From positions 7,087 through 71,086 of the forward strand of contig LCFM01000005.1 in NCBI GenBank assembly GCA_000999025.1: a stretch of DNA of 64,000 nt. The letters are read 5' to 3'. A model generated the notes under the pieces. That model was given only the letters and a program-made list of their open reading frames with translations, had not been told where the DNA came from and did no database searches. The translations under genes and the position numbers were made by a program. Shown piece after piece: positions 1 to 64,000 of this stretch. This DNA is from Parcubacteria group bacterium GW2011_GWA2_43_13. Its GTDB lineage: Bacteria > Patescibacteriota > Patescibacteriia > UBA9629 > GWA2-43-13. How positions within the stretch are numbered: position 1 is the first letter of the stretch; each line of letters begins with the position of its first letter.

Positions 1-63
1 TTATTTTCAAGAGTAAAACCCCTTGTTAATAATTCTTTAAAAATTAAATCGTTGGTTTTCATA
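1..63 (-). CDS. hypothetical protein, N-terminal fragment (gene runs off window start)
   Basis: ATG at 63..61 opens frame MKTNDLIFKELLTRGFTLEN that continues past position 1. Not in the ORF track because it lacks a stop. Confidence 0.25.
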
Positions 64-66
64 TTT

Positions 67-240
67 TCATTTAATTAATTCCTCAATATCAACACTAAGT
101 GCTTTAGCGATTTTGCTTACTACAAAAACCGAAGGTTTTTTGATAACCCCTGTCTCGACCTTTGTTAGTGTTGTGTAGGGAACATCTGCCTTACGAGCAA
201 AATCATCTTGGGATAAACCAAGTTTTTGTCGTAGTTTCTT
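67..240 (-). CDS. XRE-family helix-turn-helix DNA-binding protein, apparently lacking a start codon (abuts tRNA-Ser)
   Basis: Minus-strand translation KKLRQKLGLSQDDFARKADVPYTTLTKVETGVIKKPSVFVVSKIAKALSVDIEELIK* is a textbook Cro/C1-type HTH. Upstream in frame there is no ATG, GTG or TTG before the frame runs into the tRNA at 248. Confidence 0.45.
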   Translation of the reverse strand, partial: KKLRQKLGLSQDDFARKADVPYTTLTKVETGVIKKPSVFVVSKIAKALSVDIEELIK

Positions 241-247
241 TATTTTT

Positions 248-337
248 TGGCGGAAGGGGAGGGATTCGAACCCTCGAAGGAGTTGCCCCCTTACGACTTT
301 TCGAGAGTCGCGCTTTCAACCGCTCAGCCACCCTTCC
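248..337 (-). tRNA. tRNA-Ser (anticodon CGA), class II with long variable arm, CCA encoded
   Basis: Reverse complement folds into a cloverleaf. Acceptor GGAAGGG/CCCTTCC, anticodon loop CTCGAAA, 18-nt variable arm, T-loop GGTTCGAATCC, terminal CCA. Confidence 0.85.
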
Positions 338-418
338 TCGTCGCGGAAAAAATATCGTGCGAGAATCAATTACGCGATCAGCATACTAAAAAAGGCGGTA
401 AAACGCAATCAAACAACA

Positions 419-446
419 TAGAGACGCCCCGACGGGGCGTCTCTAC
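419..446. repeat. family-A palindromic element copy (TAGAGACGCCCC-GA-CGGGGCGTCTCTA); likely terminator hairpin downstream of the minus-strand gene 455..2641
   Basis: Perfect inverted repeat GAGACGCCCCG/CGGGGCGTCTC. Same GAGACG...CGTCTC core as about 12 other copies in the window. Confidence 0.7.
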
Positions 447-454
447 ATATCACG

Positions 455-2641
455 CTAATCAACTCGGATTTTTCGATCTAAAAAGGGCAGGGTATTGATT
501 GGGATGGTTTGTTTTGCATCTTTTAGTTCAAGTCGGAATCGGATGGTATAAGTGCCTTTAGGCAGTCCTTTGGGCTTGAGGGTAAATTTTAATGTTGCTG
601 TTTTCCCGGGGTCAATGGTTGTGCCTTTATCAAGAGGCAGAGCCGCTACTCTTTTATCAATCCAATCAGAGGAGTCGTAAAATGGGCTGGTTTTTCCTTC
701 AGTATCCTCTACTATCAATATCAATTGTTTTTTTGCCCATTTTTGAGTGCCGGTGTTTTTTATTTTTACTTCAATATTGGTTTTTCGCCATGTATTTTTT
801 GTCGCAGGCGGCATTGAGAGCGTACCTATTTCTGCTGTGTAATCGTTTGGGATGACGTTTATCGGAAGCAACAGCGATCCGCCTGCAATAGGTTCAGGCG
901 ACCCTGTTTGAGGGATGCGTTTCAGTGTGATGAGTAGGCCGTATTCTCCTGGGTTTGCCGGCGCTTTTAATGGGATACTAAATGTCCCTTGGCTGTTTTG
1001 TCCGATCACTGTTTCCATCGGAATGAATCGTCCGTCTGCCACTGACCATGACTCATGCGCAAGTGGAGTGGGTTCTCCTTTTTCATTGGTAACAGAAAGA
1101 AAAGTGGAATTATTCCGCCATTCTCCTGTGCCGGTGTTTGCAAATGTCAGAGTAAGAGAACTTTTTTCATTCGGTTTCAGCCGATTGGGACCTGATGTTG
1201 ATTTCCATACCGCTGTGTATGTATTCTCCTGTTGTTGGGGATTTGACGTGGCGTCAGGCGCGTCTGGGATGTTTTCGGCGATTTCAATGGTTTCGCCGTC
1301 AGGATGAATATCAAGGACTTTTTGTGGCACCGATTGAATCGTATCTTTTTGCGTTAATGGGAAGAGCGTTTGGAATGTGTAATCAGATGCGATGCGAAAT
1401 TTTTTCCTTTCTGAAATCATGTATATTGAATGTGACGCGTCTTTTACTAAGAGTCCATTCTTGAGAGGTACCGGATTCCCGGGATACCCGCTGTTTATTT
1501 CTTCTGCAAACATTTCTTTTGGCGTTCTGTTTGGATAGTTGAGTTTGAGTATAATGTCATCAATAATCGGGTACTTAAATCCGTTTTGCAAAAAGAATAA
1601 TTCCCCAGTTGTTTTATTTTTTGCCACAACGCCTGTCGGGTCTACTGCTGTTTCATCAATAGGAAACCCGTCGCGATAGGGAGCGATATCTTCCGGAAGT
1701 ACGGTTTCTATTTCTTCGGGATTAAATCCGATTTTTCGTAATGCCTCGGGAGAAACGATATGCCGTTTGAAATCATCAACTAAAAGATAAATTTTTCCTG
1801 AACCACTGTCTTTTACAACAGCATAATTTGAAAATTTAATTGGGGTGCTTTCTGGATACGATGCAATAATATCAGCACTCACCTGTATTGCATCTTCAAT
1901 TCGGTTCGTTTGCAGATATGCTGTTTTTGATATGTATTTCCGGCGTTCGCCATTTTGAATTTTCCACAGTGTTCCGTCAGGATCAAGAAGCACTATTCCG
2001 TCAGGATATCTATTCCCTCCAAAGTATCGGTTCCACACTTTCCAAAAAGAATAATTGCCACCAATGCCTGAATCAGAGCCGTGATATGGTGTATAAATAT
2101 ACAGGTTTGCAGTTGCCTGATTTTGAGGAGTTACTTGGTATCCATCAGAGGTGATGGACGGGACGCCGATTTTAAAGCCGAAACGATTGGGCTGGTCTGA
2201 ATAAATACGGAACGTTGTTGCGCCGGCATCTATTTGATTGGCAATACCTCTATATTTTTCATTGCATCGTCCACCAAAACACGAATAGCCCATAGCCCAA
2301 TCAAGCGCATTTTGTGTGGCAGACGCTTTTTCTATGAGCCCTTGCTCATTCTGAAGTTTTGCCAATAAAAATTTTGGTGAAATATTCGTTTCCTGGCTTA
2401 CAAGCCAAATAATTTCTGAGACCTTTTTTATGCCATCGCTGAATGTATCGGTAATGGTTGCTAACATAGATCCTTTTTTTTCAAGAAATGTTTGGATTGC
2501 CATTTGTGAGAGTGCGTGTTTGTCAAATTGATCAAAATCGGAAATGATAAAATTTTTATTAAAAACCGCGGCGTTGACGAACGCAGGGGCAAGAGAGAGT
2601 GCGGTTATAGTAATGGCAAGACAAAAAAAACGCGACTTCAT
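455..2641 (-). CDS. large secreted hypothetical protein with N-terminal signal peptide
   Basis: 728-aa ORF. N-terminus MKSRFFCLAITITALSLAPAFVNA is a Sec signal. Rest is beta-rich and repeat-like; no catalytic motif recognised. Confidence 0.6.
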   Translation of the reverse strand: MKSRFFCLAITITALSLAPAFVNAAVFNKNFIISDFDQFDKHALSQMAIQTFLEKKGSMLATITDTFSDGIKKVSEIIWLVSQETNISPKFLLAKLQNEQGLIEKASATQNALDWAMGYSCFGGRCNEKYRGIANQIDAGATTFRIYSDQPNRFGFKIGVPSITSDGYQVTPQNQATANLYIYTPYHGSDSGIGGNYSFWKVWNRYFGGNRYPDGIVLLDPDGTLWKIQNGERRKYISKTAYLQTNRIEDAIQVSADIIASYPESTPIKFSNYAVVKDSGSGKIYLLVDDFKRHIVSPEALRKIGFNPEEIETVLPEDIAPYRDGFPIDETAVDPTGVVAKNKTTGELFFLQNGFKYPIIDDIILKLNYPNRTPKEMFAEEINSGYPGNPVPLKNGLLVKDASHSIYMISERKKFRIASDYTFQTLFPLTQKDTIQSVPQKVLDIHPDGETIEIAENIPDAPDATSNPQQQENTYTAVWKSTSGPNRLKPNEKSSLTLTFANTGTGEWRNNSTFLSVTNEKGEPTPLAHESWSVADGRFIPMETVIGQNSQGTFSIPLKAPANPGEYGLLITLKRIPQTGSPEPIAGGSLLLPINVIPNDYTAEIGTLSMPPATKNTWRKTNIEVKIKNTGTQKWAKKQLILIVEDTEGKTSPFYDSSDWIDKRVAALPLDKGTTIDPGKTATLKFTLKPKGLPKGTYTIRFRLELKDAKQTIPINTLPFLDRKIRVD

Positions 2642-2729
2642 ATCATGGATATGTATTTAAGTTTAAGTAAAGTGAGTATATCATATTTTTTTTCGTTTTC
2701 TCAACGCGCGTGTCTGCGATGCGTGGCTG

Positions 2730-3803
2730 TTATACAAGAAGATTTTCGTATTTTTGCATAACCGTTTCAATAGAGAAGTGTTCTTGTGCGTGTTTTCGCG
2801 CGAGTCCGCCCATGGTTTCCCTCCAATCAGGATGATTGAAAAGGTTAATCACTGCTTGCGCGATCATTTCGCTGTTATGAGGAGGGATAAGAATCCCATG
2901 CTTTGACGGGGTGATGATATCTCGGAGTGGAGGGATATCTGAAGCGATAACAACCCTTTGCGCGGCCATAGCTTCAATTGCTGGCTCCATTGAGGCGAAT
3001 GAATCGTCAGGGCAAAAAGCGAATACAGTAAAATGTTTCATCCAATTTTCACGATGATCTTCTGACCCGACCAATTTAATGTATTCGCGCAGTCCAAGCT
3101 GGGCAACCAGCCATAATATGCGTTGTTTTTCCGGGCCGCTTCCCACAATAACAAGTTGCATATCAGGAATCATTTCTTGTATCAAAGGGATTGCTTTGAT
3201 GATGTATTCAACCCCGCTTCGCTGGTTTAAAGGGGATGCCGTGCCAAGAATAAATCGTTGTTGCTGGTGTGTTGGGACAGAATCCAATGGCAAGGGTTGT
3301 TGTTTGATATGTATGCAGGGAGGGATTATTGAGATATTTTTTTGTCGTATGCCTGTTAACTGCTGGAGAGAAGGGAAGGGGAAGATGCTGTGGGTATTTT
3401 TTGCGTATAATGCATACAGCCATTTCAAAAGTCGCGGAATCGGTTTAGGGAATAGAATGTATGTTGGTATACCGAGCATACGCGCGCAAGGGGCGAAGAG
3501 GATGACGTCGGAACAGGTGGCGCATATCAGCGCGTGCGGAGCGTATCGGATGCGCAGTCGAATGATGCGTATGATATTGATAATAAAAAGGAGCGGGGAA
3601 AAAATGATCCAAACAAGAGAAAGAGATGATGTGAATCTGGGATTGAAAAACATTTTTTTATAGTTTTCGCCGTGATCCGCAGGAGGCGTTTTTGATAAAT
3701 ATACCAGAGCGTGATCTCGTTTTTGAAATTCACGGACTATATACTCAATGTGTTTTTCGTCCTCTTTCATGAGAGTGTCAGTTGCAAGAATAATGCAGTT
3801 CAT
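2730..3803 (-). CDS. glycosyltransferase family 4 (GT1/GT4 fold)
   Basis: C-terminal half has a GT4 signature (EAMAAQRVVIASDIPPLRDII...). Start moved to the ATG at 3803, which forms an ATGA overlap with the stop of the upstream flippase gene. The ORF-track N-terminal extension overlaps that gene. Confidence 0.7.
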   Translation of the reverse strand: MNCIILATDTLMKEDEKHIEYIVREFQKRDHALVYLSKTPPADHGENYKKMFFNPRFTSSLSLVWIIFSPLLFIINIIRIIRLRIRYAPHALICATCSDVILFAPCARMLGIPTYILFPKPIPRLLKWLYALYAKNTHSIFPFPSLQQLTGIRQKNISIIPPCIHIKQQPLPLDSVPTHQQQRFILGTASPLNQRSGVEYIIKAIPLIQEMIPDMQLVIVGSGPEKQRILWLVAQLGLREYIKLVGSEDHRENWMKHFTVFAFCPDDSFASMEPAIEAMAAQRVVIASDIPPLRDIITPSKHGILIPPHNSEMIAQAVINLFNHPDWRETMGGLARKHAQEHFSIETVMQKYENLLV

Positions 3804-5236
3804 AGATGTCGTGTTATGTTTAAAAGATGGTGCGGGATGCGCATGAGGTATATGAACGCGCAATAGAGGGTAGTATAGAGTGCGATTGTCGGGAATAAGC
3901 CAAGGCCGAGCGGTTTGAGAATAAGCGTAATGCCGATTGCTATGAGAAATATGCGCAGTGGATAGTGAAGATGAATAGCGCAGTTCGTTGTGCGTTGTAT
4001 TGTTTTCCACGAGGCAAAAGCAATGCCCGCTTCAGTGAGAATTGTGATAGTGGCCGCGGCGTAATATGAATACAGAGGAATAAAAATAAGATACGCGACA
4101 AGGGCCGACACCGCGATAATGATATACCATACAAGCATACTTTTTTGTTTATTGATACAGATAATCGTTTGCGTGAATGTGGCGCCGAGGAAAATAATCA
4201 TTGTCGCGCTCATGAGCATAACAAAGAGCGTTGAAAGAATATGAAGGTTTTGCGGTTGTGTTAGAAATTCTTTTCCCGCGACAAATTCCATAAAAGGCGA
4301 TGCGATGAGTATGGCTATGCCGATACATGGCGCGGCGATTAAGGATAATAATTGAAACGCCGCCTCGAGCAGTGCGTGGAACGATGGCGTATTACCTTCT
4401 GCCCAGTACGCGGAAAGGCGGGGGATGAATAGTCCCATAACAACAATCGGGATGGTTGTGAGCGTTTCAAGTATGCGGTATGGCACGCCGTACAAACCGA
4501 CATCGCTCATGGGTTTAAATAACGAGAGTATAATGCTGTCTGCTTTAACGTAAATGAGGGTGAAGAGGATGGACAGCGCTATGGGCCATGAAGTTTGTAT
4601 GGTACGAACGCATGCTTGTTTGCTGAAGCGCGGAATAATTGAGGTATATTTTTTTAGGAAAAAGAGATGCATGATCATGGTTGCGCATGATCCAACAATA
4701 AGAGCGACCAGGGATACAATAAGGGCAGATTGATTGTGCGTTTTGAATGCTGTAAAGACGATAACAAGCAGGAGGGTTCTGCCGATGATTTCAGCGTATG
4801 CGGAAAAATGCGTTTTAAAATGTGTTTGAAAGACAGCGCTTGAAAGTTGGGAAACGCTGTTGAATATATTAATGACTGCTGTTAGAAGAATTGCTATTTT
4901 AATGCCAAGCGCGTAGGGGAAGAATAGAATAATAAGAGGCGAGAGGAGGTACCATGCGGCACTGATTGCAATACGAGTGCCCAGTAATTCAGGAAAGTGG
5001 TTTTGGGTATCCTGATGTGGGGTGGAAAGTTCTTTAAGAGCAACGAGGTAAATACCCATATCAGCGATGATGCCGATTGATGTGACGAAAATTGTAATAA
5101 TGTGAAATTTCCCAAAATTATCAGGCCCTAACAGTCGTGTTAATACAAAAAGTGAGCATAAGCCCAATAAGGCATAGATCGCTTTACCGATAATTTGAAT
5201 TGCGCTGTGTACAGCTACTTTTTTAATAAAAGACAT
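3800..5236 (-). CDS. polysaccharide/O-antigen flippase, Wzx-like (MOP superfamily, multi-TM)
   Basis: 478-aa protein with about 12-14 predicted TM helices. N-terminus typical of Wzx/RfbX family. Adjacent to glycosyltransferase. Confidence 0.6.
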   Translation of the reverse strand: MSFIKKVAVHSAIQIIGKAIYALLGLCSLFVLTRLLGPDNFGKFHIITIFVTSIGIIADMGIYLVALKELSTPHQDTQNHFPELLGTRIAISAAWYLLSPLIILFFPYALGIKIAILLTAVINIFNSVSQLSSAVFQTHFKTHFSAYAEIIGRTLLLVIVFTAFKTHNQSALIVSLVALIVGSCATMIMHLFFLKKYTSIIPRFSKQACVRTIQTSWPIALSILFTLIYVKADSIILSLFKPMSDVGLYGVPYRILETLTTIPIVVMGLFIPRLSAYWAEGNTPSFHALLEAAFQLLSLIAAPCIGIAILIASPFMEFVAGKEFLTQPQNLHILSTLFVMLMSATMIIFLGATFTQTIICINKQKSMLVWYIIIAVSALVAYLIFIPLYSYYAAATITILTEAGIAFASWKTIQRTTNCAIHLHYPLRIFLIAIGITLILKPLGLGLFPTIALYTTLYCAFIYLMRIPHHLLNITRHL

Positions 5237-5286
5237 ATTTACTATCTATCCTAACGCAAAATGACTGTTTCACCAGTCATTGTGTG

Positions 5287-5358
5287 GGAGCGGGTAGGGG
5301 GAATCGAACCCCCATCTTCAGCTTGGAAAGCTGTAATAATAACCATTATACGATACCC
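5287..5358 (-). tRNA. tRNA-Gly (anticodon TCC)
   Basis: Reverse complement GCGGGTA...TACCCGC acceptor, anticodon loop TTTCCAA, T-loop GGTTCGATTCC. CCA not encoded. Confidence 0.8.
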
Positions 5359-5475
5359 GCGTGTCTGTGCCAAAGGCACGGGAAATTCGAAATTCTAAAT
5401 CTGAAACTCAAAACAGATTTTATATTCAAAGTACTGATATAGTAGCAAAAGAGGCCATTTTGTAAAGTCAAAAAA

Positions 5476-5512
5476 ACAACACGTATAATATACAACGTGT
5501 TGTTTTCTGTTG
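5476..5512. terminator. bidirectional rho-independent terminator hairpin
   Basis: AACAACACGT-ATAATATAC-AACGTGTTGTT perfect stem flanked by an A-run and a T-run, immediately downstream of the minus-strand gene ending at 5533. Confidence 0.6.
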
Positions 5513-5532
5513 TATGATTAGAGAAAGGGATT

Positions 5533-5760
5533 TTATGACATTTTAGGAGCAACTGGTTTATCTGAACAGCAATGTTTTATAGTCAGAAGAACATACAGCG
5601 CTGAAATTCCAACAAGAATGTAGACGATTGTAGCTAAAACAGGGATTTTCCCGAAAATAATATTAACAATGTCATTTTTGGTAATGCCGTACAGCCCCCA
5701 GTTGAGGCCGCCTATAATGACGAGTATCCACGCAATCATGTCAATTGGATTTTTTTTCAT
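5533..5760 (-). CDS. DUF378-family small membrane protein
   Basis: MKKNPIDMIAWILVIIGGLNWGLYG... is the characteristic DUF378 motif. Start taken at the internal ATG 5760, preceded by AAGGAGGTGA RBS. Confidence 0.65.
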   Translation of the reverse strand: MKKNPIDMIAWILVIIGGLNWGLYGITKNDIVNIIFGKIPVLATIVYILVGISALYVLLTIKHCCSDKPVAPKMS

Positions 5761-5939
5761 ACTATCACCTCCTTTCAATTAAGGTGTATATTAATGGGGC
5801 GCCTCCCTTTTTATAAGTATACCATAGTTTGATATTAAATTTACATGAGAATTTATTCCTCTTGTCATAAAAGCGATTTTTTGGTAGCATACGAAGCGTG
5901 TTTTGAGATATTTTATGATTGCAGGATATAGGTTACTCT

Positions 5940-6013
5940 GGGCGTATAGCTCAGCTGGTTAGAGCGCGTCACTGATAATGACGAGGTCCATGGTTCGAGT
6001 CCATGTACGCCCA
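5940..6013 (+). tRNA. tRNA-Ile (anticodon GAT)
   Basis: GGGCGTATAGCTCAGCTGGTTAGAGC..., anticodon loop CTGATAA, T-loop GGTTCGAGTCC. Confidence 0.85.
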
Positions 6014-6127
6014 GAGTGATAGTGTATTGTTGCATGTGATCTCTTTCGATGAGCACCCAAGTAGTTCCCAAAAGAGATTCCTTGTAAATGCCGATATAGA
6101 GGTTCAAGTGGTGATCATGAAATAAAT

Positions 6128-6202
6128 GCCGGGATAGCTCAGTGGTAGAGCGAAGGCCTGAAGAGCCTTGCGTCGTCAGTTCGATCCTGACTCCCGGCAC
6201 CA
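6128..6202 (+). tRNA. tRNA-Phe (anticodon GAA), CCA encoded
   Basis: GCCGGGATAGCTCAGTGGTAGAGC..., anticodon loop CTGAAGA, T-loop AGTTCGATCCTGA. Confidence 0.85.
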
Positions 6203-6226
6203 ATCTTGAGAGCTATCACAATCAAT

Positions 6227-6303
6227 CGGGCTGTAGCGCAGTTGGCTAGCGCACCTGATTTGGGATCAGGGGGTCGTGGGTTCGAGTCCCACCAGCCCGA
6301 CCA
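6227..6303 (+). tRNA. tRNA-Pro (anticodon TGG), CCA encoded
   Basis: CGGGCTGTAGCGCAGTTGGCTAGCGC..., anticodon loop TTTGGGA, T-loop GGTTCGAGTCC. Confidence 0.85.
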
Positions 6304-6353
6304 ATTGAAACAAGTCACATTTTCAGAAGAAGGTACGCGCTCGCTGCGCTTGA

Positions 6354-6914
6354 TTGGAGAAGAATATGGCATGTGTCCTTGCAATGTGTGGAGTTCCGTG
6401 TAGTGGGAAGACGTCTTTGGGACGCATTCTTGAGCAACGCATGGGGTGGCTCTTTTTAGATATTGATGAGATTGCTCGGCAAAACGGTCTGCAACTAATT
6501 ATAGATCCGAGTAACTCTGCCGATGCAACCCTTCGGGACAGAATACGGATGGATAACGTGTATGATTTGTTACACATTCGTGTAGCGAGGGAGTTGAATC
6601 GAGGGATATCTGCGATCGTTGTTGCGACGTATTCGCGACGAGAGCGCTTTAATGCGCTTCAAGAGAACGTTGCGATCGCAGGTGGAGAGTTGAAGGTTGT
6701 ACGATGTGTCTTTACTATAACAGATGAAGAGGTTCAACGCCGACTGGAGTTGCGTGATGGTGACGGCGGATGTGTCACCATTGCGCATGTGAGGGATGTA
6801 GTCAACCGTTTCGAAGATATCGTATATCCCCAGCTTACCGTCAACACGGACACCACTGAGTCGGTTGACACGATAGTTGATACGATTCTTGAATATATGA
6901 AGGTACAACGATGA
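6354..6914 (+). CDS. P-loop NTPase / small-molecule kinase-like ATP-binding protein
   Basis: Walker A GVPCSGKTS near the N-terminus, size about 180 aa. Slightly higher GC than surroundings and sits directly after a tRNA cluster. True start may be the ATG at 6366. Confidence 0.5.
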   Translation: MEKNMACVLAMCGVPCSGKTSLGRILEQRMGWLFLDIDEIARQNGLQLIIDPSNSADATLRDRIRMDNVYDLLHIRVARELNRGISAIVVATYSRRERFNALQENVAIAGGELKVVRCVFTITDEEVQRRLELRDGDGGCVTIAHVRDVVNRFEDIVYPQLTVNTDTTESVDTIVDTILEYMKVQR

Positions 6915-7068
6915 GTTGTACTTTTTTTTAAAAAAATAAAGGCGGTGTGTCTTTGACTGCCAGTATGTAAATTGCTACTATTACTCTATTGAATTATATT
7001 TATTATAGATGTGATTTTTTAAGAAATATTTAGAAGGAGAATGTTAAGAAGCCATTCTAATAATACAT

Positions 7069-8718
7069 ATGCGTTTTGATGATACAAAAATAACAGAAAT
7101 GCTGGTGCGTGAAAATTATGTGACAAAGGAAGATATTGTTCGCGCTGAAAAATCTGCGAAAACGGCCAGAAGTTCAATCATAGAACAGTTGCTTATCAGC
7201 GGATTGGTAACAAAGGATTTGATTGGTCAAGCAGTGGCTGAATCATTTGGTGTTTTGTATGCTGATTTAAATTCCAATCAGCCGATCTGCGAACAGATAA
7301 TGAAAATTCCCGAAGAAACTGCAAGAAAATGTAAGGTTGTGCTTTTTGCTGAAAATAAAAAAGGAATAACAGTTGCTACTGATAATCCTTCTCAAAAAGA
7401 ACTTCGCGCGATACTGCAAGTAATCTTCCCGAAGCAAAAGATTACCATTGCGTATTCGTTGTTAGATGATATTGAGGCATGCTTTAGTTATTATCGAAAA
7501 TCGCTTGAGACCAGATTTTCTAAAATCATTGAAACACAAACGCGCGTGGCGCCGGAAATTATTGAACAAATCATAGCAGATGCCCAGTCATTTCACGCTT
7601 CAGATATTCATTTTGAACCACAGGGCAAGGAGGTGCTGGTCAGGTTTCGAGTAGATGGCGTTTTACAGGAAGCCGGTCGTATCCCGCGCGAGCATTATGA
7701 AAATATTTTAAATCGCATCAAGGTGCAAAGTAGAATGCGCATTGATGAGCATTTTACAGCCCAAGATGGCGCGATGCGACATGATAAAGATGGCACTATT
7801 GTGGACATGAGAGTATCAGTCGTTCCTACTGTTGAAGGCGAGAAAATTGCGCTTCGTATCCTTGCTTCGTATATTCAGGGATTGAGCTTGGCTGACTTGG
7901 GCATTTCTCACGCACATCAATCCATACTCGAAGAAGCCGTCAAAAAACCATTTGGCATGATACTTGTTACCGGTCCAACCGGATCGGGAAAAACCACCAC
8001 GCTGTACGCGTTTTTGAAAATTTTGAATCAGCCGGATGTGAATATTATGACTATTGAGGATCCTGTGGAATATAAGATGTTGGGAGTCAATCAAATTCAA
8101 GTCAACCCGGAGACGAATTTAGTATTTGCGCGTGGGTTGCGTTCTATTGTGCGTCAAGATCCTGATGTTATTTTGGTCGGGGAGATTCGTGACGAGGAAA
8201 CCGCGGAAATAGCTGTAAATGCCGCGCTGACCGGTCATCTTTTACTTTCAACATTTCACGCGAACGATGCGGCAACCACTATTCCGCGTCTTTTGGATAT
8301 GAATATTGAACCGTTCCTTCTTGCCTCCACACTTGAGGTTATCGTAGCTCAACGGTTGGTAAGAAAAATTTGCGAACAATGCCGTCATAGTACAACAGTT
8401 GCCCCTTCCAATCTTGTGATGCCGCCGAAGGTGGCGAGTAAGTTTTTTGGGAAAAAAGCAGTTATCTTATATCAGGGAAAGGGGTGCCCGATGTGTGGAG
8501 GAACTGGCTACAAAGGAAGGATAGCTCTTTTTGAATGTATTCAGGTAACTCCTGAAATGCAGGATTTAATTTTAACACGACCGTCTACTCAAGAGATATG
8601 GCGTTTAGCTTGCGAACAGGGGGTTGTCTCTCTTTTTGAAGATGGCATTGAAAAAGTGAAAAATGGCATAACCACACTTGAAGAGCTCAAACGGGTAGCA
8701 GAGGTTCCCAAGCTCTGA
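7069..8718 (+). CDS. pilB: type IV pilus assembly ATPase PilB / GspE family
   Basis: Walker A GPTGSGKTT, Asp/His boxes, C-terminal tetracysteine CEQC...CPMCGGTGYKGR zinc motif, GspE N-domain. Confidence 0.9.
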   Translation: MRFDDTKITEMLVRENYVTKEDIVRAEKSAKTARSSIIEQLLISGLVTKDLIGQAVAESFGVLYADLNSNQPICEQIMKIPEETARKCKVVLFAENKKGITVATDNPSQKELRAILQVIFPKQKITIAYSLLDDIEACFSYYRKSLETRFSKIIETQTRVAPEIIEQIIADAQSFHASDIHFEPQGKEVLVRFRVDGVLQEAGRIPREHYENILNRIKVQSRMRIDEHFTAQDGAMRHDKDGTIVDMRVSVVPTVEGEKIALRILASYIQGLSLADLGISHAHQSILEEAVKKPFGMILVTGPTGSGKTTTLYAFLKILNQPDVNIMTIEDPVEYKMLGVNQIQVNPETNLVFARGLRSIVRQDPDVILVGEIRDEETAEIAVNAALTGHLLLSTFHANDAATTIPRLLDMNIEPFLLASTLEVIVAQRLVRKICEQCRHSTTVAPSNLVMPPKVASKFFGKKAVILYQGKGCPMCGGTGYKGRIALFECIQVTPEMQDLILTRPSTQEIWRLACEQGVVSLFEDGIEKVKNGITTLEELKRVAEVPKL

Positions 8719-8760
8719 TGTATTGTGTGAAATGTTTCTTGTAAAAAAAGACATTGCGCT

Positions 8761-9858
8761 ATGGAACGTCGCAAAGTAAAAAAACACACATCACGGATCG
8801 CTACTTTCGGATTGCGCTCTGATCGTGATTATTGTATTGAAAATTTAAGCATGCTTGTTTCCTCCGGCATGACAATATTGGATGCCTTTGATGCGGTTTC
8901 TGCTGATCTTCGTTCAAGGAGAATGAAGTGGATTGTGAGTGTTATGAAAGAAGGGATCGAGTCCGGCTCTCCATTGTGGAGAGTTTTAGATAGCGCGCGC
9001 CTGTTTCCCGAACATACCATTTCCCTTGTACGCATAGGAGAAGAGTCGGGAAAACTTTCGGAAAATTTGCGTGTCATTAGCTTACAGCAGGCAAAGGAGC
9101 GTGTTTTTCGATCAAAAATTCAATCAGCCATGATGTATCCGATGTTTGTCCTTTTACTCACAGTTGTTATTGGCATTGGTATAGCATGGTTTGTCTTGCC
9201 TAAACTTGCTATCGTGTTTTCTCAATTGCATGTGCAATTGCCATTGATTACTAAAATACTCATACAGGGCGGTAAATTTTTGAATGAGCGTGGAGTGGTT
9301 GTTGTGCCAATAATCATTGCAAGTTTTGTGTTTTTTTTATGTGTCTTTTTTTATTTCCCAAAAACAAAAAGGATTGGTCAATCTTTGCTCTTTTCCGTGC
9401 CGGGTATTAAGCGGCTTATTCAAGAAGTTGAGATAGCTCGGTTTGGTTATCTTTTAGGAACGCTTCTTCAGGCAGGTGTTATTATTACTCAATCCATATC
9501 TTCGCTTTCTCAAGCAACCGCATTCCCGCGCTATAAAAAATTTTATGAATACCTTGAGCGCAGTATTGAAGATGGAAATTCATTCCAAAAGAGCTTTGCG
9601 CAGTATCGCGCAGTGAATCGTCTTATTCCGACTCCGATTCAACAGTTGATTGTTACGGCAGAGCGATCTGGTAATCTATCGGAAACACTTTTGTCTGTGA
9701 GTGAAACGTTTGAAGGAAAAACAGAAACGACTACGAAAAATCTTACTGTTATTCTTGAGCCGATTTTGCTTGTGATCGTTTGGCTTGGGGTTGTTGCGGT
9801 TGCTTTGGCGGTTATTTTGCCAATCTACGGTCTCATTGGCGGATTTAAAACGCAGTGA
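8761..9858 (+). CDS. pilC: type IV pilus inner-membrane platform protein PilC / GspF family
   Basis: 365 aa with two T2SSF-like repeats and 3 TM segments. Immediately downstream of pilB. Confidence 0.85.
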   Translation: MERRKVKKHTSRIATFGLRSDRDYCIENLSMLVSSGMTILDAFDAVSADLRSRRMKWIVSVMKEGIESGSPLWRVLDSARLFPEHTISLVRIGEESGKLSENLRVISLQQAKERVFRSKIQSAMMYPMFVLLLTVVIGIGIAWFVLPKLAIVFSQLHVQLPLITKILIQGGKFLNERGVVVVPIIIASFVFFLCVFFYFPKTKRIGQSLLFSVPGIKRLIQEVEIARFGYLLGTLLQAGVIITQSISSLSQATAFPRYKKFYEYLERSIEDGNSFQKSFAQYRAVNRLIPTPIQQLIVTAERSGNLSETLLSVSETFEGKTETTTKNLTVILEPILLVIVWLGVVAVALAVILPIYGLIGGFKTQ

Positions 9859-9899
9859 TTTAGCTTGTAGCTTCTTCGTTCATCCTTAAAAAGTGCGCT

Positions 9900-10370
9900 A
9901 TGTTTCAATTGTTACACGCTACACACTATAAGCTACAAAACAAGAGAGGTTTTACGTTAATAGAAATCATACTTTCCATAGCTACGATTGGAATTATTGC
10001 CGGTATTTCTATGCCTCTGTATGGCTCATTTCAGGTTCGAAATGATCTTGATATTGCCGTTTCCTCCATCGCCCAATCATCGCGTCGAGCGCAAGCGCTT
10101 TCTCAGGCGGTTGATGGCGATACAAGTTGGGGTGTGAATATCCAAAGCGGGAGTATGACAGTTTTTAAAGGGGCAAGTTACGCCGTCCGCGATAGCAGTT
10201 TTGACGAAATAGTTGATGTGCCAACAAGTATTTCGCCCTCAGGTATGTCGGAAGTGATTTTTACAAAATTGACAGGCCTCCCTCAAACCACCGGCACATT
10301 TACTCTTACTTCAAATGCCAATGAAACGAGAACAATTACAATCAACGCGAAAGGCATGGTCAGCTATTAG
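9900..10370 (+). CDS. prepilin-type minor pilin (pseudopilin)
   Basis: Class III signal ...KRGFTLIEIILSIATIGIIAGI with Gly-1 and Glu+5. Confidence 0.75.
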   Translation: MFQLLHATHYKLQNKRGFTLIEIILSIATIGIIAGISMPLYGSFQVRNDLDIAVSSIAQSSRRAQALSQAVDGDTSWGVNIQSGSMTVFKGASYAVRDSSFDEIVDVPTSISPSGMSEVIFTKLTGLPQTTGTFTLTSNANETRTITINAKGMVSY

Positions 10371-11790
10371 GGTGCATTCATTTACTTCGGGCTTCTATAG
10401 AGGGTTCTCTTTGGTAGAGGTGATCCTCTCCAGTGCGGTTTTTGTATTGTTGATCACCGCGCTTGTTGGTGCGTATTTGTATGGGCAGGAAGCAACAGTA
10501 TTTGCCGGTAATCGCGCTCGATCAGTCATGCTGGCTGAAGAAGGATTAGAAGCTGTGCGCAATATCCGTGATGCCGGCTTTTCAAACCTTACTGGTGGAA
10601 TATTTGGGTTGATTATCTCTGATAATCAATGGGATCTATCCGGATCCTCAGATGTGAGCGATATATTTACGCGGCAATTAGTGATTTCTGCCGTTGATAC
10701 AGGACGTATACATGCCACGTCAAACGTAACGTGGCAACAAAATCCACAGAGGAATGGCGAGGTTTCATTGATAACGAGATTTAGCGATTGGGCAAGAAAT
10801 TTTGGCAACTGGGGCGTGGCAACGCAAGAGGCAACGCTTGATTTATCTACAACTGATAACGGTAATGAGATAGCTCTGTATACAACAGGGTCTGCAACAT
10901 ATGCGATTGTGGTAAGAACGCGCGGATTAGCATCTGAATTGTACGTTATAGATGTTTCTATTCCTGCAAGTCCTGTAGTGGTCAGCAATGTAGAAATAGG
11001 AGCAACGGTAAATGATGTTGCGGTATGTGGGAACTACGCAGTCGTAGCTACTGTGGCCAATTCAGGCGAATTGCAAGTTATTAATTTAACCACACCAAGC
11101 GCTCCTTTGATTGCGAGCGTTTTTAACCTTACCGGTGGGGCTAACGCGCTTTCGGTTGTCTGTACAGGCACAACCGTATTTCTTGGTCGGGCCGCGAGCG
11201 CGCAGTATGAACTTTATGCAATCACTATTGCCGACCCTCTTGCACCGAGTATTCTTTCTTCGCTTGAATTAGGAACTAATGCGGATGCGGCTAAAGTTGT
11301 TCTTGCCCAGAACGGTCAGTATCTTTATATCGCTTCGCCTGTGAATTCGGGTGAATTGTTTATCGTCTCGACCAGTAGCCCGTCGAGTATTTTTCTTACA
11401 AGCACGTTTGATGCTTCAGGCGGGTCTGACGGCACTGCGGTAACGGCATTTTCAACGTACGCAGTACTTGGCAGAGCTGATGGAAATATTCTTGTTATAG
11501 ACGTTTCCATTCCTGCTGGCCCCACTCTTATTAGCAGTGCTTTAGATATTGGGGGTAATATTCAAGACATGGCAATGGGTATTGGCGATTCTTCTGTGTT
11601 CATTGCGAGTAATACCGCCGACACGCCGACATTTATTATTGATGTCATTACGCCGGCATCCCCGGCGATTTTGGGATCAGTCGCTTATGGAGAGGATACA
11701 AAAGGAATCGTGTGGGATTATAATCTGAACCGCGCTTTTATCGCCGGAACCTCTAATACTGCCGAATTTGCGGTTTTAACATCGAATTAA
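10315..11790 (+). CDS. pseudopilin with C-terminal LVIVD-type beta-propeller repeat domain (putative pilus-associated adhesin)
   Basis: N-terminus ...YRGFSLVEVILSSAVFVLLITALVGA is a prepilin signal. A more likely start is the GTG at 10372, directly after the previous stop. The C-terminal approximately 330 aa are about 7 repeats of an approximately 45-aa unit containing (L/V)(Y/V)VIDVSIPASP-like motifs. Confidence 0.7.
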   Translation: MPMKREQLQSTRKAWSAIRVHSFTSGFYRGFSLVEVILSSAVFVLLITALVGAYLYGQEATVFAGNRARSVMLAEEGLEAVRNIRDAGFSNLTGGIFGLIISDNQWDLSGSSDVSDIFTRQLVISAVDTGRIHATSNVTWQQNPQRNGEVSLITRFSDWARNFGNWGVATQEATLDLSTTDNGNEIALYTTGSATYAIVVRTRGLASELYVIDVSIPASPVVVSNVEIGATVNDVAVCGNYAVVATVANSGELQVINLTTPSAPLIASVFNLTGGANALSVVCTGTTVFLGRAASAQYELYAITIADPLAPSILSSLELGTNADAAKVVLAQNGQYLYIASPVNSGELFIVSTSSPSSIFLTSTFDASGGSDGTAVTAFSTYAVLGRADGNILVIDVSIPAGPTLISSALDIGGNIQDMAMGIGDSSVFIASNTADTPTFIIDVITPASPAILGSVAYGEDTKGIVWDYNLNRAFIAGTSNTAEFAVLTSN

Positions 11791-11794
11791 TGCT

Positions 11795-12322
11795 ATGAGG
11801 ACTGTTGCTGAATACCATAAAAAATTATCACAATCAGGTTTTACACTCATAGAACTTCTTCTTTACATCAGTATTACTTCCATCATTCTTCTTGCTGTTT
11901 CGGCTTTTCTTTCCGTACTGTTAGAATCCCGCATCAAAAATCAAACCATTGCCGAGGTTGAACAGCAGGGTTTGCACATCATGAACATCATTACTCAAGT
12001 CGCGCGAAATGCAGAGGCAATCACGGGGCCTTTACCAAGTGCGAGTGCTCCATTTTTGACACTCGATGTTGCTGTGAGTGCGAATGATCCGACTGTTTTT
12101 GACCTTTCTGGCGGGACTATTCGCATTACCGAAGGAGTTGGGAGCGCAGCGTCACTGACTAACGCGCGTGTCATTGCTTCTGCTTTTAATATTCAAAATT
12201 TATCTCGGCCACGTACTCCAGGCACTATTCGTATTCAATTCACGCTCACGCATGTAAACCCTGAAGGCAGGAATGAATACAATGTTTCAAAGACATTTAT
12301 CGGATCGGCAACTCTACGATAA
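11795..12322 (+). CDS. prepilin-type minor pilin (pseudopilin)
   Basis: SQSGFTLIELLLYISITSIILLAV class III signal. Confidence 0.75.
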   Translation: MRTVAEYHKKLSQSGFTLIELLLYISITSIILLAVSAFLSVLLESRIKNQTIAEVEQQGLHIMNIITQVARNAEAITGPLPSASAPFLTLDVAVSANDPTVFDLSGGTIRITEGVGSAASLTNARVIASAFNIQNLSRPRTPGTIRIQFTLTHVNPEGRNEYNVSKTFIGSATLR

Positions 12323-12371
12323 CCACAACGTGCGGAGCGAGTGTAGAACTGCAAATGAAAGGACTACTATT

Positions 12372-12809
12372 ATGAATTGGCAAATTATAAACTGCACACA
12401 GCGCATCCCATTATGGGACACTCGTCATGGTGGGTATATCACCTTGGTGAGTGTTTTAGTTGTCGGCGCTGTCGGGGTCGCTATCTCAACCTCTCTTCTG
12501 TTGCTCGGACTTGGGTCATCGCGAACAAGTTTTGCGGTTGAACAATCAAGCCAAGCAAAGGCACTTGCCAATGCGTGTTCTGAAGAGGCGCTGAAACAAA
12601 TCAGGATGTCTGCGCCATTTACCGGAAGTGGCAATGTTGTGCTTGGCAAAGGTGCATGTAGTTATACGGTTACAATTCAAGGAGGACATAATCGCATCAT
12701 TACCGCAGTAGGCACAGTAGGCACTATCGTAAGAAAAGTAAAAATTATTATAGACCAGATTGTTCCAGCTATTCAGGTTGTATCATGGCAGGAGGTTGCT
12801 GATTTTTAA
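12372..12809 (+). CDS. PilX-like minor pilin / pilus assembly protein
   Basis: Start moved to ATG 12372 (MNWQ...). Hydrophobic N-terminal helix HGGYITLVSVLVVGAVGVAIS resembles PilX-type pseudopilins that lack Glu+5. Confidence 0.5.
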   Translation: MNWQIINCTQRIPLWDTRHGGYITLVSVLVVGAVGVAISTSLLLLGLGSSRTSFAVEQSSQAKALANACSEEALKQIRMSAPFTGSGNVVLGKGACSYTVTIQGGHNRIITAVGTVGTIVRKVKIIIDQIVPAIQVVSWQEVADF

Positions 12810-12863
12810 AAAAATAAAAATGTGATATACTATCAATGGTGGTTAATTAACAAGAGGTATCTT

Positions 12864-13328
12864 ATGAGATATATACATGCTGTACATTACAAGGATCAAC
12901 CCGATAAAGGGTTCACTTTATTAGAAATTCTTTTAGTGGTTGCCGCTATCGCGATATTGGCCGGCATTGTTATTTTAGCGATCAATCCTAACAAGCAACT
13001 TGGTGACACCCGCAATGCCCAACGCCGAGCAGATGTGAATACTATTTTGAACGCTGTATATCAATATACAATTGATAATAATGGAACGCTTCCTACTTCA
13101 ATTACTACTTCGCAGACAGAAGTTTGCAAAACAGGCGGCACATGTACCGGGCTGATTGACTTAGGTGTTGTGACAACAGATGAAAAATATCTTATTTCAA
13201 TTCCAACCGATCCGACCGGATCTTCTACGAATGGCGCTGGGTATGAAATTAAAAAGAGCGCTAATGGGCGCGTGACAGTCGTTGCGCCGGATGCTGAACA
13301 AAGTGCGACAATTACGGTAACGCGGTAG
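12864..13328 (+). CDS. type IV major pilin (PilA-like)
   Basis: Start moved to ATG 12864. [26 protein letters not shown] class III signal. Small (154 aa). Last gene of the cluster and followed by a strong terminator. Confidence 0.75.
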
Positions 13329-13367
13329 GGGACAGAACCGAAAATGATTTTTATAGAATATCAAAAA

Positions 13368-13402
13368 ATCACCATACCATGGTGATTTTTTGATATTGAA
13401 CT
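13368..13402. terminator. bidirectional rho-independent terminator (end of pilin operon and of the convergent 16S rRNA)
   Basis: AAAAAATCACCAT-ACC-ATGGTGATTTTTT hairpin with flanking A/T runs. Confidence 0.6.
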
Positions 13403-13628
13403 CTGAAATGTAATAGCCAACTCTCGTTTCAATCTATCCGTTTCATAAAGAAACGGATTCGACCATATCCATATTGCTATGGCATATCTCCCTAGAAAGG
13501 AGGTGATCCATCCACAGCTTCCGCTACGGATGCCTTGTTACGACTTCGTCCCTGTTACCGGTCTTACCTTGTCCCCTGCAAACGCAGGGTCTTCGGGTAC
13601 TACCGGCTCCCTTGACGTGACGGGCGGT

Positions 13629-14483
13629 GATCGCGATATGTAACCTTCATTCGCACCCCACTGGACATGCGCTTCTCGCGCATCCAGCGAGTCCTTATAC
13701 ATTGATACTCTCCTTAAGGCGTTGGATTTTTTTACATCCATTATCAGTAAGATGTTGTTTATCGGCGATGAGAAAGGCGGCTTTACGAAAAAGAAGATAA
13801 TCTTTCCGTTTTTTTGCCTGTAGGGGATGCTTGTCAAAGAATGGAATAATATGTTCAACGATATCTTTAATATTTGAAACCTTTAGTTTGACGTGAGGTT
13901 TCCATTGAGCATATCGTTGATACTCCAATCTATAGAGATTTCCGCATCCTAATGTTTTTTGTATCGCTTGTAACACAGCACGATCATCTTCTTTGACTTC
14001 TATTTCAAAGAGGAGACGGACTTCTGATTTTCGGCGAAGTGTTTTGTGTTTGGCAATACTGATACAAAAACATCCTTCTCCATCTACGAACCCAACAATA
14101 TAATCAGGAGAAATGTGTAAGGTTTGTTCCTTCGTTTTTGGCATACTTATAAAGTATACCTCAAAACTACTATGAACGCAGCTGACTTCCTTTTAACCCA
14201 TCATTGGTTAACACGTTAAAAGGATCTCCCTGGGTTAGTGTATGAGCTATTTCCGACATTCCAAACGGGTTTTTAATGCTTACTTCCCATAGGTACACGC
14301 TATGATCGTAAACACCCTTATCGTGTTTGGGCTGTCATTTGTGTATAGAACCCTTCAGACATTCCCTTACGGGATATGTCCTGTTCGCAACTATTCCGCA
14401 CTCACTTTGGGGAATACCCCAAAGTGAGTGCGGGACAAGGATTTTCACCTTGTAGTTCATACGCCTGCCAGGCGCATTTAATT
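13629..14483 (-). mobile_element. intron in 16S rRNA (group-I-like) carrying a homing endonuclease gene, inserted between GGGCGGTG and TGTACAAG (E. coli approximately 1391)
   Basis: Conserved 16S sequence stops at 13628 and resumes at 14484. The intervening 855 bp contain the LAGLIDADG ORF. Confidence 0.8.
13695..14144 (-). CDS. LAGLIDADG-family homing endonuclease (single-motif)
   Basis: 149 aa. DYIVGFVDGEGCF motif (LAGLIDADG variant) near the N-terminus. Located wholly inside the 16S intron. Confidence 0.8.
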   Translation of the reverse strand: MPKTKEQTLHISPDYIVGFVDGEGCFCISIAKHKTLRRKSEVRLLFEIEVKEDDRAVLQAIQKTLGCGNLYRLEYQRYAQWKPHVKLKVSNIKDIVEHIIPFFDKHPLQAKKRKDYLLFRKAAFLIADKQHLTDNGCKKIQRLKESINV

Positions 14484-14546
14484 TGTACAAGACCCGAGAA
14501 CGTATTCAACGCGCCGTGGCTGATACGCGTTTACTAGCGATTCCGG

Positions 14547-14585
<39 letters not shown>

Positions 14586-14790
14586 GGTAGTTTTAAGGGA
14601 TTAGCTCCACCTCGCGGTTTGGCAACCCGTTGTACTACCCATTGTAGCGCGTGTGTCGCCCAGGACGTAAGAGCCATGCTGATTTGACGTCATCCCCACC
14701 TTCCTCCCTGTTAACCAGGGCGGTCTATTGTGGAAAGTAACACAATATAGGGGTTGCGCTCGTTTTCCGACTTAACGGTACACTTCACAG

Positions 14791-14821
<31 letters not shown>

Positions 14822-14915
14822 ATAGCACCCTCGAAGGCTTCCCGATTTCTCGGGATATGCAGCTATATGTCAAGCCCTGGTAAGGTTCCTCGCTTATCAT
14901 CGAATTAAACCACAC

Positions 14916-14985
<70 letters not shown>

Positions 14986-15793
14986 GGTACTTAACGCGTT
15001 AGCTTGGTTATAAGCACCTCTGGGAGGGTCGATACTCCCAAAAGCTAGTACCCATCGTTTACAGCGTGGACTACTGGGGTATCTAATCCCATTCGCTCCC
15101 CACGCTTTCGTCCATGAGTGTCAGAACTGTTCTAGCAAGCTGCCTTCGCCTTTGGTGTTCCGGCTGATATTAACGCATTTTACCGCTACACCAGCCGTTC
15201 CGCTTGCCTCTCCCAGTCTCGAGTTTGTCAGTTTTCCCCGCACTCTTATGGTTGAGCCACAAGATTTAACGAGAAACTTGACAAACAACCTGCGGACGCT
15301 TTACGCCCAATAAATCCGGATAACGCTTGAGGTCTCTGTATTACCGCTGCTGCTGGCACAGAGTTAGCAACCTCTTATTCGTAAGATACCTTCAGCCGAA
15401 GCTTATTCTCTTACAAAAGCCGTTTACAACCCGAAGGCCTTCTTCCGGCACGCGGCATTGCTCCTTCACGCTTTCGCGCATTGAGGAAGATTCTCGACTG
15501 CAGCCTCCCGTAGGAGTCTGGGCAGTTCTCAGTCCCAGTGAGGCGGGTCATGCTCTCACACCCGCTATCCGTCAGAGCCTTGGTGAGCTTTTACCTCACC
15601 AACAAGCTGATGGACCATAGGCCCCTCCTTTACCGCCGAAGCTTTCTTTTTCTTTCATATGAAAGAAAAACGTATGCGGTATTAGCCCGCCTTTCGGCAG
15701 GTTATTCCCCAGTAAAGGGTAGGTTACCAGTGTGTTACTCACCCGTTTGCCACTTGGCCTTGCGGCCACGTTCGACTTGCATGCCTAAGACAT

Positions 15794-15830
<37 letters not shown>

Positions 15831-16007
15831 ATAAAAGATTGTGATGCTTTTGTACACTATAGGCGCACCACGAACCTGAAAAATGTTGTATTTGGAATTG
15901 ACGTTGAGTTGGTCTATTACATTTCAGTTTTCAATGAACCGATACTCTTTTAACTAAAAACACAGAGGTCTTCTGTGCGTGATTTTTAGCTATGTTAAGA
16001 GCAGTAC

Positions 16008-16036
16008 CAATGATAGGGGATAGTACTATGGTTGTC
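16008..16036 (-). promoter_or_regulatory. candidate sigma-70 promoter for the 16S rRNA gene
   Basis: Minus strand reads TTGACA-17 nt-TATCAT about 170 nt upstream of the 16S 5-prime end. Overlaps the 3-prime end of trmD. Confidence 0.3.
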
Positions 16037-16841
16037 AAGCCCTTGTTGCGTGCTCATTTCTCCATTTTTTTATTTCCGCATGATTGCCGGAGAGTAATAT
16101 ATCAGGCGTGTGCCATTTTATGTCTTGGATAGGGGAGAACGTCGCGGGCTTGGTGTATTGGGGGTACTCCACAGCACTTCTCCGCCCATTGGAGGATTCG
16201 GCCGTGGCAAGCTTTACGCTGTGGCTTTCTTCTTGGAGTGATTCTTCGTTGCCAAGGACGCCTGGGATGAGGCGGGCAATAGCTTCAGTTATCACTAAAG
16301 CTGGCAGTTCGCCACCGGATAATACATACGGACCAATTGAGTATTCATCATCAACCATATGATCCGCGACGCGCTGATCTACGCCTTCGTAGCGACCGCA
16401 GATAAGGACGATTGACTGTTTTTCAGTTATCAGTTGTCGGTTGTCAGTTTTCAAATTTTTTATGGTATTGGTTCGCGTGAGATTTTGCGCGTCTGTTTGC
16501 GTGAATTGTTTGCCACGAGGTGTCATCAGTAATATAGGGGAATCGTCAACATGAAAAACAGACGATGGATGGTTTTGGGTATTTTTTTCAATATTAAAAT
16601 CAGGGAATTGGTTTTTACGCAGTGCGAGTAGGCAGTTATACATCGGTCCCAGTTTCATGACCATACCTGGTCCGCCACCTGTTGGAGTATCATCTGTTGT
16701 TTTGTGTTTATCAGTCGCGAATGCTCTGATATCATGAGTAATAATGTTAATACTCCCCGCATCTTGCGCGCGTTTTAAAATGGTCTCATGAATGTATGAG
16801 TCAAAAATTTTTGGGAAAATTGTGAGGATGTGGAATTGCAT
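16035..16841 (-). CDS. trmD: tRNA (guanine37-N1)-methyltransferase TrmD
   Basis: MQFHILTIFPKIFDSY... N-terminus and SPOUT knot motifs (ICGRYEGVDQRV, GGELPALVITEAIARLIPGVLG). Start moved to ATG 16841. Carries a family-D repeat insertion. Confidence 0.85.
   Translation of the reverse strand: MQFHILTIFPKIFDSYIHETILKRAQDAGSINIITHDIRAFATDKHKTTDDTPTGGGPGMVMKLGPMYNCLLALRKNQFPDFNIEKNTQNHPSSVFHVDDSPILLMTPRGKQFTQTDAQNLTRTNTIKNLKTDNRQLITEKQSIVLICGRYEGVDQRVADHMVDDEYSIGPYVLSGGELPALVITEAIARLIPGVLGNEESLQEESHSVKLATAESSNGRRSAVEYPQYTKPATFSPIQDIKWHTPDILLSGNHAEIKKWRNEHATRA
16414..16465. repeat. family-D heptamer array inside trmD
   Basis: TTTTTCAGTTATCAGTTGTCGGTTGTCAGTTTTCAAATTTT. In frame, translated as KNLKTDNRQLITEKQ. 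Confidence 0.55.
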
Positions 16842-16850
16842 ACGCAAATA

Positions 16851-16926
16851 TCGGTTTTCAGTCGTCAAATTTTAAATTTTAAAGGCGAAGCAATGTGAAA
16901 TTTGACAACTGATATTTGAGTTACCA
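16851..16926. repeat. family-D inverted pair in the trmD-KH intergenic region
   Basis: TTTTCAGTCGTCAAATTT ... AAATTTGACAACTGATA arms in inverted orientation. Confidence 0.5.
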
Positions 16927-16975
16927 GAAACCCCGCACAATGGCGGGGTCTGGTTTTTTCAAGAACGCTATAAAG

Positions 16976-17296
16976 TTATATTTTCAAGTCATCAACCGCG
17001 CTGGTATCAACGTCCTCGTTATCATTTGTTTCCCGCGGCAGGCGACCGCCTTCCGGTTCAACGATTTTGAGGTTCACGCGCGCATTGTTTTTTGCGCCCA
17101 CTACTCTTAAAAGAGTACGGATGGCGCGTGCAGTTTGACCTTGTCGGCCGATGATTTGGCCCATATCCTGTGGGTCTACTTTGAGAGTCAAGAGAACTCC
17201 CATTTCATCAACAGTGCGAGTGGTTTCAACCTTTTCAGGGTGGTCAACCAACGCTTTGACAACGGTGTCTAAGAATTGCTGATCTTGGTCTGCCAT
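16976..17296 (-). CDS. KH-domain RNA-binding protein (YlqC-like) of the rpsP operon
   Basis: LTLKVDPQDMGQIIGRQGQTARAIRTLL KH motif (GXXG loop). Synteny with rpsP and trmD. Confidence 0.75.
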   Translation of the reverse strand: MADQDQQFLDTVVKALVDHPEKVETTRTVDEMGVLLTLKVDPQDMGQIIGRQGQTARAIRTLLRVVGAKNNARVNLKIVEPEGGRLPRETNDNEDVDTSAVDDLKI

Positions 17297-17627
17297 TCAG
17301 TTCGTGTGATCACGCATGTCACGCATCCTTTAGAGAGATGAGTTTCTTCCTGATAAGGGGAGCAACATGTTTGATCAGTATAAATTGTAAACAGTATCGT
17401 AACAGTTCGGATCGACATTTCCTACTGTGTTACACATAGAGACATCGTACTCCAGAATCGTACTCAATAACTTGTTAAAATCGTGCCTGGCTTGTTTTTC
17501 GCTTCAGGAAATTTTCGCCGTATCATTGGATACGGCTCAAATCCCCCTTGTTCCAAAACTGCGCCAGACACAGTTTTCCCTGCGTTCTCAGTCCGATTAT
17601 AGAGTGCGATGTCTCTATAATAGTATA

Positions 17628-17930
17628 TCATGATTGCGCTGGAGCGTCAATTTGTTTTTTGTACGCTGGGGTCACTTTTCTTTTCTCTCCTTTGATAATG
17701 CCAGCATTTACTAAGATATTATGCACAGAGCCAGTAGGTTGCGCGCCTTGAGAGAGCCAGTACTCAATGCGTTCTTTTTTTAATACAAGGGTGTCTTGTT
17801 TTTTGCGCGGATCGAAGTGCCCAAGTATTTCTTTTGCCACACTTTGCGGGTTGCGTGTTTTGTCTATCGCAATGATGCGGAAGTGAGGGGTTTTGTGCCG
17901 TCCCACGCGTTGGAGCTTGAGTGCTACCAT
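17628..17930 (-). CDS. rpsP: 30S ribosomal protein S16
   Basis: MVALKLQRVGRHKTPHFRIIAIDKTRN is the conserved bS16 N-terminus. Confidence 0.9.
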   Translation of the reverse strand: MVALKLQRVGRHKTPHFRIIAIDKTRNPQSVAKEILGHFDPRKKQDTLVLKKERIEYWLSQGAQPTGSVHNILVNAGIIKGEKRKVTPAYKKQIDAPAQS

Positions 17931-18048
17931 ACATGTATAAGGTATTCTCTTTCATAAGACCGAACGGTCGAAGTTGCATCCGTGTCAATTACAAAAGGGA
18001 ATATTATGTTACTAAATGAACGTACGATACCCATTCTTGGGTGTTTTG

Positions 18049-20667
18049 TCAATGTTTTTCATTAATATCTTCAAGTTTTACTGAAAACAGTCGCGATGAT
18101 GCGTCTTCATTCATGGTAACTCCGTAGAGAAGGTTTGCTTTGTTCATTGTTGAGCGATTATGAGTAATGGCAATAAATTGTGTTATGTGCGAGAGCTCTT
18201 CTAAAATAGTTGCAAAGCGTTCGGAATTCGCTTCATCAAGAGCGGCGTCAACTTCATCGAGTACGATAAACGGAGCGGGATTTGCGGCGATAATCGCGCA
18301 CAAAAGCGCGATAGAAGTCAGTGAGCGTTCTCCGCCTGACAAAGCTCCTATGTTAGTGATTTTTTTATTTGGAGGGCATGCTATAATATCAATTTCAATT
18401 GTGCGTTGGAGGTTATTCGGCGGTGTTTCTTCTGCATCCTCTTGGCGTTCTTCGATTTTTTGGCGCTTGGTTTCTTTCCGATAGGAGAGAGCGGCTTTGC
18501 CACCGGTAAACAATATTTTGAAATAATGATTAAAATGTTCATTTATCTTTTTAAAACTGTGAGTGAATTGTGTTTCTATTTTTTCATCGAGTTCGTGAAT
18601 GATTTTTATAAGATGCGTATGCGACTCTTTTAAGTCAGTGGATTGATGTGATAAAAAGTCGTATCGTTGTTTTGCTTCTTCGTACTCTTCCATGATTCCG
18701 TCTTCAATATCTCCGATTTGGTTCACTCGTTTTTTTGCAGTTATCATGTGCTCTGCGAGCGCTGTCAGGTGTTCGTTCGAAAGCGAATACTCTTGTGTGG
18801 GCGTCATGATTGTTTCCCATATATCGCGCGGAACTTCTTGTTGTATTTCATTTTTAATATCTTCCGAACGTTGTTCAATCCGCGCTTGTTCAATGAGAAT
18901 GGTATGAACATACTGCTCTTTTGAAGATAGTTCAGTGTTAATGTCATGTGATTTTCGTTGAATCGCGAGCATCCTTTCTTTATTGCGGTGTTGTTGAAAG
19001 TGGTAGGTTGACAGTTGTTCTGAAATTTTTGCGTATTCAGCTTGATATTTTTTATACTCGGTCTTGAGTCGTTCTCCCATTGTTGTGAGCGATGTAATTT
19101 TTGTTTCCTTGGTCCCTGTTTTTTGAATGACCAATTTTTGAGACAATGCATGTTCTTCGCGAGTGATGCGATCGAGTTGCTCGCGGAGCAGTGATTTTTT
19201 TTGCTCTGTGATTTTTTGTTCCATTTTATTTTCTTGGATGATTGCCGATAGTTCTTCGGATTCGACGTGCGCGTGTTTTATTTTTTTTTGCAGGTTTTTT
19301 ATTTCTATCGTCGTGTCTTTATGAGGACGCAAAAGTTCGGCAACAGAAGTGAGGGTTGAAATGATTTTTTTTACTCTGCTGATAAGACCTTCTTTTTTTG
19401 AATTATTGACGAGTTCATCCAAAAGAATCGCGCATTCATGAGAAAGCGTTTCAATTGTTTGTCGCGCGCCATGGTGAGAGGTGTTCTGGTTCTGGTGTTG
19501 AAGGTGTTCGAGTGTGTGGGTATCTGCAGTAAGGGCGGATAGTATCGTATCGCGCTCAATCTCTGTATCTTTCATTATGAGAGCTGATTGGGTTGTTTGA
19601 TTTTTAATGTGTATGAGCGATTGTTCAGTTGTCGTTTTTTCTCCTTCTATTTCATGGAGTCGCCGATGTATCCAGGCGATATCTCCTTCGCCTTTGAGTT
19701 CATATTGATGTTCGATATCTTGTTGGATACGGATAATTTCATTGTCCTTTTCCCGCATAGCGGAAAGCGCACTGCGCTGAAGAGCCAAGAGGTGTTCATA
19801 TTCTTCTGTTGTGCCGTTTCCCGTCCCCAATAGCTGAAATTCTTTTTCTTGTTCTTGTTGCGTTTTTTTTAAAGAGATGAGTTCATCCTCTACAGCTGAT
19901 GCTCGTTGTATTTTTTCAGATAACTCTTGATGCAACGCAGACCACATTCCTCCATAGTATTGGGTTTGAATATCGCGGAGCGTGTGGATGTATTCTTCGC
20001 GCTGTTTCCACCGCCTTACTTGTCGTTCTAATAGATGGAGACGAGGAGTTGTCTCGTTTAACAGGAGATCTGTTTCTGCTAAATGCTCTGCCGTGCGTTC
20101 TAATGTACGGGCCGCGCTGTCGCGTTTGATTTGGTAGTGTTTAATCCCGGTTGCTTCGTCAAAAAAATCCTTACGCTCGTGCGGAGACGCAAGAAGGATG
20201 GTATCTATCATGCCCTGACCGATGACAGCGTAGTTTTTTTGTCCCACATTGGCTTGTGCTAATAGGAGTTGAATCGAAGAGAGGGGAGTGGGGATCCCAT
20301 TAAGAAGGTATTCACTTTCTCCATTGCGATACAAGCGACGGGTAATAATGAGTTCTTGGTATTCAATATCAGCAGAGCGGTCTCTGTTATCAATGGTGAT
20401 AGTGACCTCTGCCCGAGAGAGTCGAGATGCTTTTTGAGATCCTGAAAAAATAACATCTTCTGATTTTTTTCCTCGCAAGAGTTTTAAGCTTTGCTCTCCC
20501 AATACCCACCGAATGCCATCTGCGATATTTGATTTTCCCGAACCGTTCGGCCCGATGATTGCGGTAATACCTTTGGATTTTTTTTGTCCTGAAGGTGGCC
20601 GAAACTCAAGCACGGTTTTATTCGCAAACGATTTGAACCCTTGTATGGAAAGTTGCTTTAAATACAT
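18049..20667 (-). CDS. smc: chromosome segregation protein SMC (short form)
   Basis: N-terminal Walker A GPNGSGKSN after MYLKQLSIQGFKSF. Long coiled coils. C-terminal LSGGERSLTSIALLCAI signature and Walker B FIVLDEVDAALD. Start moved to ATG 20667. Confidence 0.85.
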   Translation of the reverse strand: MYLKQLSIQGFKSFANKTVLEFRPPSGQKKSKGITAIIGPNGSGKSNIADGIRWVLGEQSLKLLRGKKSEDVIFSGSQKASRLSRAEVTITIDNRDRSADIEYQELIITRRLYRNGESEYLLNGIPTPLSSIQLLLAQANVGQKNYAVIGQGMIDTILLASPHERKDFFDEATGIKHYQIKRDSAARTLERTAEHLAETDLLLNETTPRLHLLERQVRRWKQREEYIHTLRDIQTQYYGGMWSALHQELSEKIQRASAVEDELISLKKTQQEQEKEFQLLGTGNGTTEEYEHLLALQRSALSAMREKDNEIIRIQQDIEHQYELKGEGDIAWIHRRLHEIEGEKTTTEQSLIHIKNQTTQSALIMKDTEIERDTILSALTADTHTLEHLQHQNQNTSHHGARQTIETLSHECAILLDELVNNSKKEGLISRVKKIISTLTSVAELLRPHKDTTIEIKNLQKKIKHAHVESEELSAIIQENKMEQKITEQKKSLLREQLDRITREEHALSQKLVIQKTGTKETKITSLTTMGERLKTEYKKYQAEYAKISEQLSTYHFQQHRNKERMLAIQRKSHDINTELSSKEQYVHTILIEQARIEQRSEDIKNEIQQEVPRDIWETIMTPTQEYSLSNEHLTALAEHMITAKKRVNQIGDIEDGIMEEYEEAKQRYDFLSHQSTDLKESHTHLIKIIHELDEKIETQFTHSFKKINEHFNHYFKILFTGGKAALSYRKETKRQKIEERQEDAEETPPNNLQRTIEIDIIACPPNKKITNIGALSGGERSLTSIALLCAIIAANPAPFIVLDEVDAALDEANSERFATILEELSHITQFIAITHNRSTMNKANLLYGVTMNEDASSRLFSVKLEDINEKH

Positions 20668-21101
20668 ACTGTCGGAGCAGTGATTATGTAGTGAGTAACA
20701 GGTAAGACACTGAAATAGTAGCACACAATGCGTAAGAAAATCGAGATGAAAAAAAACAGGCTGTGCCCAATAGATATAATGAGTCCTCAAACGGAGAGTT
20801 CATGGTATGAGGAGTTCATTATATAAATTGAGCACAGCTGGACGGGGTGTTATACACACCAACCCGCCACATCGCAACAAGGAATTGGATCACCACTTTC
20901 GGTTGGCCTGATGCGTATCAGGCGCAATGGGATGGAGGTGATGGATCTGGTGATGGATGCGAAAAGAGCTTTTTTGATATCCCCTCCTTGTTACATGATT
21001 CCGATGGAAGTAGTAACAATTATAGTATATCATATTTATGAAAACGCAAAACCCTTGCCTTGTAAGGTGAGGGTTTAATAGAGTGTGTCATACTTTGTCG
21101 T

Positions 21102-21797
21102 TTACCACCCTTTCACTTCAATCCCTTTTTCTGCGGCCGCAACTTGGGCCTCCTGTTTTGAGGATCCTGTGCCTTCGGCAATCATCTCATCTCCCAAAAA
21201 TACTCCAACGCGAAATGTTTTTGAATGATCTGGCCCTTCTTCATGCAGTACTTGATATGAGGGAGTAACGCCGATATGTTCCTGCGCCGCTTCCTGAAAC
21301 CGTGTTTTAGGATCTATGTAGAGCTTTTCTTTTAAAATCCTTGGCAAATGGCTAATGACAGCGCTCTGGATAAATGATTGCGCCGCGTCATATCCTTTAT
21401 CAAGGTAGATTGCACCAATAACTGCTTCAACCGCGTTGGCAAGAATATATTGCCGCGCTTTGGTATTGTTGTCTTTTGATTCTCCTTTGGAAAGGTAGAG
21501 AAAATTATTAAAATTCAGTTCTTGCGCAATATCTCCGAGCATTTTTGCGTTTACTAACGCCGCGCGCCAATTCGTGAGCTCGCCTTCAGGATTGTCGTAC
21601 TGTTGGTATAAGTATTCTGTAACAACAAGTTCAAGAACCGCATCGCCTAAAAATTCAAGCCGTTCATTGTGATCAAGTTCAAATGTTGGGTTTTCATTGA
21701 GATATGACCGGTGAACCATTGCTTGCTGTAAAAGTGCCGGATGAATAAACGTAACGCCGATCGTCTTTTCGAGTTTTGAAATATTTTTTTCTGTCAT
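21102..21797 (-). CDS. rnc: ribonuclease III
   Basis: RNase III signature ERLEFLGDAVLELVVTEYLY plus a C-terminal dsRBD. Confidence 0.9.
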   Translation of the reverse strand: MTEKNISKLEKTIGVTFIHPALLQQAMVHRSYLNENPTFELDHNERLEFLGDAVLELVVTEYLYQQYDNPEGELTNWRAALVNAKMLGDIAQELNFNNFLYLSKGESKDNNTKARQYILANAVEAVIGAIYLDKGYDAAQSFIQSAVISHLPRILKEKLYIDPKTRFQEAAQEHIGVTPSYQVLHEEGPDHSKTFRVGVFLGDEMIAEGTGSSKQEAQVAAAEKGIEVKGW

Positions 21798-21946
21798 GGA
21801 GTAAACATCCGCCCTTATCTATTGATCATCTACCTCGCGAAAGGGGTGGGCAATCAACAAACAAGGATGGGAGAGATAATGCCAAAGGGTTGCCTTGTTA
21901 GCATGGCGCATGCTCGTAAGAATGAGAGTAATGGAAAATAATGCAT

Positions 21947-22447
21947 TTATGTTTCAGATATATCAGAATGTTTTGGTGATGAGCTGTCTTTATTGTCTTG
22001 TGTTGCTTCTTTAGGGTCAGTGATTTTTCCTGAAGAGAGAAAATCGTTATACATGGAACCGAGTACTCCGTTGACAAATTTCCCTGACGATTCTCCTCCA
22101 AAGGCCTTTCCTAATTCAATGGCTTCGTTAATTGCAACGCGAGGAGGGACGTCGGCGCAGTGAAGGAGTTCAAAAATACCGATGCGTAGGATATTTCTAT
22201 CAACGATAGTAATGTGATCAAGCGGCCATTCTGGGGCATACTGTTCAATGAGAGGATCAATAATGGTATGTTCTTTTAAAACACCTTCTATGAGGCGTTT
22301 GGTAAAATCGCCATCATCAAGACCAGGCCCGAATTGTGATTTGTTATATGCCAAAAAATCGTGGATTCGGTCATCTCGTTTTCCATTAAAATCCCATTCG
22401 TAAAGCGTTTGAAGCGCAATGGTACGCGCGAGGTGTCGTGTTGACAT
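21947..22447 (-). CDS. nusB: transcription antitermination factor NusB
   Basis: NusB fold motifs (ARTIALQTLYEW..., DRNILRIGIFELL). Confidence 0.8.
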   Translation of the reverse strand: MSTRHLARTIALQTLYEWDFNGKRDDRIHDFLAYNKSQFGPGLDDGDFTKRLIEGVLKEHTIIDPLIEQYAPEWPLDHITIVDRNILRIGIFELLHCADVPPRVAINEAIELGKAFGGESSGKFVNGVLGSMYNDFLSSGKITDPKEATQDNKDSSSPKHSDISET

Positions 22448-22639
22448 GGCACAAAAGGGGACTTACGCTTTGGAAGCGCGATAGACCCCGCAAAAAGAGC
22501 ATGCGCGATGAGGTAATTTTGACTTTCCGCATGCCACGCATGAATCAAGCGATTTTTTCGCAAGGATATGATGCGTTCTGCGTCGCCGTGTTTGAGACGA
22601 ACTGTGCCGTTTGGGAGGTACAGACATAGAAGTAAAAGC

Positions 22640-22973
22640 AAAGGATACTGTTAAAAGATTGATGTTTTTGATAGTAATAGATTATTGGGGTTTTGGCAAG
22701 AAAGCCGGCGGACAATTCCATGATGTATAATTCGCAGGAAAATGCAAGTGATGCTATCCACACACAAGACACAGATAGTGAACAGGATCAGATGGTTTTA
22801 TTTTTCCCCAGGCCATGATACCATAACATTCACATAGGGATATGCGTGATGTGCCGAGTCGAGTCACTCATAAGGATTTATTACGATGATTATTGTTTTA
22901 TTGCTGTATTGTTTTATTGTTATCGTTTCATCGTAACAATAAAGCAATGGAACAATAGGGTAATGGGAGCGCT
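22640..22973. promoter_or_regulatory. candidate replication origin (oriC) / dnaA promoter region
   Basis: 527-bp intergenic region immediately upstream of dnaA. Contains one clear DnaA-box-like CTATCCACA at about 22753 and an AT-rich block with ATTGTTTTATTG repeats (22880-22950). Confidence 0.4.
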
Positions 22974-24344
22974 ATGACACCGGAACAACTCTGGCAAGCA
23001 ACGCTTGGTGAGCTCGAAGTATCACTCTCTCGCGCAAATTTTACAACGTGGTTTAAAAACACGTTTATTGCTGATATCTCCCAGCAGAAAATTATCGTCG
23101 CGGTTCCGAACGCATTTACAAAGTCATGGCTTGAGAATAAATATCACAAAGCGATTATAAAAGCATTACAACACTTAACCGACAATTCGGTACGAGAGGT
23201 ATTGTATCAAATTGTTACTCACGAAAAACAGGGGGGTATAAAGCATGATGATCCTGTTGCGCAAGAAGCGTTGTCGCCGTATGTTCGAACCGCACATTCG
23301 AATACGGCTCATGCAGAGTCGTCAGGCGGTTCAAAATATACCTTTGATAATTTTATTGTTGGAAAGGGAAACGAACTTGCCCATGCGGCAAGCTTTGCTG
23401 TTGCAGAAGTGCCTGGAAAAAAATACAATCCGTTATTTCTGTATGGCGGAGTGGGGCTTGGGAAGACACATTTAATGAGGGCAATATCTCATCATGTAAA
23501 GCTCCGCAATCCTCAAGCCAATGTACTGTATGTTACGTCTGAAAAATTTACCAATGATTTTATTCAAGCGTTGAAAGAGGGCAAAACAAAGGAGTTTAAG
23601 CTTATTTATAGAAGCCCTGATGTACTGTTGATAGATGATATCCAATTTATTACTGGCAAAGAGCAGACGCAAGAGGAATTTTTTCATACCTTTGAGGCGC
23701 TTCACCAAGCAGATAAACAAATTGTGATGACCTCGGATCGTCCTCCAAAAGCGATAGGCGCGTTACCTGACCGTCTGCTTTCTCGATTTGAATGGGGCAT
23801 GATTGCTGATATTTCATTTCCTGATCTTGAAACGCGGATCGCGATACTGACGTCAAAATGCGCGGAAAAGGGGTGTATTATTTCTCAAGAGGTTTTGGAA
23901 TACGTCGCTTCGAATATCCAGCATAATATTCGGGAACTTGAAGGTGCGTTGAATAAAATTATTGCGCATCACCAGTTATTTAATCACACTCCGACGATTG
24001 ATACGACAAAAGAGATTATTTCGTCATTGGCGCTTAATCCCACGAAAGGAGCGGTAACTCCGCGAAAGCTCATAGAGATCGTGGCGCGGTATTACGATGT
24101 TCCTATTGATGGATTAGTTGGTTCGAGTAGGAAAAAAGAACTTGTTGGTCCGCGTCAGATCGCGATGTATCTTTTAAGGGAAGAAGTGGATGCCTCATAT
24201 CCGGCAATTGGGCAGGATATGGGTGGTAGGGATCATACAACTGCAATGCATGCGTATCAAAAAATTGCTGAAGCATTGCATAAAGATGATCGTTTAAAAC
24301 AAGAAATTGCAAATATTACCCAGTTGCTGTATCAGGGAGCATAG
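22974..24344 (+). CDS. dnaA: chromosomal replication initiator protein DnaA
   Basis: AAA+ Walker A GGVGLGKTHL, Walker B LLIDDIQF, sensor motifs, C-terminal DNA-binding domain. Confidence 0.95.
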   Translation: MTPEQLWQATLGELEVSLSRANFTTWFKNTFIADISQQKIIVAVPNAFTKSWLENKYHKAIIKALQHLTDNSVREVLYQIVTHEKQGGIKHDDPVAQEALSPYVRTAHSNTAHAESSGGSKYTFDNFIVGKGNELAHAASFAVAEVPGKKYNPLFLYGGVGLGKTHLMRAISHHVKLRNPQANVLYVTSEKFTNDFIQALKEGKTKEFKLIYRSPDVLLIDDIQFITGKEQTQEEFFHTFEALHQADKQIVMTSDRPPKAIGALPDRLLSRFEWGMIADISFPDLETRIAILTSKCAEKGCIISQEVLEYVASNIQHNIRELEGALNKIIAHHQLFNHTPTIDTTKEIISSLALNPTKGAVTPRKLIEIVARYYDVPIDGLVGSSRKKELVGPRQIAMYLLREEVDASYPAIGQDMGGRDHTTAMHAYQKIAEALHKDDRLKQEIANITQLLYQGA

Positions 24345-24355
24345 GTATTTTTTAT

Positions 24356-26023
24356 ATGTCTAATCAAGGACACAAACAACAGGGCGCGGAGGAGGTATTA
24401 GATGAAAAAATGAAAGAGATAGAACTGAAACGGCAGGAACAAGAAGCTCAAGTTCATGCGGCGCAAGCAGGGGTTCAGTATATTAACCTTGAACATTTTC
24501 CCATTGATCAGGATGCGTTGTCATTCATTGAAGAGGTCCAAGCGCGCGCGCTTGGCGTCATTTGTATTTATCAAGAAATGCATATTCGTAAAGTTGCCGC
24601 AGTTCATCCCGAGCATCAGGCAGTGCAAGAATTTATTCAACAATTTTCCAATAATGGTGCCATAAAAGTTGATGTCGTACTGACAAGCCAGCATTCATGG
24701 GAAGAGGCGATGAAGTTGTATGCGCGGCTTCCAAAAAAAATAGTATTTTCAGACGACGTTACTATTAGCGCGGATATTCTTGCAGGGTTTCAGGAAAAAA
24801 TTAAAACGCTGGATGATTTAACACACGCGCTTGCCGAGGTCCAAATGACTGATAAAGTAGCCATGATATTGGCAGGTGGATTAAAAAGTGACGCCTCTGA
24901 TATTCATATCGAAGCGGAGGAAAATCGTATTATTATACGGTACCGCATTGATGGGATTTTGCATGAGGTTGCGCAACTTCCGTCAGAAACGTGGCAACAG
25001 GTGATTGCGCGGATTAAATTGATTTCAAAGATGAAAATTAATATTACGAGTAAGTCCCAAGATGGCCGTATTACAATTCGATTGAAAGACGACGCTGTTG
25101 ATGTTCGTGTTTCAACGATTCCGACAGCGTTTGGCGAAAGCGTGGTGATGCGTTTGTTGCGGTCATCTCACGCGGCTCATACATTTGAGGATTTGGGCTT
25201 ACGCGGGAGTGCGTACGCACTCTTGGAAAAAGAAATCGTTCGTCCCAATGGCATGATTATTACAACAGGCCCCACTGGTTCTGGGAAAACAACAACACTG
25301 TACGCAATCGTTAATAAATTAAATGATTCGAAAACAAAAATTATTACATTAGAAGATCCGATAGAATATAAATTACAAGGGATTAATCAAAGTCAGGTGG
25401 ACGCCGAGAAAGGATATACGTTTGCGGCCGGATTACGTTCCATTTTAAGACAAGACCCTGATATTGTGATGGTTGGTGAGTTGCGTGATTTGGAAACAGC
25501 GGATACTGCAATCAATGCGGCATTGACAGGTCATTTGGTTGTTTCAACATTGCATACGAATGATGCCGCAGGAGCTATTCCTCGATTTCTTGCCATGGAT
25601 GTTAAACCGTTTTTACTTGGCCCTGCGTTGAACGCGGTTATCGGCCAGCGGTTAGTCCGAAAGTTGTGTGAAAAATGCAAAAAACAAACACTACTTGCGC
25701 CTGATATGCAGGTGCGCGTAGATGCATTGCTTGCGGAATTACCTGATGCTGAAAAAGCGCAACTGAAGACGGAAAAGATATTTTATTTTGCTGTCGGATG
25801 TGAGGTATGCAATGGTATGGGATATAAAGGCAGGGTGGGAGTGTATGAGATTTTTCAGGTTGGAGATGACATTGAAAAAGCCATTAGCGAACAACGTGTT
25901 TCTGAAGCCGAAATGAGGGACATTGCGCGCGCTCAAGGCATGGTAACCATGGCGCAGGATGGTATTTTAAAAGCATTGGATGGAATTACAAGTGTGGATG
26001 AGGTGTTTCGGGTGACAGAATAA
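24356..26023 (+). CDS. second PilB/GspE-family secretion ATPase
   Basis: Walker A GPTGSGKTT and a tetracysteine CEKC...CEVCNGMGYKGR motif. Sits directly after dnaA where dnaN usually lies. Confidence 0.85.
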   Translation: MSNQGHKQQGAEEVLDEKMKEIELKRQEQEAQVHAAQAGVQYINLEHFPIDQDALSFIEEVQARALGVICIYQEMHIRKVAAVHPEHQAVQEFIQQFSNNGAIKVDVVLTSQHSWEEAMKLYARLPKKIVFSDDVTISADILAGFQEKIKTLDDLTHALAEVQMTDKVAMILAGGLKSDASDIHIEAEENRIIIRYRIDGILHEVAQLPSETWQQVIARIKLISKMKINITSKSQDGRITIRLKDDAVDVRVSTIPTAFGESVVMRLLRSSHAAHTFEDLGLRGSAYALLEKEIVRPNGMIITTGPTGSGKTTTLYAIVNKLNDSKTKIITLEDPIEYKLQGINQSQVDAEKGYTFAAGLRSILRQDPDIVMVGELRDLETADTAINAALTGHLVVSTLHTNDAAGAIPRFLAMDVKPFLLGPALNAVIGQRLVRKLCEKCKKQTLLAPDMQVRVDALLAELPDAEKAQLKTEKIFYFAVGCEVCNGMGYKGRVGVYEIFQVGDDIEKAISEQRVSEAEMRDIARAQGMVTMAQDGILKALDGITSVDEVFRVTE

Positions 26024-26028
26024 TAAGA

Positions 26029-26122
26029 GCAATCCTAACCTACTCATACATCCGAATCTACTAATACGGCGGACGTATTTGTAGATTAGCAGATTAGGAT
26101 GTCATTCGTAGATTAGGATTGC
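26029..26122. repeat. family-C palindromic element (about 94 bp), intergenic copy
   Basis: GCAATCCTAACCTACTCATACATCCGAATCTACTAATACG ... GTAGATTAGCAGATTAGGATGTCATTCGTAGATTAGGATTGC imperfect inverted repeat. A second copy lies inside tsaD at 32192-32316. Confidence 0.7.
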
Positions 26123-26124
26123 TT

Positions 26125-27363
26125 ATGATTATTGGTATTGACTTTTCCCGCGGTGAGATGGAACATCGCACCGGTGTGGAGTGGTATAGTCATAATATTG
26201 TTAAGCATCTACTTGATCTCGGCGCAGAGCACGAGATTGTTTTATATTCACGGAGGGGTGGGGTTTCCTCGTGTTGTAGAGATGGGGTTAACCCTGTCTC
26301 TATGGTGCATCTTCGCTGGCCATTCCGATTCGGCTGGACCCAGTTTCGTTTATCATTAGAAATGGTTCTGCGTCCGCCAGATGTATTGTTTGTACCATCG
26401 TATATTTTACCACCCATAACACCTAAACGCGTGGTAACTATGGTGCATGATGTCGCGTTTAAACGCCATCCAGAATGGTATTCTCAAAAACAAATACGAG
26501 TATTGGAATTAGGGATACGAAGGATTATTAAGAAACGTGTTGTTGTATTAGTGCCAACGGAATTTGTGAAACGAGAATTATTAAAGTTGTATCCGGAAAT
26601 GTGCGATTTGGATATTCGTGTCATTCCACATGGCGTTGATCACACGTTGTTTCGTCGTCGTTCCCCCTCGCCTTTACAAGGAGAGTCCGCTCCGCCAGCT
26701 GGTGGATGGCAGAGGGGTGAGGTGGTGGATACGAAAGTAGTACCCCCATCCCCGTATTTCCTCTTCATCGGTCGCTTGGAAAGTAAAAAAAATATTTCCC
26801 ATATTGTGGATGCATTTGTAGAGTTCGTCGGCGACGTTCCCTCGCCTTTACAAGGAGAGGGAAGGGTGAGGTCTTACGTAAAATCCGGCGACGTAGAGAC
26901 GGGGTTTCCGCCAGAGGCGGATCACCCACAGGGGGAAACTCCGTCTCTACAGACATCTCTCCTCCTCGTCGGTCGTCCTGGCCATGGTTACGAAAGATTT
27001 GCTCATAAATTGAATCATCCCAATATTCATGTTATACCATCGGTATCAGCCGAAGAATTGGTAATACTCTATCAAAATGCAATCGCATTGGTATTTTCAA
27101 CATTATACGAAGGGTTTGGTATGCCCATTCTTGAGGCCATGGCATGCGGATGTCCGGTAATCACCTCAAAAGGCGGTGCGTACGAAGAAGTGGCAGGAAC
27201 TGCCGCGTTATTGGTTGATCCTCATAATATATTAGATATTGCGGATGCAATGATAAAGATTCAATCAGGGGGCTGGAAGGAAAAAGGGTTAAAAAGAGCG
27301 CATCAATTTTCATGGGACGCATCAGCCCAACAAACATTAGCACTCGTATGCAACAAATATTGA
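26125..27363 (+). CDS. glycosyltransferase family 4 carrying in-frame repeat insertions
   Basis: N-terminal GT4 domain and C-terminal EGFGMPILEAMACGCPVITS motif. The middle (26650-26990) is built from family-A and family-B repeats translated in frame (SPSPLQGE..., VPSPLQGEG..., DVETGFPPEADHPQGETPSLQT). Confidence 0.75.
   Translation: MIIGIDFSRGEMEHRTGVEWYSHNIVKHLLDLGAEHEIVLYSRRGGVSSCCRDGVNPVSMVHLRWPFRFGWTQFRLSLEMVLRPPDVLFVPSYILPPITPKRVVTMVHDVAFKRHPEWYSQKQIRVLELGIRRIIKKRVVVLVPTEFVKRELLKLYPEMCDLDIRVIPHGVDHTLFRRRSPSPLQGESAPPAGGWQRGEVVDTKVVPPSPYFLFIGRLESKKNISHIVDAFVEFVGDVPSPLQGEGRVRSYVKSGDVETGFPPEADHPQGETPSLQTSLLLVGRPGHGYERFAHKLNHPNIHVIPSVSAEELVILYQNAIALVFSTLYEGFGMPILEAMACGCPVITSKGGAYEEVAGTAALLVDPHNILDIADAMIKIQSGGWKEKGLKRAHQFSWDASAQQTLALVCNKY
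26276..26303. repeat. family-A element copy inside GT4 gene
   Basis: GTAGAGATGGGGTTAACCCTGTCTCTAT. Confidence 0.7.
26653..26727. repeat. family-B element copy (CGTCGTCG..CCTCGCCTTTACAAGGAGAG..GGTGGATGGCAGAGGGGTGAGGTGG)
   Basis: Shares the CTCCTTTACAAGGAGAG palindrome and GGGGTGAGGT tail with copies at 26826, 28191, 29295 and 50848. Confidence 0.7.
26826..26872. repeat. family-B element copy
   Basis: CGTCGGCGACGTTCCCTCGCCTTTACAAGGAGAGGGAAGGGTGAGGT. Confidence 0.7.
26893..26950. repeat. family-A element copy with 30-nt internal loop insert
   Basis: GTAGAGACGGGGTTTCCGCCAGAGGCGGATCACCCACAGGGGGAAACTCCGTCTCTAC. Confidence 0.7.
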
Positions 27364-28781
27364 TATTTATTGTATTGGTAAGTTTGCCAGCATATTTGAT
27401 TCGGTTTGAGGTTTTTGGTATTCCAACCACGCTTTTGGAAATGGGAATTTATGCGGTGGCGTGTCTCCCGCTTCTTTACAATGAGAATCCGCTCCGTCAT
27501 CTGGCGGATGGCGGAGGGGTGAGGTGGAAGAAGAGATTCGCTGAGATGTTCCATCTGTTCAAACCATACCTCTGGCCATTACTGCTCTGGCTGGGAATGA
27601 CAACAGTGTCTGCTATAGTGAGCGCTACGTACGGGGATTGGATGTTGGGTTTTGGGATTTTGAAGGGATGGTTTTTTGATCCATTGTTGTTGACGTGGGT
27701 GGTTATGGCGTGTAGAGACGTGGCGGTGCCGCGTCTCCGTGGGAACGTGCCAGGTGGAGACGCCCCAGCGAGGCGTCTCTACAATATGCGTCTATTACTC
27801 GCCACAGGCCTTCTTGCTTCTGCGCTTATAATCAGCGCGTATGGATTATTTGATTACATGATGGGTTGGACGCGTGATGGTAGGTTAGATGCATTTTTTA
27901 AAACTTCAAATTATGTGTCCATGTTTATTGTGCCGGTATTGATATTGGGAGTAGGAATGATTGTAGAGACGCCCCCCTGGGGCGTCTCCGTCGCGCGCTG
28001 GAAATCGGCGCTGATGATCATTGTCATGATTATGATAACTACCGCTCTTATCCTCACCAATTCTTTTGGCGGCTGGATAAGCGCGTTGATTGGGGTAGTT
28101 GTTTTTTTCGTTTTTTTCTTACGACACCAAACACCCCCTTCCTGTCCCTCTTCCCATCACAAGGATGGGGCACAGCAAGAGGGGAGCGATCGTCGTCCCC
28201 CTCTCCTTTATAAGGAGAGGGTAGGGGTGAGGTGTTGGCGCATAGTTTTTATACTCATATCTCTCATGGTTCTTGGTGCTTTCGTCTGGTACGGCTTACC
28301 CCGTCACTTTACTCACCGCAACGAATTTTTTAATGTAACATCTTCCCAACTGCGACAAAATTTATGGCGTGTGGCAGGGGATATGGTGCAAACCCATCCG
28401 ATACTTGGTGTGGGGCTGGGAAGATTTCAAAAAGAATTGCCAATTCTTATAAAACAAAAACCGCACCTTTTGACGGTTCAAACGATATTAGTTGATTTTC
28501 ATCTTCCGCATAATTTATATCTGACAATCGCATCAGAATCCGGGCTCATCGCCTTGCTTGGTTTTCTATGGTTTATCGGGTTATGGTTATGGCGTGGAGC
28601 AAAACAATACATATCAACCCGTGATCCTATACTTCTCGGCGCACTCTGCGCCATGCTTACTATTCTCATCCACGGCTTTGTAGACACTCCATATTTTAAA
28701 AATGATTTATCGATATTGTTTTGGATAGTAGTGGTGATTGGAGTTTTGTCATCCTCAGAACGGAAGTATACCGTTTTGTAG
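27312..28781 (+). CDS. O-antigen ligase/polymerase-like (Wzy_C family) polytopic membrane protein carrying five in-frame repeat copies
   Basis: Multi-TM. GVGLGRFQKEL...HLPHNLYLTIASESG resembles the O-antigen ligase domain. True start may be the ATG at 27348. Family-A copies at 27712, 27756 and 27963, and family-B material at 27503 and 28191, are all read in frame. Confidence 0.6.
   Translation: MGRISPTNISTRMQQILIFIVLVSLPAYLIRFEVFGIPTTLLEMGIYAVACLPLLYNENPLRHLADGGGVRWKKRFAEMFHLFKPYLWPLLLWLGMTTVSAIVSATYGDWMLGFGILKGWFFDPLLLTWVVMACRDVAVPRLRGNVPGGDAPARRLYNMRLLLATGLLASALIISAYGLFDYMMGWTRDGRLDAFFKTSNYVSMFIVPVLILGVGMIVETPPWGVSVARWKSALMIIVMIMITTALILTNSFGGWISALIGVVVFFVFFLRHQTPPSCPSSHHKDGAQQEGSDRRPPLLYKERVGVRCWRIVFILISLMVLGAFVWYGLPRHFTHRNEFFNVTSSQLRQNLWRVAGDMVQTHPILGVGLGRFQKELPILIKQKPHLLTVQTILVDFHLPHNLYLTIASESGLIALLGFLWFIGLWLWRGAKQYISTRDPILLGALCAMLTILIHGFVDTPYFKNDLSILFWIVVVIGVLSSSERKYTVL
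27712..27738. repeat. family-A element copy
   Basis: GTAGAGACGTGGCGGTGCCGCGTCTCC. Confidence 0.65.
27756..27782. repeat. family-A element copy
   Basis: GGAGACGCCCCAGCGAGGCGTCTCTAC. Confidence 0.65.
27963..27989. repeat. family-A element copy
   Basis: GTAGAGACGCCCCCCTGGGGCGTCTCC. Confidence 0.65.
28191..28232. repeat. family-B element copy
   Basis: CGTCGTCCCCCTCTCCTTTATAAGGAGAGGGTAGGGGTGAGGT. Confidence 0.7.
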
Positions 28782-28829
28782 AGACGGGGTTCCATAATCA
28801 CAAGGGCGTGGCAAGAACCCTGTCTCTAC
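28778..28829. repeat. family-A element (long-loop variant) at convergent gene junction; probable bidirectional terminator
   Basis: GTAGAGACGGGGTTCC...GAACCCTGTCTCTAC. Its GTAG and CTAC termini are the stop codons of the plus-strand gene (TAG 28779-28781) and of valS on the minus strand (28826-28828). Confidence 0.7.
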
Positions 28830-31660
28830 GCAAGCTTGTTTAATTTTTTTTGCGCTTGGTGGAGTTTAGATTGTTCGGTTTGTATGACTGCTTTGGGCGC
28901 CTTTGCGAGGAAATCTTGATTTGAAAGTTTTTGCTCAAGAGATGTGATGTAATGTTCCAATTCTTTTTTTGCTTTATTGATTTTTTTATCATCGCGCGGG
29001 ATGTGCAGGGTGAGGGAGATACCATGTTCGTGGATAGTGTGGCCTTGGGTGTTTGTTTTGGTTTGATTGATAAATGTTACGCGTGCCAGTTTTTCGATGA
29101 GGAGGATATTGGGGGATATTCGGCGTTGTAGAGACGGGGTTAACCCCGTCTCTACAACGAGCGACGGTTCTATTTTAAACTCCGCCCGCGCGTTGCGGAT
29201 GGCTGTGATGATGGCACGGATAGTGGCGTGGTGTTTGAGGGCAGGTGAGGATTTAATGGTTGGTGATTTGGGGTAGGGGGCGATGAGGATCAATGACGAC
29301 GACACACCCTTCTGCCCCCTCTTAATAGAGGGGGAAACATCGTCGTCGTCCCCCTCTCCTTTACAAGGAGAGGGTAGGGGTGAGGTTAAGGAGGGGGTGG
29401 TATTTAATTCTCCCCACACTTTTTCCGTAATAAACGGGATAAACGGATGCCAGAGGCGTAACAGAGTTTGTAAAATATATAATAATATTTCGTTTTTTCC
29501 CTGTTCAATCTTTACAATCTCCACATACCAATCTGCAAATTTATCCCAGGTGAATTCGCGCAATTTTTCTCCGGCTGGTGAAAATTCAAAATTATCCATG
29601 TGCTTGGTAACATCATGGATCAAGATATCTAATTCTGCCAAAATCCATTCATCACTTAATGTTTGTGCTTTTGGTTTTTTTTCTATCAACTGTGGTGTAT
29701 CAACGGTGGTAAGAATAAACCGCGAGATATTCCAGAATTTATTGATAAAATTCCTAAACCCTTCAATTTTTTCCTCATACATTTTTATGTCATTACCCGG
29801 GGTGGAGCCGATAATTAAGGATAATCGCAACGCATCTGTGCCGTATGTTTGAATCATCTCTACTGGATCAATCCCATTGCCTAATGATTTTGACATTTTT
29901 CTGCCTTCTTTATCCCGCACCATCCCGTGAAGATACACGGTTTTAAAGGGGATTTGTTTAGTGTTATAGGTTGTCATTAAAATCATACGCGCAACCCAAA
30001 AGAATAAAATCTCATACCCTGGCGCCATGACTGAAGTTGGGTGGAATGTTTTAAAATCAGGCGAGCGTTTCAGCCATTCGGCAAGGGATTCATCTTTTTT
30101 TATTTTCGTATCAAGTAGGGTTGAAAATGTCCACAAGGCAGACGAGAACCATGTGTCCAATGTGTCCGGGTCCTGGGTAAACGTGGTGCTTCCACAGCGC
30201 TTGCATTTTTTAGGTTGCTCAATACTGGCGAGCGGGGGGCACGATTTTTTGATTTCGTCCGCCAGCTGGCGGATCGGATTTCGGATTTTTGTTTCGCAAT
30301 ACCAAACCGGCACTCTGTGTCCAAACCAAATTTGGCGGGAAATGCACCAGTCCTGTAAATTATTTATCCAGTGAAAATATGTTTTTTTAAATCTGCTCGG
30401 CAAAATTTCAATATCCTCGGATTTAACCACATCAATGGCAACTTCCTTGAGTGTTTTCTTTTTTCCTTTCCATACAACAGCTGGTTTATCCACGCTCATA
30501 AACCATTGCAAAGAAAGATACGGCTCAACCACTGCATCACAACGATAACAATGCCCAATATTATGTATGTGTTTTTCTGTTTTTTTCAGCAGTCCACGTT
30601 GTTGTAATTCCTCAATAATAAGTTTGCGAGCATCAGCAACAGCCCAGTTTTTGTATTTTCCGCCGTGATCATTGAGTGTGCCGTCAGGGTTGAGGATATT
30701 GATATATGCAAGATTGTGGCGTTTAGCGATTTGATCATCATTAAAATCATGCGCAGGAGTTACCTTTACCGCGCCGGTTCCAAATGAGGGGTCCACATGT
30801 CTGTCCGCAATGATTGGAATTTCGCGATTTGCAAGCGGAAGGGTAACAGTTTTGCCAATAAGATGTTTGTATCGTTCATCTTTTGGGTTGACTGCAACGG
30901 CCGTGTCGCCGAGCATGGTTTCCGGACGGGTTGTTGCGACGGTTATTTTGCCCCCCCCTCCTAAGGTAGGATGGGGTGGGGGGAGGTCTGAATTTTTTAT
31001 CGGATAATCAATATAATACAATATTCCTTCTGTTTCCGCGTATTCCACTTCGTCATCCGCAAGCGTGGATTCACATCTTGGACACCAATTGACCAACCGA
31101 TTGCCGCGAACAATCAATCCGTCGTTGTACATGTTTACAAATACTTTTTGTACGCATTTGGTAAGCACAGGCGACATGGTATATGCTTCGCGCGACCAAT
31201 CGCAACTTGCGCCTAATTTTCGCAGTTGATGTTCTATGGTTGTTTTTGATTCTTCAACATACTGATTCACGCGTTCCAAAAATTTTTCACGCCCTAAATC
31301 GTGCCGGGTTTTTCCTTCTTGCGAGATTAGTTTTTCTACCTTATTCTGAGTGGCAATAGCGGCATGATCCACACCCGGCACCCATAGTGTTTTTTCTCCT
31401 TTCATGCGGTGATACCGTACAATCACATCGTGCAGAGATGTTTCCATGGCATGGCCAAGATGCAACACCCCGGTTGCGTTCGGCGGTGGCATCATTAAAG
31501 AGAATGGCTTTATCTTTTTTCCTGAATAATGATCTGGATTAAAAAATCCTGACTGCTCCCATTGTCGGTATATGCCATCCTCAATTTTTTGAGGATCGTA
31601 TTGTTTGGGTAATTCGGCCTGTTTCCGCGTTTTTGATAGTTTTTTAGTGCCTTTTTTCAT
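28826..31660 (-). CDS. valS: valine--tRNA ligase
   Basis: HIGH (PNATGVLHLGHA) and KMSKS (KMSKSLGNGIDP) motifs, editing domain. 944 aa including approximately 60-80 aa of repeat-derived insert near the C-terminal coiled coil. Confidence 0.95.
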   Translation of the reverse strand: MKKGTKKLSKTRKQAELPKQYDPQKIEDGIYRQWEQSGFFNPDHYSGKKIKPFSLMMPPPNATGVLHLGHAMETSLHDVIVRYHRMKGEKTLWVPGVDHAAIATQNKVEKLISQEGKTRHDLGREKFLERVNQYVEESKTTIEHQLRKLGASCDWSREAYTMSPVLTKCVQKVFVNMYNDGLIVRGNRLVNWCPRCESTLADDEVEYAETEGILYYIDYPIKNSDLPPPHPTLGGGGKITVATTRPETMLGDTAVAVNPKDERYKHLIGKTVTLPLANREIPIIADRHVDPSFGTGAVKVTPAHDFNDDQIAKRHNLAYINILNPDGTLNDHGGKYKNWAVADARKLIIEELQQRGLLKKTEKHIHNIGHCYRCDAVVEPYLSLQWFMSVDKPAVVWKGKKKTLKEVAIDVVKSEDIEILPSRFKKTYFHWINNLQDWCISRQIWFGHRVPVWYCETKIRNPIRQLADEIKKSCPPLASIEQPKKCKRCGSTTFTQDPDTLDTWFSSALWTFSTLLDTKIKKDESLAEWLKRSPDFKTFHPTSVMAPGYEILFFWVARMILMTTYNTKQIPFKTVYLHGMVRDKEGRKMSKSLGNGIDPVEMIQTYGTDALRLSLIIGSTPGNDIKMYEEKIEGFRNFINKFWNISRFILTTVDTPQLIEKKPKAQTLSDEWILAELDILIHDVTKHMDNFEFSPAGEKLREFTWDKFADWYVEIVKIEQGKNEILLYILQTLLRLWHPFIPFITEKVWGELNTTPSLTSPLPSPCKGEGDDDDVSPSIKRGQKGVSSSLILIAPYPKSPTIKSSPALKHHATIRAIITAIRNARAEFKIEPSLVVETGLTPSLQRRISPNILLIEKLARVTFINQTKTNTQGHTIHEHGISLTLHIPRDDKKINKAKKELEHYITSLEQKLSNQDFLAKAPKAVIQTEQSKLHQAQKKLNKLA
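29128..29155. repeat. family-A element copy (canonical) inside valS
   Basis: GTAGAGACGGGGTTAACCCCGTCTCTAC perfect 28-bp palindrome. Translated as VETGLTPSL. Confidence 0.8.
29295..29386. repeat. family-B composite element inside valS
   Basis: GACGACGAC...CCCCCTCTTAATAGAGGGGG...CGTCGTCGTCCCCCTCTCCTTTACAAGGAGAGGGTAGGGGTGAGGT. Translated (minus strand) as SPLPSPCKGEGDDDDVSPSIKRGQKGVSS. Confidence 0.7.
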
Positions 31661-31760
31661 ACTATTATAGAGTAGCGATTTTTAGCGGTTTTATCAACAA
31701 GTATTGGCCCAACGCCCTCTGTATCTCTCTTTCGATGTGCGATGCGAATGAAGGCAGTTT

Positions 31761-32897
31761 TTATTTTAGCCGCAGATTTGGATCTGCGGTTATTTTTCTG
31801 TAATCTGTTTTTTGTTTTGAGTATTTTGTTTTTACCAATGCGGCGATGGCGATCATGGCGGCGTTGTCAGCCGAGGTGCCGGGGAGAGGGAAGCGGAGAT
31901 CAGTTTTCGGTTTTCGGTTTTCAATTTTCAGTTTTTCTGTGAGTTGGTTTCGGAGGTGTTGATTTGCGGCGACACCGCCACCGACAACAAGGGTTTTAAT
32001 ATGGTAGTGTTCAACTGCTCGCAGGGTTTTTATAACTAACACATCAATTGCCGCGTTTTGAAATTCGCATGCGACTTGCGCGCGATTATAATCGGGGTGT
32101 TTTTCTATCAAATATCGCACTGCGGTTTTAAGTCCCGAGTAACTGAAGTTGAAGTCAGGAGAATCAATCATCGGGCGAGGGAATGTTATGGGCAATCCTA
32201 ATCTACTAATAACATCCGAATCTACGAATACGGGGCTGTCGTCTGTAGAGACGGGGTTAACCCCTCTTCTATGGTGTATTATTTGTAGATTAGGATGCAT
32301 TCGTATATTGGGATTGCTCCATTCGGATGCCTCTTGTTCTATCGCTGGACCGCCAGGATAGGGAAATCCTAAGAGTTTTGCTACTTTATCAAATGCTTCG
32401 CCCACCGCATCATCAATCGTTGTCCCGATAATCTCAAAATCATAGTGCTGTTTCATAAGCACCAATTGCGTGTGTCCGCCAGATACCAACAGCGCAAGCA
32501 CGGGAAATTGAAAATCATCAACATTTTTTAGTGTTGAGTAAATATGGCCAGCCATGTGGTTTATAGGAATGAGCGGTTTATTCCATGCCAGTGCCAGCGT
32601 TTTTGCCGTCTCTACGCCGATATGCAATGCCGCTATAAGACCGGGGCCCTGCGTTACGGCAATGCCGTCTATATTTTGATACGAAATATGAGCGGCATCA
32701 AACGCTTGTGTGATAACAGGGATGATATTGAGGATATGGTTACGCGCGGCAATTTCCGGTATGACGCCACCATATTGTGCGTGAATTTTGGCTTGCGATG
32801 CGATGATATTTGACACAATAGCAATAGCACCATTTGTTTCTTGTACAATGGCGGCCGCGGTTTCATCGCATGATGATTCAATTCCAAGGATGATCAT
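31761..32897 (-). CDS. tsaD: tRNA N6-adenosine threonylcarbamoyltransferase TsaD (Kae1/YgjD family) carrying in-frame repeat insertions
   Basis: MIILGIESSCDETAAAIV..., HMAGHI and GGVAAN motifs. Start moved to ATG 32897. Contains a nested family-C/family-A insert (32192-32316) and a family-D heptamer array (31897-31945). Confidence 0.9.
   Translation of the reverse strand: MIILGIESSCDETAAAIVQETNGAIAIVSNIIASQAKIHAQYGGVIPEIAARNHILNIIPVITQAFDAAHISYQNIDGIAVTQGPGLIAALHIGVETAKTLALAWNKPLIPINHMAGHIYSTLKNVDDFQFPVLALLVSGGHTQLVLMKQHYDFEIIGTTIDDAVGEAFDKVAKLLGFPYPGGPAIEQEASEWSNPNIRMHPNLQIIHHRRGVNPVSTDDSPVFVDSDVISRLGLPITFPRPMIDSPDFNFSYSGLKTAVRYLIEKHPDYNRAQVACEFQNAAIDVLVIKTLRAVEHYHIKTLVVGGGVAANQHLRNQLTEKLKIENRKPKTDLRFPLPGTSADNAAMIAIAALVKTKYSKQKTDYRKITADPNLRLK
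31897..31945. repeat. family-D heptamer tandem array (CAGTTTTCG GTTTTCG GTTTTCA ATTTTCA GTTTTTC)
   Basis: Five degenerate 7-mer units, in frame in the tsaD C-terminus. Related arrays at 16414, 16851 and 51996. Confidence 0.6.
32192..32316. repeat. composite nested element: family-C palindrome with a family-A element (32245-32272) inserted at its centre, inside tsaD
   Basis: GCAATCCTAATCTACTAATAACATCCGAATCTACGAATACGG-[GTAGAGACGGGGTTAACCCCTCTTCTAT]-...ATTTGTAGATTAGGATGCATTCGTATATTGGGATTGC. Compare the insert-free copy at 26029-26122. Confidence 0.75.
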
Positions 32898-33018
32898 AAT
32901 ACTTTCCACATTAACGGAATTTTGTTTTGCGGTAAAGTATAGTTGACTTGATATGAGGATTTCGTTATCCTTGCTTATGTTTAGATGAGACGAAAAGGTG
33001 TTATACACATGAAATCAA

Positions 33019-33090
33019 GGCCCCTTCGTCTAATGGTTAGGACGGCAGGTTTTCATCCTGTAAACAGGGGTTCGATTCCCCTAGGGGCTA
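33019..33090 (+). tRNA. tRNA-Glu (anticodon TTC)
   Basis: GGCCCCTTCGTCTAATGGTTAGGACG..., anticodon loop TTTTCAT, T-loop GGTTCGATTCC. CCA not encoded. Confidence 0.8.
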
Positions 33091-33094
33091 CATA

Positions 33095-33130
33095 TAAAAT
33101 AACCGCCGTAAAAGCGGTTATTTTATATTA
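33095..33130. terminator. rho-independent terminator after tRNA-Glu
   Basis: AACCGCCGTAAAAGCGGTT hairpin followed by ATTTTATATT. Confidence 0.6.
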
Positions 33131-33194
33131 GTGTTTTAATATGAGATATGGCTTTAGTTGCGTTTTATTCAGCTGTTTTCTATACTATCACTAT

Positions 33195-33674
33195 ATGAAT
33201 AGTGTATTGCATCGCATAAAAAATTTATTTACAAAAAAAGACACAATACATGACGAGCAAAATGATAGTTTAGAACGTGCGTTTACTCAACCACGCGCGT
33301 CTTCTGATGAGTGGGTGATGGTTAATGAGGGCGAGGAGGGATATTTATCTGTTGATGTATTCCATACGCCAACAGAAATTGTGATTCGCGCGCCGATCGC
33401 CGGAGTACGGCCGGAACACATTGACATTACAGTGAACAATGATATGGTAATTATTCGAGGTGGCAGGGAACGAGCAGATGATTTTGGAGTTACTGAATAT
33501 GTGGTTCGCGAGTGTCACTGGGGAGGTTTTTCACGCACCATTATTTTACCTGTTATTGTGTCATCCCATCGCGCAATCGCTGTGTTTAAAAATGGAGTGC
33601 TCATCGTTCGCCTACCAAAAGCACATGAACAAAAAAAATCTTTAGACATTACAGTTGAGGAGGGGTATTCTTAA
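33195..33674 (+). CDS. Hsp20/alpha-crystallin family small heat-shock protein
   Basis: Alpha-crystallin domain (VDVFHTPTEIVIRAPIAGVRPEHIDITV...GVLIVRLPK). Start moved to ATG 33195. Confidence 0.75.
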   Translation: MNSVLHRIKNLFTKKDTIHDEQNDSLERAFTQPRASSDEWVMVNEGEEGYLSVDVFHTPTEIVIRAPIAGVRPEHIDITVNNDMVIIRGGRERADDFGVTEYVVRECHWGGFSRTIILPVIVSSHRAIAVFKNGVLIVRLPKAHEQKKSLDITVEEGYS

Positions 33675-33676
33675 TA

Positions 33677-33898
33677 ATGATTCCTATGATTGCGGGGGTG
33701 ATTGAACGATTTGATGATTATTATGTTGTGATTCGCACTCGTGAGGGGGAGATTCTGTATTGGCCAAAACGAGATATACCCAAAGATAGCGTTCCTGGTG
33801 CTATAGTATATGCAATGCTTTCTTCTCAACCGTATACTCATCCTTTGCAAGTGGATCCAAAGCATATTCTCAATACGTTATTGCTTGGATCAGAATGA
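33677..33898 (+). CDS. small DUF3006-like protein
   Basis: 73 aa. IERFDDYYVVIRTREGEILYWPKRDIPKDSVPG resembles the DUF3006 pattern. Confidence 0.4.
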   Translation: MIPMIAGVIERFDDYYVVIRTREGEILYWPKRDIPKDSVPGAIVYAMLSSQPYTHPLQVDPKHILNTLLLGSE

Positions 33899-35832
33899 TT
33901 ATGGAGACGAAAGAACATGAAAAGGCGCGTGCGCGAAATTGGAAAATGATAGTCATGCTCCTTGCAGGAGCTCTTCTTATAGTTGCGGTGGTCATTGTTC
34001 TTGGCGCGTATGGGTATGTTTCACGCTATCAGAACAAAATGTTTCCTGGTATATCAGTGGGGAGCTACTCCTTAGGAAGTAAAACAAAAGAAGAAGCGCG
34101 TCAGGTACTTGTAGACGCGTTGCGTCCTTATAATGAACAGGGGATCGTTGTTGCATATAATGATCGAGCCCTTGCTTTTCCTCCGGTTAATGTTGCGCCT
34201 TTTGATCCTGATATTTCACAGGAAGTGTTTCGTTTTAATACAGATGAGAGTATTGAATACGCATGGAGTATTGGTCGTCGAGGTGGCACATTTGTTCGTT
34301 TTTTTGAAAAAGCGCAGGCATTATTTTTGGGGAAAAAGGTTCCATTGCAGTATAGTGTCAACGAAGACGTTCTTGTTACTGTTTTAAAGGAGAATTTTGG
34401 AGACAAAGAGCATCCGGCGCGCGATGCCTCTCTCGTATTTAATAATGACCGCACGTCAGTTGATATTGTGCCTGAAGAAAGTGGGTGGATTTTTGACAGA
34501 GGAATTTTTTTAAAAGATTTTAAAGATGCCATCGCATCAACATCATTTGGCCCCGTTCAATTAAAACAACAAAACGATACTCCCTCTATTGGAGTGGAAG
34601 ACATACGAGTTCTCCTGCCATCGATTGAGCGTATGATCACAATACCGTCTGTAACGCTTACGTTTGAAAAGAGGTCATGGGTCGTCTCGCAGAAGGTATT
34701 TCGAACATGGCTTGATTTTGGGGTAGGAGATCAGACGGAAGAAACATCACTTGTTATCAACAAGAAAATATTTGGCGAGTACGCAATGCAAAACTTGGAA
34801 AAAGCAATTAGAATTTCCCCAGAGGAACCAAAATTTGAAATTGATCCTTTAACAAAAATGCTTAAAAGAATGAATCAGGGAGTATCTGGTCGTGATATTG
34901 ACATTGAAGCGACTGTGGCAGAGATAGAACAACGGGTATTTAATGATCAGCTTACTCGCGTGACCATTCAAACAAAAGAGGTATTTCCGCGCACTTCTGA
35001 CGTTTCTTTGGATGATTTGGGTATTCAGGAAATTTTAGGCACAGGGCATTCGAATATGAAAGGAAGTCCGAAAAATCGGCGTCATAATATTGCGGTGGGA
35101 GCTCGATCGCTTCATGGTATTATGATTGCGCCATCAGAGGAATTTTCATTACTTCATGCATTAGGTGAGATTAACGCGAAATCGGGGTATCTTCCCGAAT
35201 TGGTGATTAAGGGGAATAAAACAATACCTGAATATGGAGGTGGGCTGTGCCAGATTGGGACTACGACATTTCGAGCAACGCTCAAAAGCGGATTGCCAGT
35301 TCTTGAAAGGCAAAATCATTCTTACCAGGTTCCTTATTATATAGACGAAAAAGGCAGGCCCGGCACTGATGCGACTATTTATGATCCTTCGCCTGATTAT
35401 CGGTTTTTGAATGACACAGGCAATTTTGTGCTTATTCAGACGCGTATTGTTGGAGATGATATTTATTTTGATTTTTGGGGAGCGAAAGACGGGAGATCGG
35501 TATATCAATCAGAAACAAAAGTGTGGGGCATTGTGAAGCCGCCGCCGGCCAAGCTTATTGAAACGACAGATATTCCTCCTGGAGAAAAAAAATGCACAGA
35601 ACGGCCGCATAACGGCGCAAATGCCGAGTTTACGTATGAGATTATATATGCTTCTGGTAAAAAAGAAGCACAAGTATTTACATCACATTACAGGCCATGG
35701 CAAGAAGTATGCTTGGTCGGGGTTGAAAAAATAGAAGATAGCCCGGTAGATATTTCCGATACTCTTTTAATACCTTCTGAACAAGCAGGATCATCTGAAG
35801 ATTCTGCTGAAGGGGCTCAAACTCCAGAATAA
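33895..35832 (+). CDS. VanW-family protein with N-terminal membrane anchor
   Basis: N-terminal TM helix. VanW-domain motif EYGGGLCQIGTTTFRATLKSGLPVLERQNHSY in the C-terminal half. Confidence 0.65.
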   Translation: MIMETKEHEKARARNWKMIVMLLAGALLIVAVVIVLGAYGYVSRYQNKMFPGISVGSYSLGSKTKEEARQVLVDALRPYNEQGIVVAYNDRALAFPPVNVAPFDPDISQEVFRFNTDESIEYAWSIGRRGGTFVRFFEKAQALFLGKKVPLQYSVNEDVLVTVLKENFGDKEHPARDASLVFNNDRTSVDIVPEESGWIFDRGIFLKDFKDAIASTSFGPVQLKQQNDTPSIGVEDIRVLLPSIERMITIPSVTLTFEKRSWVVSQKVFRTWLDFGVGDQTEETSLVINKKIFGEYAMQNLEKAIRISPEEPKFEIDPLTKMLKRMNQGVSGRDIDIEATVAEIEQRVFNDQLTRVTIQTKEVFPRTSDVSLDDLGIQEILGTGHSNMKGSPKNRRHNIAVGARSLHGIMIAPSEEFSLLHALGEINAKSGYLPELVIKGNKTIPEYGGGLCQIGTTTFRATLKSGLPVLERQNHSYQVPYYIDEKGRPGTDATIYDPSPDYRFLNDTGNFVLIQTRIVGDDIYFDFWGAKDGRSVYQSETKVWGIVKPPPAKLIETTDIPPGEKKCTERPHNGANAEFTYEIIYASGKKEAQVFTSHYRPWQEVCLVGVEKIEDSPVDISDTLLIPSEQAGSSEDSAEGAQTPE

Positions 35833-35840
35833 AAACAAAA

Positions 35841-35957
35841 AAGCCCAGAACAATCTCTAGACAAGAGAATTACGTAGAGGCATTTCTGAGCCGGAGCCCA
35901 GAGAACCCTCACACGCAACCCCCATGCTTGTCGTGTCTAGAGATTGTTTTGGGATCT
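35841..35957. repeat. family-E element: 117-bp unit bounded by about 24-bp terminal inverted repeats (CCCAGAACAATCTCTAGACAAGAG / CTTGTCGTGTCTAGAGATTGTTTTGGG)
   Basis: Arms match at 20 of 22 positions in reverse complement. About 60-nt loop. Lies just after the VanW stop, so it may also act as a terminator. Confidence 0.55.
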
Positions 35958-36066
35958 TTCTATTTTTGTCGTAGAATGCAAAGATGTATAAAGACCGAAC
36001 ATGATACCATGAGTTTGCTTATATGTCAAGGATTATTTTATTTGTCCTTGTTTTAGCTAAAAATCT

Positions 36067-37068
36067 ATGGAACGAGTGATCGTACCCGATGAATTGGAAG
36101 AGGACACTGGTGTGGAGCAGACGCTTCGGCCAGCATGGCTTGCTGATTATATTGGGCAATCAAAAATTAAAGAGAATATCCGTATTTTTATTTCTGCCGC
36201 AAAAATGAGGCAAGAACCATTGGAGCATGTGTTACTCTATGGTCCGCCCGGCCTTGGCAAAACAACTCTTGCGCATGTTATAGCTCATGAAATGGGAACG
36301 CATATACGGGTTACAAGTGGACCAGCTATTGAACGCGCAGGAGATTTGGCTTCTATTTTAACCAATCTTTCTGATGGAGATATTTTATTTATTGATGAAG
36401 TTCATCGTTTAAACCGGCTTATTGAAGAGGTTTTGTATCCTGCTATGGAGGACTATCATTTGGATATTATTATCGGGAAAGGGCCTTCAGCTCGGACGGT
36501 TACAATAGATCTTCCTCATTTTACGTTAATAGGAGCGACAACGCGCGCCAGTTTAATTTCGTCTCCGCTTAGGGATCGTTTTGGCAGTGTGTTTCATCTG
36601 GATTTTTATTCTCACGAGGAAATGAATGATATTATTCAACGTTCTGCTCGGATTTTGTCATTAGCTATTGAGGATGCGGCCACACAGGAAATTGCTCAAA
36701 GATCTCGTAAAACGCCTCGAATAGCGAATCGTCTTTTGCGTCGCGTGCGTGATTACTGTCAAGTAAAAGGGGATGGGAGTATTGGGCATTCAATGACAAA
36801 AGAGTCGCTTGCTCATTTAGATATAGATCATCTTGGTCTTGATTCGGTTGATCGAAAAATACTTCAATTTATTATTGAAAAATATCAAGGCGGTCCTGTC
36901 GGATTGGGAACCATTGCGGCGGCAACGAGTGAAGAAGAGGCGACGATAGAAGATGTGTATGAGCCATTTTTAATACAAATCGGATTTTTGCATCGCACCC
37001 CGCGTGGCAGAATGGCGACTCCTGCGGCATATGACCATTTGGGAGGAGAAGAAAGGAAGTTGCTATGA
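36067..37068 (+). CDS. ruvB: Holliday junction branch-migration ATPase RuvB
   Basis: Walker [12 protein letters not shown], Walker [11 protein letters not shown], sensor and winged-helix regions. Confidence 0.95.
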
Positions 37069-37150
37069 TTCCAAATGCCAGTTTTCAGTGATCACATGTC
37101 TCCGTCAGTTGGCGGATTAAATGTGACATTTGAAAACAGGTATTTGATCT

Positions 37151-38185
37151 ATGAATACTTCATTGTTTGATTATCATCTTCCAAAAGAGCTCATAGCTCA
37201 TGAGCCAATAACACCCCGCGATTCAGCGCGGGTGTTTGTTGTGGAGGGGGAGGTGCGTCATCATGATTTTTTTTATAATATTGGGAAATATGTTAAAAAA
37301 GGCGATATTCTTGTGCGTAATGTTACAAAGGTGTTTCCAGCGCGTCTTTATGCTACAAAAATGACTGGAGGTAAGGTAGAGATTTTATTAGTCCGTCCAT
37401 TAGACGGTTCTCGATGGGAGTGTTTAGTAGGGGGACGCGCAAAAGACGGGATGGAGGTGCGATTCGATTGTAGAGACGTGCCCTTGGCACGTCTCTCGGA
37501 AACGCCCCAGGGGGGCGTCTCTATGATATGGATTATAGATTTCGGGCAAAATATAGATAACCTTGGAACACTCATTGAAACCGCAGGTCAAACGCCCGTG
37601 CCACCATATATTCACACCGATATGGCGGAGCAGGAATTGCGCGACCGATATCAAACAATATATGCGCATAAAAGTGGTTCAGTGGCGGCGCCAACCGCTG
37701 GCCTGCATTTTACTGATGAATTGATAGATCAGTTGAAACGCCAAGGTATTGAATTTTTAGACATTATTTTGCATGTGGGGATTGGCACTTTTTTGCCTGT
37801 AAAAACGAAAAACGTAGAAGATCACTCTATGCATGCCGAGTATGTAGATATCTCAAATGAGGTTGCACAAAAAATATGTTCAGCAAAATATGAAGGCCGA
37901 CGTCTCATCGCTATTGGAACAACTACGACCCGTGCGCTTGAGGCGTGCGCAGATACACTGTTATTAGGTAAAGGATATACAGGCGAGGTGAATATATTTA
38001 TAACGCCTGGATACGAGTTTCGTATGATTGATGGATTGGTGACTAATTTTCATCTTCCAAAATCAACATTACTCATGCTGGTTTCTGCGTTTGCAGGCCG
38101 TGAAAATATCCTTTCTTGTTACCAAGAGGCCATTGCATTGGGCTACACATTTTACTCTTTTGGTGATGCAATGCTGATAAGTTAA
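37151..38185 (+). CDS. queA: S-adenosylmethionine:tRNA ribosyltransferase-isomerase QueA carrying two tandem family-A insertions
   Basis: MNTSLFDYHLPKELIAHEPITPRDSARV... and conserved QueA blocks. 37469-37523 translates as DCRDVPLARLSETPQGGVSM. Confidence 0.9.
   Translation: MNTSLFDYHLPKELIAHEPITPRDSARVFVVEGEVRHHDFFYNIGKYVKKGDILVRNVTKVFPARLYATKMTGGKVEILLVRPLDGSRWECLVGGRAKDGMEVRFDCRDVPLARLSETPQGGVSMIWIIDFGQNIDNLGTLIETAGQTPVPPYIHTDMAEQELRDRYQTIYAHKSGSVAAPTAGLHFTDELIDQLKRQGIEFLDIILHVGIGTFLPVKTKNVEDHSMHAEYVDISNEVAQKICSAKYEGRRLIAIGTTTTRALEACADTLLLGKGYTGEVNIFITPGYEFRMIDGLVTNFHLPKSTLLMLVSAFAGRENILSCYQEAIALGYTFYSFGDAMLIS
37469..37495. repeat. family-A element copy
   Basis: GTAGAGACGTGCCCTTGGCACGTCTCT. 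Confidence 0.65.
37498..37523. repeat. family-A element copy (partial left arm)
   Basis: GAAACGCCCCAGGGGGGCGTCTCTAT. Confidence 0.6.
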
Positions 38186-38412
38186 AAATACGCTGAAATA
38201 AGCCAAAACATGTCTTTTATGGTTGACTTTTTTATGCCAGTGCGCTATACTGTATACAGGTAATTTGAGATTGGATAAGCCCGTAATCGGTACTATGGTA
38301 ACGGGTTTTTTATTTCCACCTTGATGGGTGGCCATCCCTCTTTTGAGGGGGTGCAATAGAACGAGAGGAATGCCACGGATTATGTGTAAGATAGTGCTAT
38401 TCCTTTTGTTCT

Positions 38413-38988
38413 ATGCGGCTCATGTCATATAAAAAATATCTCATAACAATCCATCGGTTTCGCCTCGGATTTGGCATTGCCGCGCTGGTGTTTTTGATGC
38501 ACGTGCTGTTTCCTCAATATGTGCTTGCAAATACTTCCCAGCAGTTTGGAGTGGCGGTACTTGAATTTCCATTAAATGGTGAATGGTTACCTTCAAAAGA
38601 TTTGGTACCTACGGTGGCATCGGTGTATACAGATACAACAGATCAAAAAATTGTTCAAAGTCCTGATTATCAAGTTGTATGGGATCGGTACATGACCATT
38701 ACAGCATATTCCAGTACCCCTGATCAAACAGACGGATCGCCGTATCTTGCGGCTCGGGGTCATGTGGTGCATTGGGGTATGGTTGCGGCCAATGATTTGA
38801 AAATTGGAACACAGGTTCGTATGCCGGATTTATTCGGTGATCAAGTTTTTACTGTACTTGATCGCATGAATGCGCGATACAGTGGCGGATGGCGATTGGA
38901 CGTATGGATGCCGGTGCGTGATGATGCAAAGCGATTTGGCAAACGATATACGCGAGTGGAGATTGTACAGGAAGAAGTATCCCAGTAA
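38413..38988 (+). CDS. 3D-domain (MltA/YabE-like) cell-wall-binding protein with N-terminal membrane anchor
   Basis: C-terminal approximately 100 aa has the 3D-domain pattern (ITAYSSTPDQTDGSPYLAARG...WGMVAANDLKIGTQVRMPDLF...VLDRMNARYSGG). Confidence 0.6.
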   Translation: MRLMSYKKYLITIHRFRLGFGIAALVFLMHVLFPQYVLANTSQQFGVAVLEFPLNGEWLPSKDLVPTVASVYTDTTDQKIVQSPDYQVVWDRYMTITAYSSTPDQTDGSPYLAARGHVVHWGMVAANDLKIGTQVRMPDLFGDQVFTVLDRMNARYSGGWRLDVWMPVRDDAKRFGKRYTRVEIVQEEVSQ

Positions 38989-39000
38989 AATAAATATTAA

Positions 39001-39031
39001 AAAACGGCCATTTCTATCGGCCGTTTTTTAG
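39001..39031. terminator. bidirectional terminator between convergent genes
   Basis: AAAAACGGCCATTTCTATCGGCCGTTTTTT. Confidence 0.6.
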
Positions 39032-39495
39032 TTATGCATGATTTTTAGCGCTGTCAGCGCATAATGGCGGATATGATCGCGGATATCGAGGGTTGGATCA
39101 GTGAGTTCTTTTTTGGTAAACCAGTGGATGTCTTCGCTTTGTTCTTTGCCTTCGTTTTTGACAGTATTGGTGTGCGTTATTGCAAAGTAGGTGAATGTGA
39201 TGTGCTCGTGGGAGTCGCTGATTCTGTGGCGGTTCATAAACATCGGTGGAATCAATTCTGTATAATCATGTGTCTGAATATCAAAGGGTCGTAACGCATC
39301 ATAGAGAGTTATATTAAGGGCTACCTCTTCTTTTACTTCCCTGATTGCGGCTTGATTGGGATCTTCATCTAATCCAATATGTCCGCCAATACTTAACCAT
39401 ATGTTATATTTATCATGTTTCCGTAATAACACGGTGTTTTGATAAACAATAAACACCTCTGTCGTAAAATCTGTTTTTTCATGGATGTGTGGCAT
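39028..39495 (-). CDS. NUDIX hydrolase
   Basis: Nudix box GGHIGLDEDPNQAAIREVKEEVAL. Confidence 0.8.
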   Translation of the reverse strand: MPHIHEKTDFTTEVFIVYQNTVLLRKHDKYNIWLSIGGHIGLDEDPNQAAIREVKEEVALNITLYDALRPFDIQTHDYTELIPPMFMNRHRISDSHEHITFTYFAITHTNTVKNEGKEQSEDIHWFTKKELTDPTLDIRDHIRHYALTALKIMHN

Positions 39496-39559
39496 ATTAC
39501 CAGAGGATACATTTTATATCTCTACACAGAGTCAATGGCAGGTGGTGGCGAGAATCGAG

Positions 39560-39636
39560 TGGGAGGCAACGGCGGGAATCGAACCCGCGTATAAGGGTTT
39601 TGCAGACCCATGCCTTACCACTTGGCTACGTTGCCT
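39560..39636 (-). tRNA. tRNA-Cys (anticodon GCA), CCA encoded
   Basis: Reverse complement AGGCAAC...GTTGCCT acceptor. Anticodon loop CTGCAAA at standard positions 32-38. T-loop GGTTCGATTCC. 3-bp D-stem. Confidence 0.7.
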
Positions 39637-39811
39637 CTCACTCGATTGAATCGCTCCGCACCTTTCCGTTCAATGGGTTTTGGTATTCAACGGAAGAGAG
39701 CGAAGCGGCTCCGCCTCACATCTATGATTTTAAAGAAGATCATTCGCGAGAAAGGTGTGGGGTTGCAGACCCCATGCCTGACCATTGTTGGTTTGTCATT
39801 TGTGTCGGCTT

Positions 39812-39839
39812 GCAGAGACGGGGTTAACCCCGTCTCTGC
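39812..39839. repeat. family-A element copy (GCAGAGACGGGGTTAACCCCGTCTCTGC) in the polA upstream region
   Basis: Canonical centre GGGGTTAACCCC. Located between tRNA-Cys and the polA start. Confidence 0.7.
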
Positions 39840-39957
39840 AACTAAAAACACATCAACTGTACCAAGATTAGTGCCAAAATGCAACTATTCAAAAAGGATG
39901 GAGGAAGGTATACTGGTTGGAGTAATACCACCTCATCTCTCTTGGGGAGGCCGAACT

Positions 39958-42678
39958 ATGAAACGAGAAAAACTCATGATAATTGACGGTAATGCGTTAG
40001 TGCATCGAGCATGGCACGCGATTCCGCCAACCATGAAAACATCAAAGGGTGAGGTAGTGAATGCGGTGTACGGCGTTACCCTTGCTTTGTTGCGGGCGTT
40101 AAAAGATCTTCAGCCGACATATGCGATTATGACATTTGATGAAAAAGGTCCGACATTTCGAGACGAGTTGTTTGATGCATACAAAGCCAATCGCGAAAAA
40201 AAACCAGACGAACTCTATGCCCAAATCCCCCGTATTCGTGAGGTTGCAGAATCGTTAGGTTTGTTTTGCGTGAGCAAACAGGGGGTTGAGGCAGACGATG
40301 TTATTGGCACACTTGCTGAATTATTTAAAAAAGGCACTGATGTTGAAATTTTGACAGGTGATTTAGATACGCTTCAACTTATTGAGGATAACGTAACAGT
40401 GTTTACCTTTAAGCAGGGGGTAAAGGATATGGTAGTGTATGATACTGCCGCAGTTGTTGCGCGATATGGACTGGTGCCGGATCAGATGATTGATTTTAAA
40501 GCGCTACGCGGCGATCCATCGGATAACATTCCCGGGGTAAGGGGGATTGGGGAAAAGGGGGCGATTGAGTTGTTGAAAGAGTTTAAGACGTTGGAGAAGT
40601 TATATGGGTTTTTGGAGAACAGCACCATCCCGTCTCACTTACGGGGATCCACGATAAAGAAATTGAAAGAAGGGAAGAAAGATGCATTCATGAGCAAGGA
40701 ACTTGCTACTATTAAGAGGGATGTGAGTGTTGCGATTGTCAAAGAAGATGCCGAATGGCAAAAAGGAGATACTATTAAAGCACAACATCTTTTTACAGAA
40801 CTTGAGTTTAAATCGTTGTTACCGATTCTCCAGAACTTGAAAAAAGATAATAAAGAAACCGTACTACCATTGGCAATCGAACAGTCCTCTGATGGGCACG
40901 TCTATCGTCTTGTAGAGTTAGATGAGGATATTGTTGCATTGTGTAAAAGAATAGAAAAACAAGAGATTTTTTCTATTGATACAGAAACCACCAGTTTAAA
41001 TCGGTTGGAAGCGCGGGTGATTGGCATCAGTATCTGCTGGAAAGCAGGGGATGCGTATTATATTCCGTTCCTTGGGGATCGACGGCCGGAACAGTACAAA
41101 GAATTAGTGAAATTATTAGAATCAACTGCGTGCAAAAAAGTTGCTCATAACGCAAAATATGATATTGAGGTTTTGGCAAATCACGGAATTACAGTGCACG
41201 GTATGGCTTTTGATACGATGATTGCGGCATATTTATTGCGACCGGATGCCGCAAGTTATAGCTTGGATAATTTGGCATTTTCGGAATTTGGACATCAGAT
41301 GATTCCCATTACATCGTTAATAGGGTCGCGCGGTAAAAATCAAATTACCATGGATATGGCGCCATTGGATAAAGTTGTGGAATACGGGGCAGAAGACGCG
41401 GATTATACATGGCAATTGTATGAACGTCTTGCTCAAGACATTACAGATGAGCAGTTAAAAAAAGTGTTGCTTGATATAGAAATGCCGCTGGTTGAGGTGC
41501 TGGCACGGATGGAGCGTAATGGAGTTGAATTGGATGTTCCATTTCTTAAGAAGATGGGCAAGGAGCTGGGAGACAAACTTTCTAAACTTGAACAAAAAAT
41601 TTATTCATATGCGGGGCGGGAATTTAATATTAATTCTCCCAGCCAGTTAAGCGAAATATTGTTTGATGATTTACAGCTTTCAACTCGCCACGCAAAAAAA
41701 CGAATAAAAGGATTTTCAACTGCGAGCGATGTGTTGGAGCGGCTGGAGCACGAACATCTTATTATCCCATGTATCATGGAATATAGAGAATATTCAAAAC
41801 TTAAATCAACCTATATTGATGCCTTGCCCAAGATGGTAAGCACGCAGACAGGTCGTCTACATACTGACTATAACCAAGCCGTTGCGGCCACCGGTCGTTT
41901 GTCATCCAGTAATCCTAATTTACAGAATATTCCGATTCGAACCGAGGTAGGCAGAAAAATACGTCATGCATTTGTGGCGCCAAAGGGGAAAGTGCTTGTT
42001 GCGGCGGATTATTCTCAAATAGAATTGCGATTGGCCGCGCATTTAGCCAATGACGAAAAGATGATTCAAATTTTTAAAGATAAGAGAGATATTCATACCG
42101 AGACAGCGGCTGTTATCAATAATGTTGATATTAAAGATGTGACGTCTGATATGCGACGGGCCGCTAAAGAAGTAAATTTTGGCGTGCTATATGGAATGGG
42201 CTGGCTGGGGCTTTCGCAACGCACTGGTATTTCGCGCGACGAGGCACAGCGTTTTATAGAACAATATTTTGCGCTTTTCCCTAAAGTCGCGGAATATGTA
42301 GAAGAGACAAAGGCGCTTGCGCGAAAATTGGGATATGTTGAAACCGCATTTGGTCGCAGGCGATATTTGCCAGATATGAATGCCACTGCTCCTCAATTGC
42401 GCGCTCTGGCAGAGCGCATGGCAGTGAATACTCCATTACAGGGGACTGCGGCCGATTTAATGAAACTTGCCATGATTGCGATTGATAAAAAATTACAAGA
42501 CAGGGAATTGATAATTTTGCAAGTACATGATGAGCTTGTATTTGAAGTTTCTGAACATCGGGCAGAGGATGTTGCGAACATGGTGGTTGAAGAAATGGAA
42601 ACAGTAGAAAAATTTCGTGTACCGATAGTTGTGGAAGTGCATGTTGGCCATAATTGGGGAAGTATGAAACCATTATGA
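39958..42678 (+). CDS. polA: DNA polymerase I
   Basis: Start at ATG 39958 with GGGGAGG RBS. 5-prime-nuclease domain, 3-5-prime exo-like domain and polymerase motifs A-C (DYSQIELR, RRAAKEVNFGVLYG, QVHDELVFE). The ORF-track extension back to 39610 overlaps tRNA-Cys. Confidence 0.95.
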   Translation: MKREKLMIIDGNALVHRAWHAIPPTMKTSKGEVVNAVYGVTLALLRALKDLQPTYAIMTFDEKGPTFRDELFDAYKANREKKPDELYAQIPRIREVAESLGLFCVSKQGVEADDVIGTLAELFKKGTDVEILTGDLDTLQLIEDNVTVFTFKQGVKDMVVYDTAAVVARYGLVPDQMIDFKALRGDPSDNIPGVRGIGEKGAIELLKEFKTLEKLYGFLENSTIPSHLRGSTIKKLKEGKKDAFMSKELATIKRDVSVAIVKEDAEWQKGDTIKAQHLFTELEFKSLLPILQNLKKDNKETVLPLAIEQSSDGHVYRLVELDEDIVALCKRIEKQEIFSIDTETTSLNRLEARVIGISICWKAGDAYYIPFLGDRRPEQYKELVKLLESTACKKVAHNAKYDIEVLANHGITVHGMAFDTMIAAYLLRPDAASYSLDNLAFSEFGHQMIPITSLIGSRGKNQITMDMAPLDKVVEYGAEDADYTWQLYERLAQDITDEQLKKVLLDIEMPLVEVLARMERNGVELDVPFLKKMGKELGDKLSKLEQKIYSYAGREFNINSPSQLSEILFDDLQLSTRHAKKRIKGFSTASDVLERLEHEHLIIPCIMEYREYSKLKSTYIDALPKMVSTQTGRLHTDYNQAVAATGRLSSSNPNLQNIPIRTEVGRKIRHAFVAPKGKVLVAADYSQIELRLAAHLANDEKMIQIFKDKRDIHTETAAVINNVDIKDVTSDMRRAAKEVNFGVLYGMGWLGLSQRTGISRDEAQRFIEQYFALFPKVAEYVEETKALARKLGYVETAFGRRRYLPDMNATAPQLRALAERMAVNTPLQGTAADLMKLAMIAIDKKLQDRELIILQVHDELVFEVSEHRAEDVANMVVEEMETVEKFRVPIVVEVHVGHNWGSMKPL

Positions 42679-43655
42679 TCATTTTTTTTTACGGCGAAGA
42701 TACATTTCGCGCTCATGAAAAAGTTGAGGAGATAAAGGCGAAATTCATGCGTGAGATTGATGCGACTGGCAATGGCACCACAAGCGTTGATAGTCAAGAT
42801 ATTGTTATTGACGATCTTGCTCGGCTTATGGCAAGCGGGGGCGGGTTTTTTAGTGCAAAGCGGTTGATTATATTGAAAAATCCTTTTTTTGCAAAAAAAG
42901 CATGGAAAGATGCGTTGTGCGAATTGATTCCTTCTTTTATCACAGAAACAGGGAGTGATGCGAATATGTTGTTGATTTGGCAGGCCGGCAGTATTGATAA
43001 GCGGGAGGCATTGTGGAACAGTTTAAAAGATGCGCCATTTAAACAGGAGTGGGTACTTTTGCAAGGCGGATTATTGAGTCAGTGGGTCAAGAAGCGATTC
43101 GAGCAGTATGGTATGGAGTGCGATTTTGATGCGCAGATGTTGTTAGAAGCGTGCGTTGGTCCTGATCTGTGCCATATGAATCATGAAATAGAAAAAGTGA
43201 GTGCGTATGCCATGGCGCAGGGAAGGTCGGGCGTTATTTTGAGCGATGTGCAACAGTTGGTAGAAGCGCGGTTTAATGACGATATTTTTGGACTCATGGA
43301 TGCTGTAAGCGGTAAACAGAATCAAAAAGCAGTGTTTTTACTGAATGATCAATGGCGTGCTGGAGCCGATCCTTTGTATGTCTTGGGTATGCTTATTCGT
43401 CAGTTTCGGATTTTAGCATTAGTCAAACACAAGAGTGATATTACACCGGTTTCAGCTCGCAGTATTGCTCAAGAATTATCACTCCATCCTTTTGTTGTAG
43501 AAAAAGCAATCAAGCAGAGTAAAAATTTTTCATGGCATCGTTTGATTGAGGCGTATCATGCGCTGGTGCGCGTGGATTCAGCGGTAAAAACCAGCGCGTG
43601 TAAAGGAGAAGAGATGGTGGCATATTGTATTGCAAGAGTATTGCTTTCTTCGTGA
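42675..43655 (+). CDS. holA: DNA polymerase III delta subunit
   Basis: MIIFFYGEDTFRAHEKVEEIK... N-terminus typical of HolA. ATGA overlap with the polA stop. Confidence 0.7.
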   Translation: MIIFFYGEDTFRAHEKVEEIKAKFMREIDATGNGTTSVDSQDIVIDDLARLMASGGGFFSAKRLIILKNPFFAKKAWKDALCELIPSFITETGSDANMLLIWQAGSIDKREALWNSLKDAPFKQEWVLLQGGLLSQWVKKRFEQYGMECDFDAQMLLEACVGPDLCHMNHEIEKVSAYAMAQGRSGVILSDVQQLVEARFNDDIFGLMDAVSGKQNQKAVFLLNDQWRAGADPLYVLGMLIRQFRILALVKHKSDITPVSARSIAQELSLHPFVVEKAIKQSKNFSWHRLIEAYHALVRVDSAVKTSACKGEEMVAYCIARVLLSS

Positions 43656-43665
43656 TATAAAAATA

Positions 43666-43693
43666 ATGAGACGCCCCAACGGGGCGTCTCTAC
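43666..43693. repeat. family-A element copy at convergent junction holA/rpsT; probable bidirectional terminator
   Basis: ATGAGACGCCCCAACGGGGCGTCTCTAC, 10 bp after the holA stop and 12 bp after the rpsT stop. Confidence 0.7.
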
Positions 43694-43704
43694 AATTTCT
43701 ACAA

Positions 43705-43977
43705 TTATGCGGTTTTGAGGGTATTAAGTCGTTTCATGAGCCGCGATTTTTTACGAGCTGCGGTATTTTTTTTGATAACTTTTTTTTGCGCGGCTTTATC
43801 TATTTCCTTGATTGCTGTATACACCTTGCCCCACGCGTCAATGCGATTCGGTTGCGTGCTGATGATTTTTGTTGCATCTTTTACGGCATCTTTCACTTTG
43901 CGTTTGATGGTGCGATTTTGGGAAGTTCTTTTTTCCGTTTGCCGCACATGTTTAAATGCTGATTTCTTGACTGGCAT
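43705..43977 (-). CDS. rpsT: 30S ribosomal protein S20
   Basis: MPVKKSAFKHVRQTEKRTSQNRTIKRKVK... basic helical bS20. Confidence 0.85.
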   Translation of the reverse strand: MPVKKSAFKHVRQTEKRTSQNRTIKRKVKDAVKDATKIISTQPNRIDAWGKVYTAIKEIDKAAQKKVIKKNTAARKKSRLMKRLNTLKTA

Positions 43978-44044
43978 AAGATAAATGTATTACATATATA
44001 CAAGACGTACAAAACCATATCATACTTTATTTGTCAGCGCAAGA

Positions 44045-44968
44045 TCATGGCAGTTTTTGCAGTTTTTCCTGTGGAGTAAGCCATTGTTGTTCAATGCGGG
44101 ATGCCGGGACTGTATAAGTGAATTCTTTATTGGTCCCTTGAACATAATACTCTTCTTTATCCGATACTTTTGCGCTAATCGTAATAATTATTGGGGTTGT
44201 ATCTTTTTTATTCAGTATCATCTGCGCGAATGGCGAATCAAACGCAGGCGTTATGGATGGGTTGTTTGACGGTATTATATCTGTCGCATCTGTTTCAATA
44301 ATAGAAACCAGAATATCCCTGATTTTTTCAGCATCAAGATCTGTGTCATTTTCTTTCCATTCAAGTTTGTCTTCTTGTTTTGAGAGCTCGCGTGATCTGG
44401 TATTTTGTGTGATGGTTATTTTTTCTATATCAGAAGCTTCAATATCCGGCGCGATGCGCAGGTCGCGCCAATCAATTTGATCAAACGTGAATCTGCAATT
44501 TGGGGAAACAAGGTACACGCTATTTTTGTTTTTAAGACGGAGGTAGCAACTGGCATAATCCAGTCCGCTTTTTCCGATAATAAATTCGGATAACGTATTG
44601 TTTTGAGAGTCGGCTATGCGTACGTTTATCCCGAGTGCGTCTGATATCTCAAGTTCTGTGTGTTTTTGAGCGGTTTCTGCTATTCGTTGTTTGATGCGCA
44701 GATCAGTGAAAAATGATTCAATCTGGTCAATACTATTGTGGCGCACAGGATACCATGTGGCATCTTTTTCTACACGCCATGAATCATCTTTTTTTTGAAG
44801 AGATGCTGTGCCGATAGTGATAGCGCTTGCCGTATCCCATGAAAAAGAATTCCAAAGCGACGATGGGACTGAAGATTGCGAGCGTTGTTGTTGGGTGGAT
44901 TGTTGTATAAAAAACCATCCTGCAATGAGAACACCAAGAATTATCAGCGCGATACAAATTTTTTTCAT
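44045..44968 (-). CDS. membrane-anchored hypothetical protein, possibly DUF4340 family (GldG-associated)
   Basis: N-terminal TM helix. Position directly downstream of the gldG-like gene, as in Gld-type ABC loci. Confidence 0.45.
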   Translation of the reverse strand: MKKICIALIILGVLIAGWFFIQQSTQQQRSQSSVPSSLWNSFSWDTASAITIGTASLQKKDDSWRVEKDATWYPVRHNSIDQIESFFTDLRIKQRIAETAQKHTELEISDALGINVRIADSQNNTLSEFIIGKSGLDYASCYLRLKNKNSVYLVSPNCRFTFDQIDWRDLRIAPDIEASDIEKITITQNTRSRELSKQEDKLEWKENDTDLDAEKIRDILVSIIETDATDIIPSNNPSITPAFDSPFAQMILNKKDTTPIIITISAKVSDKEEYYVQGTNKEFTYTVPASRIEQQWLTPQEKLQKLP

Positions 44969-44977
44969 AGATGTTTG

Positions 44978-46534
44978 CTATGTGCGTTTTTTGCGTAAGA
45001 GAAATCTGGTAATGCCAAATATTCCAAGAAGAAGGGGGATAATCACAATATTACCCCATTTGATGAACATTTTTTGCGTTTGATCAAGTTCTTTAATCGG
45101 TCGCATATCAATGATACGGGCGCGGATTGACAGTAATGCTTCATCTTGCGCCGCCGCGTCAATGATGTTTAACGCAAGGACCACGTTGGGCGTGAATTGC
45201 GCAGTGAAATTATCTTTAAGAAAATCGCTGTCTGCAATCGCAAAGATACGTGCGTTTGTTGTATTATTCTTTTTTTCTGATAATGGAGATTGTGATGATT
45301 CCAGTATTGGCGGAGCGTCTTTCTCTTTAAAATAACTTGAGGCAGCACCTATTATTTGCGCGGCAATAACGCGTTTTCCCTGTTGAGACCCTGCTTGTTG
45401 ATTCGTGGGGTCAAGCGATTCGGTAATTGGTTTTTCCCATGCGCGATCAGTGGTTTCAATAAGCGGTTGTGCGGCGTCATTTGAAATGGTGTAGTCAGCA
45501 GACCATGGGAATACCACTCCTTCCAACCGATTCACCAGAGCGCTTTCTTTATTCATACCGGTTTGAGGTACTTTAACCCATAATGGGTATTGGGTGATAA
45601 ATTGTCCGAATTGCGTTCTGAACGATGCCAATGAGTTTGAAAGATCGCCGATGATCACATTATTTTGTTTGATGCCGTATGATTCAAGAAGAGAATTGAG
45701 TCCAGTGTCTAATGGTTCTGCTTTCAGATTATCGCCAATCGTGTGCGACTCGGAAAATATCACTAATGATTTATCCTGCATCACAAATTGATCAATCAGA
45801 TAGAGCTGTGATTGTGAAAACGGTTGTGTGGGGCCTGCGATTATCAGGACGGATAGATCTTCGGGAAGAGTCGTTGTTGTTTCAAGATCAATATCCTGCC
45901 ATTCGTATCGTTGGCGTACATCTTTGACAATGCTTTGAATCTGTTCTTCAGAAGAAAGCGTGCCGTTGCTTGTAACGTATCCGATAACAGGCGTTGACGA
46001 TCGGGTAATTTTTTTAATACCTGCGGTAAGATCATACTCAAGCGTTTCTATTGAATTGATCACCGGAATGCCTTCTTTTTTATCACCATAGAAAATGCCT
46101 ATTCCCATATATCCTTGCGCAAGTTCATATTTGTCGTTTTCAATGATTTCAAATTGGATAGAAGGAACGCCGACAGTCGCGAGTTCGGTTTCAATACCTG
46201 GCGTTTCTTTAGGATCAATAAATGTAATCAACAGTTTGCCGTGCGATTGGGCCGCGTATTCTTCCAATAAATCTCGAACATTATCCCGAATTGGACGCAG
46301 GCGCGCATTTAAGTCCTTTGAAAAATACGCTTTGATATTAACGATATCATCAAGCGTGTTGAGGGTTTGTTTGGTTACGGGGGATAAGCTGAATTCTTTA
46401 TTTTTCGTGAAATCAAAACGGACCTGTGTAACAGAAACAATAAGGTTGAGTACGAGTAAAGAGGCGGCGATAATTGCTATGAGCGTTTGTGCCTGCACTC
46501 GTTGTGATTGCTTTTTAGAAAGGGAGAATTTCAT
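44978..46534 (-). CDS. GldG-like ABC-transporter auxiliary component
   Basis: N-terminal TM, large periplasmic domain, C-terminal TM (RFLLRKKRT). Start moved to ATG 46534. Operon with ABC-2 permease and ATPase. Confidence 0.6.
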   Translation of the reverse strand: MKFSLSKKQSQRVQAQTLIAIIAASLLVLNLIVSVTQVRFDFTKNKEFSLSPVTKQTLNTLDDIVNIKAYFSKDLNARLRPIRDNVRDLLEEYAAQSHGKLLITFIDPKETPGIETELATVGVPSIQFEIIENDKYELAQGYMGIGIFYGDKKEGIPVINSIETLEYDLTAGIKKITRSSTPVIGYVTSNGTLSSEEQIQSIVKDVRQRYEWQDIDLETTTTLPEDLSVLIIAGPTQPFSQSQLYLIDQFVMQDKSLVIFSESHTIGDNLKAEPLDTGLNSLLESYGIKQNNVIIGDLSNSLASFRTQFGQFITQYPLWVKVPQTGMNKESALVNRLEGVVFPWSADYTISNDAAQPLIETTDRAWEKPITESLDPTNQQAGSQQGKRVIAAQIIGAASSYFKEKDAPPILESSQSPLSEKKNNTTNARIFAIADSDFLKDNFTAQFTPNVVLALNIIDAAAQDEALLSIRARIIDMRPIKELDQTQKMFIKWGNIVIIPLLLGIFGITRFLLRKKRT

Positions 46535-46613
46535 ATTATTATCAAGCGAGCAAGCGAAGAGCAAAATCATTTGCTCTTCCGAGCGAGCGCAGATAACACA
46601 GGGGTAATACCCT

Positions 46614-47330
46614 TTATTTCCAGTGTCTGCTTTTGAGTGTGTAGATGTTGAGGGATAAAAATAGAATAATGAGAGAGCCAAAGTAGACGATATCACGGAT
46701 ATCAAGCACGCCGCGCGCCAAACTTTCAAAGTGAGTTGATGTTGAGGCAAGGCGGAAGATATCAGCCATCACTCCTTTAAGGGTACTTAAGACATAGGCC
46801 TGTCCAATCATCATGAGCGTAAAGAGAATCAAAAGAGACAAAAGAAACGCAATAATTTGATTTTTTGTGAGAGATGACAGCCATTGTCCAAGCGCAAGCA
46901 TTGCTCCTGCAAGCAGGATGACTGCGATATACATGCCAATCACCGCGCCTGTGTCAATATTGCCGAGTACTGCGACTGTCAAAGGCACCGGAAGTGTGCA
47001 TAACAGGATAAATAAAATAAGGCAGAGAGCGCTGATAAATTTTGCAATCACCGCCTCCCAGTCCTTAAGTGCGGTTGTCAATAAAAATTCAATGGTTCCG
47101 TTTCTTTTTTCTTCCGCCCATATTCGCATGGTGATGGCTGGAATGACAAACAAAAACACCCAAGGGAAAAAAGCAAAATATGATCGCAGGTTAGCTTGAG
47201 CATCAATGAAGAATCTTTCAAAATACAGCCAACTGTTTACCATCACAAATACAAACGCGACAATATAGGCGATAGGGGAATTGAGCATGAGCAGGATTTC
47301 TTTTTTTATCAAAGCAATGATGCGAGACAT
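46614..47330 (-). CDS. ABC-2 family transporter permease (GldF-like)
   Basis: Six TM helices. AEEKRNGTIEFLLT motif typical of ABC-2 permeases. Confidence 0.7.
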   Translation of the reverse strand: MSRIIALIKKEILLMLNSPIAYIVAFVFVMVNSWLYFERFFIDAQANLRSYFAFFPWVFLFVIPAITMRIWAEEKRNGTIEFLLTTALKDWEAVIAKFISALCLILFILLCTLPVPLTVAVLGNIDTGAVIGMYIAVILLAGAMLALGQWLSSLTKNQIIAFLLSLLILFTLMMIGQAYVLSTLKGVMADIFRLASTSTHFESLARGVLDIRDIVYFGSLIILFLSLNIYTLKSRHWK

Positions 47331-47413
47331 ACAGAATGTAAAAAGTAAAATGGCAAAGTAAAATTTAAAGAGAAAGATTTTTATATTTTACATTGTCATT
47401 TTACTATTTTATT

Positions 47414-48201
47414 TTATGTGGTGAGTTTTCTAAAGATATCTTCAAGAGAAACGCGTTCGCGGTAGAGTTCCATAATCGGCCAGTGGTTGCGTGCGGCAAG
47501 GGTAAAGATATCTTCACGCATGTCATGATGCGCGATAATCCGAAAGCGGCAACAATCTTGCTCTGTCGCGGAATGGGGTTCAACTTTTTGAATATCTGGA
47601 AGTTGTTCGATTTCTGATTGTATGGAGTCCGATGGTCCCTTGAGCGTGAGGATAATGTTTTCTTTTGCAGAGCCCGCTTGTAGCAGTTCTTCGGTGGTCC
47701 CTTGTGCAACGATGTTTCCTTCATGGATAATAATCATTCAATAAGGTCAGGGTTGTGGACTAATGATTGGGCAATGCCGACGCGTTGGCGGAATCCTTTG
47801 GAAAGGTCGCCGATTGGTTTATGGAGCATTTTTTCTAATCCGCATGATTGGACCATTTCACTGATGCGGGATGCGCGTATTGCGCGTGGCACACCCCGCA
47901 GTTCCGCGACAAACGCAAGATATTCTGATACCTGAAATTCATCATACAAGGGGTTTCGTTCCGGTAGGTAGCCGATTTTTGCGCGCGTTTCATCTGGATG
48001 ATCTTGGATATCCATGCCATCAATGCTCACACTGCCGCTGGTTGGAGCAGTATAGCCGGTAATGATTTTCATGGTCGTTGTTTTGCCGGCTCCGTTCGGG
48101 CCTAAAAAACCAACCACTTCGCCGCTTTGAACGGAAAAAGAGACATTATTGACTGCAGTAACGTCTCCGAATTTTTTTGTGAGGTGGTTAATTTCTATCA
48201 T
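47414..48201 (-). pseudogene. ABC transporter ATP-binding protein (GldA-like) disrupted by an internal deletion plus frameshift
   Basis: N-terminal piece (48201-47734) has Walker A GPNGAGKTT, Q-loop and LSKGFRQRV signature, then stops at ...NPDLIE*. C-terminal piece (47737-47414, other frame) begins at the post-H-loop IIIHEGNIVAQG. Walker B, D-loop and H-loop (about 45 aa) are absent. Confidence 0.55.
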
Positions 48202-48338
48202 AGGTGCACCGAATGGTTAGCAAATCGTATTGTAAAAGAAAGGTCTTTTTAGTGCAAGCTATGTGTTGGGGATAGAGTGTGATTTGGTATTTGGGTATAA
48301 AAAAGAATTCCCGACTTCTGCGACCAGAAAATCGGGGG

Positions 48339-48722
48339 TTATGGGAGTTTATGGGATCCTGGCGCGCCAACAACCACCGTTTTCTGCGATGATGTCGCAG
48401 GGTGAGGCCGTCGGGCGCTACGTTGTTGTCCGTGGGAGCCGACGACAGGCACCTTACTGGACTTTGCCTCACGAACAGCTGCTTTTTTTATTGCGTCTGT
48501 CGTGGCATGATCCACCATCTGAAGGGATTGGGTGGCGGATGCCAGGGATAGTTGCTTTTTCTCTCCGTCAGGGAGAGTTTTGAGTATATCAACTATGCTC
48601 ATATACTCGGAGTTCGCGGCGAATAACGCCCTTTGAGCTCCTTGTAATTGTAATTTCGACAGTCCCTTGAGGTGCGCTATGCGCGCCTCAACTAACTGCC
48701 AGAGTGCCTCTATGGTTGCCAT
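48339..48722 (-). CDS. hypothetical protein
   Basis: 127-aa ORF, helical N-terminus and basic low-complexity C-terminus. No recognised motif. Confidence 0.35.
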   Translation of the reverse strand: MATIEALWQLVEARIAHLKGLSKLQLQGAQRALFAANSEYMSIVDILKTLPDGEKKQLSLASATQSLQMVDHATTDAIKKAAVREAKSSKVPVVGSHGQQRSARRPHPATSSQKTVVVGAPGSHKLP

Positions 48723-48936
48723 TGGTACTCCTTCCTTGGTGAGAGATTACATGATTTAACCATAGTTTCACGATAAAAGTCAATAGAAGCTATTGTTGCC
48801 ATAGGTATGTTGTGCTATAATACTAATATTGAAGTTTATTCACTCATTATTTAATTGTTATTGCAACATTAATCAGGCGAGGTTTTTCGTTATTTAACTC
48901 AATGTTTAATAATGAAAAATTTTAGTCATGTAATCT

Positions 48937-49500
48937 ATGTTTAATGGTCGCGAATCGGGAAATATTATTCCCCCCCCCGACAGAGCAGAGGAAGGCAGTC
49001 CTGAAATACCAGGACCTATTTTAACTCCTCCACCAGATCGGGGACCAAAGGTTCTGCCGGATAAAGAGTTGATTCAACTTCGGAGGGATACTAATCAAAG
49101 ACAGCAAGAAGCGTTCCATGATCAGAGGAAAGAGAATCAAGGGAAGGAAGATAAGGGTAGTGCAGAGAGTGAAGGATATATACCGGGGGTTGATTTATTA
49201 GTGACAGATTTTGAGAATCAAGGAGCGGGGTTGGAGTCGCGTAATGGGGAAGAAATAGCTAGAAGAATTATAGAGAGGGATTTTAAGAAACTTATTACTG
49301 AGTTTAGTAGTGGTGATGTATCGCGGCTTCGTGAAGTCATTAGCGCGTTTAGGAAACGTGACGAGAAGAGTAGCATTGCAGGGGTTTTGGAGAAGATTAT
49401 CAATTCGTCAGATATTACAAATTCCCCCGAGATGGTTGCTGGGAGGTTTTTATCGAAAAATGAAGCAGAAACGGATCAGGGGACAGAAGCGGCTGGCTAA
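48937..49500 (+). CDS. acidic, low-complexity hypothetical protein
   Basis: 187 aa, Pro/Glu/Asp/Gly-rich, purine-rich coding strand. No signal peptide or known motif. Confidence 0.4.
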   Translation: MFNGRESGNIIPPPDRAEEGSPEIPGPILTPPPDRGPKVLPDKELIQLRRDTNQRQQEAFHDQRKENQGKEDKGSAESEGYIPGVDLLVTDFENQGAGLESRNGEEIARRIIERDFKKLITEFSSGDVSRLREVISAFRKRDEKSSIAGVLEKIINSSDITNSPEMVAGRFLSKNEAETDQGTEAAG

Positions 49501-49561
49501 TGAGGGAGATATTTTGTTGGTTGGATACGCGGTAGTCATCTTAAAATTATATCTTATTACT

Positions 49562-50068
49562 ATGGGTAGAGAAACAGGGGGTTATACCCCAGAAGATACA
49601 TCAAAAGAAGCACAGGTGCCCGTGCCAGAACAAGATGAGTCCGATGATGCGCCTAAAAATTTGTTAGAGTTTTTTAGGTCAACCGAGGAGATGGAGGTGA
49701 ATGGGCCACCAGCAGCTCCACTAACAGAAGAAGAACAGGCGGCAATGGATGCGACAATCTTTGTCCCAGAAAAACAGACGGCAGCTGAGGCAGCTGCAAT
49801 ACAGGCGGAAATTGATGCTTATAATGATGGGCATAGACTTTCTACTATAGAAGAGGATGAGGCACAAGATGAGGCACAAGATGAGGCGAGAGTGACAAAA
49901 GGAGATCGAATACTTGCTTACGTAAATTCTCAGGAAAGAGCAAGGGCAGAGGAAAAAAAGGCGGAAAACGAAGCGTGGGCAAAGGCAGCGGCAGAGAGGA
50001 AAGAGGGCAAAATGATACGGGATATCAAGAAAACTATAGATGAGTTGAATGAACAACCAAAGGAGTGA
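49562..50068 (+). CDS. acidic Glu/Ala-rich hypothetical protein
   Basis: Start at ATG 49562 (MGRETGGY...). Contains EAQDEAQDEA repeats. The ORF-track version (49310) overlaps the previous gene in another frame. Confidence 0.4.
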   Translation: MGRETGGYTPEDTSKEAQVPVPEQDESDDAPKNLLEFFRSTEEMEVNGPPAAPLTEEEQAAMDATIFVPEKQTAAEAAAIQAEIDAYNDGHRLSTIEEDEAQDEAQDEARVTKGDRILAYVNSQERARAEEKKAENEAWAKAAAERKEGKMIRDIKKTIDELNEQPKE

Positions 50069-51155
50069 TTATCATAATTTGTTTGATGATACTTGATTTA
50101 TACAGTTCCGGTTTATAGGCGTCTAATCGGAGAACGTGGGTTTTAAACCCGCGTTCTTTTAGTTCTTTGCGCAGTTGAGTTTCGCTATATGCTTGGTCAT
50201 ATCCTAAACAGATTAGATTTGGAGAATATTTTTTAATCAATGCAAAGTAATCAGTTTCATCGCCGATATATGCATCATCTACATACTTCAACGCTTTAAT
50301 GTGTTGAAGTCGTTCTTGTTGCGTATAGATTGGTGGTTTCTTTTTTTGTTTCATAACATTGTTGTCTGTTGTAATAACAACAATCAGCTGGGAGCTGAAT
50401 TTTTTTGCCTGCTGAAAAAAATATTCATGGCCTTTGTGGAGTAGGTCGAATACGCCAAAGACCATGACTGTAGAGTTTGTATGGGGTGGTGGGAGAGTGG
50501 GTAGTGTGATTGCGTCGTCCAATGTGAAATCACCAATCGCGGTGCGGCTGAGGGATGTAAGATACGCGCCGTATCCGAGTGATTTGCCGATGTCATGACC
50601 AAGCGTGCGGATATAGGTTCCGCTTGAACAATGCACGTCTATTGTGAGATGTGGCCATTTATATGAGATGAGATCAATAGAATAGATTTCTATCTCATGC
50701 GGTTTGCGTTCTATCTCTTTGCCTTGGCGGGCAAGCTCATAGAGTTTTTTTCCATTCACTTTTTTTGCTGAGTACATGGGAGGGGTTTGGAGTTGGCGAC
50801 CGAGAAAGGAGGATAATGTGGTTTCGAGTTCGACTGTTTTTTCTAATACCTCACCCCAACCCTCTCCTTGTAAAGGAGAGGGGGTTACGACGCCCGTTTT
50901 ATCCTGCGTGTCGCTGGTTGCGCCTAAAAAGAGGATTGCGCGGTATTTTTTATCTAACCCAACAAAGTATTTTAATAATTTAGTAGAGGACCCAATAGCC
51001 ATAATCAACAACCCGTCTGCAAACGGGTCAAGTGTTCCTGCATGGCCAATCTGTCTGATGCCAGTGATACGGCGGAGCTGGTTGACTATGTCATGCGATG
51101 TCGGGCCAGCAGGTTTATTGATGAGTAAAAATCCATTCATACTGCCAGTTTTCAA
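50034..51155 (-). CDS. truB: fusion protein: tRNA pseudouridine(55) synthase TruB catalytic domain + C-terminal cytidylyltransferase-like nucleotidyltransferase domain (RibF FMN-adenylyltransferase-like)
   Basis: N-terminal 225 aa are TruB (LLINKPAGPTSHDIV, GHAGTLDP catalytic Asp motif) with a family-B insert. C-terminal approximately 140 aa (from MVFGVFDLLHKGHEYFF, ...YKSSIIKQI) have HxGH and ISSTxIR-like nucleotidyltransferase motifs. No PUA domain and no riboflavin-kinase domain. Confidence 0.7.
   Translation of the reverse strand: MKTGSMNGFLLINKPAGPTSHDIVNQLRRITGIRQIGHAGTLDPFADGLLIMAIGSSTKLLKYFVGLDKKYRAILFLGATSDTQDKTGVVTPSPLQGEGWGEVLEKTVELETTLSSFLGRQLQTPPMYSAKKVNGKKLYELARQGKEIERKPHEIEIYSIDLISYKWPHLTIDVHCSSGTYIRTLGHDIGKSLGYGAYLTSLSRTAIGDFTLDDAITLPTLPPPHTNSTVMVFGVFDLLHKGHEYFFQQAKKFSSQLIVVITTDNNVMKQKKKPPIYTQQERLQHIKALKYVDDAYIGDETDYFALIKKYSPNLICLGYDQAYSETQLRKELKERGFKTHVLRLDAYKPELYKSSIIKQIMIITPLVVHSTHL
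50848..50891. repeat. family-B element copy (reverse orientation) inside truB
   Basis: ACCTCACCCCAACCCTCTCCTTGTAAAGGAGAGGGGGTTACGACG. Translated as TPSPLQGEGWGEV. Confidence 0.7.
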
Positions 51156-51215
51156 ATGTCAGTTGTCACATATGATCTCCTTGCTATCGGATATATATAA
51201 CACCTGATAACTGAA

Positions 51216-53321
51216 TTAGGATTGCTTTGTATCTTTGAGTTCAGTGATACTATCCCTTAACTTGGTGGCTTTTTCAAATTCAAGGTTTTGGGCCGCAAGT
51301 TCCATTTGTGCCTCAAGTTCTTTAAGAAGATGCGGGATTTCATCTTTGGGAATATCTTGAAATCTGTTTTTTGTCCGCCGGCTGGCGGATTGTTTTTTAT
51401 CTTGTGTTCGACTAAACTGATCTTCTTTGATTGCTTTTTGGATTGATAGTGGCGTAATTCCATGTTTTTTGTTATATGTTTTTTGTATCGTGCGCCTGCG
51501 ATTCGTTTCGTTAATCGCACGTTTCATAGAGCCAGTCACAATGTCGGCGTACATAATCACACGGCCGTCAATATGGCGAGCGGCGCGGCCCATAGTTTGG
51601 ATCAGAGATGTCTCACTCCGTAAAAATCCTTCTTTGTCAGCGTCTAAAATAATCACTAAAGATACTTCTGGTAAATCCAACCCTTCGCGCAAAAGATTTA
51701 TTCCAACCAAAACGTCGTATGTGCCTTTACGAAGATCGCGCAGAATTTCTATGCGTTCAAGTGTGGCAACTTCTGAATGAAGGTATTGCGATTGGATACC
51801 ACATTCTTGTAGATAATCATTGAGTTCCTCTGCTAATCGTTTGGTAAGGGTTGTGATAAGAACGCGCTGTTGTTTTTTTACTCGTTTTTGAACTTCGGCG
51901 AGTATGTCGTCTATTTGATTTTTTGTTGGTCGCATCTCAATCGTTGGATCTAAAAGGTAGGTCGGTCGGATGAGTTGTTGGGCGATATGCCAATGTTCAG
52001 TTTTCGGCTTGGCTGGCAAATTTGACAACTGATAACTGACACCTGGCAACTGGCTATTTTTCATAATTTTTGATAATCCAATCGTTTTTACTTCATCTAC
52101 GTTCATATCGGTTGATTTCCCAATCTCGTATGGACCCGGGGTTGCCGAAACGTATAGAGTTTGATGTATTTTTGACTCAAATTCTTTAAATGTCAGTGGC
52201 CGGTTGTCTCGTGCCGCAGGCAGGCGAAAGCCGTAGTTGATGAGCATATCTTTACGGCTTTTGTCTCCGTGGTACATACCGCCGATTTGCGGAATAGTCA
52301 TATGGGATTCATCTATCATTAATAGAAAATTTTTAGGGAAATAATCCAACAGTGTATATGGCGGTGTACCCTGTTCTCTTCCGTCAAAGTATCGGGAATA
52401 ATTTTCTATACCATTGCAGTAGCCGATATTTTTGATCATTTCAAGGTCATATCGGGTGCGTTGTTCAATGCGCTGTGCTTCTAAAAGTTTATTCTGCCCG
52501 GTAAACATACTTACTTGCTCCAACATATCACGTTCAATGGTTGCCAGTATATTTTTTCTGTTTTCTTCGGGAGCGACATAATGCGTTGCCGGGTATATAT
52601 CAATAGTATGGATATTTTTAATTTTTTGTTTACCTGTTAAAGAGTCCAGAATATGAATCTGTTCTATGGTATCTCCAAATAGTTCAATGCGGATGATTTC
52701 ATCCAAAGAAAATACTGGATATATTTCTATACTATCTCCACGCACGCGAAATGTTCCGCGATGAAAATCAGTATCATTGCGCGTGAATTGTAATTGTGTT
52801 AAATGTCGCAATATGTCGTTTCTTGGAATACATTGGCCTTGTGTAACGGTTATGGCTTGTTTTTTATATTCTTGCGGAGATCCAAGTCCGTAAATGCAGG
52901 ACACCGAGGCAACAATAATCACGTCATTTCTGGAAAGGAGCGATTGAGTTGAAGCGTGGCGTAGGCGATCTATTTCTTCGTTCACTTGGGTTTCTTTTTC
53001 TATGTATGTGTCTGACTGGGGGATATATGCCTCTGGCTGGTAATAATCGTAATATGAGACAAAATAGTGCACTGCGTTATTGGGGAAAAACGACTGAAAT
53101 TCGGTCGCGAGTTGAGCGGCCAGAGTTTTGTTGTGAGATATGATAAGCGCGGGGCGTTGAAGATTATTGATAATATTCGCCATGCTAAACGTTTTTCCGC
53201 TTCCGGTAACACCTAATAGCGTTTGGCTGTGATTGCCTTGTGTGATCCATTGTGAAATCTGCTCGATTGCGCCGGGCTGATCTCCTGTGGGTTTGTATGG
53301 TTTATGAAGGTTAAAACGCAT
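51216..53321 (-). CDS. uvrB: excinuclease ABC subunit B
   Basis: Walker A GVTGSGKTF, helicase motifs, beta-hairpin, C-terminal UvrB/UvrC interaction helix. Contains a family-D repeat insert around 51996-52065. Confidence 0.95.
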   Translation of the reverse strand: MRFNLHKPYKPTGDQPGAIEQISQWITQGNHSQTLLGVTGSGKTFSMANIINNLQRPALIISHNKTLAAQLATEFQSFFPNNAVHYFVSYYDYYQPEAYIPQSDTYIEKETQVNEEIDRLRHASTQSLLSRNDVIIVASVSCIYGLGSPQEYKKQAITVTQGQCIPRNDILRHLTQLQFTRNDTDFHRGTFRVRGDSIEIYPVFSLDEIIRIELFGDTIEQIHILDSLTGKQKIKNIHTIDIYPATHYVAPEENRKNILATIERDMLEQVSMFTGQNKLLEAQRIEQRTRYDLEMIKNIGYCNGIENYSRYFDGREQGTPPYTLLDYFPKNFLLMIDESHMTIPQIGGMYHGDKSRKDMLINYGFRLPAARDNRPLTFKEFESKIHQTLYVSATPGPYEIGKSTDMNVDEVKTIGLSKIMKNSQLPGVSYQLSNLPAKPKTEHWHIAQQLIRPTYLLDPTIEMRPTKNQIDDILAEVQKRVKKQQRVLITTLTKRLAEELNDYLQECGIQSQYLHSEVATLERIEILRDLRKGTYDVLVGINLLREGLDLPEVSLVIILDADKEGFLRSETSLIQTMGRAARHIDGRVIMYADIVTGSMKRAINETNRRRTIQKTYNKKHGITPLSIQKAIKEDQFSRTQDKKQSASRRTKNRFQDIPKDEIPHLLKELEAQMELAAQNLEFEKATKLRDSITELKDTKQS
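51996..52065. repeat. family-D repeat block inside uvrB
   Basis: CAGTTTTCGG...AAATTTGACAACTGATAACTGACACCTGGCAACTGG. Confidence 0.55.
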
Positions 53322-53400
53322 AATGTATGAATACTATGGCGTGAGTTAATAAGCGTCAATACATTGAAAAATACTCGCGGGTAAGATACGATATATGTAT

Positions 53401-53967
53401 ATGATTGCATATATCAGCGGCAGAGTCATGTTCAAACGCGAAGAAACGGTTGTTTTAGATGTAGGGGGAGTCGGGTATGAGGCGTGGTGTCCGCCACAGA
53501 TATTGGAGGATCTCCAGCAGGGAACTGAACAAAAATTGTATACAGTGCATATTGTGCGTGAGGATTCGCAAACCTTGTATGGGTTTTTAACTCAAGGACA
53601 AAAAGAGCTTTTTCAGCTATTGTTAGGTGTTTCCGGTATTGGCCCAAAGAATGCGCTTAAAATTATGGGGAAAGTATCAGGAGGAGATATTATTCAAGCG
53701 ATTATCCAGCAAGACAGTTCTGTGTTAGAAGCGCTTGGTATTGGGAAAAAGATTGCAGATCGCATGATAGTGGAGTTGAAAGGAAAGTCAATAAGTGGAG
53801 ATGGGGTAAGCGGTGGCGAGAATAAAACCAACGGATTTACTGATGAGGCGCAAGCGCTGATTGCTCTTGGATACACTGCTCGCGATGTTATAGATGCGTT
53901 AAAGCGTACTCAATCGAGCGATATGAACGAACGCATCAAAGAAGCGCTTAAGTTGTTAGGAAAATGA
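53401..53967 (+). CDS. ruvA: Holliday junction DNA helicase RuvA
   Basis: MIAYISGRV... OB domain, double HhH LLGVSGIGPKNALKI, C-terminal domain III. Confidence 0.85.
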   Translation: MIAYISGRVMFKREETVVLDVGGVGYEAWCPPQILEDLQQGTEQKLYTVHIVREDSQTLYGFLTQGQKELFQLLLGVSGIGPKNALKIMGKVSGGDIIQAIIQQDSSVLEALGIGKKIADRMIVELKGKSISGDGVSGGENKTNGFTDEAQALIALGYTARDVIDALKRTQSSDMNERIKEALKLLGK

Positions 53968-54063
53968 AACGATGGTAGTTTGAGATGTGGCATTTCCCTC
54001 TATAGGCGGGTCCCCAGTCAGAGGCGGGTACAGCGCTTTTGGCGGAGTTATTCATTATATATT

Positions 54064-55155
54064 ATGTCTTCTATTGATAGCGAGAAATTGAATCTATTTT
54101 TAGCGCGTGTTCCTCATACTCCATTTACTCAATCATACGAATGGGGGCAGTTTCAGCTTCATACAGGAAAAGAGGTTTTTACGTTAGGTATTCAGTTTCA
54201 GGACGAACTTATTGGAAGCGTGATGTTGCTCATGGATCGAATAGGGCGATGGTATAAAAGATTGTATTCTCCTTTAGGGCCTGTCATCGGCGTAGAAACA
54301 CTGGGGAGTGAGCATTTTGCAATCCTTTGGAAAAAGACCATTGAAGAAATGATTTTGGCGGCGCGGCACTTGCATGTTGCAAGTATACGTTTTGAGCCGC
54401 ATTTTCTTTCTTTAGAGCCAAGGGAGTTAGAGTTTCCTATTGAATTAAAACAACTGATTCGCATCCCTGGGATCCAACCGCAGGTAACCAGAATTCTTGA
54501 TCTTTTTCGGTCAGAAGAAGAATTACTTTCGTTGATGCATCCCAAAACGCGGTATAATATTCGCATTGCGGAAAAAAAGGGAGTAAGTATCAATTGTGAA
54601 ATTAAAATAGATAATCAGGAGTTTCATGATTTTTATACAGTGATCAGTGAAACGGCGCGCAGGCATGGTATTCGTATACATTCGCGAAAATATTATTCAG
54701 CATTGTGTCAGATGCTTTCGGTGCGAGACGTTCAAACAATGGGTGATCCCGCGCGATGTTTTACCCGTTTGATTACCGCGCGGTATCAGGGTACTGTGAT
54801 TGCAGCAAATTTGTTGGTGTTTTTTGGTGATACTGTTACCTATGTGCATGGCGGGTCATCCGATGAGTTTAAAAGTGTGATGTCGCCGTATTTGTTGCAA
54901 TGGGAGGCACTGCGTGAGGCAAAGCGGCTCGGGTATCGGTACTATGATTTATGGGGATGCATGCCTGAACCTGCGCATAGTGTAGATGAAACTATTTTAA
55001 AGCAGGTAGAAAAGTGGAAAGGGATTGATCGGTTTAAAAAAGGATTTGGTGGAGAGGTGTACTATTACCCGGGGGCGTTCGAGTTGATTTTGGATATAAA
55101 AAAATATACAGTGTATCGGTTGTTAAAAAGAGTAAAAGCATTGTTACGGGTATGA
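54064..55155 (+). CDS. FemAB/MurM-family aminoacyl-tRNA-dependent peptidoglycan bridge transferase (GNAT fold)
   Basis: Start at ATG 54064. FemAB-like blocks (PHTPFTQSYEWGQF, TRYNIRIAEKKG, TVTYVHGGSSDE). The ORF-track N-terminal extension is unlikely. Confidence 0.65.
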   Translation: MSSIDSEKLNLFLARVPHTPFTQSYEWGQFQLHTGKEVFTLGIQFQDELIGSVMLLMDRIGRWYKRLYSPLGPVIGVETLGSEHFAILWKKTIEEMILAARHLHVASIRFEPHFLSLEPRELEFPIELKQLIRIPGIQPQVTRILDLFRSEEELLSLMHPKTRYNIRIAEKKGVSINCEIKIDNQEFHDFYTVISETARRHGIRIHSRKYYSALCQMLSVRDVQTMGDPARCFTRLITARYQGTVIAANLLVFFGDTVTYVHGGSSDEFKSVMSPYLLQWEALREAKRLGYRYYDLWGCMPEPAHSVDETILKQVEKWKGIDRFKKGFGGEVYYYPGAFELILDIKKYTVYRLLKRVKALLRV

Positions 55156-55862
55156 AAACAGTGATAGCCGCGGCAGGAAAGGGGACAAGGATGCTCCATC
55201 TGTCGCAGGATAAACCAAAGCATCTTATTCCAATCAATGGCCGTCCGTGGATGGCGCATGTTTTTGATCATGTTGTTTCTGCTGGATTGAAGGATATTGT
55301 GCTTGTAGTTGGGTATCAGGCCCATGCGTGGGACGAATTTTTACAGCATGATACTCATGATGTCAAGGTAACCGTTGTGAATCAATGTATCGTTTGCGGT
55401 ACAGAGCGACATGGCACCGCGATTTCACTTGAGGCGGCGAAAGAGGTTGTTAGCGATGAACAGTTTATTTTTTTTTACGGCGATAATATATATGCGTCTG
55501 ATGATATAAAACAGTTTTGTGTTCAGGATGAGTATTCGTATATCGGCGGAATGCGTCATGACGAACCGCAGAGGTTTGGCGTGTTGTTTGAAGAGAATGG
55601 CGTGCTAAAAAAGATTGTTGAAAAACCGCAAGAATTTATCGGCGATATGATTAATGTTGGGTTATACAAATTTACGCCAAAGATATTCGAAGCAGTTCGA
55701 AAGATTGATGTTTCCTCTCGCGGAGAATACGAACTCACTGATGCGGTATCATTACTCGCGCAGGAGGGGAAAGTGAAAGTTATTCAAGTGTCTGATTATT
55801 GGATGGATTTTGGCCGACCCGAAGATGTGGAAAAGGGAAGTGTGTTGTTGTCTAAAGATTAA
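55152..55862 (+). CDS. sugar-phosphate nucleotidyltransferase (NTP_transferase family)
   Basis: MKTVIAAAGKGTRM signature. 236 aa. Confidence 0.75.
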   Translation: MKTVIAAAGKGTRMLHLSQDKPKHLIPINGRPWMAHVFDHVVSAGLKDIVLVVGYQAHAWDEFLQHDTHDVKVTVVNQCIVCGTERHGTAISLEAAKEVVSDEQFIFFYGDNIYASDDIKQFCVQDEYSYIGGMRHDEPQRFGVLFEENGVLKKIVEKPQEFIGDMINVGLYKFTPKIFEAVRKIDVSSRGEYELTDAVSLLAQEGKVKVIQVSDYWMDFGRPEDVEKGSVLLSKD

Positions 55863-55900
55863 ATTTGGTACTTGTTATTTGGGCTTTGTCATTTTTATGC

Positions 55901-55972
55901 GCCCTCGTCGTTCAATGGATAGGACGCGAGCTTCCGGAGCTTGTAATAGGGGTTCGAATCCTCTCGAGGGCA
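55901..55972 (+). tRNA. tRNA-Arg (anticodon CCG)
   Basis: GCCCTCG...CGAGGGC acceptor, anticodon loop TTCCGGA, T-loop GGTTCGAATCC. CCA not encoded. Confidence 0.75.
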
Positions 55973-56036
55973 TTCGGCGACAGTCCCATTGAACAAACAT
56001 GAAATACCAATGATTCCGCGGTTGTAATATATACAT

Positions 56037-56594
56037 ATGGCATCTTCTGCCGATATAAGTGATGAACAATTGGTTATTGCCGTACGAGAACGGGATAAGG
56101 AATTATACAGCGAGATCATTCAGCGTTACCAAACAAAACTGTCTCACTATTTGCGTAAATTTATTCGGGATCACGATGAACTTGAAGATGTCCTTCAAGA
56201 AGTTTTTATTAAAGCGTATCGTAATTTGTATGGATTTGACGTGCATAGAAAATTTTCTTCATGGATCTATCGCATTGCGCATAATGAGGCGCTCAATCAT
56301 ATCAAAAAATATAAAAAAGAATCTATTTCGTTAGATGAGCAGGAGTGGGAAGTGATTGACGAATCAATGGATATTCACGCTAAAGTGGAAGAGGATGAGC
56401 TTAAAAAAGATATTGCCAAGGCATTGGCGTTTTTGAAGGATACATATCGCCAACCTTTGATCCTTTATTTTTTTGAACAGAGAACGTATGAGGAGATCAG
56501 CGATATTTTGCATATACCGCGCAATACGGTTGGAACACTCATTTTGCGCGGCAAAAAGATGTTGAAAAAAATACTAGAACATAAGGGGATATGA
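56037..56594 (+). CDS. ECF-type RNA polymerase sigma factor (sigma-70 regions 2 and 4)
   Basis: VFIKAYRNLYGFD...FSSWIYRIAHNEALNHIKK (region 2) and a C-terminal HTH (TYEEISDILHIPRNTVGTLILRGKKML). Confidence 0.85.
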   Translation: MASSADISDEQLVIAVRERDKELYSEIIQRYQTKLSHYLRKFIRDHDELEDVLQEVFIKAYRNLYGFDVHRKFSSWIYRIAHNEALNHIKKYKKESISLDEQEWEVIDESMDIHAKVEEDELKKDIAKALAFLKDTYRQPLILYFFEQRTYEEISDILHIPRNTVGTLILRGKKMLKKILEHKGI

Positions 56595-57439
56595 ATAATC
56601 ATCATACAATAGAGGAAAAGGTCATGAAAGAAATAAAAAAAGGGAGCGTAAAATTGCGCTCGCGGTATCTTTTTCTTGTTGAAAAATGTGGCATGGGAAG
56701 CGCGCTGACGTTATCGGTATTATTGGCTATTTTATTTTGTTCTCTTGTGTTGTTATATCTTACATCGTCTGATAATCTCGGCTATTTAACATTTGGCAAC
56801 AGCGGGGTATCTGCATTTTTGGAGTCATTCCCATTTTTGTTAATGGCCATGCTTGTTTTATTGATGTTTATAGCTGGAATTTTGATAAAAAAGAGTGATA
56901 TTTCATATAAAAGACCATTTGGGTATTATGCGCTCGGGCTGGTTGGGATTGTTGTGGTTGCCGGCGTGCTGGTGTCAGCGACAAGTATTGATGAGCGAAT
57001 TGAAGATGAAGCATATGGCACGCATGTTCCGGGAATATTGTTTCGGCCCTTTTTGATGCAAGGGGTTGATGACCGGCAGAGAGGGGTTGTGGGAAGAGTC
57101 ATTGAAGTGGGGGATGGATATATTCGCATCCAAACGCCACAAACTGTTAAAGAAGTTGATGTGCGCACGCTTCAAACACGCATGTCAGAACCGCTTATAG
57201 AAGGGTTGTTTGTGATGGCCATTGGAGAGGGGAATGCGGATGCGTTTACAGCGAAAGACATTCGTACTATCGGGTCCATGGATATGCCAATGATTCGAAG
57301 GGGAGTGCATCGCCATTTTGGGTTTTTTATGGGATTCCCCATCAAACCGGAAGATGAGGTGTGTTTACGCGATTGTATTCAAGAACAAACAGATCGCCAA
57401 AAATGTCGAGAACTGTGTCTTAATAGCATACTGAAATAA
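56591..57439 (+). CDS. membrane protein downstream of ECF sigma (candidate anti-sigma factor)
   Basis: Translationally coupled (ATGA) to the sigma gene. Three TM helices. No known anti-sigma motif recognised. Confidence 0.4.
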   Translation: MNNHHTIEEKVMKEIKKGSVKLRSRYLFLVEKCGMGSALTLSVLLAILFCSLVLLYLTSSDNLGYLTFGNSGVSAFLESFPFLLMAMLVLLMFIAGILIKKSDISYKRPFGYYALGLVGIVVVAGVLVSATSIDERIEDEAYGTHVPGILFRPFLMQGVDDRQRGVVGRVIEVGDGYIRIQTPQTVKEVDVRTLQTRMSEPLIEGLFVMAIGEGNADAFTAKDIRTIGSMDMPMIRRGVHRHFGFFMGFPIKPEDEVCLRDCIQEQTDRQKCRELCLNSILK

Positions 57440-57565
57440 CGAATGAATTGTAATTGTAGTATAGAGTGAAGGATCCTGAACATTTTAACGCTACAAAAAG
57501 ACCTGTCTCTGAAAATGTTGCGTAGGACATCCTCTTTAGGGACAGGTCTTTGAACCTATGAATCT

Positions 57566-58000
57566 ATGCAGAAGAAGTATTTTTTCATTATTCCGTTATT
57601 GGGAATGTTAACATTAGGCGGAGTCAGTACAGTATTTGCTCGTGGTGGCTGGGGAATGATGGGTGTTGGTGATCCTGACACTGTGGCGCAACATTGGTCA
57701 GAGCAGATCGCTCAACACGCATCGGTGTTAGGTATTTCATCTGATGAGATGAAAACCTACTGGGCGCAAGGGAAAACCTTGTGGGATATTGCCAAAGAGA
57801 AAGGAATTGTTGATGCTGATTTGCAAACGCGTTTGAAAGCGCAAAAAGAAGAACAATTGAAAGAATCATTACAGACGCTTGTTGACAAAGGAGTGATTAC
57901 TCAAGCGCAGGCAGATGCGCGGCTACAGTTTATGAAAGAGAATACTGGGAAGTTTCCTGCCGGCAGAATAGGGCGGCATGGGATGAGAATGATGTGGTAA
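57566..58000 (+). CDS. small secreted helical protein
   Basis: Signal peptide MQKKYFFIIPLLGMLTLGGVSTVFA. 144 aa. Confidence 0.45.
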   Translation: MQKKYFFIIPLLGMLTLGGVSTVFARGGWGMMGVGDPDTVAQHWSEQIAQHASVLGISSDEMKTYWAQGKTLWDIAKEKGIVDADLQTRLKAQKEEQLKESLQTLVDKGVITQAQADARLQFMKENTGKFPAGRIGRHGMRMMW

Positions 58001-58020
58001 TGAATAAAGTTGTAAAGATA

Positions 58021-58050
58021 AAAAGCAGGTGGTTTTCCCCTGCTTTTTAT
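58021..58050. terminator. bidirectional rho-independent terminator
   Basis: AAAAAGCAGG-TGGTTTTCC-CCTGCTTTTTATT. Confidence 0.6.
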
Positions 58051-58090
58051 TATGAGAAAAAAACGAACTCTCACGGTTGCGCGAGAGAGG

Positions 58091-58738
58091 TTAGTTGCCG
58101 TTGATGAGTTTCCATCCCCAGCGTATCGGATAGATGAGCAGATATATCTTGACAATAGAGCCAAGGCACACCGCTCCGATGGCGCATGGCTTTGGGTACA
58201 GCACGCATCGGGCTATGCCGATTTTTTTGGTGAGAGGAAGAAATCCGTACACCGCCAAGATGGTGTGATATTTTATTTCATAACACAACCATCTCAAACC
58301 TTGGTGGTTGGATACCCCTCTATGCTTTAAGAGGCGCACAAGCTCTTTGCCTATCTTAAAGCGTTCGAGGAAAGCCCTTCCTCCAGCATGATTGAGGAGA
58401 GTTACGAGTGAAAAAACCATGCCCACTGCATAAATGATCTGCACAAGAGATATCATAAGAAAGGCAGGCAGAGCTTTGGTTAAGAAGCCCGCGGCCGTGG
58501 CAATAACCTCTATCGGAGGAATTCCTATGATAAAGCAGGTGAGAAAGACGAACATTGCAATCACAACCCTTGTGTCTTCGCGCAACATGTCAGGCCTCTT
58601 TCTGCGCGTTGGAGAAAGGGAAAGGCATTGTTTGTGTACAGTGTTTTGGAAAGTGTGCCAATGATGACATTGCAAAAATAGGGCGCTCATATATGATATA
58701 TATATAGAGATTATTAAGGTGTTTTTAATAAGCCGCAC
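58091..58738 (-). CDS. DedA/TVP38-like integral membrane protein
   Basis: Multi-TM with an internal re-entrant-like GxxxV/P motif region. Family assignment tentative. Start uncertain. Confidence 0.4.
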   Translation of the reverse strand: MRLIKNTLIISIYISYMSALFLQCHHWHTFQNTVHKQCLSLSPTRRKRPDMLREDTRVVIAMFVFLTCFIIGIPPIEVIATAAGFLTKALPAFLMISLVQIIYAVGMVFSLVTLLNHAGGRAFLERFKIGKELVRLLKHRGVSNHQGLRWLCYEIKYHTILAVYGFLPLTKKIGIARCVLYPKPCAIGAVCLGSIVKIYLLIYPIRWGWKLINGN

Positions 58739-59133
58739 AGTGGCTTATTAAATGTATGTCAACGCTATGGAAATAGAATCTTTTTCTCATCATGAAAGCG
58801 AACAGAGCTTATGGGAAACATTTGAGGGGTTTTGCGAACATATCCGCGCGTTGGTGAAACAATAACAGGAACAACATAATATTTCTGAAGATCTCATGCG
58901 CGTGAATGCTGATAAACTCACAGATGCGGATTGGAAGATTTTTTCGGCAATTAAAAATGGAACGCTTACAATTGAGCAGTTTGATGAATATGAGGAGTCC
59001 CTTGTCAGTAATCATGGGAATGGAGATGCCGGATTGGCGCTTTTATTCGAAATATGGCAAATCCTCTTATAGCACGTTTATACGAACAGAGGGCTCAAGA
59101 ATTCGGGCTTGATTTTTAATTGAAAAATACTCT

Positions 59134-59940
59134 ATGACACCGGAATCACATATACATAACCCAGAACAAGAGCAGGAACCACTATCAGCTGAAAATGTGG
59201 TGAGTCGGATGGAGCAAAGATTGGAGGTCCTTCACACATGGGTTGATAAGAATTCTGCTCAAAGCGTTGATTTTTCAGGATTTGATTTTAGAGGGCGAAC
59301 ATTACAAAAGATATATTTTCCCGGAGCGCGATTGTGCGATGCGAATTTTTCAGGCATGTCTTTACATTCTCCGGAATTTCAAGACGCTGATTTGAAAAGG
59401 GCATTATTCGTTGGAGCAATAATTGAAGGGCATGATTGGTCTCGATCAGATCTTCGTGGTGCCAATTTTACTCATGCAATATTCCTTCATATTCCTAAAA
59501 TGGAAAATGCGTTGTTTGATGATGATACAACATTTCCAGAAGGGTTTGATGATTCGTTACTTTTGAGAGTGAAAGATGGTTGTCTTTTTTCATATGATCC
59601 AAAGAACAGAGTTTGGCAAAAAAACATATTTGAAAACAGAAAATTATCCTGTATGGATTTTGCGGGGTTAGATTTACAAGGGGCGGTTTTTCGTAAGAGC
59701 AACTTTGGGGAGAGTGTTGTCAGTGACGCTGATTTTAGAAAAGTGCACAGCATTCAAGGTGCAAAGTTTTTCGAAACGCGCATGTTTGGTGCTCATTTTG
59801 AAGGAGTTGATGTTTCTGGGTGTGATTTTTCTTCTTCAAAATATTTAGAAGGTGCCCACTTTGATGGAGCGCGGTATGATGATTCTACGCTATTCCCTCA
59901 AGGATTTGTGCCGGAAGAGCATGGGATGGTACGCAAGTGA
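59134..59940 (+). CDS. pentapeptide-repeat protein
   Basis: Tandem A(D/N)LXX-type pentapeptide repeats throughout (ANFSGMSLHSPEFQDADLKRALF...). Confidence 0.8.
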   Translation: MTPESHIHNPEQEQEPLSAENVVSRMEQRLEVLHTWVDKNSAQSVDFSGFDFRGRTLQKIYFPGARLCDANFSGMSLHSPEFQDADLKRALFVGAIIEGHDWSRSDLRGANFTHAIFLHIPKMENALFDDDTTFPEGFDDSLLLRVKDGCLFSYDPKNRVWQKNIFENRKLSCMDFAGLDLQGAVFRKSNFGESVVSDADFRKVHSIQGAKFFETRMFGAHFEGVDVSGCDFSSSKYLEGAHFDGARYDDSTLFPQGFVPEEHGMVRK

Positions 59941-59943
59941 AGA

Positions 59944-61353
59944 ATGTATAAACCAATACATCGAAGAACACGTGTCCATACGTTCATCGGTTCGTGGGTT
60001 TATAGGTTTATTAGTCATCAGCGTATGTTTTATAGTATTCGAAAAATTATTCCTCACGCGTGTATTAGGTGGTATCACCTGTTTTTGGCAGTGTGCGCGA
60101 ATGTGTGGTATCGGTTCCCATCGCAGGAGTTGGTTGTGATCGGCGTAACCGGCACAAACGGGAAAACAACCACATGCCATATGATTGCAGATATGATTGA
60201 ACACGCAGGCGTGAAAGTTGGATTGACAAGTACGATTGAGTTTAGGATTGCGGATACACGATGGGTGAATGATACCAAGCAGGGGATGCAGGGACGATTC
60301 CGTTTGCAAAAATTATTGCGTCGCATGGTGAAAGCGGGGTGTCGCGTCGCTGTGATAGAAACAACATCAGAAGGGATTTCCCAGTATCGGCATTGGGGGA
60401 TTGAGTACAGTATTGGAGTATTGACAAATTTAACCCCTGAACATATTGAATCGCATGGATCTTTTGAGCAATATAAAAAAGCAAAAGGGATGCTTTTTTT
60501 TACTCTGAAACGAAAAAAGAAAAAACAATTTGAAGATGTTATTCCGACATCCATTATCAATACCGACAGTCCTCATGCTGATTACTTTTTAAGTATTCCT
60601 GTTGAGCGCAGGTGGTGTTACGGTTTGAAAGGAGGGCACTGTTTTGCGACTGAAGATCAGTGCGAGAAAAAATGTACAGCCGAGATTACAGAAATGCATT
60701 TTCATGGGATTGAATGCGTGCTGAACGGAATGCCTGTGAACCTTGCTCTTTCTGGTCGTATGAATGTGTATAACGCGCTTGCCGCATGGTGCGTAGGCGA
60801 AGCGCTTGATATTTCAGTTGAAGATAGAAAAAAAGCATTAGAAAAAATGACGCGGGTTGCGGGAAGAATGGAAAAGATAGAGCATAATGGCATAACAGTG
60901 GTTGTTGATTATGCCCACGACCCGGCGGCATTAGAACAGGTGTATGAAACATTGTCCGCAATCAAAGTGCCAAGCGCGCGGCTGATTGGGGTTTTTGGAG
61001 CGACAGGCGGGGGACGGGATCATTCAAAACGACCGGTTATGGGAAAGCTTGCCGCGGCGTATTGTGACGCAATTGTAATTTGTAACGATGATCCGTATGA
61101 TGAGGATCCGCAGTCCATTATGAGTGCCATTGAAAGTGGAGTGAAAGAAAAAGGGCGGCATGTGAAAGATGAAACATACTGGATAATAGAAGACAGAAGG
61201 AAAGCGATCAAAAAAGCAATTGAATTCGCCCGATCCGGCGATATTATCGCTTTGACTGGCAAGGGGGCTGAAGAGTGTATTGTTTTAGCCGACGGTAAGC
61301 AGAAATGGAATGACAAGAACGTGGTAGAGGAGTTATTTTTGTTGTGTGGATAA
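59944..61353 (+). CDS. Mur ligase family protein (MurE-like) with a short N-terminal domain
   Basis: GVTGTNGKTTT P-loop, Mur-ligase central and C-terminal (DYAHDPAAL) motifs. Only about 60 aa precede the P-loop. Confidence 0.75.
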   Translation: MYKPIHRRTRVHTFIGSWVYRFISHQRMFYSIRKIIPHACIRWYHLFLAVCANVWYRFPSQELVVIGVTGTNGKTTTCHMIADMIEHAGVKVGLTSTIEFRIADTRWVNDTKQGMQGRFRLQKLLRRMVKAGCRVAVIETTSEGISQYRHWGIEYSIGVLTNLTPEHIESHGSFEQYKKAKGMLFFTLKRKKKKQFEDVIPTSIINTDSPHADYFLSIPVERRWCYGLKGGHCFATEDQCEKKCTAEITEMHFHGIECVLNGMPVNLALSGRMNVYNALAAWCVGEALDISVEDRKKALEKMTRVAGRMEKIEHNGITVVVDYAHDPAALEQVYETLSAIKVPSARLIGVFGATGGGRDHSKRPVMGKLAAAYCDAIVICNDDPYDEDPQSIMSAIESGVKEKGRHVKDETYWIIEDRRKAIKKAIEFARSGDIIALTGKGAEECIVLADGKQKWNDKNVVEELFLLCG

Positions 61354-61730
61354 ATCGCTTGACTGGTTTTTTGAACCATATTTATTTGTCCACAGAATGG
61401 GGTGTTTATGTTGAATTTTGCTCTATAAAGCCATTTTATTGCTATTGACAAATAGACAACGGTTGTTTCTTGACAGGCGTCTGTGATGATGGTAGGATAA
61501 AAGGTGAGTTTAAATGGTTTCTATGTATACGGAGAGAGATGTTGTGACCCTTCTCCGTCATTTTTTTCCGAGCAACATTGATTCTTCTCTGGCCGCATGC
61601 CTGCGCCGGAGTGGAATACCGTGGTACCATGCCCTTCAACAAAGCAGGAAAGAAAGACAATTAAAATGATAACTCTTTTGCGTTGAAAGGGTATTTTTGT
61701 GTTTTTTGACTTTTGTTTAATGTATATTCT

Positions 61731-64000
61731 ATGCCCCATTTGATGCGCGCTGACCGGAAATATTTTACAACAGTGCATGAAGCGACTCCGCTTCCTGACT
61801 TGATTGAAATCCAAAAATCATCATATGCATGGTTTTTTAAAGAAGGGTTAAAAGAATTGATTGAAGAATTTAACCCTATTACTGATTTTATCGGTCGCGA
61901 TCTTGAGTTGCAGTTTGGGGAGTATGTATTAGATGAACCAAAGTTTGACGAGGTGACTGCGAAAGAAAAAAATGTTACCTATGAGTCAGCATTGCGCGTA
62001 AAGACAACATTGCATAATAAACGGAGCGGTGAAATGAAGGAGCAGGAGATTTATCTTGGCGATTTTCCTGTTATGACTCCGCGCGGCACATTTATTATCA
62101 ATGGTATTGAACGCGTTGTTGTATCCCAGCTTATTCGTTCTGCTGGCGTTTTTTTTACATCAGAATATGTGCGCGGGAAAAAAGTATACGGAGCAAAAAT
62201 TATTCCGAATCGAGGCGCATGGCTTGAAATTGAAACAGATGCCAATGGTGTTATTTGGGTGAAAATTGATAGAAAAAGAAAAGTCGCGATTACATCGCTT
62301 TTACGGGCGTTTGGATATGGGAGCAATGAAGAGTTAAAGGAATTATTTAAGCAGACCGATACCCAGGTAGATGCAAGTTACATTGATGCGACTATTGCGA
62401 AAGATAGTTCTCATGATATTAATACTGCTTTGCAAGAAGTGTATAAGCGTATCCGGCCTGGTGATTTAGCAACGCCTGAAAATGCGAAGTCACTGATTTA
62501 CGCAATGTTTTTTAATTTTGATCGGTATGATTTTGGCAAAGTCGGGCGGTATAAATTGAATCAAAAATTTGGTCTGACGGTTGAAAATACAAAAGAGAAC
62601 AGGATTTTGCGCAAAGATGATTTGGTGGCGATTATCAGCGAAGTGATTCGGTTGAACAATTCTCAAGAAGAACCTGATGATGTTGATCATTTGGGTAATC
62701 GACGTGTTCGCACGATAGGTGAATTGTTGCAGAATAAACTTCGGGTTGGATTTTCACGCATGGAACGCATTGTGAAAGATAGAATGAGCACATTGGATAT
62801 TACCACCATTACGCCGAATCAATTGGTGAATGCGCGACCGGTTATGGGAGTTGTGAAAGAATTTTTTATGTCTTCGCAATTATCCCAGTTTATGGATCAA
62901 ACAAATCCATTAGCTGAATTGGAGCATAAACGAAGATTATCCGCGATGGGGCCTGGCGGGCTTTCGCGTGAACGTGCAGGGTTTGATGTCCGCGATGTGC
63001 ATCGCACTCATTATGGAAGAATCTGTCCGATTGCAACGCCAGAAGGTCCGAATATTGGATTAGTAGGGCATTTGGCAAGTTACGCCCGAGTGAATGAGTA
63101 TGGATTTATAGAGACCTCTTTTGTGAAAGTAAAAAATAAAGCAAAGAACGATGGGAAAGACGCAACGGGTGAGCGGGTTCGTGAGGATATGAAAGATGCT
63201 CAGGGAAAGGTTTTAGTGAAAGCGGGAGAATCCATTTCAGAAGAGCAAGCTCGTATGCTGGTGTCGGCGTATCCGGCAGATACGATCCCGTTGAAAGCAC
63301 GGGTAACTGGCGAGGTTATTTATATTGACGCGTTTACCGAAGAAAAAGGCGTTACCGCTCCTGCCACGACTCCGATTGGCGAGGATGGGTATTTTATTAA
63401 TGAAAAAGCTGAAATGCGTGTTCATTCACAACCGACATACGATTATACATGGAGAATTGATTACCTTGATGTCGCGCCGAATCAAATTGTAAGTATCGCA
63501 ACGTCTTTGATCCCGTTTTTGGAACATGACGATGCTGTTCGTGCGCTGATGGGAACAAACATGCAACGTCAGGCAGTTGCGTGCGTTAACCCGCAGGCGC
63601 CGGTTGTTGGTACTGGCGTGGAACGGCGCGCGGCTATTGATTCCGGACATGTGATTGTTGCGGAAAGCGATGGGGATATTGCTGAAGTTGATGGGAGTCA
63701 CATCACCCTTGTTACAAAAAAAGGCCAGCAGATTCGGTATTCTTTAGGAAAGTTTGTTCGTTCTAATGCTTCAACATGCATGAATCAGCGGCCGATTGTT
63801 GATGTCGGGCAAAAAGTAAAAAAGGGTGATCCTTTGTGCGATGGCGCGGCTATTGATCACGGCGAATTGGCCCTTGGTCAAAATGTATTGGTTGCGTATA
63901 TGCCGTGGGAAGGTGGCAATTACGAAGATGCTGTGCTGATTTCAGAACGCATTGTTGAGCATGATCGCTATACATCAATTCATATTAAAGATTATCAAAT
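61731..64000 (+). CDS. rpoB: DNA-directed RNA polymerase beta subunit, 5-prime part (continues beyond window end)
   Basis: ATG 61731 MPHLMRADRKYF... then conserved RpoB blocks (GTFIINGIERVVVSQLIRS, RLSAMGPGGLSRERAGFDVRDVH, GRICPIATPEGPNIGL). Absent from the ORF track only because no stop occurs within the window. Confidence 0.9.
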   Translation, partial: MPHLMRADRKYFTTVHEATPLPDLIEIQKSSYAWFFKEGLKELIEEFNPITDFIGRDLELQFGEYVLDEPKFDEVTAKEKNVTYESALRVKTTLHNKRSGEMKEQEIYLGDFPVMTPRGTFIINGIERVVVSQLIRSAGVFFTSEYVRGKKVYGAKIIPNRGAWLEIETDANGVIWVKIDRKRKVAITSLLRAFGYGSNEELKELFKQTDTQVDASYIDATIAKDSSHDINTALQEVYKRIRPGDLATPENAKSLIYAMFFNFDRYDFGKVGRYKLNQKFGLTVENTKENRILRKDDLVAIISEVIRLNNSQEEPDDVDHLGNRRVRTIGELLQNKLRVGFSRMERIVKDRMSTLDITTITPNQLVNARPVMGVVKEFFMSSQLSQFMDQTNPLAELEHKRRLSAMGPGGLSRERAGFDVRDVHRTHYGRICPIATPEGPNIGLVGHLASYARVNEYGFIETSFVKVKNKAKNDGKDATGERVREDMKDAQGKVLVKAGESISEEQARMLVSAYPADTIPLKARVTGEVIYIDAFTEEKGVTAPATTPIGEDGYFINEKAEMRVHSQPTYDYTWRIDYLDVAPNQIVSIATSLIPFLEHDDAVRALMGTNMQRQAVACVNPQAPVVGTGVERRAAIDSGHVIVAESDGDIAEVDGSHITLVTKKGQQIRYSLGKFVRSNASTCMNQRPIVDVGQKVKKGDPLCDGAAIDHGELALGQNVLVAYMPWEGGNYEDAVLISERIVEHDRYTSIHIKDYQ

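What the first reader, a model, noticed from the sequence alone, without database searches (positions are those of the whole stretch)
10315..11790. Minor pilin fused to a multi-blade LVIVD-type beta-propeller: candidate pilus adhesin
The protein begins with a genuine prepilin leader (RGFSLVEV..., Gly-1/Glu+5). It then continues for about 330 aa of roughly 45-aa repeats carrying (Y/L)VIDVSIPASP, ILVIDVSIPAGP and FIIDVITPASP motifs, which match LVIVD beta-propeller repeats. Pseudopilins are normally 120-180 aa. A propeller at the tip of a type IV pilus would be a natural host- or surface-binding module in a small-genome, possibly episymbiotic, bacterium.
Basis: partly seen in the sequence, partly recalled or inferred. 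Interest (0 to 1): 0.6.

Follow-up and report, generated by a model that had tools for sequence, protein, structure and literature searches.

The report
Pilus subunit carrying a seven-bladed propeller
This gene from an ultrasmall groundwater bacterium (Parcubacteria/CPR) encodes a type IV pilus subunit fused to a seven-bladed LVIVD beta-propeller, most likely a pilus-borne binding module; it is a well-supported but uncharacterised member of the known class of "modular pilins".

Summary
ORF 10315-11790 (+) has a prepilin leader (RG|FSLVE, with Glu+5 invariant in 120 homologues), a 51-residue alpha-1 helix and a pilin beta-sheet. Seven repeats of about 46 aa follow. They match Pfam LVIVD (37.2 bits, cutoff 20.2) and fold in AlphaFold2 (pLDDT 92.8) into a seven-bladed propeller.

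The gene is the second of five pilin genes in an operon: PilB, PilC, pilin, this gene, pilin, a Glu5-less pilin, then the major pilin. That order holds in 78 of 80 related Patescibacteria loci.

The pilin part is a conserved scaffold. At the same junction (after Trp140), other genomes carry no module, a 56-aa six-cysteine knob, a 130-aa beta module, a 415-455-aa module, fn3 or laminin-G lectin domains. These classes are interleaved in the pilin-module tree.

The adhesin reading is therefore supported by architecture, context and precedent. The precedent is TM7x PilX2, an RCC1-propeller pilin needed for host binding. Tip location, processing and ligand remain inferred.

It is not new in kind. 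The exact protein is already deposited as "Outer membrane adhesin like protein". The N_methyl-LVIVD architecture is also listed, unanalysed, in Raynaud et al. 2021.

The parts
10315..11790 (+). Full ORF of the modular minor pilin. It is 491 aa as deposited. Alternative starts are ATG 10321 and GTG 10372, the latter giving 472 aa. The stop codon is at 11788-11790.
   Evidence: The protein is 100% identical to P0001, 'Outer membrane adhesin like protein [Parcubacteria group bacterium GW2011_GWA2_43_13]'.
10372..10404 (+). Minimal class III (prepilin) leader, MHSFTSGFYRG. The predicted PilD cleavage site lies after Gly at 10402-10404. The mature protein starts at Phe 10405-10407, and Glu+5 is at 10417-10419.
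   Evidence: Read directly from the sequence. E16 is invariant in 120 homologues. Among the related loci, -1 is G/A in all 81 modular-pilin sequences scored and +5 is E in 71 of 81. The exceptions are mostly errors of my motif finder.
10411..10563 (+). Alpha-1 helix (aa 14-64). This is the hydrophobic assembly helix of type IV pilins.
   Evidence: AF2 models, with pLDDT 90-98 over this segment.
10597..10785 (+). [quoted passage not shown] It carries the conserved AEEGLEA..RNIRD..WQQN signature and ends at conserved Trp140.
   Evidence: Mean column entropy is 1.25 bits here against 1.83 bits for the propeller.
10786..10821 (+). Short linker (aa 139-150) and module junction. Alternative C-terminal modules in other genomes begin directly after Trp140.
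10810..11787 (+). Seven-bladed LVIVD beta-propeller (aa 147-472). The repeat units lie at 10810-10974, 10975-11106, 11107-11247, 11248-11391, 11392-11523, 11524-11664 and 11665-11787.
   Evidence: Pfam LVIVD scores 37.2 bits against a cutoff of 20.2. AF2 predicts 28 strands with pLDDT 95-98. Foldseek matches 7-bladed propellers at TM 0.74-0.82 normalised to the target.
7069..8718 (+). PilB-type assembly ATPase. First gene of the operon.
   Evidence: Pfam T2SSE E 1.1e-120, plus MshEN. Syntenic in the related loci.
8761..9858 (+). PilC-type platform protein.
   Evidence: Pfam T2SSF E 4.6e-42. Syntenic.
9900..10370 (+). Minor pilin 1 (KRG|FTLIE). GspH/FimU-like.
   Evidence: N_methyl 27.2 bits; GspH domain E 0.001. 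E5 is present in 75 of 79 orthologues.
11795..12322 (+). Minor pilin 3 (QSG|FTLIE).
   Evidence: N_methyl 29 bits. E5 is present in 73 of 74 orthologues.
12372..12809 (+). Pilin-like protein 4, which lacks Glu5 (HGG|YITLV). The probable start is ATG 12372 inside ORF 12273-12809. The missing Glu5 is a GspK/PilX-like trait.
   Evidence: Position +5 is L/I/V in 61 of 71 orthologues and never E.
12822..13328 (+). Probable major pilin (DKG|FTLLE). The likely start is ATG 12864.
   Evidence: N_methyl 25.8 bits. NCBIfam GspG 1.7e-8. It is the most conserved pilin of the operon, at up to 87% identity, and is present in 1-3 copies in the related loci.

Best explanation
The gene encodes a bimodular ('modular') type IV minor pilin.

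Shown here:
- It has a class III signal peptide and a canonical pilin module: a roughly 50-residue alpha-1 helix plus a beta-sheet.
- A linker of about 10 residues joins this to a seven-bladed LVIVD beta-propeller.
- It is the second pilin gene in the core Patescibacteria type IV pilus operon (PilB, PilC, H-like pilin, this gene, pilin, Glu5-less pilin, major pilin).
- Its pilin module is a conserved scaffold that carries different C-terminal modules in different genomes.

Inferred:
- The prepilin peptidase cleaves after Gly-1.
- The alpha-1 helix and Glu5 dock the protein into the minor-pilin priming complex. That complex starts filament assembly and so ends up at the pilus tip.
- The propeller is thereby held out as a binding module for a host-cell or surface ligand. 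Cycles of pilus extension and retraction then establish contact.
- In function it would stand in for PilY1, which this operon lacks, with the propeller fused directly to a pilin rather than docked onto the minor pilins.
For: Architecture. AF2 gives pLDDT 92.8, a helix at 14-64, a sheet at 76-138 and 7 blades.

Pilin identity: Glu+5 is invariant in 120 homologues. Two homologues are labelled PilV by JGI and several are labelled prepilin-type by NCBI.

Operon: PilB/PilC and four further pilin genes are tightly packed around the gene. The same gene order is found in a complete Moraniibacteriota genome and in 78 of 80 loci from many CPR lineages.

Tip-complex analogy: one operon pilin never has Glu5 (0 of 71), as in GspK/PilX, while the others nearly always do.

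Binding rather than catalysis:
- Propeller residues conserved at 80% or more are periodic (E, P..P, G, Y, R), with no His or Cys.
- Indels concentrate in one loop class.
- The propeller is more variable than the pilin module, at 1.83 against 1.25 bits.

Module swapping on one scaffold: the C-terminus may be absent, a 6-Cys knob, a 130-aa beta module, the LVIVD propeller, a 415-455-aa module, fn3 or Laminin_G_3. The nearest neighbour by pilin module shares the C-terminal class in only 31 of 77 cases. Proteins of about 200 aa share up to 77% identity with this pilin module.

Precedent: TM7x PilX2, a minor pilin with a heptabladed propeller, is needed for normal host binding (PMC11623550). S. sanguinis PilB and PilC are modular pilin adhesins (PMC8179133).
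Against: - No experiment bears on this protein or on any LVIVD domain. The published literature calls LVIVD a motif of unknown function.
- Pfam N_methyl and TIGR02532 are below their cutoffs for this sequence.
- The pilin module could not be assigned to the GspI/PilV class. The best structural hit, EpsI, has E 0.15, and the NCBIfam XpsI hit covers only the helix. The tip-complex placement therefore rests on gene order and analogy.
- PilD, PilT and PilM/N/O are not in this window.
- The ligand is unknown.
- Incorporation along the shaft is not excluded.
Confidence: 0.72

Rival explanations
1. The pilus is a competence-type (Com-like) filament, and the propeller is a receptor for extracellular DNA or nucleotides. 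It would serve nucleic-acid scavenging rather than attachment to a host.
For: A profile search of PDB sequences gave weak hits to YncE-family propellers (E 0.044-0.049). YncE is reported to bind ssDNA (own knowledge). Modular pilins that bind DNA exist, such as ComZ, cited in PMC8179133. The operon in the window has PilB and PilC but no retraction ATPase.
Against: The PDB hits are not significant. The same scaffold carries lectin-type (Laminin_G_3), fn3, Cys-knob and other unrelated modules. That pattern fits variable targets better than a universal ligand such as DNA. The propeller surface is variable and no conserved basic patch was identified.
Confidence: 0.08
2. The propeller is an enzyme presented on the pilus, for example a hydrolase that attacks the host envelope. 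It would not be a passive adhesin.
For: Foldseek's second-ranked PDB hit is the 7-bladed phosphotriesterase Sb-PTE, 5hrm (E 3e-10). Two of 23 homologues weakly match SBP56/methanethiol-oxidase-type propellers. Modular pilins with peptidase modules are listed in PMC8179133.
Against: There is no conserved His or Cys, and only one conserved Asp, in the propeller across 120 homologues. All conserved positions are periodic repeat positions. The structural hits are generic propellers at 10-13% identity.
Confidence: 0.05
3. The protein is not polymerised into a filament. The class III signal peptide merely anchors or exports a cell-surface propeller protein, as with archaeal pilin-like signal peptides on non-pilus proteins. 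Alternatively, it acts only as an assembly primer or plug for pilus biogenesis.
For: The depositor's annotation is a generic 'Outer membrane adhesin like protein'. The same propeller type occurs in giant non-pilin surface proteins of 2,000-6,900 aa. PilY1 is also required for biogenesis (PMC7541494 abstract).
Against: Glu5, the residue used for subunit-subunit docking in filaments, is invariant. The full pilin globular module is conserved more strongly than the propeller. The gene has a fixed position among minor pilins next to PilB/PilC in 78 of 80 loci. Pilin-only versions of the same protein exist.
Confidence: 0.1

Closest known systems
Modular type IV pilins (Raynaud et al. 2021, PMC8179133): S. 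sanguinis PilB (pilin + vWA) and PilC (pilin + lectin)
   Same: A small N-terminal pilin module is joined by a short linker to a bulky module that is not specific to pili. Both are encoded among the minor pilins and predicted to be tip-exposed adhesins. That paper's Dataset S1 already lists IPR012902 (N_methyl) + IPR013211 (LVIVD) architectures, about 30 proteins by my count of its rows, and mentions a Falkowbacteria pilin with 12 LVIVD motifs. IPR013211 = LVIVD was confirmed in PMC10210494.
   Different: The module here is an LVIVD propeller. The paper calls it a 'motif of unknown function' and no structural or functional data exist for it. The organism is an uncultivated Parcubacteria-group bacterium.
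PilX2 of Nanosynbacter lyticus TM7x (Saccharibacteria), PMC11623550
   Same: [quoted passage not shown] PilX2 deletion roughly halves host binding without abolishing the filament. This is the best functional precedent.
   Different: The PilX2 propeller has RCC1 repeats, and PilX2 was not predicted to have a PilD signal peptide. This protein has LVIVD repeats, no RCC1 Pfam hit, and a canonical G|FxxxE leader.
PilY1/PilC tip adhesin of type IVa pili
   Same: Both present a seven-bladed propeller at the pilus together with a set of four minor pilins. The gene sits in the minor-pilin cluster. Both have adhesin and possibly priming roles (PMC7541494 abstract; PMC8179133 discussion).
   Different: PilY1 is not a pilin; it docks non-covalently onto the minor pilins. 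No PilY1-type Pfam domain was detected here. In this protein the propeller is covalently fused to a pilin.
GspH-I-J-K / FimU-PilV-W-X minor pilin sets
   Same: There are four minor pilins upstream of the major pilin. The first has a GspH-domain hit and the fourth lacks Glu5, like GspK/PilX. This gene occupies the GspI/PilV position, and two homologues carry JGI's PilV label.
   Different: No significant sequence or structure match to GspI/PilV was found. GspI and PilV have no C-terminal module.
LVIVD-repeat cell-surface proteins (Pfam PF08309; Adindla et al. 2004, PMC2447325)
   Same: It has the same repeat family above the Pfam threshold, about 45 aa per repeat with four strands each, and a predicted propeller.
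   Different: Most LVIVD proteins are large multi-domain surface proteins. Many of the best profile hits are 2,000-6,900 aa with up to 19 matched stretches. Here a single propeller is grafted onto a pilin.

Membership tests
Type IV pilin (class III signal peptide proteins) | Gly (or Ala) at -1, a hydrophobic residue at +1 and Glu at +5, followed by about 20 hydrophobic residues | tested here: met
   The sequence reads ...YRG|FSLVEVILSSAVFVLLITALVGA. E+5 is invariant in 120 homologues.
Type IV pilin (class III signal peptide proteins) | Score above the curated cutoff of Pfam N_methyl (PF07963) or TIGR02532 | tested here: not met
   The scores are 17.2 against 21.2 bits and 14.3 against 16.3 bits. 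The match is at the correct position, and 13 of 23 homologues match at E<=0.01. These short models often miss divergent pilins, so the motif row above is the more direct test.
Type IV pilin (class III signal peptide proteins) | Lollipop fold: an extended alpha-1 helix of about 50 residues packed against a C-terminal antiparallel beta-sheet | tested here: met
   AF2 predicts a helix at 14-64/65 and six strands at 76-138, with pLDDT 91-93. This is a prediction only.
Type IV pilin (class III signal peptide proteins) | Encoded with type IV filament machinery (PilB-type ATPase, PilC-type platform) | tested here: met
   The gene lies in the same operon, 1.6 kb downstream of PilB/PilC. This is conserved in 78 of 80 loci.
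Type IV pilin (class III signal peptide proteins) | Cleavage and N-methylation by the prepilin peptidase, and incorporation into filaments | not testable with these tools
   This needs biochemistry or mass spectrometry. No PilD gene lies in the window.
LVIVD repeat family (PF08309) | Pfam score above the gathering threshold, with tandem repeats of about 42-45 aa | tested here: met
   The score is 37.2 against 20.2 bits, with 3 stretches. There are seven repeats of 41-55 aa. All 23 homologues scanned match.
LVIVD repeat family (PF08309) | Repeats of four beta-strands that assemble into a beta-propeller | tested here: met
   AF2 predicts 28 strands in 7 blades at pLDDT 95-98. Foldseek gives TM 0.74-0.82 to 7-bladed propellers. 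This is a prediction only.
Modular pilins (sensu Raynaud et al. 2021) | [quoted passage not shown] | tested here: met
   The N_methyl + LVIVD architecture is listed in their Dataset S1.
PilY1/PilC adhesins | A C-terminal PilY1-type propeller domain (Pfam Neisseria_PilC / IPR008707) | tested here: not met
   No such Pfam hit was found at E<=1. No PilY1 structure appeared among the top 50 Foldseek PDB hits.
PilY1/PilC adhesins | A non-pilin protein, lacking a class III signal peptide, that docks onto minor pilins | tested here: not met
   This protein is itself a pilin.
GspI / PilV-type core minor pilin | Significant sequence or structure match to GspI/PilV | tested here: inconclusive
GspI / PilV-type core minor pilin | Gene position between the H-like and J/K-like minor pilins | tested here: met
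   The order is GspH-like pilin, this gene, pilin, Glu5-less pilin, major pilin.
TM7x PilX2-type propeller pilin | An RCC1-repeat heptabladed propeller on a minor pilin | tested here: not met
   The fold class (7 blades on a pilin) is the same, but no RCC1 Pfam hit was found. The repeats are LVIVD.

The most novel reading that the evidence does not exclude
The second minor-pilin slot of the conserved Patescibacteria type IV pilus operon may act as a hot-swappable adaptor. One conserved pilin scaffold, at up to 77% identity across variants, has unrelated C-terminal modules exchanged at a fixed junction directly after Trp140. The modules seen are none, a 6-Cys knob, a 130-aa beta module, the LVIVD propeller, a 415-455-aa module, fn3 and lectin domains. 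The exchange would occur repeatedly and between lineages. If so, the slot would work as the host-range or target-specificity cassette of these episymbionts, much like the receptor-binding-protein cassettes of phages. The LVIVD propeller in this window would be one allele of that cassette.
Probability: 0.35. Interest if true: 0.65.

Novelty: new member of a known kind. Interest (0 to 1): 0.4.

Why it matters
How uncultivated CPR/Patescibacteria recognise and attach to their hosts is largely unknown. Type IV pili are the leading candidates, and the only genetic data come from Saccharibacteria. This protein family gives a concrete, widespread and well-folded candidate recognition module for Parcubacteria-type lineages: a soluble propeller of about 325 aa that could be expressed and screened against cell envelopes or glycans.

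The wider pattern found here is a conserved pilin scaffold with interchangeable C-terminal modules in a fixed operon slot. It suggests a simple genomic marker for comparing target specificity across thousands of MAGs. It would also give the LVIVD repeat, currently of unknown function, a first functional context.

Tried and rejected
- Sequence search of the PDB with the family profile found nothing better than E 0.0085 (plexin, YncE). No solved relative exists.
- phmmer of the neighbouring pilins against the PDB matched only N-terminal helices of major pilins. It gave no H/J/K assignment.
- Foldseek of the pilin-only model against the PDB gave no significant hit, with EpsI at E 0.15.
- Foldseek of the whole model against the PDB and BFVD returned only generic propellers: G-beta, beta-TrCP, DDB1, Sb-PTE, and viral WD40, RCC1 or tail-fibre-like proteins. 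These were at 9-18% identity and gave no functional lead.
- The 2026 'Pam pilus' CPR preprint describes a different system, based on donor-strand exchange. It is not relevant.
- The promoter and terminator scan gave fewer promoter-like sites than shuffled sequence and no clear terminators. It was not used.
- My first clustering of C-terminal modules by BLAST single linkage merged unrelated classes, apparently through residual pilin-end/linker sequence. I discarded it and inspected the sequences directly.
- The start codon could not be settled between ATG 10315/10321 and GTG 10372.
- An enzymatic role was rejected as the main reading because no catalytic-type residues are conserved.
Full report
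**What is there**

ORF 10315-11790 (+) encodes 491 aa. Its N-terminus reads ...FTSGFYRG|FSLVEVILSSAVFVLLITALVGA, a class III (prepilin) signal with Gly-1, Phe+1 and Glu+5.

The upstream pilin gene (9900-10370) stops at TAG 10368-10370. The start could therefore be the ATG at 10315 or 10321, overlapping that gene by 56 or 50 nt. It could also be the GTG at 10372, directly after the stop. Homologues show similar long N-terminal peptides (MK.EQ..S..KAW). In the one locus where I had called genes (L001), the caller also placed an overlapping start about 50 nt upstream. That conservation could still come from the overlapping upstream reading frame. Every option keeps the leader. I number residues from GTG 10372 (472 aa).

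**Is it real**

- Pfam LVIVD (PF08309) matches at E 1.8e-9, 37.2 bits against a cutoff of 20.2, with three stretches.
- Pfam N_methyl is below its cutoff (17.2 against 21.2 bits) but sits exactly on the leader. TIGR02532 is likewise sub-threshold.
- A search of 5.8 billion proteins found the identical protein. It is deposited as 'Outer membrane adhesin like protein [Parcubacteria group bacterium GW2011_GWA2_43_13]'.
- The same search gave at least 286 relatives. The 120 listed are nearly all 450-500 aa (one is 523) and cover 86-100% of the query, mostly 96-100%, at 36-70% identity. Those with a source-given name come from Patescibacteria or unclassified bacteria. Some carry source names such as 'PilV' or 'prepilin-type N-terminal cleavage/methylation domain-containing protein'.
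- In a 120-sequence alignment, Glu+5 is invariant and the whole N-terminal region is conserved. This rules out a start downstream of the leader.
- All 23 homologues scanned match LVIVD (best 1.7e-37). Of these, 18 match Beta_propel and 13 match N_methyl.

**Structure**

AlphaFold2 with the 120-sequence alignment gives mean pLDDT 92.8 and pTM 0.79. It predicts an alpha-1 helix at 14-64, six strands at 76-138, a short linker, and then 28 strands between 151 and 470. These form seven four-stranded blades, matching seven sequence repeats of 41-55 aa.

Foldseek against the PDB returns only generic seven-bladed propellers. G-beta and beta-TrCP give TM 0.55-0.82 on the target, and Sb-PTE 5hrm also appears, all at 10-13% identity. 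A family-profile search of PDB sequences finds nothing below E 0.008. No relative has a solved structure.

**Context**

The gene lies in a tight operon:

| Coordinates | Product |
|---|---|
| 7069-8718 | PilB-type ATPase |
| 8761-9858 | PilC-type platform |
| 9900-10370 | Pilin 1 (N_methyl, weak GspH domain) |
| 10315-11790 | This gene |
| 11795-12322 | Pilin 3 |
| about 12372-12809 | Pilin-like protein |
| 12822-13328 | GspG-like, probably the major pilin |

A complete Moraniibacteriota genome has the same order. A scan of one genome per species returned 80 loci from many CPR lineages. The lineages include Uhr-, Moranii-, Jackson-, Doudna-, Kerfeld-, Komeili-, Staskawicz-, Berkel-, Dojka-, Gracilibacteria, Paceibacterota, WWE3 and Saccharimonadales. 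tblastn of the window's operon proteins shows the same gene order in 78 of the 80.

In the orthologues, pilins 1, 3 and 5 have Glu5 in 75 of 79, 73 of 74 and 49 of 53 cases. The fourth protein never does (0 of 71, with L/I/V instead). By established knowledge, lack of Glu5 is the hallmark of GspK/PilX, the subunit that caps the minor-pilin tip complex. The set therefore looks like an H-I-J-K + G arrangement with this gene in the I/PilV position. That assignment rests on gene order and weak hits only.

**A wider pattern**

The genome scan produced two kinds of match: full-length, or only aa 10-140. I extracted the ORFs to compare them. The same pilin module (AEEGLEA..RNIRD..WQQN, ending ..TNW) occurs with several C-termini:

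| Protein length, from the start of the match (aa) | C-terminal part |
|---|---|
| 133-147 | None |
| about 190 | About 56 aa with six cysteines |
| about 260 | About 130-aa beta-rich module; also the first part of the ~400-aa forms |
| 452-485 | LVIVD propeller (32 loci) |
| 548-590 | 415-455-aa module (9 loci; only a weak FG-GAP hint) |
| 505 | fn3 |
| 733 | Larger LVIVD region |
| 1,524 | Two Laminin_G_3 lectin domains plus DUF4082 |

All variants diverge directly after Trp140. By pilin-module identity, the nearest neighbour has the same C-terminal class in only 31 of 77 cases, and the classes are interleaved in a neighbour-joining tree. Searching with the pilin module alone finds proteins of about 200 aa at up to 77% identity. 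That exceeds its identity to most propeller-bearing homologues.

The sample is biased, because it came from a pattern-based scan of species representatives, and the trees are short. The simplest reading is still repeated module exchange or loss on a conserved scaffold.

**Function**

The pilin module is more conserved than the propeller (1.25 against 1.83 bits mean column entropy). Propeller positions conserved at 80% or more are periodic repeat determinants. In each blade these are Glu before the LxVxD strand, P..P after it, and Gly, Tyr and Arg. No His or Cys is conserved and only one Asp is. Insertions concentrate in the loop between the first and second strands of each repeat. This fits a rigid scaffold with variable binding loops, and does not fit an enzyme.

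Two published cases serve as precedent:
- In Saccharibacteria TM7x the largest minor pilins carry C-terminal domains. PilX2, with a heptabladed RCC1 propeller, is needed for normal host binding but not for filament formation (PMC11623550).
- S. sanguinis PilB and PilC are modular pilin adhesins, proposed to sit at the tip (PMC8179133).

My best explanation follows from this. The protein is probably processed by PilD. It then enters the minor-pilin priming complex through alpha-1 and Glu5, ends up at the pilus tip, and presents the propeller for attachment. These steps are inferred, not shown.

**Comparison and novelty**

The protein meets the defining features of a type IV pilin (motif, fold, context), although the short HMMs are sub-threshold. 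It also meets those of the LVIVD family and of 'modular pilins'.

It is not a PilY1 family member, having no PilY1 domain and being itself a pilin, though it plausibly works like one. It is not the RCC1 type of TM7x PilX2.

The architecture is already in the literature as a table entry. Dataset S1 of Raynaud et al. lists IPR012902 + IPR013211 in about 30 proteins, and the text mentions a Falkowbacteria pilin with 12 such motifs 'of unknown function'. IPR013211 is LVIVD. No paper in the searchable library combines LVIVD with pilins in any analysis.

A profile search of 1.84 billion representatives gives 17,634 hits at E<=1e-30. Many are giant multi-propeller proteins. About 55 of the top 150 are single-propeller pilins of 453-492 aa, and some are pilins with two or more propellers.

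This is therefore a new, uncharacterised member of a known kind, and the protein itself is already deposited. The module-swapping pattern in a fixed operon slot is the part I could not find described.

**Verdict**

Interest is moderate.

Noticed in passing
window 13695-14144 (-), next to 16S rRNA 14449-15836 (-): A LAGLIDADG homing-endonuclease ORF (Pfam E 3.4e-25) lies about 300 nt downstream of the 3' end of a complete 16S rRNA match (model positions 1-1533). It is outside the aligned rRNA, and no 23S follows in the window. A sub-threshold group II intron D1-D4 hit sits at 14127-14223 (-). Whether this is a free-standing endonuclease, an intron remnant or part of an interrupted spacer is unclear.
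   Followed up: partly
window 14449-15836 (-): The 16S rRNA match spans all 1,533 model positions in only 1,388 nt. The gene therefore seems to lack about 145 nt of the bacterial consensus.
   Followed up: no
window 24356-26023 (+): A second PilB-type ATPase (T2SSE, E 1.9e-120) is encoded directly after dnaA (22974-24344). It is followed by a glycosyltransferase and an O-antigen-ligase-like protein, with no pilin genes beside it.
   Followed up: no
L026, L034, L038 and about 100 proteins (P0267 onward): The commonest close relatives of the pilin module (up to 77% identity) are proteins of about 200 aa. Their C-terminus is a roughly 56-aa six-cysteine motif (..SC.DYA..GY..G.CR.N...C.N..E.YL.GGD..C......DTCCA.P) with no Pfam match. 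It may be a small disulfide-knotted tip module.
   Followed up: partly
L031, L054, L056, L061, L064, L065, L068, L075, L077 (match at about 6001 in each): Nine loci carry the same pilin scaffold fused to a mutually related 415-455-aa module. Pfam gives only a weak FG-GAP hit (E 0.007), so this may be a different propeller.
   Followed up: partly
L049 and L050 (both on contig JAUIFI010000001.1); L056 4248-4640 and 6001-6390; L033 4474-6948: One genome has two complete copies of the operon with different module sizes (733 aa and 460 aa). A Falkowbacteria locus has two modular pilins in tandem. One locus has about 370 aa inserted between the pilin module and the propeller.
   Followed up: no
proteins P0121-P0266: The same propeller type fills giant proteins of 2,000-6,900 aa, with up to 19 matched stretches. 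The origin and role of these proteins were not examined.
   Followed up: no
L005, L015-L017, L027, L033, L037, L038, L043, L060, L062: These loci have the typical CPR pilus operon but come from MAGs titled 'uncultured Gammaproteobacteria', 'Bdellovibrionales', 'Cyanobacteria UBA9579' or 'Weeksellaceae'. The likely causes are mislabelled bins or contaminating contigs.
   Followed up: no
window 10315-10370: The 5' end of the ORF overlaps the 3' end of the upstream pilin gene by up to 56 nt. The peptide encoded there (MK.EQ..S..KAW) recurs in homologues. It is unresolved whether this is a real long leader or a by-product of conservation in the other reading frame.
   Followed up: partly
window 455-2641 (-): This ORF encodes a 728-aa protein with CARDB and Ig-like domain hits. 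It is probably another surface protein, next to polysaccharide-synthesis genes (2730-5236).
   Followed up: no

Follow-up and report, generated by a model that had tools for sequence, protein, structure and literature searches.

Copies of a short repeat, family D, lie inside trmD and uvrB and in three intergenic spacers of the window (the whole 64-kb stretch of DNA analysed), and a period-7 array lies in tsaD (Table 1). An earlier note on this DNA had described heptamer arrays in these three genes and one intergenic inverted pair. All four blocks are present where it placed them, the in-gene copies preserve the reading frame as it claimed, and the three host ORFs are intact. Its list was incomplete, since the hairpins between ruvB and queA and between uvrB and truB-ribF had been missed, and alignment of the arms favours a heptamer-modular palindrome over its description as plain arrays.

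Table 1. Family-D copies and associated features in the window
Feature	Position	Strand	Details
Family-D half-element in trmD	16413-16463	-	in-frame, 51 nt, 17 aa, about I127-S143
Intergenic family-D hairpin upstream of trmD	16845-16918	-	3 nt upstream of trmD ATG (16841)
Period-7 array in tsaD	31894-31935	-	Tandem Repeats Finder, 5.1 copies, score 51
Intergenic family-D hairpin, ruvB/queA	37072-37147	+	ruvB stop 37066-37068, queA ATG 37151
Intergenic family-D hairpin, uvrB/truB-ribF	51143-51216	-	uvrB stop 51216-51218, truB-ribF ATG 51140
Older clade-specific UvrB insertion	51987-52106	-	M406-H445, nested D copy included
Nested family-D insertion in uvrB	52005-52049	-	in-frame, 45 nt, 15 aa, LPGVSYQLSNLPAKP

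A full copy is an imperfect palindrome of 74-82 nt whose arms are strings of 7-nt units of the types CAGTTNT, CAAATNT and CACATNT, with whole-unit differences separating the copies. Eight arms could be aligned, giving the consensus CAAATRY-CAGTTNT-CAAATKT-CACATNT...CCG, and the indels between them are 7-nt steps. Non-repetitive features are also common to the copies, namely the CAAATRY end, an AAATTT junction and the inner CACAT..CCG, and the arms pair and align as terminal inverted repeats on a short non-coding element. Intergenic copies occupy the whole spacer from the upstream stop codon to the downstream ATG; within genes only half elements or arrays of 45-51 nt occur, never whole palindromes, so that lengths range from 45 to 82 nt overall. 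Tandem Repeats Finder places period-7 arrays at 16423-16453 (4.4 copies), 31900-31935 (5.1) and 52023-52052 (4.3), and it detects such arrays in relatives too, but no perfect array of at least three units occurs within the window, the units differing at 1-3 positions.

The units are more frequent than expected. AAATTTGACAACTGA, allowing up to 3 mismatches, has 16 matches in the window against 4.3 expected, a number reached by none of 100 shuffles, and runs of at least three relaxed units number 6 against 0.69 expected (maximum 4 among 200 shuffles). A profile of the arms gives 9 arm matches in the 64-kb window and 13 in 112 kb from four related species, sequences left out of profile building, whereas unrelated loci totalling 1.38 Mb, other CPR bacteria included, give none, an enrichment specific to the lineage. 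A more distant Jacksonbacterium has no family-D arm matches. Neither the shuffles nor the 1.38-Mb negative set leaves room for chance, and we give almost no weight to low-complexity sequence or an assembly artefact as the source of the copies. In one MAG a gap in scaffold DNHW01000020 coincides exactly with the trmD array, which might point to an artefact and gave the appearance of a 56-nt deletion, but this is an NN scaffold gap; the trmD array is the same in nine other independent assemblies and the uvrB copies are identical across 10 strain contigs, so independent assemblies already refute this reading. A DNA-uptake sequence was also considered and rejected, since the copies are too sparse and differ too much in sequence.

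On its coding strand the trmD copy consists of AAATTT followed by the units GAAAACT, GACAACC, GACAACT, GATAACT and GAAAAAC, and its translation, KNLKTDNRQLITEKQ, is that given in the earlier note. Alignment with orthologs confirms a genuine 51-nt insertion (17 aa), which is missing from P0004-P0007 and also from L095 and L223; the site is empty in more distant orthologs. In the species sp2 the insert is identical to that of the window, as part of a 71-nt run in which the two do not differ, in a gene that is 85% identical overall (P about 6e-4). Neutral decay does not predict such a run, a point against the explanation favoured below. In the sister species sp3 the same codon (127) holds an unrelated 51-nt block of the CCCCCTCTCC...GGAGAGGG family (family B), as befits the earlier claim of a separate repeat class with the lifestyle of the genome's other palindromic families. 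In the AlphaFold model the insert is a low-confidence coil (residues 125-140, pLDDT below 50) between two conserved elements, helix 115-122 and strand 143-148, and is thus predicted to occupy a structurally tolerated surface region. It adjoins the knot region of TrmD. Folding gave no RNA structure for this copy, nor for the in-gene copies generally.

The uvrB copy (coding-strand units CAGTTGC, CAGGTGT, CAGTTAT, CAGTTGT and CAAATTT) matches the arm profile with 23.3 bits, and D-like sequence around it spans 51987-52052. It is nested in an older insertion between the two helicase halves of UvrB, which is host context and not family D; this older insertion is found in the window and in P0244, P0245 and P0246, and in none of sp2, sp3, the UvrBs of the PDB or 80 genome matches. 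The 45-nt D insertion is missing from sp4 P0244 and P0245, which carry the surrounding older insertion, and from every other UvrB sequence examined, so that it is confined to the window species. The scan of genome contigs with UvrB was dominated by the universal YYDYYQPE motif, and the matches listed, relatives of no more than 57% identity, serve as a negative set and show the insertion to be unique among them. Across 19 independent contigs the encoded UvrB protein is identical. At unit junctions that fall in frame TGA occurs in 0 of 4 cases, as against 8 of 11 out-of-frame junctions.

The tsaD array (plus-strand units CAGTTTT, CGGTTTT, CGGTTTT, CAATTTT and CAGTTTT; peptide EKLKIENRKPKTD) matches the arm profile weakly, with 7.5 bits, and its kinship to family D lies in unit sequence only. 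It had been placed at the C-terminus and taken for an insertion. The array is present, but at residues 321-335 of 378; it exceeds that of sp3 by just 2 aa and is no longer than those of other orthologs, which does not support an insertion. In sp3 the orthologous place holds its own, diverged period-7 array, each of the two being homogenised internally to different units. Judged from these alignments, it is an old heptamer array with a diverged copy in the sister species and no clear insertion. An array homogenised separately in two species, with no insertion, is what would be seen if every locus had slipped independently from local seeds, as heptanucleotide microsatellites, with no copying between sites and with likeness arising by convergence on an A/T-rich unit. 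Unit-number differences between species fit this account, as do CAGTTNT/CAAATNT arrays widespread in unrelated metagenome contigs, HIP1-rich (cyanobacterial) ones included; the matches listed in that pattern scan are mostly unrelated heptamer arrays, with this genome's copies not among them, and they measure breadth, not copy number. We nevertheless consider independent slippage rather unlikely: it leaves the shared non-repetitive features unaccounted for, the 45-51 nt blocks appear in one step where the empty orthologs have nothing to serve as a seed, perfect arrays are lacking in the window, and length is constant at the strain level. The variation in unit number that the earlier note had suggested looking for between strains did not appear in about 10 strain contigs per locus, with no length variants in 10 contigs covering uvrB and its downstream hairpin or in 9 covering trmD and its upstream hairpin, the latter hairpin being invariant save for 1 SNP. 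A 136-bp difference near 47740 is unconnected with family D.

The hairpin upstream of trmD sits downstream of a KH-protein gene and a GC-rich stem-loop (16930-16949). Its inverted arms, TCAGTCGTCAAATTT at 16858-16872 (-) and AAATTTGACAACTGA at 16898-16912 (+), are those first reported, and the arm profile matches at 16845-16873 and 16886-16918. It folds with -17.4 kcal/mol (z -4.5), the ruvB/queA hairpin with -35.3 kcal/mol (z -7.9; arms 23.3 and 19.4 bits) and the uvrB/truB hairpin, which also matches the arm profile, with -19 kcal/mol (z -2.4); hairpin z-scores of 10 intergenic copies from the window and its relatives run from -1.8 to -7.9. The orthologous ruvB/queA site of sp3 has a D hairpin. 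At uvrB/truB the hairpin of sp2 is of D type with exactly one extra ACATTTG unit, and the spacer holds a rearranged D hairpin in sp3 and a different palindrome in sp4. At both sites, in the window, sp2 and sp3, the hairpin starts 1-4 nt past the stop codon and ends 0-5 nt before the ATG. The retention of a D hairpin at two sites in three species could argue for function over neutrality.

The intergenic hairpins might be functional RNA or DNA elements, acting in intercistronic processing by RNase III, as terminators or insulators, or in bridging stop and start codons for re-initiation, with the in-gene arrays as by-products. The tight abutment to stop and ATG, the strong folding, the presence of some palindrome in the same spacers in every species examined despite changes of family, the lack of an SD sequence in most genes and an RNase III encoded in the neighbourhood all speak for such a role. 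We think it unlikely all the same, as sequence and even family vary at any one site, trmD in a more distant relative is preceded by an ordinary terminator and not by a hairpin, the in-gene copies are unstructured, and the tiny spacers of a compact genome would give a stop-hairpin-start arrangement to any inserted element. Scans for sigma-70 promoters and intrinsic terminators around the three hairpins showed no consistent signature, and Rfam at gathering thresholds gave the 16S rRNA gene and tRNAs only, with nothing at the D sites. A promoter reading of the 3' arm was dropped, its TTGACA-like and TATTTG-like motifs being only about 12 nt apart. Two pairs of in-gene copy and hairpin lie within 1 kb of each other, a clustering that is not significant (P ~0.14, our own estimate).

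Comparison of orthologous sites shows presence/absence polymorphism at trmD, uvrB, truB-ribF and a glycosyltransferase spacer. The truB-ribF of sp3 carries a 9-unit in-gene array that the window does not have, and one spacer holds a D hairpin in sp2, another palindrome family in the window and a third in sp3. No shared direct repeat indicative of target-site duplication was found in the flanks of the copies inspected, and no transposase, RAYT or full-length parent element is present among the genes of the 64 kb and the 112 kb from relatives; both results count against the explanation favoured below.

On balance, family D probably consists of selfish or neutral MITE/REP-like repeats that are tolerated only in spacers and protein loops and drift by heptamer slippage. 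It would be a lineage-specific, non-coding palindromic repeat of the Candidatus Jacksonbacteria clade, whole or half copies of which are written into new sites. In a compact genome most insertions would be lethal, and the survivors would be copies in the few-nucleotide spacers between stop and ATG or in disordered surface loops of proteins; permissive sites being few, different repeat families would therefore use them repeatedly. After insertion, modules would drift as bases mutate and entire heptamers are gained or lost by slippage, in keeping with the extra unit in sp2 and the separately homogenised tsaD arrays, and within genes selection would remove the TGA that arises wherever an ...AACTGA... 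junction falls in frame. The data show that the copies form one family restricted to the lineage, that they come and go at orthologous sites and differ by heptamer-unit indels, that they can form hairpins, and that reading frame and stop codons filter them; from this we infer mobility in trans, an enzyme responsible for it and a lack of function. Simple cut-and-paste fits poorly with in-gene copies that are never whole palindromes. Reuse of a site by unrelated families (D or B at trmD codon 127, nested insertions in uvrB, one spacer with three palindromes in three species) might instead reflect a targeted, templated 'overwrite' into or converting existing hairpins, or a stop-hairpin-start device required for translation or processing in a lineage without SD sequences. 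We find this doubtful; were overwriting true, the elements would rank with the smallest known to be mobile, here in CPR bacteria.

The host of family D is a tiny groundwater bacterium of Candidatus Jacksonbacteria. CPR/Patescibacteria genomes are regarded as streamlined; as tolerated selfish or neutral repeats, these copies would mean that the clade puts up with several selfish palindromic families, even in the essential enzymes TrmD, UvrB, TruB-RibF and TsaD. In practice the repeats lengthen proteins, mislead homology-based annotation and fragment assemblies, the DNHW01000020 gap at trmD in a public MAG being an instance, and the insertion sites reused by different families mark out which loops of conserved proteins are permissive. 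In the literature on palindromic repeats or MITEs of CPR/Patescibacteria we found no description of such a family.

The REP, BIME and REPIN sequences of Enterobacteria and Pseudomonas are likewise intergenic imperfect palindromes that form stable RNA hairpins and lack target-site duplications, and they often lie between cistrons or at 3' ends. They are, however, strictly extragenic, not heptamer-modular and tied to RAYT transposases, whereas family D breaks the extragenic rule in trmD, uvrB and the truB-ribF of sp3 and has no RAYT within the ~64 kb of genome seen here. Classical MITEs (Correia, Nezha, ERIC) resemble it in being small, non-coding and bounded by inverted ends, and in being present in some relatives and absent from others, but family D has internally periodic arms and neither a target-site duplication nor an identifiable parent IS. 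Heptanucleotide SSR contingency loci such as Haemophilus hmw1A are perfect repeats that vary within populations (PMC8262952). They share the unit length of 7 and whole-unit change with family D, whose arrays are degenerate and strain-invariant.

The Rickettsia palindromic elements (RPE) offer a closer parallel, being short palindromes of a host-dependent bacterium with a reduced genome, present in several unrelated families, intergenic and in frame within housekeeping genes that are left intact, and inserted in tolerated protein regions. In-frame insertion of this kind is seen in trmD (51 nt) and uvrB (45 nt), with ORFs intact in many assemblies. In the account of Ogata et al. (2000) summarised in PMC10969869, RPEs are ~100-150 bp and encode a conserved peptide. 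Family D, at 74-82 nt whole and 45-51 nt in genes, with 7-nt modules, in-gene half elements and a CPR host instead of an alphaproteobacterium, is set apart by length and host. The parallel suggests that dependence on a host, with small populations, is a way of life in which such elements are favoured.

The heptanucleotide STRR arrays and small dispersed repeats of cyanobacteria were reportedly described by Mazel et al. in 1990 and Elhai et al. in 2008. Family D has nearly the same unit, CAGTTAT arrays occurring in the HIP1-rich contigs L112, L170 and L173, and shares with STRRs the 7-nt length, compound heptamer arrays, hairpin-forming inverted arrays and small elements that nest in the same places. 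The STRR arrays are long and near-perfect, lie mostly between genes and occur in large genomes, whereas family D has 3-6 degenerate units in a defined palindrome, also enters essential genes, and belongs to a genome presumed to be small, as CPR genomes typically are, whose host (Candidatus Jacksonbacteria, Parcubacteria group) is not a (filamentous) cyanobacterium. Its heptamer-modular build ties it to these poorly understood repeats, whose origin can thereby be studied in another and far simpler genome. Family D combines an RPE-like lifestyle with STRR-like units.

All four family D blocks described in the earlier note, in trmD, tsaD and uvrB and as one intergenic inverted pair, are present as described, and period-7 arrays were delineated by TRF at three sites (table). 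The window contains two exact copies of the 15-mer AAATTTGACAACTGA and two more that differ at a single position; at up to three mismatches the count rises to 16, which no shuffle reached, where 4.3 are expected. Stretches of three or more relaxed units in a row were observed six times, against an expectation of 0.69. Alignment of eight arms from four inverted pairs gave the arm consensus CAAATRY CAGTTNT CAAATKT CACATNT ..CCG, with length differences between arms corresponding to whole 7-nt units gained or lost. Between genes, family D takes the form of an imperfect palindrome, 74-82 nt long, with good predicted folding. In trmD and tsaD the array consists of one arm, for which folding shows no structure, and the uvrB in-gene copy folds only weakly. 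Nowhere in the window are three or more units perfectly repeated in tandem; the D arrays are degenerate and are not active microsatellites.

Family D arrays and hairpins, and other palindromic families, in window coordinates
Feature	Position	Location or fold
Period-7 array (TRF)	16423-16453	
Period-7 array (TRF)	31900-31935	
Period-7 array (TRF)	52023-52052	
D hairpin, absent from the earlier note	51143-51216	between uvrB stop and truB-ribF start
D hairpin, absent from the earlier note	37072-37147	between ruvB and queA
ruvB/queA D hairpin, fold	37070-37149	-35.3 kcal/mol, z -7.9
D hairpin before trmD, fold		-17.4 kcal/mol, z -4.5
D hairpin after uvrB, fold		-19 kcal/mol, z -2.4
Other family, first group	414-447, 27708-27992, 37466-37530, 43659-43699	
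Other family, second group	26273-26306, 29125-29158, 32243-32275, 39810-39842	
Other family, third group	26662-26692, 26839-26866, 27464-27527, 28190-28236, 29343-29386, 50845-50887	
Other family, fourth group	26008-26122, 32171-32229	

The in-gene arrays had been proposed to be insertions, and ortholog alignment bears this out for uvrB and trmD. Residues 404-445 of the window UvrB are missing from all PDB UvrBs and from 80 genome hits. Within the clade this insertion comprises two layers: an older one of about 23 aa, present in the window, in P0244 and P0245 (the proteins of related species sp4) and in the orthologous P0246 but not in related species sp2 and sp3, and nested within it a 15-aa (45-nt) block, LPGVSYQLSNLPAKP, which is the D array and is restricted to the window species. 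In P0246 this position is occupied by a different block, 40 aa long. In trmD the DNA shows a 51-nt insertion relative to contig L095 and the more distant relative L223; the 17-aa block is common to the TrmD of the window, a 99% variant and sp2 (88% identical protein), and is absent in orthologs P0004-P0007 and more distant ones. At the same codon sp3 trmD carries a 51-nt insertion from a different family, CCCCCTCTCCTTTACAAGGAGAGGGCTGGGGTGAGGT; five other copies of this family lie in the window. An AlphaFold model shows the insert (residues 125-140) as a coil, modelled at low confidence, that separates a conserved helix from the strand into ICGRYEG. Overall identity of trmD between the window and sp2 is 85%, and a 71-nt mismatch-free run (window 16417-16487, trmD nt 355-425; P about 6e-4) spans the D array, possibly as a recent recombination patch or through DNA-level constraint. 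Strain contigs L214, L218 and L220 share a cluster of 11 SNPs that spans 54 nt in the 3' part of trmD (~16111-16164), corresponding to TrmD protein variant P0001; this cluster looks like a recombination tract.

The tsaD array, judged by the same alignment approach, is not a demonstrable insertion, because its region exceeds that of sp3 by only 2 aa and is equalled in length by other orthologs. At the orthologous place sp3 tsaD has its own period-7 array of a different unit, which fits an array of old origin that each lineage has homogenised on its own. Each ...AACTGA... junction contains TGA, and with the 7-nt period it cycles through each reading frame in turn. Among the junctions of the three arrays read on that strand, TGA makes up 8 of the 11 that are out of frame and 0 of the 4 that are in frame, where CGA stands three times and TGG once.

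Between genes, the ruvB/queA and uvrB/truB hairpins begin 1-4 nt past the upstream stop and leave 0-5 nt to the downstream ATG. The trmD-upstream hairpin leaves 3 nt to its ATG but lies farther from the preceding gene: it starts 57 nt past the stop of the KH gene, with a GC-rich stem-loop in between. These elements could be functional as intercistronic hairpins; promoter and terminator scans around them were uninformative, and the D sites matched nothing in Rfam. On the simplest interpretation, D elements landed in a compact genome where spacers are very short. Window-wide, about three-quarters of genes (starts from the L001, L091 and L096 gene calls) show nothing resembling a Shine-Dalgarno motif in the 20 nt next to the ATG, and TAnnnT-like boxes are common 2-12 nt upstream of gene starts, a hint that mRNAs in this lineage may be leaderless or have very short leaders. 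A conserved gene of ~310 aa, with motifs YHRxxHT and AAFHDT and no Pfam hit, lies between the KH-protein gene and trmD in three related species (L091 8845-9999, L094 7110-8045, L095 89-1018). The window lacks this gene, leaving no tblastn trace, and at the corresponding position (16842-16975) holds the GC-rich stem-loop and D hairpin instead; the gene is likewise missing from L223. Directly downstream of trmD is a 16S rRNA gene (14449-15836), with no 23S rRNA match after it in the window and a LAGLIDADG-type ORF (13695-14144) ~300 nt past its 3' end.

Related species differ in their D copies. The uvrB/truB hairpin is found in the window, sp2 and sp3, that of sp2 being longer by exactly one ACATTTG unit, and sp4 has a different palindrome there; sp3 also has a ruvB/queA D hairpin. 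A nine-unit compound array lies inside sp3 truB-ribF, and the window lacks it. The glycosyltransferase/T2SSE spacer holds a D hairpin in sp2, another palindrome family in the window (26024-26118) and a third family in sp3. At least four other palindromic families (TGTAGAGACGCCCC..GGGGCGTCTCTACA; TGTAGAGACGGGGTTAACCCCGTCTCTACA; CCCCCTCTCCTTTAYAAGGAGAGGGTAGGGGTGAGGT; GCAATCCTAATCTAC...) occur in the window, many copies lying in genes (glycosyltransferase, ValRS, TsaD, QueA, PolA, TruB-RibF) and reading, for example, as SPLQGEGWGEV.

The window host is a Candidate Phyla Radiation (CPR) bacterium. Database proteins identical to those of the window carry the source names 'Parcubacteria group bacterium GW2011_GWA2_43_13' (UvrB) and 'Candidatus Jacksonbacteria bacterium RIFCSPLOWO...' (TsaD). 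An identical UvrB is encoded by 19 contigs from NCBI, JGI, ENA and Logan assemblies, ten of which match window 41352-63321 at 99.97-100% identity. Array-length variation among strains, which the earlier note had considered, was not seen: no D copy changes length across 10 uvrB and 9 trmD contigs, and apart from one SNP, in the hairpin that precedes trmD, each copy is the same in all of them. One apparent D deletion was rejected as a scaffold gap, NN replacing exactly the trmD array at L221 3834-3835 (DNHW01000020.1); because of this gap, trmD is annotated as two fragments in the public MAG GCA_003485785.1, an example of D repeats breaking assemblies. The only strain-level heptamer-size indel seen, of 7 bp, lies in an A/T-rich array outside family D (ATAAAATAAAAAAGTAAATAG, 47379-47416), downstream of ABC genes. 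At ~47740 the window and one other contig carry a deletion of 136 bp, bounded by short direct repeats, that splits an ABC-transporter ATPase gene into 47404-47724 and 47734-48201; strains L001 and L005 have it intact (307 aa).

Searched with nhmmer (cut-off at least 12 bits), the D arm profile gave 9 arm matches in the window and 13 in 112 kb of four related species, none used to build it, and no match in a 1.38-Mb set drawn from 80 unrelated genomes, some of them also of CPR bacteria. Nor did it match in 10 kb of a Jacksonbacterium that is more distant (TrmD 63% identical). A metagenome scan for CRGTTNTCAGTTNTCAAATNT returned more than 113 matches on contigs of 28-62% GC; most of those listed are part of longer runs of heptamers, for example (CAGTTTT)n(CAAATCT)n, and three of the matching contigs are rich in HIP1, a cyanobacterial marker. 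D-type hairpins were seen in two listed contigs, L155 and L165, the former also carrying the window's family B, an unrelated palindromic repeat. Because heptamer arrays are listed from unrelated metagenome contigs, the unit type is not unique to this lineage, whereas the defined palindrome is. Seven metagenome contigs of 51-55% GC (L100, L105, L109, L129, L130, L138, L141) have (CAGTTTT)n(CAAATCT)n compound arrays at many loci, which suggests that a different lineage, of higher GC, has a heptamer element dispersed in its genome.

We found no description of such repeats in the literature on CPR bacteria. D copies have no target-site duplication and no parent element was seen in the regions examined; for these reasons, and given the differences set out here, family D does not completely fit any of the known families compared here. 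It matches the Rickettsia palindromic elements in its lifestyle of in-frame insertion but differs from them in size and host. Its building block is a match to the cyanobacterial STRR heptamers and its intergenic form resembles REP elements, while its arrays differ from both in being degenerate and genic.

Follow-up and report, generated by a model that had tools for sequence, protein, structure and literature searches.

What is the short palindrome that recurs, mostly in frame inside genes, along this 64-kb stretch of a Ca. Jacksonbacteria genome (hereafter the window), and how did it come to be there? A first-pass annotation had taken it for a DNA-level mobile palindrome with the pattern of Rickettsia palindromic elements (RPEs), not known to have been described for this kind of genome. 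We find that it is one of the REP elements tied to RAYT tyrosine transposases, a class of bacterial mini-repeats described before.

Family A Is a Covarying DNA Hairpin

The family A unit is a 28-29 nt hairpin, (T)GTAGAGACG-[GC-rich inner stem]-CGTCTCTAC(A), whose stem starts with GTAG at the 5' side and ends with CTAC at the 3' side. The window holds 13 copies (Table 1). Counted on both strands, GTAGAGACG occurs 13 times against 0.23 expected from dinucleotide shuffles, and none of 100 shuffles reached 13; the excess over chance is thus real. A search allowing one mismatch and requiring paired arms also returned 13 units, and a covariance model trained mostly on copies from other phyla recovered the same 13 from the 64 kb and none besides (E 5e-9 to about 1), the copy in TsaD being the weakest. 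These searches bear out the copy number of the first-pass annotation, with its coordinates right to within 1-3 nt. A half-site at 32607, considered as an extra element, was rejected as native TsaD sequence ('GVETAK').

Folded as DNA and compared with shuffles, 10 of 11 tested stretches form strong hairpins (z -3.9 to -8.5), the exception being the degenerate copy at 32245 (z -1.45). In the inner stem, 92 cells show changes on both sides, a level that none of 500 shuffles attained; the four inner pairs covary (CG, GC, UA and AU types), 97% of cells are paired, and the signal collapses once partners are slid. The feet vary little or not at all, and the flanks are random except for a T/A preference at -1/+1. 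No Rfam family matches the repeat.

Nine of the 13 units lie in frame within long ORFs (two in GT4, three in the Wzy-like gene, one each in ValRS and TsaD, two in QueA), as first described, and the peptides quoted for them are correct. The unit at 39812 falls in an open stretch that extends the polA ORF at its 5' end but is left out by gene callers; the copy is therefore intergenic, one of four. Because one of the element's three frames has a TAG on either strand, only two can be open, and for the 9-nt-arm element these give unrelated peptides (VET..SL or.RD..VST). The proposal that copies survive only where in frame is consequently nearly automatic. Likewise, occurrence in both orientations says little of a near-perfect palindrome. 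With invariant 9-nt arms, unrelated peptides and a covarying inner stem, family A is a DNA-level palindromic repeat and not a protein module, as had been proposed.

Table 1. Units of family A and two of their host genes, in window coordinates.
Feature	Position	Context	Translation or remark	Folding and score
REP unit ATAGAGACG-CCCCGACGGGG-CGTCTCTAC	418..446	intergenic; 8 nt 3' of 728-aa ORF 455-2641 (-)	adjoins tRNA-Ser 248-337 (-)	dG -14.2, z -8.2; 41.5 bits
GT4 glycosyltransferase gene	26119-27363 (+)		two units, in frame	
REP unit GTAGAGATGGGGTTAACCCTGTCTCTAT	26276..26303	in GT4	CRDGVNPVSM; GGGTTAACCC subfamily with 3 mismatches	
Compound REP, feet GTAGAGACGGGGTT ... CCGTCTCTAC	26893..26950	in GT4, in frame; inter-domain linker, adjoining family-B repeat	VETGFPPEADHPQGETPSLQ; apex of ~30 nt nested palindromic sequence between feet	dG -21.4, z -7.1
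Wzy_C/O-antigen-ligase-like gene	27312-28781 (+)		three units, in frame	
REP unit GTAGAGACGTGGCGGTGCCGCGTCTCCG	27712..27740	in Wzy-like gene, in frame	first of head-to-head pair, translated jointly as CRDVAVPRLRGNVPGGDAPARRLY	
REP unit GTGGAGACGCCCCAGCGAGGCGTCTCTAC	27754..27782	in Wzy-like gene	second of pair	37.7 bits
REP unit GTAGAGACGCCCCCCTGGGGCGTCTCCG	27963..27991	in Wzy-like gene	VETPPWGVSV	z -5.8
Compound REP	28778..28829	between convergent Wzy-like (+) and ValRS (-)	left-foot TAG (28779-28781), Wzy-like stop; right-foot CTA (28826-28828), ValRS stop on minus strand	z -5.0
Perfect REP GTAGAGACGGGGTTAACCCCGTCTCTAC	29128..29155	in ValRS (28826-31660 -), in frame	VVETGLTPSLQ; with flanks a 36-nt perfect palindrome, 29124-29159	dG -19.7, z -8.1; 43.8 bits
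Degenerate REP GTAGAGACGGGGTTAACCCCTCTTCTAT	32245..32272	in TsaD (31761-32897 -)	HRRGVNPVST; nested between inverted family-D arms 32192-32206 and 32285-32299	12.4 bits
REP unit GTAGAGACGTGCCCTTGGCACGTCTCTC	37470..37497	in QueA (37151-38185 +)	first of tandem pair; pair encodes residues 107-125 (CRDVPLARLSETPQGGVSM)	pair dG -21.1, z -6.9
REP unit GGAAACGCCCCAGGGGGGCGTCTCTAT	37498..37524	in QueA	second of tandem pair	
REP GCAGAGACGGGGTTAACCCCGTCTCTGC	39812..39839	intergenic; flanked by tRNA-Cys 39560-39636 (-) and polA	compensated foot variant (GCAG/CTGC)	dG -17.2, z -8.5
REP (A)ATGAGACGCCCCAACGGGGCGTCTCTAC	43663..43693 (start 43663/43666)	between convergent holA (42654-43655 +) and rpsT (43705-43977 -)	on minus strand followed by ATTATTTTTA	z -7.1

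The Palindrome Is Linked to RAYT Transposases in Other Genomes

The exact palindrome is present in at least 120 species-representative contigs, against roughly 1 expected by our own estimate. Rather than being peculiar to this kind of genome, it is found in many phyla, including Bacteroidota, Chloroflexota, Cyanobacteria (isolate genomes among them), Acidobacteriota, Proteobacteria, Ignavibacteria and Patescibacteria. Intragenic copies elsewhere lie in real genes, encoding ChlH/CobN, SecA, HypF, Ser/Thr kinases and a type ISP R-M enzyme.

Eight of 120 loci picked by the palindrome alone carry a Y1_Tnp protein of the HUH/Y1 RAYT type (180-225 aa, ~190; PF01797, E 2e-8; NF047646 'REP-associated tyrosine transposase', E 1e-15 to 3e-17). 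Seven of them have the palindrome in frame within the gene itself, in the part that separates the HuH motif (NH[VIM]H) from the Y motif (YIxNNP), and five of the seven have a further copy just beyond a gene end; in the eighth, whose gene is truncated at the edge of the locus, a copy is found just upstream. Two of the RAYT-linked loci are from CPR, one Peribacteria and one Moraniibacteriota. Clustering of the 2389 ORFs near the repeat revealed no other recurring protein family. The RAYT family is large, one search at E<=1e-15 finding over 6900 members, and REP peptides are recognisable in the HuH-Y linker of 44 of the 101 closest; in a second sample, drawn with a biased query, this was so for 91 of the 120 closest.

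These features match TnpA_REP subclass 2.4, which has the same HuH/Y motifs and whose 'double foot' REPs start with 5' GTAG, end with 3' CTAC and also occur in frame within tnpA_REP (Quentin, Siguier, Chandler, Fichant 2018, BMC Genomics 19:475, PMC6006769). Published examples from Chloroflexus aggregans (GTAGAGACGCACGGCCGTGCGTCTCTAC) and Cyanothece (GTAGAGACGTTGCATGCAACGTCTCTAC) are listed in Table S1 of that study, and subclass 2.4 REPs share with family A the 9-nt feet GTAGAGACG / CGTCTCTAC, the length of 28-29 nt and the GC-rich inner stem; the Emticicia REP of the same table has these feet with an A variant. Family A is thus, with good probability, a GTAG-tagged 'double foot' REP, the cognate repeat of subclass 2.4 HUH-Y1 transposases (Bertels group 4), which supplies a candidate mobiliser for the palindrome. 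It differs from the published REPs in its CPR/Patescibacteria host, a group unnamed in the taxonomic summary of PMC6006769, in its mostly intragenic copies and in an inner-stem subfamily, GGGTTAACCC, seen only here among the sequences examined. Nor did tblastn and profile searches find a cognate RAYT/Y1 gene in the window plus 10 kb to its left (74 kb in total) or across 12-21 kb of syntenic sequence from three sister species, and the best hits of the RAYT family search include none labelled Jacksonbacteria.

Comparison with Other Palindromic Repeats

The RPE pattern first invoked for family A holds as an analogy, since both are palindromic DNA repeats translated in frame inside essential genes, but not as membership: the tag sequences are unrelated and RPEs are restricted to Rickettsia. 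RPE-1 is a longer palindromic insertion of about 100-150 bp. The intragenic RPE-4 and RPE-6 of R. conorii are short CGTC-tagged REPs for which no dedicated transposase is known (PMC3733652).

Intragenic REPs and a preference for gene 3' ends were described by Di Nocera, De Gregorio and Rocco (2013, BMC Genomics 14:522, PMC3733652). Their families resemble ours in the GTAG tag, the stem-loop, the dimers and clusters, the tendency to lie at 3' ends where genes are convergent or co-directional, and in-frame copies in known genes, some of them for replication and repair. Whereas their tag is unpaired at one end, here it is paired with its complement, and GTAGAG does not appear in their text or in the supplements searched.

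With the E. coli REP/BIME (TnpA_REP subclass 2.2) and the Pseudomonas REPINs, family A shares a hairpin with an adjoining GT[AG]G foot, a Y1 gene that is present once and has its own REPs on either side, and a proposed single-strand cleave-and-rejoin reaction. Those elements differ in being Proteobacterial, almost wholly extragenic doublets (REPINs) with longer bulged stems and a single foot. In 2008 Elhai and colleagues reportedly described small dispersed repeats (SDRs) in Nostocaceae, palindromic and 21-27 nt long, mobile and nesting in one another. According to a later paper, SDRs are not found outside Nostocaceae.

How Did the Copies Arise?

By inference from the family, the hairpin would extrude in single-stranded DNA, and the Y1 enzyme would recognise it together with the GTAG foot, then cleave and religate. 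Copies could in this way spread within the genome, new inner-stem subfamilies arising, and would persist in either TAG-free frame where the protein can accommodate about 10 residues, whether added or substituted. In a genome that is ~92% coding, most landing sites would be genes, and the copies there are presumably translated. Intergenic copies, mostly at gene 3' ends, can be co-opted: one is a terminator-like hairpin behind rpsT, and another supplies the stops of a convergent gene pair. A RAYT probably moved the copies in the window. RAYT transposition of REPs has no in vivo demonstration, even in E. coli, and is called a hypothesis (PMC3733652, PMC6006769). This counts against the RAYT-REP reading, as do four observations: (i) no RAYT gene was found in the 74 kb or in the syntenic sister sequences; (ii) the other assemblies of the locus show no presence/absence polymorphism; (iii) nine of 13 copies are intragenic, though REPs are extragenic by name; and (iv) the QueA and ValRS copies add no length, where simple insertion predicts otherwise.

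Had the copies been inserted in this lineage, at loop positions, as first suggested? Only in part. Some are net insertions relative to orthologs, for example the GT4 linker copy and the TsaD copy, which sits in a ~40-aa insert missing from E. coli and Salmonella TsaD and from sister species L130. The ValRS, QueA and holA/rpsT sites, however, are each occupied in two sister species too. The ValRS site carries other inner stems in L127 and L129 and is empty in L130, with zero net length change relative to L130 or T. thermophilus ValRS; the QueA site likewise shows none relative to REP-free orthologs. At both, REP-coded residues replace a native strand and turn, and QueA residues 107-125 are modelled as a strand (112-117) and a low-confidence loop (118-125).

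Alternatively, the copies could be ancient, immobile REP relics kept by selection, either because the hairpins terminate transcription, stabilise mRNA 3' ends or provide stop codons, or because the encoded residues now belong to the proteins, their perfect palindromes upheld by hairpin-templated correction instead of new insertions. We regard this as possible but rather unlikely. The ValRS, QueA and holA/rpsT sites, shared with species at 68-73% QueA identity (the rpsT copy also with one at 58% by this measure), are consistent with it, as are the apparent lack of a nearby RAYT and the modelled QueA beta-strand. So are the two stop codons supplied by the copy at 28778, of which the ValRS stop lies within a REP foot in L129 too, and the rpsT copy, which is kept at the same site in L127 and L130 and ranks first in the region as a terminator-like site. 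Against selection as a general explanation, only this one of 13 units scores as terminator-like, and the unrelated peptides of the two frames leave no common protein function. Moreover, six of the 13 copies have the GGGTTAACCC inner stem in common, a mark of proliferation within the genome. This stem occurs neither in the syntenic loci of three sister species nor in any of the 120 cross-phylum loci, and it also stands at sites that have other inner stems in the sisters, so that copies seem to have been gained or converted since the species separated. Relic status would in any case describe the present state of the copies, not their origin, and is compatible with their being RAYT-associated REPs. 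Six other assemblies of the locus, 99.8-100% identical, show no presence/absence polymorphism of copies, so mobility in this genome is something we infer rather than observe.

Several points are new to such REPs: the CPR host, the GGGTTAACCC subfamily (among the sequences examined), sister-shared sites with differing inner stems, two intragenic sites without net length change, and one copy whose feet give two convergent genes their TAG stops.

A classical MITE, that is, a deletion derivative of a DDE-transposase IS with terminal inverted repeats and target-site duplications, would share the inverted-repeat structure, the dispersed copies and the weak T/A preference at two flanking positions. 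It is highly improbable: 28-29 nt is far under MITE size, the entire unit folds into a single hairpin whose inner pairs covary, no consistent duplication extends past the single T/A, and the only recurrent associated gene is HUH-Y1, not DDE. In-frame copies and sites conserved across related species could also suggest a selected peptide or RNA module needed by the cell, a reading we consider very doubtful given unrelated peptides in unrelated host proteins, conservation at the DNA feet, the lack of an Rfam match and four intergenic copies. Chance or an assembly artefact, suggested only by the general caution due to metagenome assemblies, has a negligible probability in view of the shuffled counts, the same sequence in independent NCBI, ENA and JGI assemblies, and the repeat's presence in cyanobacterial isolates.

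Family A Is a Fixed-Foot Hairpin Found across Phyla

The units of family A measure 28-29 nt, within the 20-40 nt of short stem-loop palindromes, and consist of (T)GTAGAGACG, a self-complementary GC-rich core of 10-11 nt and CGTCTCTAC(A). Counted over both strands of the 64-kb window, the 9-mer GTAGAGACG occurs 13 times; dinucleotide-preserving shuffles predict 0.23. Chance is thus a weak explanation of the repeat, and so is artefact, since the locus was found again in six NCBI/ENA/JGI assemblies at 99.8-100% identity. Arm pairing recovered the same 13 units that the first-pass annotation had listed, and a covariance model built chiefly from family A copies of other phyla returned these 13 and zero others, with a best window score of 43.8 bits.

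Most window copies carry a GTAG foot with its CTAC complement at the 3′ end; variant feet are GTGG (27754), GCAG/CTGC (39812) and ATAG (418). The copy at 29124-29159 is a 36-nt perfect palindrome, and those at 26893-26950, 28778-28829 and the pair 27712-27782 have additional apex sequence or head-to-head pairing. As single-stranded DNA, intact copies fold with a dG of -12 to -20 kcal/mol (z -5 to -8.5), and the degenerate TsaD copy folds poorly (z -1.45). Copies are strongly clustered, which local hopping or local tolerance may explain: a 3-kb stretch (26276-29155) that covers the two cell-envelope genes and the end of valS (3′) holds seven of the 13, and 11 fall within 17.4 kb. More were found within 10 kb left of the window. 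In this left-hand DNA (L138), family A units stand on both sides (18872-18943 and 21803-21880) of six tandem small T4SS_pilin (PF18895) genes (18953-21727).

Family A is not lineage-specific. The pattern GTAGAGACG-SSS-N4-6-SSS-CGTCTCTAC, scanned against one genome per GTDB species, matched at least 120 stretches, where about one is expected by chance by our own estimate. Hosts among the matches listed were Bacteroidales, Chloroflexota, many Cyanobacteria (including the isolates Scytonema PCC 10023 and Fischerella PCC 7414), Acidobacteriota, Gamma- and Deltaproteobacteria, Ignavibacteria, Spirochaetes, Fibrobacteria, Latescibacterota and several Patescibacteria; the commonest cores among these matches were CGCCATGGCG, CCCCGGCGGGG and GGGCATGCCC. 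Only seven IMG/VR viral contigs had the pattern, which gives no sign of a mainly viral element.

Across 62 distinct copies, 97% of cells were paired. The nine outer pairs were invariant or almost so; the four inner pairs varied between CG, GC, UA and AU yet remained paired, with 92 cells altered on both sides. None of 500 shuffles matched this covariation score, and sliding the partners abolished the signal. Thus, selection or a generating process works on a hairpin with fixed feet. A selected peptide or RNA module is a weak reading of the family. No Rfam family reached its gathering score, and matches were sub-threshold noise. One such match (32239-32342, +), to Bacteroides sRNA BTnc201, overlaps the TsaD unit and scores 27.5 bits where gathering requires 105; we regard this match as noise, and the BTnc201 model may itself include a repeat of this family.

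A REP-Associated Transposase Accompanies the Palindrome in Eight Other Genomes

Which protein is tied to the palindrome? Clustering of 2389 ORFs from the 120 palindrome loci listed gave one cluster of eight 180-225 aa proteins, from eight loci in different phyla, that match Pfam Y1_Tnp (PF01797). Their sole NCBIfam match is NF047646 'REP-associated tyrosine transposase' (RAYT; E 1e-15 to 3e-17, under the equivalog cut-off), and they share the motifs MPNH[VIM]H, (F)xWQ and YIxNNP. In seven of the eight, the palindrome is in frame within the gene, between the HuH and Tyr motifs, and five of these seven have an additional palindrome directly beyond one end of the gene; for the eighth (L037, where the locus end truncates the gene) a palindrome lies directly upstream. 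Two of these RAYT-linked loci belong to the CPR, one to Peribacteria (L043) and one to Moraniibacteriota (L120). The JGI label of this large family is 'REP element-mobilizing transposase RayT'. REP peptides were recognisable in the HuH-Y linker of 44 of the 101 nearest relatives of a CPR RAYT, and of 91 of 120 proteins found with a profile query, which is biased. The clustering yielded no other recurrent protein family tied to the repeat: cluster 0, although larger, groups multidomain proteins, and cluster 2, which is smaller (six loci), includes protein kinases.

Family A and the proteins linked to it match point by point the published description of TnpA_Y1 subclass 2.4, or Bertels group 4 (Quentin, Siguier, Chandler, Fichant 2018; PMC6006769), and the element is very probably a double-foot REP of the subclass 2.4 RAYT kind. 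Proteins of this subclass have the motifs NH[IFV]H (HuH), WQ and YIxNNP (Y), a median length of 194 aa and hosts in Cyanobacteria, Bacteroidetes 'and various phyla'; their REPs are long or 'double foot', with 5′ GT[AG]G and 3′ C[TC]AC, and in-frame REPs inside tnpA_REP, in the HuH-Y interval, are unique to it (PMC6006769). The family A sequence matches the REPs published for the subclass, which include GTAGAGACGCACGGCCGTGCGTCTCTAC (Chloroflexus aggregans), GTAGAGACGTTGCATGCAACGTCTCTAC (Cyanothece) and GTAGAGACAGGGCATTGCCCTGTCTCTAC (Emticicia) (Table S1 of PMC6006769). An identical 9-nt foot from Cyanobacteria to CPR is a strong constraint, which should mirror DNA recognition by subclass 2.4 RAYTs. 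A MITE of a DDE element is a weak alternative: MITEs measure 50-500 bp, well above the family A unit, the flanks of family A are random except for T at -1 and A at +1, and the linked gene is of the HUH-Y1 type.

The first-pass annotation had likened family A to Rickettsia palindromic elements (RPEs), and its observation stands, its interpretation in part only. RPE-4 and RPE-6 are CGTC-tagged REPs (PMC3733652), whereas family A has a GTAG foot; the likeness lies in nine in-frame copies in protein genes, seen here at the level of gene sequence. GTAG-tagged REPs in several phyla, a bias to 3′ gene ends and in-frame intragenic REPs have been described (Di Nocera et al. 2013; PMC3733652); GTAGAG is absent from the text and supplements of that paper. 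With REPs so described, the analogy is apt only as 'works like': family A belongs to a different and already named family and is not a new class of element. A false lead is thereby removed: the palindrome is no new RPE-like system but falls in an already documented REP class that has a candidate enzyme, and this class now extends to Patescibacteria/CPR. We found no paper linking REPs to CPR/Patescibacteria in the literature searched, which is not proof that none exists; searches for GTAGAGACG/CGTCTCTAC, full palindromes, VETRHGASL and others gave primer coincidences at most.

Other arrangements were seen around RAYT genes. In a Chloroflexia MAG (L059, 1954-2110), one full REP and nine tandem 16-nt half units (GGCRGGGCGTCTCTAC), which end in CGTCTCTAC, stand directly upstream of the RAYT gene; to judge from its sequence, the array may be a trace of repeated foot cleavage and rejoining, or of slippage. 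RAYT proteins show a coded counterpart of such arrays, in runs of VETPR.VETPR..VETPRRGVST. In other subclass 2.4-like RAYT homologs (P0264-P0282) the same linker position is taken by another in-frame peptide, VGATHASPL(Q/R), probably from a different GTRG-footed REP family, so that REP-in-RAYT is not bound to one REP sequence.

Intragenic Units Keep Reading Frames Open

Gene calls and Pfam matches placed nine of the 13 copies inside genes. Reading frames are unbroken there and the predicted peptides are those quoted in the first-pass annotation; the predicted products include VETGLTPSLQ (ValRS), CRDVPLARLSETPQGGVSM (QueA) and HRRGVNPVST (TsaD). The palindrome holds TAG in one frame on both strands, and therefore two frames at most can be open; every intragenic copy uses one of these, GTA GAG ACG (VET..) or x-GT AGA GAC G (.RD..). 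Extragenic location, a criterion for REPs, does not hold for these nine copies; it is accepted that a minority of REPs in the family lie inside genes (PMC3733652, PMC6006769). The 21-kb core is about 92% coding (summed from gene calls), with nine of its 12 copies in genes and three in the 8% of intergenic DNA, so that genes are not enriched in copies.

Family A units with their host genes, and other features of the window
Feature	Position	Strand	Remarks
Family A, 13 paired units (at most one mismatch)	418, 26276, 26893, 27712, 27754, 27963, 28778, 29128, 32245, 37470, 37498, 39812, 43663/43666
GT4 glycosyltransferase	26119-27363		2 units
Wzy_C/O-antigen-ligase-like protein	27312-28781		3 units
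ValRS	28826-31660	-	1 unit
TsaD	31761-32897	-	1 unit
QueA	37151-38185		2 units
Intergenic unit	418-446		directly 3′ of an ORF
Intergenic unit	28778-28829		between convergent Wzy-like and ValRS genes
Intergenic unit	39812-39839		between tRNA-Cys and polA; ORF extension ignored by gene callers
Intergenic unit	43663-43693		between convergent holA and rpsT
Second palindromic family, CCCTCKCCTTTAYAAGGAGAGGG, often then TAGGGGTGAGGT	26665-26687, 26839-26861, 28199-28234, 29352-29386, 50860-50882
Third short palindrome, TCCGCCAGCTGGCGGA	26691-26706, 27493-27508, 30258-30273, 37101-37116, 51374-51389		five copies
Fourth repeat, GCAATCCTAATCTAC/GTAGATTAGGATTGC	26029-26043, 26108-26122, 32192-32206, 32285-32299		GTAG-footed
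16S rRNA gene	14449-15836	-	1388 nt

The unit at 28778 supplies the stop codons of both the Wzy-like gene (TAG, 28779-28781) and ValRS (CTA, 28826-28828, other strand); in one sister species (L129) the ValRS stop is likewise supplied by a REP. The best candidate for a terminator in the region is the minus-strand hairpin at 43668-43690, which has ATTATTTTTA directly after it and lies 15 nt 3′ of rpsT. Since it is the sole copy to qualify (GC-rich hairpin plus T run), we rejected family A as a set of intrinsic terminators: termination is a role for which single copies are co-opted and does not define the family. An extra half-site at 32607 was also rejected as a family A copy, being native TsaD sequence.

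Occupied Sites Differ between Sister Species

The window stems from a Candidatus Jacksonbacteria (Parcubacteria/CPR) population: its RuvB and QueA are identical to NCBI proteins of that name. No filled/empty site was found at strain level, the six assemblies (L001-L006) being free of indels. An apparent 209-bp deletion in one of them (L004, GCA_003485785.1, 9726-9727; window 39605-39813), which takes out half of tRNA-Cys and ends at the 39812 unit, was rejected as an NN scaffold join across short repeats. Syntenic loci of sister species (L127/L128, L129 and L130) were reached via QueA homologs at 73, 68 and 58% identity, respectively. The C-terminal site of ValRS holds a single GGGTTAACCC unit in the window and two units of core ACCCCCTGGGG in L129; the unit found there in L127, of core CCCTCGGGGG, is decayed, and L130 has no unit. 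At the QueA site, four orthologs (those of the window, L127 and L129, and P0003) share REP-derived sequence that varies in the middle, and orthologs at 57-58% identity are without it. The holA/rpsT copy is common to the window, L127 and L130, and the set of short repeats in the TsaD loop differs species by species. The core GGGTTAACCC, common to six window copies, is absent from all sister loci and from the 120 cross-phylum loci among the matches listed, which argues for copy gain or conversion in this species after the split, occupied sites included, as far as sequence comparison can tell.

The first-pass annotation had proposed lineage-specific insertions. In TsaD, alignment bore out about 40 additional residues in comparison with L130 and with TsaD of E. 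coli or Salmonella. At the ValRS and QueA sites the proposal was not borne out, because sister species are occupied too and no length is added. QueA has 344 aa, equal to REP-free orthologs and crystallised enzymes, and the two units code for its residues 107-125, which align with a segment of the same length. In the AlphaFold model (mean pLDDT 91), the REP-coded residues make up strand 112-117 and a loop, and pLDDT is <50 at the loop tip (121-123). The counterpart of VVETGLTPSLQ in ValRS is IIDAVVAAKPA in L130 and, by a weak local alignment, VRVYLEGE-TA in Thermus thermophilus ValRS. The simplest reading of such sites is insertion followed by compensating deletion.

How Family A May Spread

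What is the mechanism of REP spread? In the account with the most support, a subclass 2.4 RAYT acting on single-stranded hairpins would spread double-foot REPs, selection in a gene-dense genome would filter the copies, and some would occasionally be co-opted, as terminator behind rpsT or as stop codons for Wzy and ValRS. That copies are still mobile in this genome is much less certain. No RAYT gene was detected by tblastn and profile search of six-frame translations in the window, in L138 (with the 10 kb left of the window), or in L127, L129 or L130; the DNA of this genome examined amounts to 74 kb. No Jacksonbacteria-labelled RAYT was among the best 120 matches of a protein search with a CPR RAYT. 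Mobility is rendered less certain by this lack of a RAYT, by the lack of polymorphism and by the status of RAYT-driven REP transposition, which the literature still treats as a hypothesis (PMC3733652, PMC6006769).

Alternatively, though this is unlikely, REPs in this streamlined CPR lineage overwrite native sequence, spreading by replacement or conversion and possibly without a resident RAYT. In QueA and ValRS, 10-18 residues coded by REPs sit where a native strand and turn would be, with length unchanged, and sites occupied in sister species have a species-specific inner stem in the window. The route would be Y1-mediated strand exchange at hairpins or template switching between copies, and an enzyme might come in trans, for example from acquired DNA. 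If true, replacement could alter stretches of essential proteins and give rise to stop codons and terminators.

REPs in densely coding CPR genomes of about 1 Mb are unable to avoid genes. Such genomes are thus a natural test bed for the tolerance of ValRS, TsaD and QueA to REP sequence and for the co-option of terminators and stop codons. For annotation, REPs account for odd stretches of low complexity, for differences in length and for spurious extensions at the N-terminus of CPR proteins.

Other Repeats and Genome Features

Further short repeats occur in the same genes. The CCCTCKCCTTTAYAAGGAGAGGG family is also in frame, as SPSPLQGE(S/G) in the GT4 glycosyltransferase, PPLLYKERVGVRC in the Wzy-like protein and SPLPSPCKGEG in ValRS, and the ValRS site of L127 and L129 codes for related peptides. 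At 30258, the TCCGCCAGCTGGCGGA copy falls within a segment of ValRS, PPPHPTLGGGG, that is absent from T. thermophilus ValRS and from L127, L129 and L130. In TsaD of the window, family A is nested between the two inverted GCAATCCTAATCTAC/GTAGATTAGGATTGC arms (family D), a composite of about 110 nt.

The 16S rRNA gene covers the whole 1533-position Rfam model in only 1388 nt, and no 23S gene adjoins it in the window; a short 16S and unlinked rRNA genes are consistent with a CPR genome.
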